A DNA stretch of 35,904 nucleotides from contig VAYJ01000004.1 in assembly GCA_005888465.1 (NCBI GenBank), positions 2,524 through 38,427 on the forward strand. The letters are read 5' to 3'. Positions 1 through 35,904 of the stretch are shown here, piece after piece. Both the position numbers and the translations under genes were made by a program. The DNA is from Actinomycetota bacterium (GTDB taxonomy: Bacteria; Actinomycetota; UBA4738). Positions within the stretch are counted from its first letter, which is position 1, and every line of letters starts with the position of its first letter. The notes beneath the pieces are model-generated. The model had not been told where the DNA came from. It saw only the letters and a program-made list of their open reading frames with translations, and searched no databases.

Positions 1-22
1 GGGGCGCTACGCTCTTCAATCG

Positions 23-892
23 ATGACCGACGAGGAAGAAGGTCGCTCGACTCCACCGCCTCGTATCGTCACGCCAAACCCAGAGGCGCCCACGGCTTCT
101 GAGCCTGCGACACCGTATGCCACCGTCGAGAAAACCGCATCCGATAAGGTAGCAGTTGGTGGGTCTGAAACGCTCACGTCGAAGACTATTGACACGCCCA
201 TCGTTCCGGCGTCGGGCAGCTTAGATACCGAAGGGAGTAAGCCCACGCCCGAGGGCACAGCGTACAAGACCGATCTTGGCAGCGGAAGCTACGAGAGCAA
301 GGGGCCTGATCTTGGAGGAGGACTGACAGCGGCTGATGTGCGAGCCAAGGTTCGTGAGCGTCCCGTCGATGAGATGCTCAATGATCCGCTCCGGGAAGTC
401 ACTCGCAAGGAACGACGTAGCCTCCTTGGCATCAGCGCCATAGCCATGCTGGTGGGATGGACTCATGCTCGCGTAATTCCCTCAAAGATCGAGAACTTCG
501 GTATCAACTTCACCCTACCAGATCGGAGCGTGCTGCTGTGGTTGTTCTTCTGGATTGTCGCCTATTACATCGTCGCCTTCGTCGCCTATGCGGCCACCGA
601 CGCTCTCAAGTACTTCCATACGATGGACGAAGGGGCTAAGACACTCAGAAAGCAGCGAGAAGAGGAAGCCGCCCGTTCTACGTCGCTCAGCGACGCCACT
701 CGGTCGGAAGCTCCGTGGCCACTCCTGCGATATGTGACCTTAATCATCACCTTGGTTATCGCTGGCGTCGCCATGTACTCCCTCTGGGGCGCCGTCCATG
801 ACGTTGTGCCGACCGTCCCAAGCGGGCCAGGAACACCGGGCGACTACCTCAAGGCAGTTCCTTCCAGCCAGGTTGCTACGCGAGTGCATTGA
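23..892 (+). CDS. Hypothetical membrane protein (low-complexity P/T/S/E-rich N-terminus, about 3 hydrophobic segments)
   Basis: 289-aa ORF with hydrophobic stretches SLLGISAIAMLVGW, VLLWLFFWIVAYYIVAFVAYA and LIITLVIAGVAMYSLW. Codon usage looks less GC3-biased than downstream genes. The start is uncertain. Confidence 0.65.
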   Translation: MTDEEEGRSTPPPRIVTPNPEAPTASEPATPYATVEKTASDKVAVGGSETLTSKTIDTPIVPASGSLDTEGSKPTPEGTAYKTDLGSGSYESKGPDLGGGLTAADVRAKVRERPVDEMLNDPLREVTRKERRSLLGISAIAMLVGWTHARVIPSKIENFGINFTLPDRSVLLWLFFWIVAYYIVAFVAYAATDALKYFHTMDEGAKTLRKQREEEAARSTSLSDATRSEAPWPLLRYVTLIITLVIAGVAMYSLWGAVHDVVPTVPSGPGTPGDYLKAVPSSQVATRVH

Positions 893-1081
893 CGATTTGC
901 TACGAGGTCTGCTACGATCCGCTCAGCGCGTGGGAGAAAAGCTCACAAGATTTCAGCGCGTTACGAATAGGCGTGAGAGGGATGGTCGAATCCCTTACCC
1001 TCCACCGCCTCGCGGGACAGAGCCTGCAGTCCTGCCGCTTCGCCTCTAGACCGTCCAGACGGACCTCATGGCGCCTTGTGC

Positions 1082-1107
1082 TGTTCGTAACCGCACGGTT
1101 GTGAACA
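1082..1107. repeat. 26-bp imperfect palindrome, copy 1 (TGTTCGTAACCG-CA-CGGTTGTGAACA)
   Basis: Read directly; arms extend to 1080-1109 (GC...GC). Near-identical copies lie at 22136 and 35593. Confidence 0.9.
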
Positions 1108-1310
1108 GCCCCGGGGGTGTCTTGAATTGCTCATCAGCAGGGACGAACGCCGAGATCAAGACCCGACCGACCGTGAGACCCATAGCGAAAAAGACGGTAC
1201 GGGTGCTGACGCGCGCCTAGCCGTGCTTCCAGGATTGGGCACATGATTCCGTGGGATAATCGCGAGAGCTTCCCGGCCAAAGTACGGACCTTCATCGAAG
1301 GAGACGGACG

Positions 1311-2495
1311 ATGATCGACATCCGCCAGTTAGACCCGATGCGACGGCCGCTCGACGAGGCCAGCCACGCGCCGGGCTGGCTCTACAGCTCGCCTGAGGTA
1401 TACCGCCTCGAGGTCGAGCAACTGTTCATGCGGAGCTGGCTCTTCGTCGGTCGCGAGGAGGAATTGCCTGGGGCCGGCGACTACCTGACGCTCCGCATCG
1501 CCGGCGAGCCGGTCGTGGTCGCCCGCACGCCGGAAGGGACCCTCAACGCCTTCTACAATATGTGCGTGCATCGCGGGGTGGAGGTGGCCCAGGGCTGCGG
1601 CAACGCCCACTCGTTCAAGTGCCCCTACCACGGCTGGATCTACGACCTCTCGGGGCGGCTCTCGGGCGCCGCCTACATGAAGGACAGCAAAGGCTTCGAG
1701 CGCGACCGCGAGCGGATGACGCCGTTGCGCCTGGACACGTGGGGCGGCTGCATCTTCGTGACCTTCGCCGCCGACGCCCCGCCGCTCGCCGAGTTCGTGG
1801 GGGGATGGGAGAAGGACTTCGCCTTCCTGCGCCCGGACAACTGCCGGCTGGGCAACCGCATCGACCTCGACCTGGCCTGCAACTGGAAGTTCGTGCCCGA
1901 GAACCTGATGGACTTCTACCATGTGGGCGTGCTGCACGCGAACACGTTCGGCGCCAAGTTCCGATGGGAGGACGAGCAGGTGCACCTGAAGCCCGGGGGC
2001 GGCATCTCGATCTTCTACAGCGCGGGACCGCCCACCCCTGGAGCCCAGCCCTTGCTCGGCAAGATGCCGTGGCTGGAAGACCGTCCCATCAGCTTCGCCT
2101 GCACGGGGTTTCTGTCGCCGAACTGCTCGCTGTTCGGCCGCATCGACTGCGTGCGGATGTTCGCGGCGTGGCCGGACGGCCCCGGCCGCTCGCGCACGAC
2201 CATCTATCACCTGTTCCCCGAGGAGTTCTTCGGCCGCCCCGGGTTCCGTGAGAAGCTCGAGGTCTACCGGGCCTACCAGCTCCAGGTGCTCGAAGAGGAT
2301 CGCTCGATGCTCGAATCGATGCAGATTGCCATGGCGTCGCCGGCCTACCGACCGGGCCGCATGTCCACGCTCGAAAAGCCTCTCCACCACTACCTGAACG
2401 GCTACGTCGACCGGCTCTTCGGAGGTAACGGTGCGGAGGTCGGCGAGCGCGAGGCACGCATGACGCGGCGGACAGCCGGCGGAGTCGCCCCATAA
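1311..2495 (+). CDS. Rieske non-heme iron oxygenase alpha subunit (choline monooxygenase / ring-hydroxylating family)
   Basis: Rieske ligands CVH...CPYH; mononuclear Fe motif NWK..ENLMDFYHVGVLH with a distal Asp in EED; GAAGGAG RBS just upstream. Confidence 0.93.
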   Translation: MIDIRQLDPMRRPLDEASHAPGWLYSSPEVYRLEVEQLFMRSWLFVGREEELPGAGDYLTLRIAGEPVVVARTPEGTLNAFYNMCVHRGVEVAQGCGNAHSFKCPYHGWIYDLSGRLSGAAYMKDSKGFERDRERMTPLRLDTWGGCIFVTFAADAPPLAEFVGGWEKDFAFLRPDNCRLGNRIDLDLACNWKFVPENLMDFYHVGVLHANTFGAKFRWEDEQVHLKPGGGISIFYSAGPPTPGAQPLLGKMPWLEDRPISFACTGFLSPNCSLFGRIDCVRMFAAWPDGPGRSRTTIYHLFPEEFFGRPGFREKLEVYRAYQLQVLEEDRSMLESMQIAMASPAYRPGRMSTLEKPLHHYLNGYVDRLFGGNGAEVGEREARMTRRTAGGVAP

Positions 2496-2548
2496 GTGCC
2501 CGTGGCGTCATCCCGCCCGCCGAACTCGCGGCCGCAGCCGACGTCCTT

Positions 2549-3547
2549 GTGCGCGACTACATGGCTGTCCGGCCGGGCGAGGACGTGCTGATCACCGCCG
2601 ATACCGCCACCGATCACGCTCTCATCCAGGTACTGACGACGGCCGTCGCCCAGGCGGACGCGCGGGGCTCTGTGCTGACGATTCCGCGCCTGCCATTCCA
2701 AGGCAAGCTCGCCGACCCCTACGTGCCGCAGGTGATTGATGGTGCGGCCCGAGGCTGCACGGTGTGGATCGATCTCACGTTCCCGTACCTGGCCGGCGCC
2801 CGCGTGTGCGACGAGGCCGTGCACGATGGCGGCGTGCGGTACCTACTCGGCGGCGACATGGGGGCGGCCGGCCTCGCCCGTCTCTTCGGCGGCGTCGACC
2901 TCGACGTCTATTATGCTGTCCACAAGGCCTTCGACGAAGCGACAGCGGCCGCCGTCGATCGCCCGGTGCGCATCACAGACGGCCTCGGCAGTGACGTCAC
3001 GTTTACCCTGGCCAAGCCCGCCTTTACCAAGCCGCGGCGGGCCCACCAGCCCGGCCTCTACTTCGTGCCGGGCTCGTGCACGATGTTCCCGAGTCCCGAG
3101 TCGGTCCAAGGCGTGTTGCACGTGGTGGCCAGCTTTCACGAATACTACGCGCGTTTCTCGGAGCCCGCCCGGCTCGTGATCGACGGGCGCATCCGGGAGG
3201 TCAGCGGGGGAGGCGCCGCGCGCGGTGCCTTGCAGCGCGCGCTACGGCGGGCGGCCGGCGGTGACTACGGCCACGTTATCCACTTCACCCACGGTATCCA
3301 TCCCGCGGCGCGGGTGACGGGTGAGTCGTTCATCGAAGACATGCGGGCGACGGGCAACGACGCCGTCGGGCTCGGCGTCCCGTTCTGGCTACCTGGCGGC
3401 GGCGAGAACCATCCCGACGCCATCCTCAGCCAGCAGTCGCTCTGGATCGACGGCCGCCCGGTGGTGCAGGATGGGGTCATCATCGCGCCTGCGCCACTCG
3501 CGACGCTCGCCGCCACGCTCGTGCCAAAGATCGGAGCCGGCCGATGA
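2549..3547 (+). CDS. Divergent M29 metallopeptidase-fold / NicX-like protein
   Basis: N-terminal VRPGEDVLITAD; C-terminal HFTHG...ENHPD..LWIDG..VVQDG matches the M29/NicX pattern of His plus His-x-Asp. Coding-like sequence continues upstream of 2549, so the start is uncertain. Confidence 0.7.
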   Translation: MRDYMAVRPGEDVLITADTATDHALIQVLTTAVAQADARGSVLTIPRLPFQGKLADPYVPQVIDGAARGCTVWIDLTFPYLAGARVCDEAVHDGGVRYLLGGDMGAAGLARLFGGVDLDVYYAVHKAFDEATAAAVDRPVRITDGLGSDVTFTLAKPAFTKPRRAHQPGLYFVPGSCTMFPSPESVQGVLHVVASFHEYYARFSEPARLVIDGRIREVSGGGAARGALQRALRRAAGGDYGHVIHFTHGIHPAARVTGESFIEDMRATGNDAVGLGVPFWLPGGGENHPDAILSQQSLWIDGRPVVQDGVIIAPAPLATLAATLVPKIGAGR

Positions 3548-4317
3548 TCGAGGTCCAGGGCGTCCACAAGATGTTCGACCTTGCCGACGGGGGCACCTAC
3601 GCGCTACGCGACGTGAGCTTCGACGTCCACGAGGGCGAGTTGGTCTCGCTCATCGGGCCCAGTGGCTGCGGCAAGACCACGCTGCTCTACTGCATCAGCG
3701 GACTCGAGCCCCTCGTGGAGGGCCGCATTCTTCTCGACGGTCGACCAGTGGAGGGCCCGCGCAGCGGCGAGGTGGGTTTGATCTTCCAGAAGGCGGTGCT
3801 ACTCGGCTGGCGCACGGTGATGGACAACGTGCTGTTGCCCATCGAGGTCTTCGGCCGGTCGCGGGCGAGCTACGCGAGCCGCGCCATGGAGCTGATCGAC
3901 TTTGTCGGCCTCACCGGCTTCGCTGACTACCTTCCCGGCAAGCTGTCGGGCGGCATGCAACAGCGCGCGGCCATCGTGCGATCGCTGATCTTCGAGCCCC
4001 GCGTGCTCCTGATGGACGAGCCATTTGGCGCTCTCGACGCGCAGACGCGTGAGCACATGAACATGTTGCTGCTACGCGTGTGGGAAGCAACGCGCAAGAC
4101 CATCGTCTTCGTCACCCACGACCTCGAGGAGGCCGCCTTCCTTTCCGACCGTGTCGTGGTGCTGACAGCGCGGCCGGGCACCGTGCGCGAGATCGTGGAC
4201 GTGCCGCTGCCGCGGCCCCGCACTATACAGATGCGCTACTCGGAGGACTTCGTCCGGCTCGCCCGCCGGCTGCGCGGACTACTGGACGTGGTTCTGTCGC
4301 CGGCCGCCATCGGGTAG
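3544..4317 (+). CDS. ABC transporter ATP-binding protein, TauB/SsuB/NrtD type
   Basis: Walker A GPSGCGKT, signature LSGGMQQR, Walker B LLMDEPFGALD, H-loop VTHD; ATGA overlap with the upstream gene. Confidence 0.95.
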   Translation: MIEVQGVHKMFDLADGGTYALRDVSFDVHEGELVSLIGPSGCGKTTLLYCISGLEPLVEGRILLDGRPVEGPRSGEVGLIFQKAVLLGWRTVMDNVLLPIEVFGRSRASYASRAMELIDFVGLTGFADYLPGKLSGGMQQRAAIVRSLIFEPRVLLMDEPFGALDAQTREHMNMLLLRVWEATRKTIVFVTHDLEEAAFLSDRVVVLTARPGTVREIVDVPLPRPRTIQMRYSEDFVRLARRLRGLLDVVLSPAAIG

Positions 4318-4327
4318 AGGCGCCTGC

Positions 4328-5206
4328 GTGGCCCAGCGCGCCGCTGAGATATCGCCGCTGACAGTGGGCGACGATCTCCACCTCGCCGTCGACGCCGCCC
4401 GCCGCGCCCGGCGCCGACGCCGTCGGCGCGACGCTCTCATCCTCAACGCCACCCGGACCGCTGTGCTGGTGGCAGCGCTGCTGGTGTGGCACCTGGCCTC
4501 GCTGGCCACTTCGCCGCTGATTCTGCCCGCGCCAGCCTTGGTGGCCGCCCAGCTCGTCCAAAGCTGGGGATTGATCGCGACGAACCTGTGGATCACGCTC
4601 GCCGAGATCGTACTGGGCTTCGTGGCGGGCAGCGCCATCGGCTTCGTCACCGGCACCGTCATCGCGCACTCGCGCCGGCTCGATGGGGTCCTGCGCCCAT
4701 ACATCGCGACCTCACAGGCCGTGCCCAAGGCTGCGCTGGCGCCGCTCTTCGTGCTCTGGCTCGGCTTTGGGCTCGGGCCCAAGGTCACCATCGCTGCCCT
4801 CATCTCGTTCTTCCCACTGCTGGAGAACACGATCGTGGGCCTGCGCCGCGTCGATCCCGACGCGCTCAAGCTGTTTGCGTCGCTCGGCGCCAGCCCCTGG
4901 CAGGTATTCGTCAAGCTGCGCCTGCCCCACGGACTGCCCTACATCCTGACGGGGCTCAAGGTGGGCGTCGTGTTCGCCACCGTGGGCGCCGTTATCGCGG
5001 AATTCGTGACCGCCAACAAGGGCCTGGGGGCTGTGATCATGCAGGCCCAGGGCAACTTCGACACCCGGCTGATGTTCGCCGTCATCATCGTGCTAACCGT
5101 GATGGGGGTGCTCCTTTACGAGGTGGTGCAGCAGGTGGAGCGGAGGGTGCTGCGCGCCTGGAACCTCGGCGAGGGGGAGCTCGATAACCGCCACACCGGG
5201 ACGTGA
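4328..5206 (+). CDS. ABC transporter permease, TauC/SsuC type
   Basis: Multiple TM helices, VPKAALAPLFVLWLG, EAA-like loop SLGASPWQVFVKLRLP, AEF...GLG. Confidence 0.93.
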   Translation: MAQRAAEISPLTVGDDLHLAVDAARRARRRRRRRDALILNATRTAVLVAALLVWHLASLATSPLILPAPALVAAQLVQSWGLIATNLWITLAEIVLGFVAGSAIGFVTGTVIAHSRRLDGVLRPYIATSQAVPKAALAPLFVLWLGFGLGPKVTIAALISFFPLLENTIVGLRRVDPDALKLFASLGASPWQVFVKLRLPHGLPYILTGLKVGVVFATVGAVIAEFVTANKGLGAVIMQAQGNFDTRLMFAVIIVLTVMGVLLYEVVQQVERRVLRAWNLGEGELDNRHTGT

Positions 5207-5255
5207 TGGACAATCGCCCGCCGACATCGTGATCGGCGAAAAGGGAGCCTAACCG

Positions 5256-6278
5256 ATGAGACGCCGCCTGCTGCTCGCCACCGTCGTGCTGTCGCTCGGC
5301 GCGCTCCTGGTGCCCGCCGTCGCCCCGCGGGCGCAGGTCCGGCCCAAGGTCCGCTACGTGCGACCGTTCCCGCCTGACGTCAGCATCGCGTGGTACTACG
5401 TGGCTCTCGACAAGGGCTACTTCCGCGACGCTGGCATCGAGACCGACATCGTGGTGGGCACGCTCGGTTCCGGGGGCGCGCTGCAGCAGGTCATCGCTGG
5501 CGCCGGCGAGTTCGCCAGCGGGCCGCCCGACGCCATGCTGAACGCAAACGCCCAGGGGGAACCGCTCGTGGGCTTCTGGCAGTGGATCAAGGTCGGGATC
5601 TTCGGCATCCAGGCCCGGAAGGATCGCGGCATCACCCGGATCGAGGACCTGAAGGGTAAGACCATCGGCGTGCTCGGGATGGCCAGCGCTACCCGCTACG
5701 CCCCCCTCATGATGCTGGCTCGCTCGGGCCTGAAGGAGGGCGACGTCAACATGGTTGTCCTCGGCGGCGGCGGTGCCGCCTACGGCCCCGCCCTCGCGCG
5801 CGGCCAGGTCGACGCGCTGGGCACCTGGGATGTACCGAAGTGGGTGGTGGAGACGACGGCAGGTGACGCGGCCTTCCGCACTCAGCTCGTCTACTTCCCG
5901 GCCTCCGACTACCTACCCGACATCTTCACCACCACGAAGAAGTACTACGACACGAACAAGGAGAATCTCGTGAAGTTCCTGGTGGCCATGCAGCGGGCCA
6001 ACGTCGATGTCGTCCGCGATATCGACGCCGCTGTGAAGATCACCGGGAAGTACTTGCCCACCGTGGCCAGTGCCGACCAGGCCGTCATGCGAAAGACCGT
6101 CGAGATCCGGGCGAGCTCACTGTCGCCGGACGGCCGCTTCGACTACGCAGCTTACGAGCGGGCCCTCCCGCTCTACAAGGAGGTCGGGCTCGTGAAGGCC
6201 GACCCGCAGGCCTTCAAGCTGCGCGAAATCCTTAGCAATGAGCTGGCGGAGTTGGTACAGAAGCAGCTCGCTCGCTGA
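5256..6278 (+). CDS. ABC substrate-binding protein, NMT1/THI5/SsuA family
   Basis: Sec-type signal peptide (MRRRLLLATVVLSLGALL...PRA); YVALDKGYF..AGIE and EDLKGKTIGV motifs. Confidence 0.92.
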   Translation: MRRRLLLATVVLSLGALLVPAVAPRAQVRPKVRYVRPFPPDVSIAWYYVALDKGYFRDAGIETDIVVGTLGSGGALQQVIAGAGEFASGPPDAMLNANAQGEPLVGFWQWIKVGIFGIQARKDRGITRIEDLKGKTIGVLGMASATRYAPLMMLARSGLKEGDVNMVVLGGGGAAYGPALARGQVDALGTWDVPKWVVETTAGDAAFRTQLVYFPASDYLPDIFTTTKKYYDTNKENLVKFLVAMQRANVDVVRDIDAAVKITGKYLPTVASADQAVMRKTVEIRASSLSPDGRFDYAAYERALPLYKEVGLVKADPQAFKLREILSNELAELVQKQLAR

Positions 6279-8583
6279 CGCTGGCCCGCAGGGGGCAGAA
6301 GCGGTGGAGGTTCACGGGCAGGCTCGTGATCTCGACCTCGGGGCCCAGGGCGTGAGCAACCGCGTTAGCCAGCGCAGCACCGGCGCCCGATGTGCCCGTC
6401 TCGCCCACGCCTTTGACGCCAAGCGGGTTGGAGGTGACGCCGCCTTCCTCCAGGATGAGGACGTCGATCGACGGCACGCTGTCGGCGCGCGGTAGTGCGT
6501 AGTCCATGAGCGTGCCGGTCAGCAGCTGGCCGTCGGCGTCGTAGACCAGCTCCTGGAGCAGCGCCCCGCCCAGCCCGTGCACAACGCCGCCCACGAGCTG
6601 CCCCTCCACGAGCAGGGGATTGATGGCGCGGCCCACGTCGCACACGAGCACGTAGCGTAGGGGCGTCACCATCCCCGTCTGGGTGTCGACGGCCACCAGG
6701 GCGATGTGCACGGAGAACGAGAAGGTCATCTCGCTGGTGCGGTGGTACTCGAAGGCGTCGAGCGGCGCCACCAGGTCCGGTGCGATTGGCACAGCTGGCG
6801 GGGCCACCATTGCTGCCACGTCGCGCAGCGTGCAGCCATGGGCGGGTGAGCCGGTCACGGAGATATGCCCGTCCTTGACGACTAGGTCAGCCGGGCTCGC
6901 CTCCAGATGCGCGGCCGCCGCGCGCAGGATCTTGTCCTTCACGCGCTGCGCGGCTCGGTAGACGGCGCTGCCCGCCATGACCGTGGTGCGCGACGCGTAG
7001 GTGCCCTCGCCGTACGGCATGAGGCCGGTATCGCCGAGGTGGACCACCACGTCGCAGTGAGGGACGTCAAGAACGTCGGCGCAGATCTGGGCGAGTGTGG
7101 TGGCCTGCCCCTGCCCCTGGGAGCCGGCGCCCGTGTAGATGTGGACTTTGCCGGAGAGGCCAAGCTCGACGCGCGCGGTCTCGAACGGGCCGCGCCCGCT
7201 CGGCTCCGCGAAACACGTGAGTCCGACACCAAGCCGGATGGTACTGCCGCCGGCGTTGGCCTCGCGGCAGCGCACGAGCAGGCCTGCGTAGTCGGCGTGC
7301 GCGAGCGCTCGCTCGAAGATGTCGGGGAAGTCGCCGCTATCGAAGACGACGGGCACGCTCGCGCTGGCGGCGCCAACGCGATAGGGCATCTGCTCGCGCC
7401 GAACGAGATTCCGCCGGCGCATCTCGGCTGGGTCCAGCCCGAGCTCGGCGGCAAGCAGGTCGAACGCGCGCTCGCGCACGAAGCCAACCTCGAAGAGGCC
7501 AGGACCCCGTAGAGTCCCCGTGGGTGTCTTGTTCGTCATCACGCACGATACCCGACAGCGGTAGTGCGCGACGTGGTATGGGCCGGGCACGTGCGCGGCC
7601 GACGAGCTCGGCACCATGGTGCCGTGGGTGCGGATGTAGGCGCCCATGTCGTTGACGAAGGCGGCATCGATGGCGAGCAGGCGGCCGTCGCCGTCCGTGG
7701 CCAGGGTCAGGTCCCAATGCTGTTCGCGGGAGTGGTTGGTGGTCAGGAGGTGCTCGCGGCGGTCCTCGATCCAGCGCACCGGCCGGCCGAGCCGGCGCGC
7801 CAGGTAGGGAACGAGGAAGTCCTCGGGATAGAACTCGCCGCGGGCGCCGAAGCCGCCGCCCACGTCGCCCTCGATGAAGCGGATCTGGTCCTCGCCGATG
7901 TCCAGCAGGTCGGCCAGCACGCGCCGGTTGAAGTACGGAACCTTGGTCACACCCCACATCGTCATAGTCTCGCGACCGGCGTCCCACTCGGCAAGGAGAC
8001 CCCGGGTCTCCATGGGCAGCGCGGTGTCGCGGCCCACCGTGAACGTGCGGCGGAACACGCGCGGGGCGGCCCGGACGATGGTGTCGACGTCACCGAAGTT
8101 GACGACCCACGTGGAGGCCAGGTTGCCGTCGGCGTGAAGCGTTGGCGATCCCGGACGCATGGCCCCGAGCGCGTCGACCACAGCCGGCAGGGGTGCGTAG
8201 TCGACCTTGATAAGATCGCGTGCGTCCTCGGCCACGTACGCGTCGGTGGCGACGACTACGGCCACCGGTTCGCCGACGTAGCGCACGGTGTCGAAGGCGA
8301 GCGGTGTCTGCAGGTAACGATCCAACTCGGGGCGCCCGGCCATGCGTATCGGGATCACGCCTAGACGCGGGATGACGTCGTCGAAAGTGAGACAGTTGAG
8401 CACGCCGGGAACCGCGCGCGCTGCCCGCGTATCGATGCGCGCGATGCGGGCATGGGCGTGGGGGCTACGCACGACCACTGCGCTCACCATGCCGGGACGC
8501 CGGAGATCAGCCACGAACCGCCCGCCACCGGTGAGGAGTTGACGGTCCTCTACGCGCTTGATGCTCGCTCCGATCAGCTTCAC
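6232..8583 (-). CDS. Xanthine dehydrogenase family molybdopterin-binding large subunit (CoxL/CutL-like; no CO-dehydrogenase motif)
   Basis: Start re-called at GTG 8583 (GGAGGGGG RBS; KLIGASIKRVED). Motifs RSPHAHA, GGGFG, LRGPG, SQGQG, ASRT, DYALP and KGVGE. The 3' end overlaps the convergent SBP gene by 47 bp. Confidence 0.93.
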   Translation of the reverse strand: MKLIGASIKRVEDRQLLTGGGRFVADLRRPGMVSAVVVRSPHAHARIARIDTRAARAVPGVLNCLTFDDVIPRLGVIPIRMAGRPELDRYLQTPLAFDTVRYVGEPVAVVVATDAYVAEDARDLIKVDYAPLPAVVDALGAMRPGSPTLHADGNLASTWVVNFGDVDTIVRAAPRVFRRTFTVGRDTALPMETRGLLAEWDAGRETMTMWGVTKVPYFNRRVLADLLDIGEDQIRFIEGDVGGGFGARGEFYPEDFLVPYLARRLGRPVRWIEDRREHLLTTNHSREQHWDLTLATDGDGRLLAIDAAFVNDMGAYIRTHGTMVPSSSAAHVPGPYHVAHYRCRVSCVMTNKTPTGTLRGPGLFEVGFVRERAFDLLAAELGLDPAEMRRRNLVRREQMPYRVGAASASVPVVFDSGDFPDIFERALAHADYAGLLVRCREANAGGSTIRLGVGLTCFAEPSGRGPFETARVELGLSGKVHIYTGAGSQGQGQATTLAQICADVLDVPHCDVVVHLGDTGLMPYGEGTYASRTTVMAGSAVYRAAQRVKDKILRAAAAHLEASPADLVVKDGHISVTGSPAHGCTLRDVAAMVAPPAVPIAPDLVAPLDAFEYHRTSEMTFSFSVHIALVAVDTQTGMVTPLRYVLVCDVGRAINPLLVEGQLVGGVVHGLGGALLQELVYDADGQLLTGTLMDYALPRADSVPSIDVLILEEGGVTSNPLGVKGVGETGTSGAGAALANAVAHALGPEVEITSLPVNLHRFCPLRASVSERAASVPTPPAHC

Positions 8584-8622
8584 TCGACGCCCCCCTCCCG
8601 GCGCGACCGTCGGGCCCTCGCG

Positions 8623-8632
8623 AGTATATACT
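8623..8632. promoter_or_regulatory. Palindrome AGTATATACT in a divergent intergenic region (TATACT -10 on both strands, or an operator)
   Basis: Perfect 10-bp AT-rich palindrome in the 91-bp gap between divergent starts at 8583 and 8675. Confidence 0.45.
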
Positions 8633-8674
8633 GGGCGGGTTCGAAACCGCCTGGAGACACAGTGAAGGAGACGG

Positions 8675-9580
8675 ATGTCCGCCCTGAACGTCATGTTGTT
8701 CGGCACTGGTTCCAATGTCGTGGTCACAGCCGGCCTTGCGCGCGGCGTGTTCGCGCGGCACGGCCTGACCCTCGACATTGCCTATACGCAGGGCTCCGAG
8801 ATGTTATGCGAGACTCTGCGCACGGGCGGTTGTGACATCGGGGTGCTGGCCGCCGACGACGTGGTTTACGAGGTGGAGCGGCGTGGGCTCGACTTCTTCC
8901 TGTTCATGGGGATCCACACCGGGCTTCTGTCGCTGATGACACGCCCGGAGATCACGACGCTAGGCGCACTCGCCGGCCGCCGCTTCGGCGTCGACGACAC
9001 CGCCTCCGGCTTCGTGCTACTCGCCCGGCAGATCCTGCGCGACCACGGCCTCACCGAGGGCGGCTACGCACTCGTCAAGGCCAAGGGCATGAACCTACGC
9101 GCCCAGGCGCTCGAGAACGGGGAAATCGACGCCGCCCTACTCTCGCCGCCCTTCACGCTACGGCTGCGTGACCGGGGCTTCCGGGAGCTGGCGCGCGTGC
9201 ACGATTTCTTCCCACGCTACCAGGCCGGCTGCTGGGTGACCACCCGCGCCTGGGCGACGAAGCACGAGGAGGAGCTGACGACCTTCGTGCGCGCCTACCT
9301 CGAGAGTCTCGCCTGGACGCTCGACCGGAAGAACCGCGAGGAGGCGGCCGGCTATCTCGGCCAGGAGTTCAAGCTCGAGCCGGACATTGCCCGCCGGACC
9401 TATGACCTGCTCGCCGAGTCCGACGGCGGTGGTCTCTTTCGCGAGGCCGCCATCGACGCGGAGGGCATCCAGGTCGTGATCGACATGCGTGTGGAGGCGG
9501 GCCTGCTGCCGTCTCCGCCACCGCCCGCGTCGAAGTACTACGATGCTCGTTACCTCGAGCGCGCCCGCGGCGGCGCCTAG
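8675..9580 (+). CDS. NMT1/THI5/SsuA-fold periplasmic-binding-protein-like protein with no evident signal peptide
   Basis: GVFARHGL, LAGRRFGVD and ALENGEIDAALL motifs. The ATG follows AAGGAG and the sequence begins directly with the first strand of the fold. Confidence 0.85.
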   Translation: MSALNVMLFGTGSNVVVTAGLARGVFARHGLTLDIAYTQGSEMLCETLRTGGCDIGVLAADDVVYEVERRGLDFFLFMGIHTGLLSLMTRPEITTLGALAGRRFGVDDTASGFVLLARQILRDHGLTEGGYALVKAKGMNLRAQALENGEIDAALLSPPFTLRLRDRGFRELARVHDFFPRYQAGCWVTTRAWATKHEEELTTFVRAYLESLAWTLDRKNREEAAGYLGQEFKLEPDIARRTYDLLAESDGGGLFREAAIDAEGIQVVIDMRVEAGLLPSPPPPASKYYDARYLERARGGA

Positions 9581-9597
9581 CAGAAGGGGAAAAGGCA

Positions 9598-10647
9598 ATG
9601 GACAACGTCGCGCTGGCCTCGCTGTTCCGGAAAGAGTTCGAGTGGTGCTGCGTCGCCGCCGGTGAGTCGGTCGCCATCGTCACCGAGCCCGCGTCATCGC
9701 CCAGCTACGTGGCGGCCAGCCTGGCCAGTTTGGCTGGCATGGGCGCGCAGCCGTTTCAGGTGATGCTGCCCCTGACCCTCAGGACCGACGATATCGCCGT
9801 CGTCGCCCAGGGTTCCGGCGCCTCTACCATTCTGGCCGACTTCCCGCACGTGGTGGAACTACTCGGCAAGTGCGGCCTCGTCATTGATCTCACCCTCGAG
9901 GGGCTGGTCCACTCGCCGGAGACGAAGACCGTCCTCGCCGGCGGCGCCCGCATGCTGTGGATCCGCGAGCCCGCCGACGCGCTGGCCCGGCTTCTCCCCA
10001 CCGCCGAGCGGGTAGGACGCATCGACCGATCCGTGGAGCTCCTGCGGAGCGCGAAGGAGATGATCGTGACCTCCAAGGCTGGCACCCGCCTCCGCGCCAA
10101 CCTGGAGGGAGCGCTGCTGACCGGCTCGCGCGGGTTCTGCGCCGAGCGGGGCCGCTGGGCGCACTGGGGTCAGGGACTGGCCGCGGCCTACGTGGCGTCG
10201 CTCGACGTCGACGGCGAGATCGTGCTCGACATCGGCGACATCGTCTTCCCGTTCAACCGCTATGTTGACGGCCGCACCACTTTGCGATTTCGAGAGGGTT
10301 TCGTGGAAGCCATCGAGGGCGAAGGGCTCGACGCCGCGCTCATTCGCGATTACATGGCACGTTGGAACGACCGCAACGCGTACGGCATCTCGCACGTGGG
10401 CTGGGGCCTGCACGAGCGCGGTCTCTGGCACGCGCTGAGCCTCTACGGCAGCGTGGCCATGGGTCTCGACGGCCGAGTGTTCGAGGGCAACTTCCTCTTC
10501 TCGACGGGGCCCAACCACGCTGCGGGCCGGCAGTCGGGCTGCCACTTCGACATCCCCATGCGAAACTGCAGCATCTTCCTCGATGGCACGCCCGTCGTCA
10601 TCGACGGCGTCATCGTGGAGCCGTCGATCCGGCGCGCCGGGGCGTGA
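9598..10647 (+). CDS. nicX: 2,5-dihydroxypyridine 5,6-dioxygenase (NicX) homologue
   Basis: RWAHW, AYGISHVGWGL, GNFLFSTGPN and CHFDIPMRNC match NicX motifs (recalled as SHIGWGL, NFLFSTGPN, CHLDIP) that include the Fe ligands. Exact substrate is not proven. Confidence 0.85.
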   Translation: MDNVALASLFRKEFEWCCVAAGESVAIVTEPASSPSYVAASLASLAGMGAQPFQVMLPLTLRTDDIAVVAQGSGASTILADFPHVVELLGKCGLVIDLTLEGLVHSPETKTVLAGGARMLWIREPADALARLLPTAERVGRIDRSVELLRSAKEMIVTSKAGTRLRANLEGALLTGSRGFCAERGRWAHWGQGLAAAYVASLDVDGEIVLDIGDIVFPFNRYVDGRTTLRFREGFVEAIEGEGLDAALIRDYMARWNDRNAYGISHVGWGLHERGLWHALSLYGSVAMGLDGRVFEGNFLFSTGPNHAAGRQSGCHFDIPMRNCSIFLDGTPVVIDGVIVEPSIRRAGA

Positions 10648-10676
10648 TCCGGCTTCACCCGGCCGTGACCGCTCTT

Positions 10677-10766
10677 CGACTCGAATCCGCGTGTCTCGGC
10701 GGAGCGCGACATGAAGGCGACGTCGACGTTGTAGGCGGGCAGCGGCACCGACACCCCGATGTTCAT
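10677..10766 (-). pseudogene. N-terminal stub of an LLM-class (F420-dependent type) oxidoreductase
   Basis: MNIGVSVPLPAYNVDVAFMSRSAETRGFES behind a CAGGAGGA RBS. Similarity stops right after GFES, just before the convergent nicX end. Confidence 0.7.
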
Positions 10767-11210
10767 GACGTCCTCCTGTCGAAGGAGGAAAGCGATGGAT
10801 CCCGCACGCGGCCCCGAATCTCGGCCAGCGACCCATAGAGATCAGGACGCCGATCACGATAGTACCCCACATCGCGCGCAGCCCGGGCATGACCGAGACA
10901 TCGATGTCGGCGACCACCGTGTCTTCGCCGGTGTCTTTGGCTTGGGCGATGATCTCTCCCCGCAGACTGGCGACGAGACTGCTGCCGAAGTAGTTTCTGG
11001 TCGAGTCCCCACGTCCATACCGACCTTGTTCACGCAGCAGACGTAGAAGATGCTCGTCACCGCGTGAGCACGAAGCTCGAGGTCCGAGAGATGCCGCGTC
11101 ATTCCGCTCGTCACGGTGGGCCCGAACACGATATCGGCGCCGCCGAGACCGGGAATCGTGGGGAAAATGACGGTCATAGCAGATGAGGATGCCGATCCGC
11201 CCGCGCCCCG
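10763..11210 (-). pseudogene. C-terminal half of a carbon-nitrogen hydrolase (nitrilase superfamily; beta-ureidopropionase / N-carbamoyl amidase-like), frameshifted
   Basis: Fragments in alternating frames: RIGILICYDRHFP (catalytic Cys), GLGGADIVFGPT...RAHAV..FYVCCVNKVG, NYFGSSLV...GEIIAQA...VVADID...MW, and YYRDRRPDLYG. At least 3 frameshifts. The stop overlaps the ATG of the LLM stub (ATGA). Confidence 0.85.
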
Positions 11211-11250
11211 AACGGTCATCCGCGGACTGCAGTGCCGGCGCCGTGCGACG

Positions 11251-11973
11251 TCAGCTCGCGCCGAGGTACGCCTTCTGCACGTGCTCGCTGGCCGCAACCG
11301 CGGCCGATGGCCCCTCGAGCACGACCCGTCCCTGCTCCATCACGTAGACGAACCGAGCGAGCTTGAACGCCAGGCGGGCGTTCTGCTCCACGAGGAGGAT
11401 CGTCACGCCCTGGCGATTCACCTCGAGCAGGCGCCGATAGACCTCCTGCACGATCACCGGCGCGAGGCCCTGGGACATCTCGTCGGCCATGATGAGCCGC
11501 GGCGAGGCCATGAGCGCGCGCCCGATGGCGAGCATCTGCTGCTCGCCGCCGGACAGGCTTCCGGAGCGCTGCGCCTGGCGCTCCTGCAGGCGCGGGAAGG
11601 CCGCGAACACCATCTGGAGCGTACCCGCGACCTCCGCTCCGTTGGTGCGGAGATAGGCGCCGAGCCGGAGGTTCTCGAGCACCGTCATCTTCGCGAACAC
11701 GCGACGGCCCTCGGGCACGTGCGCGATGCCGAGCGCCGCGATCTCGCGCGAGGCGCGCCCGTCGATGCGGCCGCCCTCCCAGCGGATCTGGCCCGAGCGC
11801 AGCGGCTGCAGCCCGCACACCGCCTTGAGCAGCGAGGTCTTGCCGGCGCCATTCGGTCCGACGATGGCGGTGATGGACCCGCGCTCCACCCGGACCGTGG
11901 CCCCGTTCACGGCGCGCGCCTTGCCGTAGATCACCTCGATGTCCTCGACGTCGAGCAGCGTGCCGCCGGTCAT
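11251..11973 (-). CDS. livF: Branched-chain amino acid-type ABC ATPase (LivF family)
   Basis: GPNGAGKT, HVPEGRRVF, LSGGEQQMLAIGRALM, LLVEQN. Start re-called at 11973 (ATGA overlap). Confidence 0.93.
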   Translation of the reverse strand: MTGGTLLDVEDIEVIYGKARAVNGATVRVERGSITAIVGPNGAGKTSLLKAVCGLQPLRSGQIRWEGGRIDGRASREIAALGIAHVPEGRRVFAKMTVLENLRLGAYLRTNGAEVAGTLQMVFAAFPRLQERQAQRSGSLSGGEQQMLAIGRALMASPRLIMADEMSQGLAPVIVQEVYRRLLEVNRQGVTILLVEQNARLAFKLARFVYVMEQGRVVLEGPSAAVAASEHVQKAYLGAS

Positions 11974-12731
11974 GCGAGCTCCGCCACGCCGAGATAGGCG
12001 TCCACGACGCCCTGGTCTCGCGTCAGACCCTCCGGCGCGCCGTCGTAGATCTTTTGGCCGAAGTGGAGTACGAGGGCGCGGTCGCACCAGCCGGCCACGA
12101 TCCGCATGTTGTGCTCGACGAGGACGACGGTGCAGCGCTGCCGGATCTCGGAGGCCACGAGGTTCATCATCCGGGTAGCCTCGTCGCGCGAGAGCCCGGC
12201 GGCCGGCTCGTCCAGCAGGAGCAGGACGGGCTCGGTCGCGAGCGCGACCGCGACCGTGAGCAGCTTCTGGATGCCGAGCGGTAGGTCGGCGGCGACGGTG
12301 TCGCGGTAGGCGGCAATGCCGAGGAGCTCGAGCACGCCGAGGGCGCGCCGCGCGACCTCCCGCTGCTCCTTCCCGTAGGCCGGCGTGGCGAGCAGCCCCG
12401 CCACTACGCGCGCCGGCACGTGCCGGTGCAGGCCGTGCAGAACGTTCTCGAGCGCCGTCTGCTCGCCGAACAGCGTCGTCTGCTGGAACGTGCGCGCGAC
12501 GCCGAGGCGCGCGAGATCGTGGCTCGAGAGCCCGGTCACGTCCCGGCCGTTGAAGACGATCTGACCGCGCGTCGGCGGAAACGCGCCGGCGATGATGTTG
12601 AACAGCGTCGATTTGCCTGCGCCGTTCGGTCCCACGAGCGCAACCAGCTCGCCGCGGCCCACCGTGAACGCCACGTCCTGGAGCGCCGTGAGCCCGCCGA
12701 ATCGCTTGGTGATGGAGCGGATCTCCAGCAT
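11970..12731 (-). CDS. livG: Branched-chain amino acid-type ABC ATPase (LivG family)
   Basis: KRFGGLTAL, GPNGAGKS, ARTFQ, LLLDEPAAGL, VEHNM, AYLG. Start re-called at 12731. Confidence 0.93.
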   Translation of the reverse strand: MLEIRSITKRFGGLTALQDVAFTVGRGELVALVGPNGAGKSTLFNIIAGAFPPTRGQIVFNGRDVTGLSSHDLARLGVARTFQQTTLFGEQTALENVLHGLHRHVPARVVAGLLATPAYGKEQREVARRALGVLELLGIAAYRDTVAADLPLGIQKLLTVAVALATEPVLLLLDEPAAGLSRDEATRMMNLVASEIRQRCTVVLVEHNMRIVAGWCDRALVLHFGQKIYDGAPEGLTRDQGVVDAYLGVAELA

Positions 12732-12733
12732 GC

Positions 12734-13708
12734 TTAACGCTCCCTGGCCGCGGTCACGTCCGCCGCCACCGGCAAGACGCGCTCGCGCGCCCCGCCCCGC
12801 CGGAGGATCCGCGGCAGTGAGATCAGGCCACCGGGCAGCGCGAGGATGACGACGAGCAGGACGACCGCGTAGACGAGGCTCTTGTAATAGCCGGCGGCGA
12901 AGAGCTGCTCGCCGAGCCCCGTGAGCAGCACCGTACCGAGCATTGGTCCCCAGTAGCTGCCGAGTCCACCAACCATGACGTAGATCATCAGGTCGTTCGA
13001 TAGGAAGAACGTGAAGACGAACGGGCTGACGAAGCGCAGGTAATGAACGTGCACGGCGCCCATGAGCCCGCAGAAGAAGCACGAGACGACGAACGCCAGC
13101 GTCTTGTAACGGGCGGCGTTGATGCCGAGGCTCTCCGCGAGCCGCTCCGTCTCCCGCGTGCGCAGGGCCAGGAGCGTGAACCCGAAGCGCGTCCACTGCA
13201 GCCGGTAGAGAAAGAACAACGAGACCAGGGCGACGGCTAGCACGACGTAATAGAATTGCAGGTGCGTGTTGAGCCGCGTGCCGAGCAGCGCGGGCCGCGG
13301 CACGCCCGCGATGCCGGCCGGCCCGCCGAACACCTCGAACGCGCGGAAGGCGGCGTTCACCACCTCCGCGAACGCGAACACGGACAGGCTGAAGTAGATG
13401 CCGCGCAGCTTCAGGGTCACGGCGCCGAGCGCCCACGCGAAGATGCCGGCGACGACGCCGCCGGCGAGGAAGCCGATCCACGGCGTGATGGCCAGCTTTG
13501 TCACTAACAGCGCCGAGGTGTAGCCGCCGAGCGCGATGTAGCCGGCGTGGCCGAACGACAGGTACCCCATCCGCATGATCACGTACAGCGCCTGCGCGTA
13601 TACGACGTTGATAAGGATGACGATCACCACGTGCAACACGTAGGGTTTGCCCAGCGGGGGCAGGAGCACCAGCGCCGCGATGAGGAGCCCGAGAAGGCCG
13701 CGCTTCAT
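12734..13708 (-). CDS. livM: Branched-chain amino acid-type ABC permease (LivM family)
   Basis: LSFGHAG, LRGIYF, AESLGIN, VGGLGS..GP. Start re-called at 13708 (ATGA overlap). Confidence 0.92.
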   Translation of the reverse strand: MKRGLLGLLIAALVLLPPLGKPYVLHVVIVILINVVYAQALYVIMRMGYLSFGHAGYIALGGYTSALLVTKLAITPWIGFLAGGVVAGIFAWALGAVTLKLRGIYFSLSVFAFAEVVNAAFRAFEVFGGPAGIAGVPRPALLGTRLNTHLQFYYVVLAVALVSLFFLYRLQWTRFGFTLLALRTRETERLAESLGINAARYKTLAFVVSCFFCGLMGAVHVHYLRFVSPFVFTFFLSNDLMIYVMVGGLGSYWGPMLGTVLLTGLGEQLFAAGYYKSLVYAVVLLVVILALPGGLISLPRILRRGGARERVLPVAADVTAARER

Positions 13709-14571
13709 GCCTTCCCGAGGAGCCCCGCAGGACGAACGACGAGCACGACGATCATCACGATGAAGACCAGGCCGTAGGCTGCCTCCGCGCCGAGCAGCAC
13801 GCCGCCGACGGATTGCAGCACGCCGACGAGGAGCCCGGCGAGCACGGTGCCCGTGATGCTCCCGAGCCCGCCGACGATGATGATGAGGAAGGACATGAGA
13901 ATGGCCTCGAGCCCCATCCCGGGGTTCAGCGAGTAGATGGGCGCGACGAAGGCGCCGGCGAGCGCGGCGAGCGCGAAGCCGACCGCGCACGCGAGTGCCG
14001 CGACGCGGTCGGCGTCGATGCCGAGCATGCGCGCGGTCTCCTCGTCCTCCTCGATCGCCCGCATCGCGAGGCCCACCTTCGTCCGGTACACAAGCGCGTA
14101 GAGGAGCCCGACGAGGACCACGCCGACGGCGGCGGCGATCAGCCGCTGCGTGGGCAGGCGCACGCCGCCGAAGGCGACGACCCCGGTGAAGAACGAGGGG
14201 ACGTTCTTCTCCTGGATGCCGAACGCGATCCACCCGAGCGACTGGATGATGAGCGAGAGGCCCACGCTGGCCACCACCAGCTGCAGCCACTGGCCGCGCA
14301 GCGGGCGAAAGAACGCGCGCTCGACGCCGAGCCCGAGCAGGAGCGAGAGCAGGAGGATCACCACGAGCGTCGCCGCGAACGGCAGCTTGAAGACGACGTA
14401 GCAGTAGAACACGCCCATCGCGCCGAGCATGTAGATCTCACCGTGCGCGAAGTTGACGATGTGCAGGATGCCGTAGATCAGCGTGAGCCCGAGCGCGATG
14501 AGAACGTAGAGGATGCCCGTGAGCAGGCCGATGGCCAGGCCCTGCCCGATCAGATGAAGGTAAACGTCCAT
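13705..14571 (-). CDS. livH: Branched-chain amino acid-type ABC permease (LivH family)
   Basis: ALGLTLIYG..VNFAHGE, GLAMRA, IVGGLGSI, VRPAGLLG. Confidence 0.94.
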   Translation of the reverse strand: MDVYLHLIGQGLAIGLLTGILYVLIALGLTLIYGILHIVNFAHGEIYMLGAMGVFYCYVVFKLPFAATLVVILLLSLLLGLGVERAFFRPLRGQWLQLVVASVGLSLIIQSLGWIAFGIQEKNVPSFFTGVVAFGGVRLPTQRLIAAAVGVVLVGLLYALVYRTKVGLAMRAIEEDEETARMLGIDADRVAALACAVGFALAALAGAFVAPIYSLNPGMGLEAILMSFLIIIVGGLGSITGTVLAGLLVGVLQSVGGVLLGAEAAYGLVFIVMIVVLVVRPAGLLGKA

Positions 14572-14574
14572 TGG

Positions 14575-14640
14575 GAAGGGGGCCGCGAAGGAAGGCCCCC
14601 TTCACCCCCAAATGCTCGGAGCTCCCCGGCGAAGCCGGGG
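14575..14640. repeat. Two GC-rich hairpins (REP-like) between the SBP gene and livH
   Basis: GAAGGGGGCC/GGCCCCCTTC at 14575-14603 and CCCCGGC-GAA-GCCGGGG at 14624-14640. Confidence 0.7.
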
Positions 14641-14663
14641 CGCCCCTCGGTTACCCGCTTTGA

Positions 14664-15836
14664 TCACTCGAACTTTCCGGAGCGGACGTCGAAGGGCTCC
14701 CACTTGCCGTTCTTGAGAATGGCGGCCGGGATCGGCATGATGATCTGCCGCTTGATGCCGTAGGCCTTCTCCCCGCCCCACGACGCCGCGCCGAACGGAT
14801 GCGCCGCGTAGGTGGAGCCCGCGAGCGCGTCGGCCACCTTCATCGTGTCGAAGGTGCCGGCCTTGACGATGGTGTCGACCAGCCAGCGGGCGGCGCCGTA
14901 CGTCTCCCACAGCGTGCCCGGAGCCGCCTCGCCGTACTTCTTCTGGTGCCGCTCGGCGAGCTCCGTGTAGAGCTTCGTCGGCGGGCTCGCCCAGATGCGG
15001 AGCGCGATGATGTTCTCGCCCGCCTTGCCCGCGATGTCGGAGATGGCCTTGGCTTCGAGCACGGCGGTGGAGTTCACGAAGTAGCCGTTGTAGCCCAGCT
15101 CTCGCGCTTGCTTGGCGATCAGCGCGATCGATCCCGTCGGCGAGCCGTCGGTATCGATGATATCGGGCTTCTGCGCGATCAGGCGCAGCAGCGCCGGCCC
15201 GAAGTCGCGGGCGCCACGCTCGTAGTACTCGTCGCCGACGAAGGACACGCCCTTGGCCTTGAGCTTCTCCACCTCAGCCTTGATCGCCTTCGCGTCGTTC
15301 TTCCCCAGCTCGTCATTGGGGCCGAGGAAGGCGATGCGCTTGCCGCCGAGCTTCTCGGCGATGGCCACCGCGTACGCCTGGTATAGCTGGTCGGACGACG
15401 CCATGATGCGGAACGCGGTCGGGTTGTCCGGGTTCGTGATCTGCCGGCCGGCGGCGGCGAAGGCGAAGTCGAGGAACCCGGTCTCCCGGATGATCGGCAG
15501 GATCGGCGGGTGCACGCCGGCGCCGATGATGACGCCGTACTTGACGTTGTCGTTGTAGACGGCGCGGTTGATCGCGGCCACCGTCTTGTCCGGCGCGTAC
15601 ACGGTATCGTAGGTCACGACCTCCAGCTTGTATTTCTCCCCCGCCACGGCGAAGACGCCGACGTCCTCGGCGGCCAGCTCGAGACCGCGCTGCACACCGA
15701 GGCCGAACGCCGCCGCCGGCCCCGAGACGGGGACGATGGCGCCGACCTTGAACGACTTCTGCGCGTGGACTCCAGCCGGCAGGCCGACCACGGCGAGCGC
15801 AACCAGCAAGACGAGGGCAAGCATCGGACGTCTCAT
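14664..15836 (-). CDS. Liv-type (Peripla_BP_6) ABC substrate-binding protein, intact copy
   Basis: Signal peptide MRRPMLALVLLVALAVVGLPAGVHA; KVGAIVPVSGPAAAFG, KPDII, KQARELG. The 590-aa track ORF is an upstream extension through the duplication. Confidence 0.92.
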   Translation of the reverse strand: MRRPMLALVLLVALAVVGLPAGVHAQKSFKVGAIVPVSGPAAAFGLGVQRGLELAAEDVGVFAVAGEKYKLEVVTYDTVYAPDKTVAAINRAVYNDNVKYGVIIGAGVHPPILPIIRETGFLDFAFAAAGRQITNPDNPTAFRIMASSDQLYQAYAVAIAEKLGGKRIAFLGPNDELGKNDAKAIKAEVEKLKAKGVSFVGDEYYERGARDFGPALLRLIAQKPDIIDTDGSPTGSIALIAKQARELGYNGYFVNSTAVLEAKAISDIAGKAGENIIALRIWASPPTKLYTELAERHQKKYGEAAPGTLWETYGAARWLVDTIVKAGTFDTMKVADALAGSTYAAHPFGAASWGGEKAYGIKRQIIMPIPAAILKNGKWEPFDVRSGKFE

Positions 15837-16561
15837 GCGGAGTCTCCATTGTGGATGCATGCGTTCAGCACCTCGAGGAAGTACTCGATCTCGGCCTCGC
15901 CCACCGCCGTGGACAGGCACCCGAGCCCGGTCGGCGCCAGCAGGATGCCGTGGTCGATGAGCTCGCGATAGAGCTGGTCGGACGACGCCATGATGCGGAA
16001 CGCGGTCGGGTTGTCCGGGTTCGTGATCTGCCGGCCGGCGGCGGCGAAGGCGAAGTCGAGGAACCCGGTCTCCCGGATGATCGGCAGGATCGGCGGGTGC
16101 ACGCCGGCGCCGATGATGACGCCGTACTTGACGTTGTCGTTGTAGACGGCGCGGTTGATCGCGGCCACCGTCTTGTCCGGCGCGTACACGGTATCGTAGG
16201 TCACGACCTCCAGCTTGTATTTCTCCCCCGCCACGGCGAAGACGCCGACGTCCTCGGCGGCCAGCTCGAGACCGCGCTGCACACCGAGGCCGAACGCCGC
16301 CGCCGGCCCCGAGACGGGGACGATGGCGCCGACCTTGAACGACTTCTGCGCGTGGACTCCAGCCGGCAGGCCGACCACGGCGAGCGCAACCAGCAAGACG
16401 AGGGCAAGCATCGGACGTCTCATGCGGAGTCTCCATTGTGGATGCATGCGTTCAGCACCTCGAGGAAGTACTCGATCTCGGCCTCGCCCACCGCCGTGGA
16501 CAGGCACCCGAGCCCGGTCGGCGCCAGCAGGATGCCGTGGTCGATGAGCTTGCGATAGAGC
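15385..16561. repeat. 587-bp direct tandem duplication (15385-15971 / 15972-16558)
   Basis: Copies match at offset 587 with one visible mismatch (15964 C vs 16551 T). Shadow ORFs are duplicated at the same offset. Confidence 0.95.
15833..16423 (-). pseudogene. Chimeric ORF from the duplication: SBP N-terminal part fused in frame to the aminotransferase C-terminal tail
   Basis: MRRPML...MASSDQLY|RELIDHGILLAPTG...NGDSA*, 196 aa. Confidence 0.85.
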
Positions 16562-17766
16562 CGGTCCAGCCGGGCGCGCTCGGCCTCCGAGGCGACGCCG
16601 CTGCGGTAGTCAACGAACGCGCGCTCGGCCGGGTGCAGACGGAAGAGCGAGCCCATGCCCGTCACGGCGCCTGGCACGCCGGCGCGCTCGAGACACGCCT
16701 GCACGCCGCTCCGGAGCTTGCCGCCCACCTCGTCGAGCCGGTCGAACGCCTTCTCGTCCATCAGCTGCATCGCGGCGAGACCGGCCGCCATCGTCACCGG
16801 GTTAGCGTTGAACGTGCCGCCGTGGGGGACGAGCGGCTTGCCGCCCCGCGGATCGAACACGGCCATCACGTCCGCGCGCCCGCCGACGGCGCCGACGGGA
16901 AAACCGCCGCCGATGATCTTGCCTAGGCTCGTGAGGTCCGGCCGGATACCGAACACGCCCTGGGCGCCGTGGTAGCCGAGCCGGAAGCTGATGACCTCGT
17001 CAAAGATGAGGCAGATCCCGTGCACCGCCGTCACCTCGCGGATCGCGCGGAGGAAGTCGGCGCGCGCGGGGATCAAGCCGACTCGATTCGGCATCGGGTC
17101 GATGAGGACGGCGGCGAGGTTCTTCGCCTCTCGCTCGATGCGCGCCACTGCCAGCTCGGTCCGGTTGAACGGCAGCACGACCACGTCCTCGAGCACCGAG
17201 GCGGGCGTCCCCTTCGAGTACGGTATGGACGCCGGCGCCTCCAGCGGTCCCCACTCGTCGGGTCCGGAGCCGAGGCTGACCTCCGCCCAGTCGTACGAGC
17301 CGTGGTACGCGCCCTCGAACTTCGCGATCTTGGGCCGGCCGGTGAACCCGCGCGCGGCCTTGATGGCCATCATCACGGCTTCGCTGCCGGAGTTCGCGAA
17401 GCGCACCTGGTCCACGCCGTCAAGGCGGTCGACGATGAGCGCGGCGAGATCGATCTCCTCCGCCGTGGGCAGGGGGAACGCCGAGCCGCGCGCCAGCCGG
17501 CGGGTGGCGGCCTCGGTCACGGCGGGGTGGGCGTGCCCGTGGATCAGTGCCGTGTAGTTGTTGAGGAGATCAAGGCGCCGGTCGCCGTCGACGTCGATGA
17601 TCCAGCAGCCCTCGCCCTCCGCCGCGTAGATCGGCCGGGGCGCCATGTAAACGGTCGTGCGGGAGTTGCCGCCGGGCAGCACGCCCTGCGCGCGCTCCCA
17701 CAGCTTCGCCGACCGGGAGTCCGGCCTCGCATACGCCCGCGTCTCGGTGATCGTCCTCAGCGCCAT
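16420..17766 (-). CDS. Class-III PLP aminotransferase (glutamate-1-semialdehyde aminomutase-like)
   Basis: NSGSEA, KFEGAYHGSYD, LIFDEVISFR, SLGKIIGGGFPVGA (PLP Lys), HGGTFNANP. Start re-called at 17766 (MALRTITE) behind GAGGAG. The context is catabolic, so it is not called hemL. Confidence 0.92.
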   Translation of the reverse strand: MALRTITETRAYARPDSRSAKLWERAQGVLPGGNSRTTVYMAPRPIYAAEGEGCWIIDVDGDRRLDLLNNYTALIHGHAHPAVTEAATRRLARGSAFPLPTAEEIDLAALIVDRLDGVDQVRFANSGSEAVMMAIKAARGFTGRPKIAKFEGAYHGSYDWAEVSLGSGPDEWGPLEAPASIPYSKGTPASVLEDVVVLPFNRTELAVARIEREAKNLAAVLIDPMPNRVGLIPARADFLRAIREVTAVHGICLIFDEVISFRLGYHGAQGVFGIRPDLTSLGKIIGGGFPVGAVGGRADVMAVFDPRGGKPLVPHGGTFNANPVTMAAGLAAMQLMDEKAFDRLDEVGGKLRSGVQACLERAGVPGAVTGMGSLFRLHPAERAFVDYRSGVASEAERARLDRLYRKLIDHGILLAPTGLGCLSTAVGEAEIEYFLEVLNACIHNGDSA

Positions 17767-17801
17767 CGTCTCTCCTCTCCTCGTTGACCCGATCGCGTCC
17801 G

Positions 17802-19556
17802 TCAGCGCCGGGCGCGCGACTCGCGCAGGCGCGCCGTGGCGCCGACGTCGACGGCGGGCGGAGCGCCTCGCAGCACCACGCCGTAGTCGCGCTCGGCGTC
17901 CTCCACCGTGAAGTATCCGCGCGCGACGTCGCGGCACACCAGCGCGGGGTCACGGTCGAGCGGATCACCGTAGCCGCCGCCGCCCGGCGTGCGCACCGTG
18001 ATCAGATCGCCCGCCTTCACGCGGATGTCTTCGTCCTTCGACCAGTGGGGCGATATGTACGTGCGCCCGTCCTGCTCCAGGACCACCTCGTTGCGCGCGC
18101 CGTCGTGACCGCCGAACAGACCGGGAGGAGCGACGCGCCCGTGGTCCATCAGGTACGACAGCAGCCCCTCGCCGCGGCAGATGCGGACGCGATAGTCGAC
18201 GCCGAACCCGCCGCGCGTCTTTCCGGCGCCGCCCGACCGCTCGCGCAGCGCGTACTGCTCGAAGCGCAAGGGATAGTGCTGCTCCAGCACCTCCGTCGGC
18301 TGTGTCTTCGAGATCCCGATCGTCGAGCAGCCGTTCGTGAGCCCGTCATTGTCCAGGTGGCCGCCGTACCCGCCGCCGGAGAACACGTACATGATGTAGT
18401 GCCGCTCCTTCAGCGGGTCGTAACCGCCGAGCGTGAGGTTGCCGCTCGTGCCGGCGGGCGCCGCGAACAGGTCGTCGGGGATCGCGCGCGCCAGCGTGGT
18501 GAAGACACTCTCGGCGATGCGCGCGCTGACCTCGGCCGCGCAGCCGGAGACGGGGCTCGGGTACCGCGCGTAGAGGAACGTCTTGTGCGGGTCCGCGATG
18601 TGGAGGGGCTCGAAGCACCCGGCATTGATCGGCACGTCGGGGAAGATGTGCTTGATGGCCAAGTACACCGCCGCCTTCGTCGTCGCGATGACGCTGTTGA
18701 GCGGCCCGCGGCACGGCGGGCTCGACTCCGAGAAGTCGAAGTGGAGATCGCTGCCGTTCTTCTTGATGCGCAAGCGGATCGCCAGCGGGTCGGGCCCGAT
18801 GCCGTCGGAATCGAGGAAGGCCTCGCCGCCGTAGATGCCATCGGGGATCTTCGCGATGTGCGCTCGCATCATCTGCTCGGAGCGGTGGCGCAGCTCCGTC
18901 ACGCACGCGGTCACGATGTCCTCGCCGTAGCGGTCGATCAGCGCCGTGAGCCGCTTCTCGCCCACCGTGAGAGCGGCCACCTGCGCCTTGATGTCGCCGA
19001 TCCGCTCCTCCGGGACGCGGATGTTCGCCAGGATGATCGACAGGATGTCCTCGTCCATCACGCCCTCGCGAAACAGCTTCACGGGGGGCAGGCGGAGGCC
19101 CTCCTGCTGGACTTCCGTGGCGCGCGACGAGAAGCCGCCCGGCACCGAGCCGCCGGTATCGGGCCAGTGGCCCGTGTTCGAGAGGTATGACCAGAGCCGG
19201 CCGCGATAGAAGAACGGCTTCACCATCTTGACATCCATCAGGTGCGTACCGCCCGCGTACGGGTCGTTGATGATGAAGATGTCGCCGGGCTGCAAGCTCT
19301 CGTCGCCGCGCTGGGCGACGTGCTCGATCACCGCTCGTGTCGTGAACTGCATGACGCCGACGAAAATCGGCAGCCCCAGCTCCCCCTGTGCGATGACCTC
19401 GCCGTTGTCCTTGGAGTAGATGCCGTCGGAGCGGTCGAAGCCCTCCGAGATGACAGGCGAAAACGCCGCCCGCTCGAAGGTGAGGTCCATCTCGGTCGCG
19501 ACCTGCTGCAGGCCGTTCTGGACGACGACGAGCGTGACCGGGTCGATCGGCTTCAT
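17802..19556 (-). CDS. hyuB: Hydantoinase B / oxoprolinase family subunit
   Basis: MKPIDPVTL start; AFSPVISE, NDPYAGGTHLMD, HWPDTGG, EGLRLPP, SGGAGKTRGG, TPGGGGYGDP. Confidence 0.93.
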   Translation of the reverse strand: MKPIDPVTLVVVQNGLQQVATEMDLTFERAAFSPVISEGFDRSDGIYSKDNGEVIAQGELGLPIFVGVMQFTTRAVIEHVAQRGDESLQPGDIFIINDPYAGGTHLMDVKMVKPFFYRGRLWSYLSNTGHWPDTGGSVPGGFSSRATEVQQEGLRLPPVKLFREGVMDEDILSIILANIRVPEERIGDIKAQVAALTVGEKRLTALIDRYGEDIVTACVTELRHRSEQMMRAHIAKIPDGIYGGEAFLDSDGIGPDPLAIRLRIKKNGSDLHFDFSESSPPCRGPLNSVIATTKAAVYLAIKHIFPDVPINAGCFEPLHIADPHKTFLYARYPSPVSGCAAEVSARIAESVFTTLARAIPDDLFAAPAGTSGNLTLGGYDPLKERHYIMYVFSGGGYGGHLDNDGLTNGCSTIGISKTQPTEVLEQHYPLRFEQYALRERSGGAGKTRGGFGVDYRVRICRGEGLLSYLMDHGRVAPPGLFGGHDGARNEVVLEQDGRTYISPHWSKDEDIRVKAGDLITVRTPGGGGYGDPLDRDPALVCRDVARGYFTVEDAERDYGVVLRGAPPAVDVGATARLRESRARR

Positions 19557-21551
19557 GCGACTCCTCGCACGGAGATGATGAGGTTGCCTAACGCGTCGAC
19601 CTCGACCCGGTCGCCCGGCTCGACCACCGTGGTCGAGTCGAGCTGCTCCACGATGCGGCGTGTCGCGCCACGCGCCGTCGAACCACGCCCGGCGGCTCCC
19701 GGCTTTCGCGTCGGCCAGCGCGCCGCGTGCTGGTGCCGCCGCGAGCCCGTCCAGCGAGACCGGGGGACGGCGGCCGATGACCGCGGTGCGCAGGCTCATC
19801 ACGAGCGCGCGCATCTGCTTCAGCTCGACCTCGAAGCGTTCCCAGTACGCGCGCTCGAACCCCAGCAGGAGGTCGTCGCGCTCGAAGTTGGTGCGCGGGA
19901 TCGTGACCGTCAGCACGTGCGTCTGCCCGGCGAACTGCATGTCGGCCTGGTGCAGCACGCTGACCGTCTCGACCTCCACGCCCTCGGAGGCGAGCATGCG
20001 CTTGCCTTCCGCCACCTGCGCGGCCAGGATCGCGCGCGCCTCGTCGACGTCCATGCGGCCGACGTCCTGGTTGATCGTCCGCACGAAGTCGTGGCGGACG
20101 TCAGCCACGAGGCAGCCGAGCGCGGAGGTGATCCCGGGCCGCGCCGGCACCAGCACCTTGGGGATCACCAGCTCCCGCGCGAGCGCGACGGCGTGGAGCG
20201 GTCCGGCGCCGCCGAACGCGAACAGGATGAAGTCGCGCGGATCATAGCCGCGCTGCAACGACACGAGACGGATCGCGCCCGCCATTTTGTCGTTGGCCAC
20301 GCGGATGATGGCGGCGGCGACCTCGTCGGGGCCGAAGCCGAGGTGCGCGCCGATCTTCTTGTCGAAGATGTCCCGCACACGATCGAGCTCCGCCGCGCCC
20401 GCGACGCCGAGCAGCCCGTCCGGGTTCAGACGGCCGAGCAGGAGATTGGCGTCGGTCGTGGTCGGCTCGTCGCCACCGCGGCGGTAGCAGATCGGCCCCG
20501 GCTCGGCGCCGGCGCTCTCCGGTCCCACCTGCAGGATGCCGGCGGAGTTCACGCGCGCGATGGAGCCGCCGCCGGCGCCGATCGTGTGGATATCGATCAT
20601 CGGCACGCGGACGGGCAGCCCGTAGCCCATCTCCTTGTCGGCGGTCACGGCCGGCACGCCGTCGCGGATCACGCCGACATCGAAGCTGGTGCCGCCCATG
20701 TCGCACGAGATGACGTCGCGATAGCCCGCGGTGAGCGCGGTGTAGGCGGCGGCCTTGACCCCGGCCGCCGGCCCCGACATGAGCGTGTTGACGGCGTGGC
20801 GAGCGGCGACGTCGACCGACATGGTCCCGCCATTGCCTTGCATGACCAGCAGCTCGCGCCCGCAGCCCTCGCGCCGCAGCTCACCCGCGAGCGCTCGCAG
20901 GTACCGGTCGATCACCGGCTGCACGTAGCCGTTGATCGCCGCCGTGGAGCCGCGCTCGAACTCACGGTACTCGGGTAGAAGCTCCGCGCCGACGGTGACA
21001 TAAGCGTTCGGCCATACCGCGGCCGCGATCTCGCGCGCCCTCCGCTCGTGCCGGTCGTTGACGTAGGAGTGGATGAAGTGGATGACGAGCGCCTCGGCGC
21101 CGGCCGCGCGCAGCGCCTCGGCAGCGCGCCGCACCGCCTCCTCGTCGAGCGTGACCACCACTTCCCCTTCGGCATCCATGCGCTCGGGCACCTCGATGCG
21201 AAGATCGCGCGGGATGAGGGGCTCGAACGTTCCCTTGAGGCCGTACGGTGTGGGACGCGTGCGGCGTCCCAGCTCCAGCACGTCCCGGAAGCCGCCGGTG
21301 GTGATGAGCCCCACCACCGCGCCCTTGCGCTCGAGCAGCGCGTTCGTCGCCGTCGTCGTGCCGTGAACTAGGGCTTTGATCGCCGCCGGCGCGATGCCCA
21401 CCTCGCGCAGCGCGGCCAGCACGCCTTCCGCCTGATTGCGCACGGTCGTCGGGACCTTGGCGATGCGCACCTGCCCGGTAGCCTCGTCCATTAGGATGAG
21501 GTCGGTGAAGGTGCCGCCTACGTCGACGCCGATCAGATTCGTGGCGGCCAT
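19553..21551 (-). CDS. hyuA: Hydantoinase A / oxoprolinase family subunit with an internal deletion and frameshift near 19655 (now reads through into hyuB)
   Basis: IGVDVGGTFTD, HGTTTATNALLERKG, SGPAAGV, DMGGTSFD, IGAGGGSI, FGGAGPLH. The native tail IVEQLDSTTVVEPGDRVEVDALGNLIISVRGVA* is in another frame and ends in an ATGA overlap with hyuB. Confidence 0.9.
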
Positions 21552-21580
21552 GACTGCGGTGACCTCGTGGCTCATAGGAA

Positions 21581-21946
21581 CCGGGAATTCCGATATGGAC
21601 CGATCGCCGCCCCGGTGACGGCGTCCACCGAGCTGGCAGCCACTCTGGAACCCCTGGCGCCGGTTCAGCCCGTTGCCTCCGAGTGTGGTCGCTCCGACCG
21701 TGTCGTGCAAAGACACCGCCGCCGCGGCCCCCTCTCGCTGCTCATTCCCCCCGCTCCCTGTGCAGGACTCAGGAATCAGGTCGGATACGCCGCGAGCAGC
21801 TCGATACGCCCGAGGATCTTCCCAAAGAGGCGCTGCGTCAAGTGGCTTTCGGCCAGCTGGAGGATGAAGTACGGAGCATGCCGGATCAGGCGGCCGCCGG
21901 TCTTGAACGGCCGCTGTTGCGAGCTCGTCAGCGACCAATTCTGAAA
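21581..21946 (-). mobile_element. IS1380-family remnant: transposase C-terminus plus probable right end
   Basis: Minus strand 21943->21776 reads QNWSLTSSQQRPFKTGGRLIRHAPYFILQLAESHLTQRLFGKILGRIELLAAYPT*, matching the IS1380 transposase tail as recalled (WSLT.L..RL.K.G...RH.RY...QLAE). CCGGGAATTCCGATATG at 21581 resembles the terminal inverted repeat. Confidence 0.75.
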
Positions 21947-22135
21947 CCCCGATTGGCCGATGGGTCGAGCGAGATCCGAGCACGATGGGTACTGTGTATT
22001 TTAGGTCCGGCGGCTCCCGCAACCTCCCCGGGTTGAGCGGTGACACGGGGTGCACTCCAACGCGGTCGCATTCGCTCGCGCGAGCGTCGACATGGATCAT
22101 CGCCTCCTGGATCGACCTTAAGAGGGGCCGTGTAC

Positions 22136-22161
22136 TGTTCGTAACCGCTCGGTTGCGAACA
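22136..22161. repeat. 26-bp imperfect palindrome, copy 2 (TGTTCGTAACCG-CT-CGGTTGCGAACA)
   Basis: Read directly; same orientation as copies 1 and 3. Confidence 0.9.
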
Positions 22162-22319
22162 ACCGGCGAGGCGGAGCCCGAATTAAGCGCCACGATTTCG
22201 GCGCCCTTCAGTCGGCCGCAAGCTTCTTTGACCGTTGGGGCAGTGACCCAAAGGTTGGCCTTCAGATGATCTTCAAAAGACCTATAACGCCGTTAGGCTA
22301 CGCTCCCAATCTCTGTGGC

Positions 22320-22362
22320 TTGACGGCGCCCGACCCGGATGATAAATACGAAACTCAGTTTC
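22320..22362 (+). promoter_or_regulatory. Candidate sigma70 promoter and IclR-type operator
   Basis: TTGACG at 22320, an AT-rich TAAATA 17 bp later, and palindrome GAAAC-TCA-GTTTC at 22350-22362 just before ATG 22369. Confidence 0.5.
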
Positions 22363-22368
22363 CTCTTT

Positions 22369-23232
22369 ATGATCTCCACGACAACCTCCCGGGCTAGCGC
22401 AGCCAGCGTCGCCTCCGTCTCGCGGGCCATGCGCGTGCTGGATGCTTTCGCGAGCCATCCTGCTGGCGTGGCGCTCACCTCTCTCAGCGCCGAGCTAGGC
22501 TACGGCAAGGCGAGCCTCTCGAAGATCCTCGCCACGATGGCCCGCGAGGGATTCGTGCGGCGCGATCCCGTGAGCGCGCACTTCCACCTGAGCTGGCGGC
22601 TCCTCGCTCTCGCCTTCGGTCATGCCCAACGGGTGGGCATCCACGGGCTCTGCTCGCCCGTCCTCCAGGCGCTCGCTGACCAGACGGACGAGCTCGTCCA
22701 ACTCGCCGTCGTGGAGGACAACCACGTGCTCTTTGTCGCCAAGGCAGAAGGGCCGGGCCAGCAGATGCGGATGATGCCCCTGGTGGGCGTGGTGGCGCCG
22801 GTTCACGCCACAGCGAGTGGCAAGGTGTGGCTCGCGAGCCTGCCCCGCCCGGAGGCAGCGGCGGTCCTGGCGCGCCAGGGGCTCCCGCGGCTCGCTTCGC
22901 ACACCATTACCTCGCGGGAGCGTCTGCTCGCCCAGCTCCGCAACGTCCGTGCCCGCGGCTACGCCGTGGTCGATGAAGAGCTCGTGGACGGCGGGCGCGC
23001 GGTGGCCGCGCCGATCCTCAAGGCCGGGCACGTCGTCGGAGCCGTGGCGGTGTCGGGGCCGACGTTCCGCCTGCCCGTGGCGAAGCTGCACCGTCTGGCG
23101 CCGATCGTCCGCCGTGCGGCCGCGGAGCTGGAGGCGGTCTGGGTCCAGCATGTGACCGCGCGCGACTTCGGGCTCGGAGTGCGGCCGCCGGAGGGCCACC
23201 GGCGGGCCCCCGCGTCGCAGGCCAGCCGATGA
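22369..23232 (+). CDS. IclR family transcriptional regulator
   Basis: SVSRAMRVL wHTH start, HATASGKVWLA, VRARGYAVVDEE, AVAAPI, AVAVSGP. Start is 22369 or 22339. Confidence 0.93.
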   Translation: MISTTTSRASAASVASVSRAMRVLDAFASHPAGVALTSLSAELGYGKASLSKILATMAREGFVRRDPVSAHFHLSWRLLALAFGHAQRVGIHGLCSPVLQALADQTDELVQLAVVEDNHVLFVAKAEGPGQQMRMMPLVGVVAPVHATASGKVWLASLPRPEAAAVLARQGLPRLASHTITSRERLLAQLRNVRARGYAVVDEELVDGGRAVAAPILKAGHVVGAVAVSGPTFRLPVAKLHRLAPIVRRAAAELEAVWVQHVTARDFGLGVRPPEGHRRAPASQASR

Positions 23233-24101
23233 GTTTCGAGTACCACGAGCCGACGTCGCTGGCCGAGGCCGTCGACCTGGGCGCCCGCTTCGGCGCCGAC
23301 GGCCGCTTCCTCGCCGGCGGCACCGATCTCATTATCCAAATACGCCGGGGCAAGCTGCGCCTGCGCCACGTCGTGGGCCTGCACCGGGTCCCCGGTCTCG
23401 ACGGCATCGACGCCAACGGATCGGTGACCCTGGGGGCTCTCGTCACCCATCGAGCGCTGGAGCGCCATTCGGCCTTCCAGGGCCGCCTCCGCGCTCTCGT
23501 GGAGGGCGCGGAGGTCGTGGGGGGCCACCAGGTCCGGAACGTCGGCACCGTGGGCGGCAACATCGTCAACGCCTCACCCGCCGCCGATGTGACCCCCGTG
23601 CTCCTCACCCTCGACACCACGGTGACATGCGCGGGCCGGGGGGGGGAGCGTACGCTCCCCCTCGACGGCTTCCTTGTTGGTCCGGGCCAGACCGCGCTGC
23701 GCCCCGGGGAGCTCCTCACCGGTCTCCGTTTCTCCGCTCTCCCAGGACGCTCCGCCACGGCCTTTCTCAAGGCCGGCCGGCGCAAGGCTATGGAGATCTC
23801 CGTCGTCTGCGTGGCCGCGCGGCTCACGCTTGATGCGGCGGGCGAGCGCTGCGCCGAGGTCCGGATCGCCCTCGGCGCTGTCGCGCCGACGACGCGGCGC
23901 GCGCGGGCGGCCGAGCGAGCCCTCGAAGGCCGCGTACCGACGCCGGATGCGCTGCGAGCCGCGGGGAGACTCGCCGCGGCCGAGAGTCAGCCGATCAGTG
24001 ATGTCCGCGCCTCGGCGCGCTACCGCACCCTCGTCGTGGAGACGCTGGTGACCCGCGCGCTCACCCGCTGCCTCGAGCGCATCCGGGACGCGGCGTCGTG
24101 A
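23229..24101 (+). CDS. Mo-hydroxylase FAD-binding medium subunit (CoxM/XdhB type)
   Basis: YHEPTSLAEA, LAGGTDL, QVRNVGTVGGNIVNASPAAD, PISDVRASARYR; no Cys-rich [4Fe-4S] insert. Confidence 0.94.
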   Translation: MSFEYHEPTSLAEAVDLGARFGADGRFLAGGTDLIIQIRRGKLRLRHVVGLHRVPGLDGIDANGSVTLGALVTHRALERHSAFQGRLRALVEGAEVVGGHQVRNVGTVGGNIVNASPAADVTPVLLTLDTTVTCAGRGGERTLPLDGFLVGPGQTALRPGELLTGLRFSALPGRSATAFLKAGRRKAMEISVVCVAARLTLDAAGERCAEVRIALGAVAPTTRRARAAERALEGRVPTPDALRAAGRLAAAESQPISDVRASARYRTLVVETLVTRALTRCLERIRDAAS

Positions 24102-24577
24102 CGAAGGTCGCGCTCACCCTCACCATCAACGGCCAGCGCCACGAGGTGCTGACCGAGCCGCACCGCACGCTCCTCGACGTGCTCCGGGCCGACCTCGGCT
24201 TGACCGGCACCAAGGAGAACTGCCTTGAGGCAGAATGTGGCGTCTGCACGGTCCTCCTCGATGGCCGGGCGGTGAATGCCTGCATCCTCCTCGCCGCCCA
24301 GTGCCAGGGGCGCCAGGTGCTCACGATCGAGGGACTGGGGCGCGATGGCCAGCTCCACCCGCTCCAGCAGGCGTTCATCGATCACGGTGCGGTGCAGTGC
24401 GGTTACTGCATCCCGGCTATGATCCTCTCCGCAAAGGCTTACCTCGACGAGCACCCCGCGCCGACTGAGGCCCACGTGCGAGAGGCGCTCGCCGGGAATC
24501 TCTGCCGCTGCACCGGGTACCAGAAGATTGCAGATGCGGTTCTCGCGGCCGCGCGCGAGCTCGCCCACCGGAGGTGA
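24098..24577 (+). CDS. Mo-hydroxylase 2x[2Fe-2S] small subunit
   Basis: GTKENCLEAECGVCTV, QCGYCIP, GNLCRCTGY. Confidence 0.95.
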   Translation: MTKVALTLTINGQRHEVLTEPHRTLLDVLRADLGLTGTKENCLEAECGVCTVLLDGRAVNACILLAAQCQGRQVLTIEGLGRDGQLHPLQQAFIDHGAVQCGYCIPAMILSAKAYLDEHPAPTEAHVREALAGNLCRCTGYQKIADAVLAAARELAHRR

Positions 24578-26865
24578 TGGCTATGGCTGATCGGATGCGC
24601 GTGGTTGGCAAGTCGCTCGCGCGTGTCGACGCGCCGGGCAAGGTCAGCGGCACCGCCATCTACGCGGCGGACTTCGCGCTGCCTGGGATGCTCTGCGGCA
24701 AGGTGCTGCGCAGCACGCTGCCGCACGCCCGGATTACCCGTCTCGACGTCACGCGTGCCGCCGCGCTGCCCGGCGTGCGTGCCGTCATTACCGCTGCCGA
24801 TGTCCCCGACGTGCGCTACGGAGGCGGGCTCAAGGACGAGACGGCCTTCGCGAAGGACAAGGTGCGTTACATGGGCCAGCCCGTGGCGGCGGTCGCGGCG
24901 GCGACTCCCGAGGCGGCAGAGGCGGCCCTCGCCGCCATCGACGTGGTCTACGAGCCGCTCCCCGCGGTGCTGGACCTCGAGGCAGCCCTGGCGCCGGGGG
25001 CCCCGCTGATCCACGAGGCATGGGAGAGCTACACCGCGATTCCGATCCTCCACCGCGAGGGCAATGTCTGCAATCGCGCGCGGATCGTCGCGGGTGACGT
25101 GGAGCGCGGCTTCGAGGAGGCCGATCGTGTCTTCGAGCACCGTTTCCGCACCGGGATGGTCCATCAGGGCTATACGGAGCCTCGCGCGGCGGTGGCGTCG
25201 TGGGACAGTTCCGGACAGGTCACCGTCTGGTCGAACACCCAGCTCCCGTTCGAGGTTCAGAACACCCTCGCCGAGATCCTGCAGATGCCGCCCTCGAAGA
25301 TCCGGGTGGTGGTGCCGGGCGTTGGAGGCGGATTCGGCGGCAAGCTCAGGGTCGGCGTCGAGCACTTCGCCGCCTTTCTCGCAAGGAAGAGCGGGCGGCC
25401 GGTGAGGGTCGCGACGACGAGCGAGGAGGAGTTGACGGCCGCCTACCCGCGGCAGGGCTCCATCGTGGAGCTCAAGACCGGTGTCACGAAGGACGGGCGC
25501 ATCACCGCCAAGGCGGGTCGGATCTGGCTTGACACCGGCGCCTTTGCGGGATCGGGTCCGGGCGTCGCGTCGGTCGCCACCCTCGTTCTCGCCGGTCCCT
25601 ACAAGATTCCCAACCTCTACCTCGAGGGGTTCGCCGTCTACACCAACAAGACGAACTGCGGGTCGTTCCGGGCCCCGTCAGGCCCGCAGGCGAACTTCGC
25701 CGTCGAGTCGCAGATGGACATTATCGCCGACGCGCTTGACCTCGATCCTCTGGAGTTCCGGCTGAGGAACATCGTCCGCGAGGGCGACGAGGGCCCGACG
25801 GGACAGGTGCTCAACGGCGTCGGGCTTGAGGAGTGCCTCTTGAAGGCGACCGCGGCCATCGGCTGGAAGGACCGCCGGCCCGGGCCAGGCCGGGGTAAGG
25901 GCCTCGCCTGCGGCTGGTGGACGACGACGGGCGGCTCCTCCGGCGTCTACGTGAAGATCAACCCGGATGGAACAGTGGCGCTCAATACGGGTGCCGCGGA
26001 GATCGGCACCGCCGCCATCACCGGCGCCGCCCAGGTCCTTGCCGAGGAGCTGGGCATCGACCTCACGGACATCAGCGTGGTGGCGGCAGACACCTTCTCG
26101 ACGCCGTTCGACTTCGGGGCCCAGGGCAGCCGCACGGCCTTCGCCGTAGGCAATGCTTGTCTGGCCGCCGCGGCCGATCTCAAGCGCCAGATCTTCGCCC
26201 TCGCCGCCGGCCAGCTCGGCGTGGAACCGGATGCCCTCACGCTCGCCGACAAACACGTCGCCGCAGACGGCAAGCGGCTCTCGCTCGCGGACGTCGCGCG
26301 GCTGTCACAGCAGACGGGCGGCGGCCTCATCGCCCACGGCACGTTCATCGCGCCACCCACGCCGTACGACACCAAGCGGGTCGAGGGACATGTCTACCCG
26401 GCCTTCCACTCGCCGAGCTTCCATGCTCATGCGGTGGACCTCTCGGTGGACCCGCAGACGGGCGAAGTCACCATCCACAAGTACGTGGTTGCCCAGGACG
26501 TGGGCTTCGCCATAAACCCCACCTACATTGAGGGGCAGATCGAGGGCGGCGTGGCCCAAGGCCTGGGGCAGACGCTCTCGGAAGAGATCATCTACGAGGG
26601 CGGGCGAGTCCTGAACCCGAATCTCACCGACTACAAGATGCCAACCACGCTCGACGTGCCGCGCGTCGAATCGATCCTGGTCCAGCACCCCAGCCTGGTT
26701 GGGCCCCACGGTGCCAAAGGTGTGGGAGAGCCGCCCAACATCGAGCCGCCGGCGGCGGTGGCCAACGCGGTAGCCGCGGCGACGGGAGTGCGCATCACGT
26801 CCCTGCCCATCACCGCGGAGAAGATCGCGCTGGGCCTTGTGGATGCCAGAGCGGGAGGAGCCTGA
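24577..26865 (+). CDS. Mo-hydroxylase molybdopterin-binding large subunit
   Basis: QGYTEP, GGGFGGK, FRAPSGPQ, QGSRT, EGQIEGG, DYKMPT, KGVGE. Start is 24574, 24577 or 24583. Confidence 0.94.
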   Translation: MAMADRMRVVGKSLARVDAPGKVSGTAIYAADFALPGMLCGKVLRSTLPHARITRLDVTRAAALPGVRAVITAADVPDVRYGGGLKDETAFAKDKVRYMGQPVAAVAAATPEAAEAALAAIDVVYEPLPAVLDLEAALAPGAPLIHEAWESYTAIPILHREGNVCNRARIVAGDVERGFEEADRVFEHRFRTGMVHQGYTEPRAAVASWDSSGQVTVWSNTQLPFEVQNTLAEILQMPPSKIRVVVPGVGGGFGGKLRVGVEHFAAFLARKSGRPVRVATTSEEELTAAYPRQGSIVELKTGVTKDGRITAKAGRIWLDTGAFAGSGPGVASVATLVLAGPYKIPNLYLEGFAVYTNKTNCGSFRAPSGPQANFAVESQMDIIADALDLDPLEFRLRNIVREGDEGPTGQVLNGVGLEECLLKATAAIGWKDRRPGPGRGKGLACGWWTTTGGSSGVYVKINPDGTVALNTGAAEIGTAAITGAAQVLAEELGIDLTDISVVAADTFSTPFDFGAQGSRTAFAVGNACLAAAADLKRQIFALAAGQLGVEPDALTLADKHVAADGKRLSLADVARLSQQTGGGLIAHGTFIAPPTPYDTKRVEGHVYPAFHSPSFHAHAVDLSVDPQTGEVTIHKYVVAQDVGFAINPTYIEGQIEGGVAQGLGQTLSEEIIYEGGRVLNPNLTDYKMPTTLDVPRVESILVQHPSLVGPHGAKGVGEPPNIEPPAAVANAVAAATGVRITSLPITAEKIALGLVDARAGGA

Positions 26866-26968
26866 GCGCGCATGGCCGGCGAAGCCTCCGTCGAGCTGCG
26901 GAGCCTCCGGAAGGGGTACGTTACCCTGCTGCCATCCGCGTTCCCATGAGCTGAGAGGAAAGGCCGTC

Positions 26969-28003
26969 ATGGCGCTCCGCACAGGACTCCTCATGCTGCC
27001 GGCGTACGAGCCGGCCCGGCTGGCCGCGCTGGCTGCGTTGGCCGAAGATACGGGCTACGACGATTTCTGGCTCGCGGACGAGCGCTTCTTCCGCGAGGTC
27101 TACGGGTGCCTGACGCTCTGCGCGCTGCGCACGCGCCGCATCCGGCTCGGCCCCTGCGTGACCGACCCGTACTCGCGACACCCCGCCCTCACGGCCATGG
27201 CCATCGCCACCCTCGACGAGATCTCGAACCATCGCGCCGTGCTCGGGCTCGGCGCCGGCGTGAGCGGCTTCCGCGAGCTGGGCGTGGACGCCAGCCGGTC
27301 GGCCGTGGCCCTCCGCGAGGCGGTGGAGCTGATCCGCCGGCTCCTCGCCGGGGAAACGGTGACGGTGAAAGGTTCCGAGATCAGCTTCACGGGTGGCCGT
27401 CTCGACTTCGCTCCGCCCCGCCCCGACCTGCCCATCTACGTCGCTTCGCAGCGGGCGGGGGGATGCCGGGTGGCGGGCCGGGTGGCGGACGGCGCCATCA
27501 TGCAGGGCGCGCTGTCGGACCCGCTCGTGCGGTTCCTCCGCGAGACCGTCCACGACGCTGCCCGGCAGGCAGGGCGCGACCCGGCTCGCGTCGCGCTGGT
27601 GGCGCGGCTCAACGTCTGCGTCGCCGACGACCGGACGGCCGCCCGCAATGTCATGCGCCCGACCATCGTGCGGAGCCTGAGTGCGCAGCGGCCCGACTTC
27701 TTTACCTTCGCGACGGCGGGGCTCACGCTGCCCGCCGGGCTTCGGGAGAAGGTGCTGGCGCTGCCCTATACGCACGACCCCGCGCCGCTTCGCGCGGTGG
27801 CTCCCGAGGTGCCCGATGAGTTCGTCGACGCGGTGACGCTGACGGGACCGCCCGACGCGATCGCCCCCGAGGTGGTCCGCCTCGCCCGCAGCGGCATCGC
27901 CGAGGTCATGGTGTACCCCCTCGCGCTGGATGGGCGGATCGAGACGACCATCGAGCGCTTCCAGAGCGAGGTCATGCCGCGGGTGCGGGCCGAGCTGCGA
28001 TGA
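26969..28003 (+). CDS. LLM-class flavin/F420-dependent oxidoreductase (Mer-like)
   Basis: FWLADE, RLGPCVTDPYSRHP, ATLDEIS..RAVLGLGAG, PIYVA, ADG. Start re-called at 26969. Confidence 0.9.
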   Translation: MALRTGLLMLPAYEPARLAALAALAEDTGYDDFWLADERFFREVYGCLTLCALRTRRIRLGPCVTDPYSRHPALTAMAIATLDEISNHRAVLGLGAGVSGFRELGVDASRSAVALREAVELIRRLLAGETVTVKGSEISFTGGRLDFAPPRPDLPIYVASQRAGGCRVAGRVADGAIMQGALSDPLVRFLRETVHDAARQAGRDPARVALVARLNVCVADDRTAARNVMRPTIVRSLSAQRPDFFTFATAGLTLPAGLREKVLALPYTHDPAPLRAVAPEVPDEFVDAVTLTGPPDAIAPEVVRLARSGIAEVMVYPLALDGRIETTIERFQSEVMPRVRAELR

Positions 28004-28230
28004 GCGTGACGGTGCACATGCACGGCAACCTCCGGCGGTTCCTGCCCGAGGGCCGGGACCGCACAGCGATGGAGGTGGCGCCGGCGACCACCATCGAGGC
28101 GCTCCTCACCGCGCTCGGGGCCGAGCGCGACACGTGGCTGGTCGCCGTGAACGGCGCCACCTGCGAGAAGGACCGTGTCCTGCAGGAAGGCGACCTGCTG
28201 GACTGTTTCGAACCCGTCGCCGGCGGATGA
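28000..28230 (+). CDS. MoaD/ThiS-family ubiquitin-like sulfur carrier
   Basis: 76 aa with VAVNG, LQEGD and a C-terminal PVAGG diglycine; ATGA overlap with the LLM gene. Confidence 0.88.
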   Translation: MSVTVHMHGNLRRFLPEGRDRTAMEVAPATTIEALLTALGAERDTWLVAVNGATCEKDRVLQEGDLLDCFEPVAGG

Positions 28231-28241
28231 GGGAGCGTGCG

Positions 28242-28565
28242 ATGAAAGTGCGGTATGTGATCACGACGCTGAAGAAGGGGGTTGACCCCGCCGCCTATGA
28301 GAAGTGGCTGCGCGAGTACGACTACAAGGTGGCGAAGACGCTGCCCAGCATCGTCAGCTACACGACGCACCGGATCGAGGGACCCATCAACGGGGCCGAG
28401 GACGCGGGCTGGCACTACATCGAGCGGATCGAGATTCGCGACGCCGAGCAGTACCAGAAGGACCTCGCCTCGCCGGCGGGGCAGGAGCTGATCCGCCAGC
28501 TCTACGAGAACTACCTAGAGCGGCCGAAGAATATCTTCTTCTGGACGGAGCCGATCGATGAGTAA
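28242..28565 (+). CDS. HapK/RedY-like (EthD-type dimeric alpha-beta barrel) protein
   Basis: LKKGVDPAAYEKWLREYDY...LPSIVSY..HRI...HYIERIEI pattern; GGGAG RBS before ATG 28242; strongly GC3-biased codons. Confidence 0.7.
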   Translation: MKVRYVITTLKKGVDPAAYEKWLREYDYKVAKTLPSIVSYTTHRIEGPINGAEDAGWHYIERIEIRDAEQYQKDLASPAGQELIRQLYENYLERPKNIFFWTEPIDE

Positions 28566-28590
28566 TCCCGAGGCACGGAGGAGGCCCAGC

Positions 28591-30213
28591 ATGAGCAGGC
28601 GGATGGATCGCCGGTCGTTCCTGAAGGTCACCGCGGGGGCGGCCGCGCTCGGCGGCGCCGCGTTCCCCCCGCGCCGGTCGGAGGCCCAGGACAAGCGCAC
28701 CCTCGTCGTCGCGTGGGATACCGACATCGACACCCTCGACCCCGCCCACTTCAAGGCCATCGGCGGCTACGTCACCGTCGCCAACTGCTACGACACGCTC
28801 ATCGGCTGGAAGGTCCGGCCCATCAAGGACAAGCCGGGGTTCTTCCGCTCCCAGCCCGCCGAGTGGGAGCCGATGATCGCCGAGTCCTGGTCGACGGAGC
28901 GGGACGGGGCCACCCTCGTCTTCAAGATCCGCAAGGGCGCGAAGTTCCCCAGCGGGCGGCCCGTCACCGCCCACGCCGCCAAGTACTGCTTCGATCGGGG
29001 CCTCCAGTCGCCCGGCTACATGCGCCTCGTCATCCCGAGCTTGATCCAGGTGGGCTCGCCCGACCAGTTCGAGGTGCGCGACGACTACACCTTCGCCATC
29101 AAGATGAACGCGCCGAGCCCGATGGCCCTGGACGTCGTCACCCTCTCGAACAACGCCATCATGGACCCCGAGGAGGTCAAGGCGCACGCCACCAAGGACG
29201 ACCCATGGGCAGGAGAGTGGATGAAGCGCAACGTGGCCGGCGTCGGCCCCTACCGCCTCGCCAAGAACGAGCCCGGCGTGGAGGTCGTGCTGGAGTCGAG
29301 CAAGGGATACTGGCGGCCGGAGCCGTACTTCCAGCGGATCGCCCTCAAGTTCGTGCCCAACGAGGTCGACCGGGTGCTCCTCCTCAAGAAGAAGGCGATC
29401 GACATGGTCGTGGGCCGCCCGGGGCTCTCGCCCAAGAACGTGAAGAGCCTGGAGGCCGAGCCCGGGCTCAAGGTCTTCCAGGTCCCCGACACCACCTGCC
29501 ACTGGCTCTGCATGAACGGCAGCAAGCCGCCCTTCGACAACGTGAAGGTGCGGCAGGCCGTGAACTACGCCATCCCCATCCAGGCCATCCTGCCCAACGT
29601 GCTCTACGGGTACGGGACGCAGATGAAGAGCCCGCTCCCGCACCTCACCCCGGGGTACAGCGGGACGCTCTCGCCGTACAAGTACGACATCGAGAAGGCG
29701 AAGCAGCTCATGAAAGAGGCGGGCGTGACGGGGCCGATCGCCGTCGACCTTGCCATCCGCGTGGGTTTCACCACCCACGAGGCGGCCTCGGTCTGGATCC
29801 AGCGCGAGCTGGAGAAGATCGGCTTCAAGGTCAACATCGTGCGCGAGACGGACGCCACCTTCCGCCAGGTGGCCATCAAGGGCGGCCACACGCTCTCGAT
29901 GGAGTCGTTCCAGTCCTGGGTGAACGACCCCTGGTACCACCTCGTGTTCAACTTCCACACCAAGTCGAAATTCACCAACGCCTCGCTCTACTCGAACCCG
30001 GTGCTCGACAAGCTGATCGACGAGAGCATGCACGAGACCAACCAGGAGAAACGCCTCGGCTCCGCCCTCGTCGCCCAGAAGATCCTCATCGACGACGCGG
30101 TGTGGGGCTTCCTCTGGTACGACAGCTGGACGCGGGTCATGAAGGCGGACTTGAGCGGCATCGAGAAGCGCTGGGACACCTTCGAGCGGTACTACGCGGC
30201 GAAGCGCACCTAG
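28591..30213 (+). CDS. ABC substrate-binding protein, family 5 (DppA/OppA-like), Tat-exported
   Basis: Twin-arginine DRRSFLK; TLDP, YDTL, GAKFPSG.PVTA, GVGPYRL, PFDNVKVRQAVNYAI. GGAGGAGG RBS before 28591 (alternative start 28558). Confidence 0.93.
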   Translation: MSRRMDRRSFLKVTAGAAALGGAAFPPRRSEAQDKRTLVVAWDTDIDTLDPAHFKAIGGYVTVANCYDTLIGWKVRPIKDKPGFFRSQPAEWEPMIAESWSTERDGATLVFKIRKGAKFPSGRPVTAHAAKYCFDRGLQSPGYMRLVIPSLIQVGSPDQFEVRDDYTFAIKMNAPSPMALDVVTLSNNAIMDPEEVKAHATKDDPWAGEWMKRNVAGVGPYRLAKNEPGVEVVLESSKGYWRPEPYFQRIALKFVPNEVDRVLLLKKKAIDMVVGRPGLSPKNVKSLEAEPGLKVFQVPDTTCHWLCMNGSKPPFDNVKVRQAVNYAIPIQAILPNVLYGYGTQMKSPLPHLTPGYSGTLSPYKYDIEKAKQLMKEAGVTGPIAVDLAIRVGFTTHEAASVWIQRELEKIGFKVNIVRETDATFRQVAIKGGHTLSMESFQSWVNDPWYHLVFNFHTKSKFTNASLYSNPVLDKLIDESMHETNQEKRLGSALVAQKILIDDAVWGFLWYDSWTRVMKADLSGIEKRWDTFERYYAAKRT

Positions 30214-30225
30214 ACGTGGGTGATT

Positions 30226-30255
30226 CCCGCCGGGTGGCCCGGGCCGCCCGGTGGG
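30226..30255 (+). other. GC-rich hairpin between the SBP gene and the first permease
   Basis: CCCGCCGGGTGGCC / GGCCGCCCGGTGGG with two G-U pairs and no U tail; likely mRNA-stabilising. Confidence 0.55.
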
Positions 30256-30264
30256 GCCTCGTAC

Positions 30265-31281
30265 ATGGGATTCGGCCGGTACGTCCTCCAGCGCCTGCTC
30301 CTCGTCATCCCGACGCTCTTCGGGGTGACGCTCATCGCGTTCACGCTGACCTATCTGTTGCCGGGCAACCCCGCCCTCGTCAAGGCAGGAGCGCTCGCCA
30401 CCCCCGAGCACGTGGCGGAGATCGAGCGCCGGATGGGGCTTGACCGACCCGTGCCAGTCCAGTACTGGCGCTATGTGACCGGCCTCCTCCGCGGCGACCT
30501 CGGCGAGAGCTCCTCGACCGGCCGCCCCGTGCTCGAGGACTTCCGGCAGCGCATCCCGGCCACCCTGGAGCTGACGCTGGCCAGCCTCATCGTCGCCGTG
30601 GCCATCGGCATCCCGTTCGGCGTACTGTCCGCCGTCCACCGCGACACCGTGCTCGACCACCTGAGCCGCCTCCTTGGCGTGGGAGGGGTGGCCATGCCGA
30701 GCTTCTGGACGGGCTTGCTCCTCCTCTACGTCTTCTTCTACCTGCTCGGGGTGGCACCGGCGCCCCTCGGCCGCATCGCCGCCGACGTCACGCCGCCCAC
30801 GCGGATCCTCGGTCTCTATGTGGTCGACGCGCTCCTCACCGCAAACGGGACGGCCCTCGTCTCGAGCCTCCACCACCTCATGCTGCCCGCCCTCACCCTC
30901 GGCTTCGCCGTCATGGCGCCCCTCACGCGCATGGTGCGGGCGACCATGCTGGAGATCCTCGAGTCCGACTACGTGACGGCGGCGTGGGCGGCGGGACTGC
31001 CTCGGCGCCGGGTCATCTACGGGGACGCCCTCCGCAACGCGCTCATCCCTGTCATCACGCTCCTCGGCGTCATCTTCGGCTTCCTCATGGCCGGCAACGT
31101 GGTGGTGGAGATGGTCTTCGCGTGGCCCGGGCTCGGCCACTACGCGGTCACCTCGCTGATGACAAAGGACCCAGGGCCCATCCAGTCCTTCGTGCTCTTC
31201 GTGGCCGTGATGTACGTCTTGGTCAATCTCGGCGTGGATCTGCTCTACGGCCTCGCCGACCCACGGATCCGGCTGCGCTGA
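30265..31281 (+). CDS. dppB: Dpp/Opp-type ABC permease B
   Basis: GLDRPVPVQY, GDLG.S, PATLEL, ALRNALIP, VEMVFAWPGLG, DPRIR. Confidence 0.92.
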   Translation: MGFGRYVLQRLLLVIPTLFGVTLIAFTLTYLLPGNPALVKAGALATPEHVAEIERRMGLDRPVPVQYWRYVTGLLRGDLGESSSTGRPVLEDFRQRIPATLELTLASLIVAVAIGIPFGVLSAVHRDTVLDHLSRLLGVGGVAMPSFWTGLLLLYVFFYLLGVAPAPLGRIAADVTPPTRILGLYVVDALLTANGTALVSSLHHLMLPALTLGFAVMAPLTRMVRATMLEILESDYVTAAWAAGLPRRRVIYGDALRNALIPVITLLGVIFGFLMAGNVVVEMVFAWPGLGHYAVTSLMTKDPGPIQSFVLFVAVMYVLVNLGVDLLYGLADPRIRLR

Positions 31282-32114
31282 TGCGCTGGCGCCGCCTCAC
31301 GCGAAACCGGCTGTCCTTCGGCGCCCTCTGCGTCATCCTCGCGGTCACGCTGACGTCGCTGCTCGCGCCGTGGGTGGCGCCCTACGACCCCGACAACCCG
31401 GACGCCGAGGCCACACTGGCGAGCGTGTCGATGCGCCATCCCCTCGGCACCGACGTCTACGGCCGCGACCAGCTGTCGCGCGTCATCCACGCCGGCCGGA
31501 TCGATCTCCTGGTCGCACTATGCGCCACGGCGATCGCGCTGACCCTCGGGTCGGCGCTGGGTGCGGGGGCGGGCTACCGTGGGGGCTGGGTGGACCAGCT
31601 CGTGATGCGCAGCGTGGACGCGATCATGGCGTTCCCCGCCTTCATCCTCGCCATGGCCATCACCGCCGCGCTCGGGAACAGCATCGCCAACGTGGTGGCC
31701 GCCATCGCCATCACCCATGTGCCGATCTACACGCGGCTCATCCGCGGGGAGATGCTGAGGGTGCGGGAGACGGAGTACGCGGAGGCCGCGCGCACGGTGG
31801 GCAACCGCCCGCACCAGATCGTGCTCTACCATCTCCTGCCCAACTGCGTCCCGCCGCTCGTCGTGCAGGCGACCCTGGCCATGGGCTTTGCCATCCTCAC
31901 CGTGGCCGCGCTGTCCTTCATCGGCCTCGGCATCCACCCCCCCCAGAGCGAGTGGGGGCAGATGACGGCGGAGGGCGCGGGCTACGTGGTCTCCGGCGAG
32001 TGGTGGCTCGTGCTCTTTCCCGGCTTCGCCATCATGCTGACCGTGCTCGCCTTCAACCTGGTGGGCGACACCCTGCGCGACCTCCTCGATCCGCGCATGC
32101 GGGGGGTGCGGTGA
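31281..32114 (+). CDS. dppC: Dpp/Opp-type ABC permease C
   Basis: HPLGTDVYGRDQLSR, EAARTVG, HLLPN, LSFIGLG..PP..EWG, LRDLLDPR. Confidence 0.92.
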   Translation: MRWRRLTRNRLSFGALCVILAVTLTSLLAPWVAPYDPDNPDAEATLASVSMRHPLGTDVYGRDQLSRVIHAGRIDLLVALCATAIALTLGSALGAGAGYRGGWVDQLVMRSVDAIMAFPAFILAMAITAALGNSIANVVAAIAITHVPIYTRLIRGEMLRVRETEYAEAARTVGNRPHQIVLYHLLPNCVPPLVVQATLAMGFAILTVAALSFIGLGIHPPQSEWGQMTAEGAGYVVSGEWWLVLFPGFAIMLTVLAFNLVGDTLRDLLDPRMRGVR

Positions 32115-33094
32115 CCGACCTGCTCGAGGTCCGCGATCTGACCGTCCACTTCGACACCGAGGCCGGGCTCGTGGAGGCCGTGGACGGCGTCACCTTCAAC
32201 GTGCGATCGGGGGAGATCCTGGGCGTGGTTGGGGAGTCCGGCTCCGGGAAGTCGGTGACAGCCCTCGCGCTCCTGCGGCTCATCCGGCCGCCGGGCCGCA
32301 TCGTACAGGGCGCCGTGCGGTTCGAGGGCACGGACCTTGTTGGGCTGTCGGAAGACGAGATGCGCGCGGTCCGTGGCACGCGGATCGCTATGGTCTTCCA
32401 AAGCCCCCGGACGGCGCTGAACCCCGTCCTCACCGTCGGCCGGCAGATCTCGCGCCTGTTCGAGCTGCACCAGGGCGCCTCGCGCGCTGAAGGGCGGACG
32501 CGCACCATCGGGATGCTGAAGCTGGTCGGGATCTCCGAGCCCGAGCGCCGCGCTCGGCAGTACGCCCATCAGCTCTCCGGTGGAATGTGTCAGCGCGTGA
32601 TGATCGCCATGGCCCTGGCCACCTCCCCGCGGCTCCTCCTCGCCGATGAGCCCACCACCGGCCTCGACGTCTCTATCGCCGCCCAGATCCTCGAACTCCT
32701 CCGCGACCTTGGCCGACGCACGGGTGCGTCGATCCTCCTCATCACCCACGATCTCGGCGTGGTGGCGGAGGTCTGCGACCGGGTGGCCGTGATGCATGCA
32801 GGCCAGATCGTGGAAGTCGGCGCCGTGAGAGCGATCTTCGCGCGCCCACTCCACCCCTACACGCAGGCGCTCGTCCGCTCGATCCCGCGGATCGACCGCG
32901 ACGTGACGATGGAGCCGATTCCCGGGATGGTGCCGTCGCTCCTCGCCCCGCCGCCCGGCTGCCGCTACGCCGACCGCTGCCCGCGCGTGCTCGACGTCTG
33001 CCGGCGTGACCGGCCGGCGCCGCGCGCGGCCGCCCCTGATCAGGAAGTCGCCTGCCACGCCGCCGAGGTCGAGGATGCCCCTGCTCGCGGTTGA
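32111..33094 (+). CDS. dppD: Dpp/Opp-type ABC ATPase D
   Basis: GESGSGKS, LSGGMCQR, LADEPTT, HPYT, C-terminal Cys cluster; GTG start at 32111. Confidence 0.93.
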   Translation: MTDLLEVRDLTVHFDTEAGLVEAVDGVTFNVRSGEILGVVGESGSGKSVTALALLRLIRPPGRIVQGAVRFEGTDLVGLSEDEMRAVRGTRIAMVFQSPRTALNPVLTVGRQISRLFELHQGASRAEGRTRTIGMLKLVGISEPERRARQYAHQLSGGMCQRVMIAMALATSPRLLLADEPTTGLDVSIAAQILELLRDLGRRTGASILLITHDLGVVAEVCDRVAVMHAGQIVEVGAVRAIFARPLHPYTQALVRSIPRIDRDVTMEPIPGMVPSLLAPPPGCRYADRCPRVLDVCRRDRPAPRAAAPDQEVACHAAEVEDAPARG

Positions 33095-34049
33095 GGGGCT
33101 GGTCAAGCACTTTCCGCTCGGGGGGCCGGGGGAGTGGCTCGACCGCGTGCGCGGCCACGCGCCCAAGGCGGTGCGTGCCGTGGACGGCGTCTCCTTCGCC
33201 GTCGAGCCGGGCGAGACGCTCGGCCTCGTCGGGGAGTCCGGCTGCGGCAAGTCCACCGTCGCCCGGTTGATCCTCCGTCTCGTCGACCCCACCGGCGGCC
33301 ACGTGCGCTTCGGCGATGTGAACCTCACCGCGCTCGCTGGCGAGCCGCTGCGCCGCCAGCGCCGAAATCTCCAGATGGTCTTCCAGGACCCGACCGCCTC
33401 GCTGAACCCGCGGCTCAGCGTCCGCCGCGCCGTGGAGGAGCCGTTGCGCCGTCACAGCACGCTGAGGGCGGCGGAGCGGCGCGAACGGGCGGCGCAGGTA
33501 CTGGCTCGCGTCGGGCTCGAGCGCGAGCTCCTCGACCGCTACCCGCACGAGCTCTCGGGGGGCCAGCGCCAGCGGGTGAATATCGCGCGCGCCATTGTCA
33601 CCGAGCCCCGTTTCGTCGTGCTGGACGAGCCGACCTCCTCGCTCGACGTGTCGCTCCGCGCGAAGGCGATCCTCCTCCTCGCCGAGCTGCGCGCCACGCT
33701 CGGCATGAGCTACCTGTTCATCTCGCACGACCTCGCCACCGTGAAGTACCTCGCCGGCCGCGTCGCCGTCATGTACCTGGGGACAATCGTGGAGGAGGCG
33801 TCCACGGCGGAGCTATTCCGGCAGCCGCGCCACCCATATACGAAAGCGCTTCTGTCGGCCGTCCCCGTCCCCGACCCCACGGTCCAGCGGGAACGCTTGG
33901 TGCTGAGGGGCGAGGTCCCAAGCCCCATCGACATCCCCGCCGGCTGCCGGCTGCGCGGGCGCTGCCCGCTCGCGCAGCCCGTCTGCGCCGAGCCCGTGAC
34001 CCTGCGCGAGGTGGCGCCGCGGCATCGCGTCGCCTGCCATCTCGCCTGA
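33075..34049 (+). CDS. dppF: Dpp/Opp-type ABC ATPase F
   Basis: GESGCGKS, QMVFQDP, LSGGQRQR, LDEPTS, HPYT, VACH. Confidence 0.93.
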   Translation: MPLLAVEGLVKHFPLGGPGEWLDRVRGHAPKAVRAVDGVSFAVEPGETLGLVGESGCGKSTVARLILRLVDPTGGHVRFGDVNLTALAGEPLRRQRRNLQMVFQDPTASLNPRLSVRRAVEEPLRRHSTLRAAERRERAAQVLARVGLERELLDRYPHELSGGQRQRVNIARAIVTEPRFVVLDEPTSSLDVSLRAKAILLLAELRATLGMSYLFISHDLATVKYLAGRVAVMYLGTIVEEASTAELFRQPRHPYTKALLSAVPVPDPTVQRERLVLRGEVPSPIDIPAGCRLRGRCPLAQPVCAEPVTLREVAPRHRVACHLA

Positions 34050-34140
34050 TCCGACAAAGGAGACCGATCGTATGGAAGAAGGGAAGAGCGATGCGGACGT
34101 CCCCCAGGCTAATCTCGCGAGGGGTGCCCGCCACGGACGC

Positions 34141-35106
34141 TCAACTCTCGCGAAGGGCCGGCCAGACCTCGCGGACGAAGAGCTCGAAGCTGCGCTGCTT
34201 GCGCTGCCCGTCCGGGCGCAGGAAGAACGTGGTGTTCAGGCCCGCGGTCTCCCGCGCGAGGGCGCGGAATCGCGCCAGCACCTCGGCGGGGGTGCCGGCG
34301 ATCCCCGCGACCTCCATCAGCGCGTCGCTCACCAGCGCGCTGTGGGCGACGTGCGACTTTAGGTGCTGCGTGTAGTCGTAGCCCCGCGCGAGCGCGTCGA
34401 CGTCAGGGCGCAGGTGCTCCAGCTCGGGCGGAAAGTGCTCGGGGTAGTACACGAAGTTGAGCAGACGCCGGGCCACGCCGCCCCGCGCGTCGTCCACCGC
34501 CTCGCCCCGATCGTGCGAGACGGCGAAGCCGACGTAGATGAGCACCGGCAGGTCGCGCAGGCTCCGGCCGGGCTCGCGCGCCGCGACCTCGACCCGATCG
34601 AGGGTGCGCCGCAGGTCCTGGGGCGTGCCGATGCAGGGCACGATGATGCCGTCGGCCGCCTCACAGGCGTAGGCGGCCAGTCGCGGCCCGTTGGCCGCCA
34701 CGTAGATCGGGATGTCGGCCTTCCGCTCGCGGAACTTCGCGCGGCAGATGTCCACCGCCTCCCGCACCTCGGCGATGCGCGCGGGCTGGCGGCCGAGCGT
34801 GCGCACCGCGTTGTCGCCGGCGCCGAGGCCCAGGATGCCGCGCCCGCCCGACAGCTCGTGGATGGTCAGCATGGCCCCGGCCGTCACGCGCGGGTGACGG
34901 GTCACGGGGTTGGTCACACCCGGACCAATGCGGACGCGGCCCGTGTTCACGGCGAGCAGGGCCGCCGTGGCCCAGGGATCGGGGAAGACGTCCTGCCCGT
35001 CGATGACCCACACGTTCTCGCACCCCGCGGCCTCGGCAAGCTGGGCCATCTCGATGTACCGGGGATGCGGGATGTCCTGCATCAGGAACAGATCGCACTT
35101 GACCAT
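34141..35106 (-). CDS. LLM-class flavin/F420-dependent oxidoreductase (Mer-like)
   Basis: AEAAGCENVW, IGPGVTNPVTRHP, ELSGGRGILGLGAGD, PIYVAANGP, ADG. Start re-called at 35106. Confidence 0.9.
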   Translation of the reverse strand: MVKCDLFLMQDIPHPRYIEMAQLAEAAGCENVWVIDGQDVFPDPWATAALLAVNTGRVRIGPGVTNPVTRHPRVTAGAMLTIHELSGGRGILGLGAGDNAVRTLGRQPARIAEVREAVDICRAKFRERKADIPIYVAANGPRLAAYACEAADGIIVPCIGTPQDLRRTLDRVEVAAREPGRSLRDLPVLIYVGFAVSHDRGEAVDDARGGVARRLLNFVYYPEHFPPELEHLRPDVDALARGYDYTQHLKSHVAHSALVSDALMEVAGIAGTPAEVLARFRALARETAGLNTTFFLRPDGQRKQRSFELFVREVWPALRES

Positions 35107-35137
35107 GCCGCTACATATAGCACGGTGCGGGCGCGCC

Positions 35138-35166
35138 TTGACACGGTCGGAGGGGCCGGGTAGCGT
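35138..35166 (+). promoter_or_regulatory. Sigma70-like promoter TTGACA-N17-TAGCGT upstream of the GntR remnant
   Basis: Perfect -35 at 35138, 17-bp spacer, TAnnnT -10 at 35161. Direct repeats GTGTACCRGA at 35178 and 35191 follow. Confidence 0.6.
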
Positions 35167-35177
35167 CAGGCCCACCT

Positions 35178-35570
35178 GTGTACCGGAACGGTGTACCAGA
35201 CACGCCGACCACCTCGGGTCAGATCTTCGCGCGGCTCATGCGCGACATCCTCTCCGGCAGCCTGCGCCCGCGCGATCAGCTCAGCGAGCGTGAGGTCGTC
35301 CAGCGCTTCGGCGTCAGCCGCACGCCTGCCCGCGAGGCGATCACGGCCTCTTCGAGAAGGGCTTCCTCGCGCGAGGGACGCGCGGAGCCGCCGTGGTGCG
35401 AGACATCGACTGCGACGAGCTCCGCGAGCTCTACGCCCTCCCATCTCCACCTCGAGGGCTGAGCGGCCGGCCTCACTGTGAAGCACATCACGCCCACGGA
35501 GATCGCCCGTCTCCAGGAGATCAGTCGGCGGTTCGAGAAGGTGGTGGGCGAGGATCAGGTATGGGCCCAC
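35178..35570 (+). pseudogene. GntR (FadR/FCD-type) regulator, frameshifted and truncated
   Basis: DILSGSLRPRDQLSEREVVQRFGVSRTPAREAI, then a frameshift to LFEKGFL...ELRELYAL, a shift back to LHLEG* AAGLTVKHITPTEIARLQEI. Similarity is lost before the palindrome at 35593. Confidence 0.88.
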
Positions 35571-35592
35571 TCCGTTCAGGACTGCTCCGATG

Positions 35593-35618
35593 TGTTCGTA
35601 ACCGGTCGGTTGCGAACA
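35593..35618. repeat. 26-bp imperfect palindrome, copy 3 (TGTTCGTAACCG-GT-CGGTTGCGAACA)
   Basis: Read directly; same orientation as copies 1 and 2. Confidence 0.9.
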
Positions 35619-35829
35619 GCTAGAGATATTCAGCTACGTGGTCTCTCCGAGAATCGGCGCTAGTAGCCAGTAGTCGGCCGGTTGAAGCGCCAATCAGACA
35701 GCCTTTCGAGATGCCACATCGAGGACGAAGAGTCCGAGACGACGGCACTGAGTTCACGCCCTAGGCCAGCCGGATCGCGAGGATTATTCACATTCTTCCT
35801 AACTCCTGAAAAGGGGGGACGTTAAAGGC

Positions 35830-35904
35830 TCAGCCCGCCTCCATGAACTCCAGCCCCAGGATCGCGTCGGCGAACTCGCTGGCGTCGATGCCGGCGATGT
35901 CGGA
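35830..35904 (-). CDS. 3' end of a gene entering from beyond the window (...SDIAGIDASEFADAILGLEFMEAG*)
   Basis: Open frame from the window edge to TGA at 35830 with host-like GC3 codons; too short to assign a function. Confidence 0.6.
   Translation of the reverse strand, partial: SDIAGIDASEFADAILGLEFMEAG

Follow-up and report, generated by a model that had tools for sequence, protein, structure and literature searches.

A 26-bp palindrome that recurs three times in the window, the 35,904-nucleotide stretch of an actinomycetotal contig analyzed here, is very probably, to judge from sequence, the crossover site for a family of small serine recombinases (approximately 225-230 aa) of soil bacteria. 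The palindrome, TGTTCGTAACCG-NN-CGGTTGYGAACA, consists of two 12-bp arms separated by a 2-bp core (12-2-12), and a motif search of the window returned three exact copies, at the positions given by an earlier sequence-only reading of this DNA:

Site 1: 1082..1107, no strand, 26-bp palindrome, core CA
Site 2: 22136..22161, no strand, 26-bp palindrome, core CT
Site 3: 35593..35618, no strand, 26-bp palindrome, core GT

Sequence comparison agrees with that reading: the three copies have the same left arm, with different cores and unrelated flanks, and all of them do lie in non-coding DNA, as it had stated. No further copy was found in the window at up to three mismatches, and 100 dinucleotide-preserving shuffles yielded no match (chance expectation 0). 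The whole assembly (2.77 Mb in 296 contigs, 89.7% complete, with about 10% of the genome unassembled) holds exactly seven sites, even at up to six mismatches, and the arms of all seven show at most three mismatches over the 24 specified positions. The four palindromes beyond the window are:

C7:4541
C192:5899
C206:7610
C261:1379

The 26-mer of site 1 is identical to that of C261:1379, in opposite orientation, and site 3 shares its core with C206:7610, also in opposite orientation; no same-core partner for site 2 was found in the assembly.

The connection with a recombinase comes from soil metagenome contigs, in which a serine recombinase gene of about 230 codons contains the palindrome, in frame, at its 3' end, where it encodes V-R-N-R-x-V-x-N. 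When the recombinase of contig L068 was used as a tblastn query, homology ended at the palindrome in 21 of 126 listed metagenome and genome loci (E<1e-4). In all 14 distinct recombinase-bearing copies listed, the palindrome is read in frame 0 as V-R/H-N-R/P-x-V-x-N. Pfam searches identified the Resolvase domain (PF00239) in L068, L054, L078 and L022 with E values of 1e-24 to 1e-36; in the recombinase family proper it scores 1e-24 to 1e-28 and is accompanied by a match to the Recombinase domain (PF07508) over the first 54 of its 102 positions only. All 40 aligned members retain residues Y6, R8 and S10. The AlphaFold model (pLDDT 80) predicts three C-terminal helices followed by a disordered tail from residue 222, and fold comparison places it closest to the Bxb1, phiC31 and SPbeta-type integrases, with gamma-delta resolvase next. 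By sequence and predicted fold, the proteins whose genes carry the palindrome in the 3' end are assigned to the serine recombinases. Family members are typically 225-230 aa long, and most of the 120 homologues listed fall between 226 and 270 aa; the single longer homologue found is a read-through, the extension of which is not integrase-like. A distant relative, L022, carries the site 75 bp upstream of the recombinase start rather than at the 3' end. The family stems from uncultured soil bacteria, and its own-gene copy of the site is unusual.

The octet encoded by the palindrome varies in a coordinated manner. In 70 of the 105 homologues with an alignable octet, the residues at positions 2 and 7 can be encoded by codons that are reverse complements of each other; shuffled pairings averaged 40.5 and reached 58 at most over 2000 rounds. 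V-T-N..V-S-D, V-H-N..V-V-D and V-P-N..V-G-N are examples of covarying octets. In the recombinase remnant on C241 of the assembly, a variant palindrome is likewise present in the DNA. The palindrome thus appears, at the level of sequence, to be maintained through compensating codon changes across homologues. The assembly, at 89.7% completeness, yielded no intact cognate recombinase: fragments were found on C9 and C241 only, and C31 codes for a 648-aa large serine recombinase unrelated to the palindrome family. The tail of a recombinase is found on one side of two assembly sites, site 3 and that on C7.

A second line of evidence is the reassortment of flanks, inferred from Logan assembled contigs of different samples by examining 2 kb around each site. 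Because six positions of the search pattern were restricted to R/Y or S, and the metagenome sites are those among the matches listed, the sample of sites is biased toward the canonical form. It comprises at least 128 sites, which fall into at least 93 configurations and use six or more core classes. Contigs that are nearly identical (97-99%) over 1-2 kb to one side of the site lose all resemblance precisely at the palindrome. L023 and L084, for example, agree over 953 nt to the left (97.6%) and have unlike right sides; for L023 and L097 the agreement covers 2000 nt to the right (98.1%), and the left sides are unlike. L023, L084, L122 and L030 form a complete 2x2 set, whose hybrid arms combine GTTCGC or GTTCAT in the left half with GCGAAC or ATGAAC in the right half. 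For 44 pairs of configurations among the listed sites, a flank class is shared and the partner differs; the core is identical in 42 of them (null, 12.6%). The arm that belongs to the shared flank agrees in 31 of the pairs (null, 20%), and 29 pairs have unlike partner arms. Each arm variant travels with its flank. By this evidence, exchange falls at the center of the palindrome, between partners with matching cores, which is consistent with the earlier proposal that unequal cores block recombination. No additional half-sites were found within 300 nt of 121 listed sites (67,744 flank bases), and the listed palindromes appear to be simple sites. Together, the in-frame recombinase copies and the reassorted flanks support the proposal, made in the sequence-only reading, of small-serine-recombinase crossover sites served by an enzyme encoded elsewhere.

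The position of the breakpoints also bears on the involvement of another mobile element, with the palindrome serving as target or end of an IS110/IS1111-family element or as a tyrosine-recombinase core site read as 10-6-10. The IS110/IS1111 family is known to insert into palindromic repeats, and IS110-family fragments occur at C238:1-1600, about 2 kb to the left of site 1; a tyrosine integrase fragment directly adjoins the site on C261, and L074 has an integrase gene nearby. The variable center of the palindrome is, however, 2 nt rather than 6-8 nt, and homology between rearranged contigs stops inside the palindrome, not beside it. Moreover, an IS110 domain appears in none of 149 ORFs beside 78 listed sites, and a tyrosine integrase at only one of these 78 loci, compared to the 21 of 126 at which a serine recombinase ends in the site. 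Such an origin is very unlikely.

The window sites are set among catabolic and transport genes. Site 1 lies 204 bp upstream of the start of a Rieske oxygenase gene. Site 2 lies between a hydantoinase/oxoprolinase gene, whose domain begins at about residue 221 of the open frame and whose real start is therefore near 21,600, and an IclR gene (start 22339), 178 bp before the latter. Site 3 is found just past a frameshifted GntR pseudogene. Two blocks are listed for context only:

1311..21600, block between sites 1 and 2: Rieske oxygenase, NMT1-type ABC transporter, molybdenum hydroxylase large subunit, branched-chain-type ABC transporter, class-III aminotransferase and hydantoinase/oxoprolinase
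22339..35175, block between sites 2 and 3: IclR, three-subunit molybdenum hydroxylase (FAD, 2Fe-2S and Mo subunits), HapK-like protein, two luciferase-like monooxygenases and Opp/Dpp-type ABC transporter

An IS remnant previously suggested to the left of site 2 received no Pfam support: two of the three ORFs tried match no Pfam family, and the third gives a sub-threshold GntR match (E=0.1).

The location of site 2 between divergent genes and of site 1 ahead of an operon may raise the idea of an operator, whereby a transcription factor dimer (for example the neighboring IclR, or a regulator acting globally on N-heterocycle catabolism) controls the adjacent operons via the palindrome, and the two degenerate R/Y positions per arm do resemble a protein-binding half-site. 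Yet a search of 40 relatives, drawn from the same family or order, revealed no copy of the palindrome at up to three mismatches, although this test is weak for orthologous promoters because the relatives are distant (best IclR match, 39% identity). The sites are found at varying distances from gene starts, some of them after the end of a gene or after a pseudogene, and the neighboring gene families are unrelated over 78 listed loci. In recombinase genes the palindrome forms part of the coding 3' end, and flanks are reassorted at it. The regulator site that had been offered as an alternative fails on these grounds and is scarcely credible.

Hardest to credit is a REP-like or hairpin element, i.e., a single-stranded DNA or RNA structure spread by a Y1/HUH enzyme (RAYT or IS200/IS605-type), or a terminator. 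The palindrome is imperfect, and the arm mismatches in the three window copies are all G-T on the + strand, as had been observed. This wobble is not, however, a property of the family: among 110 distinct copies listed, double mismatches are same-strand in 11 and mixed-strand in 15, hence there is no strand bias and the suggestion of a strand-specific hairpin falls. A generic REP is contradicted by the presence of only seven copies per genome and by the lack of any match to PF01797 (Y1 transposase) in the assembly, where control genomes were positive. No T run follows the palindrome at the window sites.

Close relatives of the window show how far the crossover sites themselves have been rearranged. 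The configuration of site 1 is unchanged in metagenome contig L046 (98.8-99.9% identity across the site), and that of site 2 in L093 (97.8%), L110 (100%) and soil runs X3, X4 and X8 (records 11, 20 and 27); record 8 of run X1 reads through site 3 without change. Alternative junctions were seen at site 3 only, of the three window sites: record 32 of X8 matches up to 35618 and continues with 235 nt unlike the window, and L087 and L130 match the window over only 74 nt to the right of site 3, with a different left flank. Among the close relative contigs compared, there was no altered configuration at sites 1 and 2 and no movement of the 21-kb or 13-kb block. The synteny breaks that the sequence-only reading had proposed to look for are seen at the palindrome in metagenome contigs and, as other junctions, at site 3. 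Its further suggestion, that the two blocks were captured or stacked, is unsupported, because sites 1 and 2 are uniform in relatives and other junctions occur at site 3 only; the three unlike cores and an assembly without an intact cognate recombinase also count against it. The sequences directly adjoining sites 2 and 3 comprise:

35142..35590, + strand, GntR-family pseudogene (PF00392, E=7e-13, profile positions 2-46 of 64)
35576..35593, - strand, recombinase C-terminal tail remnant (T-S-E-Q-S-stop), directly after the palindrome-encoded octet
22162..22258, no strand, module of about 100 bp right of site 2, recurring next to the palindrome elsewhere (L024, 87%; L037, 77%)
35619..35692, no strand, module of about 75 bp right of site 3, also present in L087 and L130 (94%), with the contigs differing beyond it

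The GntR pseudogene is frameshifted after its HTH and ends about 20 nt short of the palindrome, and the tail remnant at site 3, a flank (C238c) classed as "other / tail", is similar to the flank of L066. Genes are truncated some 20-25 nt from the palindromes at site 3 (GntR), C206 (histidine kinase) and C261 (tyrosine integrase), and short modules, 75-250 bp in length, are found repeatedly next to sites. Neither these truncations nor the recurrent modules are explained by simple reciprocal exchange.

There is some weight to the view that the palindromes are true recombinase sites by descent, which have become dead scars of decayed elements, with no recombinase acting on them in this genome and no role in the present arrangement of the catabolic blocks. 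The recombinase remnants in the assembly are all broken, pseudogenes adjoin the sites, no close contig shows any variation at sites 1 and 2, and in other contigs the recombinase gene has been trimmed to its last 20-110 codons beside the site. On the other hand, the arms are near-perfect in all seven sites with nothing else at up to six mismatches, whereas neutral decay would blur them; site 3 has alternative junctions in close relatives, and about 10% of the genome is unassembled. A purely fossil state is therefore a serious possibility, albeit short of an even chance.

The palindromes can be compared with several known systems. The hix, gix and cix sites of Hin, Gin, Cin and Pin are 26 bp long, with two 12-bp inverted arms and a 2-bp core, and are served by small serine recombinases. 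The palindromes share this 12-2-12 layout, the enzyme class, the lack of res-like subsites and the core match between partners, yet one palindrome lies inside the recombinase ORF, and the sites are scattered and fall into at least six core classes. Unlike Hin and Gin, the palindrome recombinase lacks an invertase-type HTH, its DNA-binding part matching the initial half of the Recombinase domain that large serine recombinases carry. With respect to a Hin/Gin-type invertase, only PF00239 and half of PF07508 were matched, rather than a protein of about 190 aa with the C-terminal HTH of that family. The Mpi invertase model scored 38-46 bits against a cut-off of 272, and the NCBIfam invertase and resolvase models scored far under their cut-offs. 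An enhancer is not known for the palindrome recombinase.

The enzymes acting on att sites (Bxb1, phiC31, SPbeta-type, CcrB and XisF) appear closest in modeled fold and in sequence family, and both kinds of site are simple, with the central dinucleotide setting compatibility. The palindromes are nevertheless symmetric 26-mers without the visible asymmetry of attP and attB, and the recombinase is about half the size of the large enzymes, ending inside the Recombinase domain without zinc-ribbon or coiled coil. The proteins do not have the build of a large serine recombinase (at least 400 aa, with a full Recombinase domain, zinc ribbon and coiled coil), being 225-230 aa long and ending at profile position 54 of 102. 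The res sites of Tn3 and gamma-delta likewise combine a serine recombinase with a palindromic crossover subsite, but the palindrome is located at the 3' end of the gene, not upstream (with L022 as the exception), and accessory subsites are absent, there being no extra half-sites within 300 nt of the 121 listed sites. SSV1-type archaeal integrases are tyrosine recombinases with attP within the integrase gene, and their integration splits the gene. Both systems thus carry a recombination site within the coding sequence of the recombinase, yet exchange at the palindrome would swap only a disordered tail of about 5-30 residues. In integron attC arrays and pdif modules, cargo is bounded by recombination sites, and gene blocks between short sites are the picture that the sequence-only reading had proposed. 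Here, enzyme class and site structure are different, the blocks measure 13-21 kb and the bounding cores are unlike. It seems highly probable from the sequences that the palindromes are a variant of crossover sites of known serine-recombinase type.

By analogy with known serine recombinases, a recombinase dimer would bind the two 12-bp arms, two sites would pair, and staggered cuts through all four strands would leave the central dinucleotide as a 2-nt overhang; the halves would then be swapped by rotation, and rejoining would succeed only with matching cores. In the own-gene site, the left arm would encode the end of the last DNA-binding helix (V-R-N) and the right arm, together with downstream sequence, the disordered tail, so that exchange would rewrite the tail only. 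The seven assembly sites would be orphan sites, marking points where chromosome neighborhoods can be, or formerly were, re-joined. Since their cores are unlike, the three window sites would not recombine among themselves; sites 1 and 3 each have a same-core partner on another contig. One may tentatively extend this scheme, although the extension is rather doubtful, to a shuffling network whose chromosome-wide nodes are the palindromes, whereby same-core pairs act as independent, orthogonal switches that invert or relocate multi-gene blocks, among them the catabolic and transport modules of the window, and the gene travels with its site. The recombinase would then keep one node in its own last codons, with each event rewriting a disposable tail. 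Such a network, if true, would be a natural counterpart of engineered sets of recombination sites with orthogonal cores.

The present work pairs a recombinase of about 230 aa with a 26-bp symmetric site from sequence alone, by means of covarying arms and synteny breaks inside the site. No description of a recombination site in frame in the recombinase's own 3' end was found in the titles and abstracts of the literature searched. Should the predicted activity be true, the compact enzyme, its short sites and the cores that apparently set partner choice would make the system a candidate for genome engineering. For the recombinase itself, the palindrome constrains eight codons, and for the uncultured soil bacteria that harbor it, the scattered occurrence of sites in at least six core classes suggests a means of re-joining chromosome neighborhoods, catabolic blocks included.

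The palindrome TGTTCGTAACCG-NN-CGGTTGYGAACA was found by pattern search at three positions in the window (1082, 22136 and 35593), with no further copy at up to 3 mismatches and 0 matches in 100 dinucleotide-preserving shuffles of the window. The surrounding flanks are mutually unrelated and the central dinucleotides (cores) all differ; the search and the shuffles thus bear out the sequence-only reading, which had described three 26-bp palindromes with differing cores in largely unrelated surroundings. The window spans C238:2524-38427 in an assembly of 2.77 Mb and 296 contigs (89.7% completeness, 4% contamination). This assembly contains exactly seven sites, and as this count stays at seven even with 6 mismatches allowed, the site class is sharply bounded. 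The sites are the following, with C-numbers denoting contigs of the assembly:

Window 1082 (site 1), core CA: 204 bp before a Rieske oxygenase operon
Window 22136 (site 2), core CT: between a hydantoinase/oxoprolinase gene and an IclR gene
Window 35593 (site 3), core GT: after a frameshifted GntR pseudogene, which ends about 20 nt short of the palindrome
C7:4541: palindrome with a right flank of N bases
C192:5899: palindrome
C206:7610: palindrome
C261:1379: palindrome

Site 1 and the C261 site are identical 26-mers in opposite orientation, and the GT core is common to site 3 and the C206 site; no same-core partner for site 2 occurs in the assembly. Core usage is strongly skewed, such that same-core pairs are expected by chance.

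The long open frame over site 2 does not represent the hydantoinase gene, since the Hydant_A_N domain begins only at residue 221 of this frame, which places the true start near 21,600. The IclR gene heads a block coding for a molybdenum hydroxylase, a monooxygenase and a peptide-type ABC transporter. The "IS remnant" formerly described to the left of site 2 is without Pfam support. The stretch at window 21312-21975 shows a summed contig depth of 57-442 in four soil runs versus about 5-30 nearby, harbors loose contig ends at 21499 and 21532, and includes a piece of ~116 bp which recurs on contig C3; the depth and the recurrence suggest that the interval from the hydantoinase start to site 2 holds a high-copy repeat. 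Immediately left of the window, C238:1-1600 carries domain fragments of an IS110-family transposase (DEDD_Tnp_IS110, Transposase_20) together with a partial ABC substrate-binding gene, and the G+C content of the first 1 kb of the window is 0.58, versus 0.65-0.74 elsewhere in the window.

Three sites have a neighbouring gene that is cut off about 20-25 nt away from the palindrome: GntR at site 3, a GAF-type kinase on C206 and a tyrosine integrase on C261. The GAF-type histidine-kinase gene at C206:7318-7609 has a premature stop where the HisKA domain should begin, and all likeness is gone about 22 nt before the palindrome. At C261:1352-1904, a C-terminal fragment of a tyrosine integrase extends from the palindrome to within 83 bp of the 3' end of a tRNA-Asp gene, as if left over from an element that had integrated at this tRNA.

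The 21-kb and 13-kb blocks between the sites had been proposed as captured cargo. Four soil runs were examined as Logan contigs aligned to the window; most contig joints and loose ends represent paralogues of other organisms (90-95% likeness) and were disregarded, and window stretches left uncovered in these runs carry no information. Site 2 is bridged unchanged in three of the four runs and site 3 in run X1; one contig of run X8 matches through the final base of site 3, beyond which its 235 nt bear no likeness to the window. In two further loci (L087 and L130) likeness to the right of site 3 extends for only 74 nt and the left flank is different. Among the three sites, variation was thus seen only at site 3. 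The metagenome locus L046 is colinear with the window across site 1 (98.8-99.9%), as are L093 and L110 across site 2. In the contigs compared there was no sign of either block moving as a unit.

The motif was not found in any of 40 genomes belonging to the family or order of the source organism, in which the best IclR match has 39% identity; these relatives are therefore too distant for a synteny test across the sites. A slightly degenerate pattern recovered only 6 loci in 185,579 species genomes: two in Rokubacteria/Methylomirabilota, two in Solirubrobacterales and a Desulfomonile/Syntrophaceae pair. The five motif-bearing species genomes have 1-2 sites each, and their recombinases are either fragments or unrelated large recombinases. 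Metagenome contigs, mainly from soil, contain at least 120 loci with the motif, including close-relative counterparts of the C206 site (L073) and the C192 site (L059). In a Solirubrobacterales MAG (L016, 1-4022), a Mutator-family (IS256-type) transposase fragment ends ~40 bp short of the palindrome, and genes for group II intron reverse transcriptases lie to either side.

The metagenome flanks sort into recurring classes, and in one of these the flank codes for the C-terminal end of a 225-230-aa serine recombinase. Three loci (L068, L078 and L056) have the palindrome in frame 0, where it is translated as V-R-N-R-T/A-V-x-N and the stop follows within a few codons. In 21 of 126 loci among the matches listed, recombinase homology (tblastn, E<1e-4) stops at the palindrome. 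The gene is full-length in L054, L068, L078 and, with a frameshift, L057; in six more the homology runs to the edge of the available DNA, and in the others only the last 20-110 codons of the gene are left. When the 114 distinct sites among the matches listed are sorted simply by adjoining sequence, 15 adjoin a recombinase 3' end, 16 have nothing but the five-residue tail usual for the recombinase (T-K-E/D-V-S-stop and variants) to one side, and 83 have neither; site 3 of the window and the C7 site fall in the tail-only group. The classical position for such a site is before the recombinase gene, as in L022, where the same palindrome stands 75 bp before the start codon, alongside a promoter-like TTGACT..TATTTT, rather than in the 3' end; this gene (L022:45-814) codes for a distant small serine recombinase (30% identity) in low-G+C DNA. 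A limited literature search at the level of abstracts returned general papers on serine recombinases and no description of a site in frame within the enzyme's own gene, a placement which within that literature appears undescribed; the subject of PMC13552941, as its abstract presents it, is defence islands and not recombination sites.

The proteins combine a Resolvase catalytic domain with positions 1-54 (of 102) of the Recombinase domain that large serine recombinases carry. The best NCBIfam models are CcrB, XisF and Mpi, every score being far under the cut-off, and among solved structures the sequence similarity is greatest to the TP901-1 integrase catalytic domain and to Gin. Y6, R8 and S10, which we take to be the nucleophile motif of the serine recombinase family, are invariant in 40 aligned members. 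The predicted structure (pLDDT 80) comprises the catalytic domain, a long helix and C-terminal helices at 170-184, 189-198 and 211-219, with residues 222-230 disordered; the closing part of the last helix is therefore encoded by the left arm of the palindrome, and a tail that the model predicts to be disposable by its right arm. The nearest folds are integrases of the Bxb1, phiC31 and SPbeta types, followed by gamma-delta resolvase including its DNA-binding domain. The enzyme has its closest counterpart in the N-terminal part of large serine integrases. A split large integrase was considered and rejected: only one longer homologue appeared in 8000 candidates, with an extension that is read-through and not integrase-like. 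This comparison gives a slight indication that the family is truly small and no split large integrase. At E<=1e-10 the database contains 339 homologues; most of the best 120 are of 226-270 aa, and one of those 120 comes from a Candidatus Rokuibacteriota MAG (NCBI naming). Several recorded contigs that carry the recombinase gene measure at least 20 kb. No relative was found in viral contigs, and a search of 301 genomes of the phylum gave 0 matches at E<=1e-40, an empty answer which carries no weight.

The present assembly has no intact gene of this family, only remnants. N-terminal pieces lie head to head at C9:3047-3282 (residues ~2-48 read from the minus strand, ~47-81 from the plus strand); either the gene has undergone inversion internally or the assembly is chimeric at this point. 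The recombinase C-terminus at C241:1217-1387 is decayed, being interrupted by in-frame stops, and contains the variant palindrome arms GTCACTAACCG and GTCACTCACCG; these encode V-T-N-R-T-V-S-D, matching a subfamily among the protein homologues. Apart from these remnants, the Resolvase domain occurs only in a large recombinase of 648 aa, encoded on C31.

The C-terminal octets of the homologues vary in mirror fashion (V-T-N-R-x-V-S-D, V-H-N-R-x-V-V-D, V-T-N-R-x-V-G-H, V-P-N-R-x-V-G-N), the paired residues being those expected from reverse-complement codons. Octet positions 2 and 7 fit such codons in 70 of 105 homologues, compared to 40.5 on average and 58 at most when the pairings were shuffled 2000 times; the count is inflated by the relatedness of the sequences, yet several distinct pair types are present. 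The palindrome itself is thus conserved as DNA, and in the C241 remnant one of its variants can be read at the DNA level. The alternative of a strand-specific hairpin was raised by the sequence-only reading from the G-T mismatches between the arms. The search pattern allowed only transitions, at two positions per arm, whereby any mismatch is G-T on one strand and A-C on the other; double mismatches fall on the same strand in 11 cases and are mixed in 15 (110 distinct copies among the matches listed), which gives no sign of selection for a strand-specific hairpin. No Y1/RAYT gene was found in the assembly. Accessory sites of the res type were also rejected: no extra half-site occurs within 300 nt of 121 sites among the matches listed, and the sites are therefore simple, unlike res.

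Short modules of 75-250 bp recur beside the sites. One of these (C192:5743-5875; also in L035, L058, L059, L060, L094, L104, L123 and L044) adjoins many palindromes and contains a nearly invariant block of ~45 nt resembling the 3' half of a tRNA-Glu gene. The block ends in a T arm, identical to that of the tRNA-Glu(TTC) gene at C201:7120-7193, and an acceptor-like segment, with CCA in some copies; it is convergent to the recombinase gene and overlaps its last codons. This flank was rejected as a callable tRNA or Rfam family: no site has a neighbouring tRNA by ARAGORN, Rfam searches at gathering and at E<=0.1 yielded only two weak partial tmRNA matches, and RNAalifold gave no convincing structure (-9 kcal/mol). 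The recombinase tail is followed by a second recurrent module, about 190-240 bp long (C7:4323-4559; L030, L055, L084, L086, L128, L132). On C7 and in L030 this module separates the palindrome from the start of a solute-binding-protein gene, which is of a different family in each case.

Outward-reading flanks were clustered at >=80% identity over 40 nt, which reduced 128 sites among the matches listed to 93 configurations; 18 flank classes have at least two partners, and the two broad recombinase classes were left out. In configuration pairs with a common flank class, the central dinucleotide is the same in 42 of 44 (null 12.6%) and the arm beside the common flank is identical in 31 of 44 (null 20%), while the partner arm differs in 29 of 44. 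Four loci form the complete 2x2 set of hybrid arms, as expected:

L023: GTTCGC..GCGAAC
L084: GTTCGC..ATGAAC
L122: GTTCAT..GCGAAC
L030: GTTCAT..ATGAAC

In a gapped comparison, L023 and L084 share 97.6% likeness on the left over all 953 nt available, up to palindrome +1, and none to the right of that point; L023 and L097 share 98.1% on the right over all 2000 nt and none on the left. The exact stretch common to rearranged partners is only about 12 nt, too short for de Bruijn assembly chimeras to be a likely cause. This type of site appears to work in the manner of hix and gix, and the reading of the palindromes as serine-recombinase crossover sites is strengthened by the site in the recombinase 3' end, the flanks reassorting at the centre and the matching cores. 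The palindromes are thus very probably the crossover sites of this family of serine recombinases.
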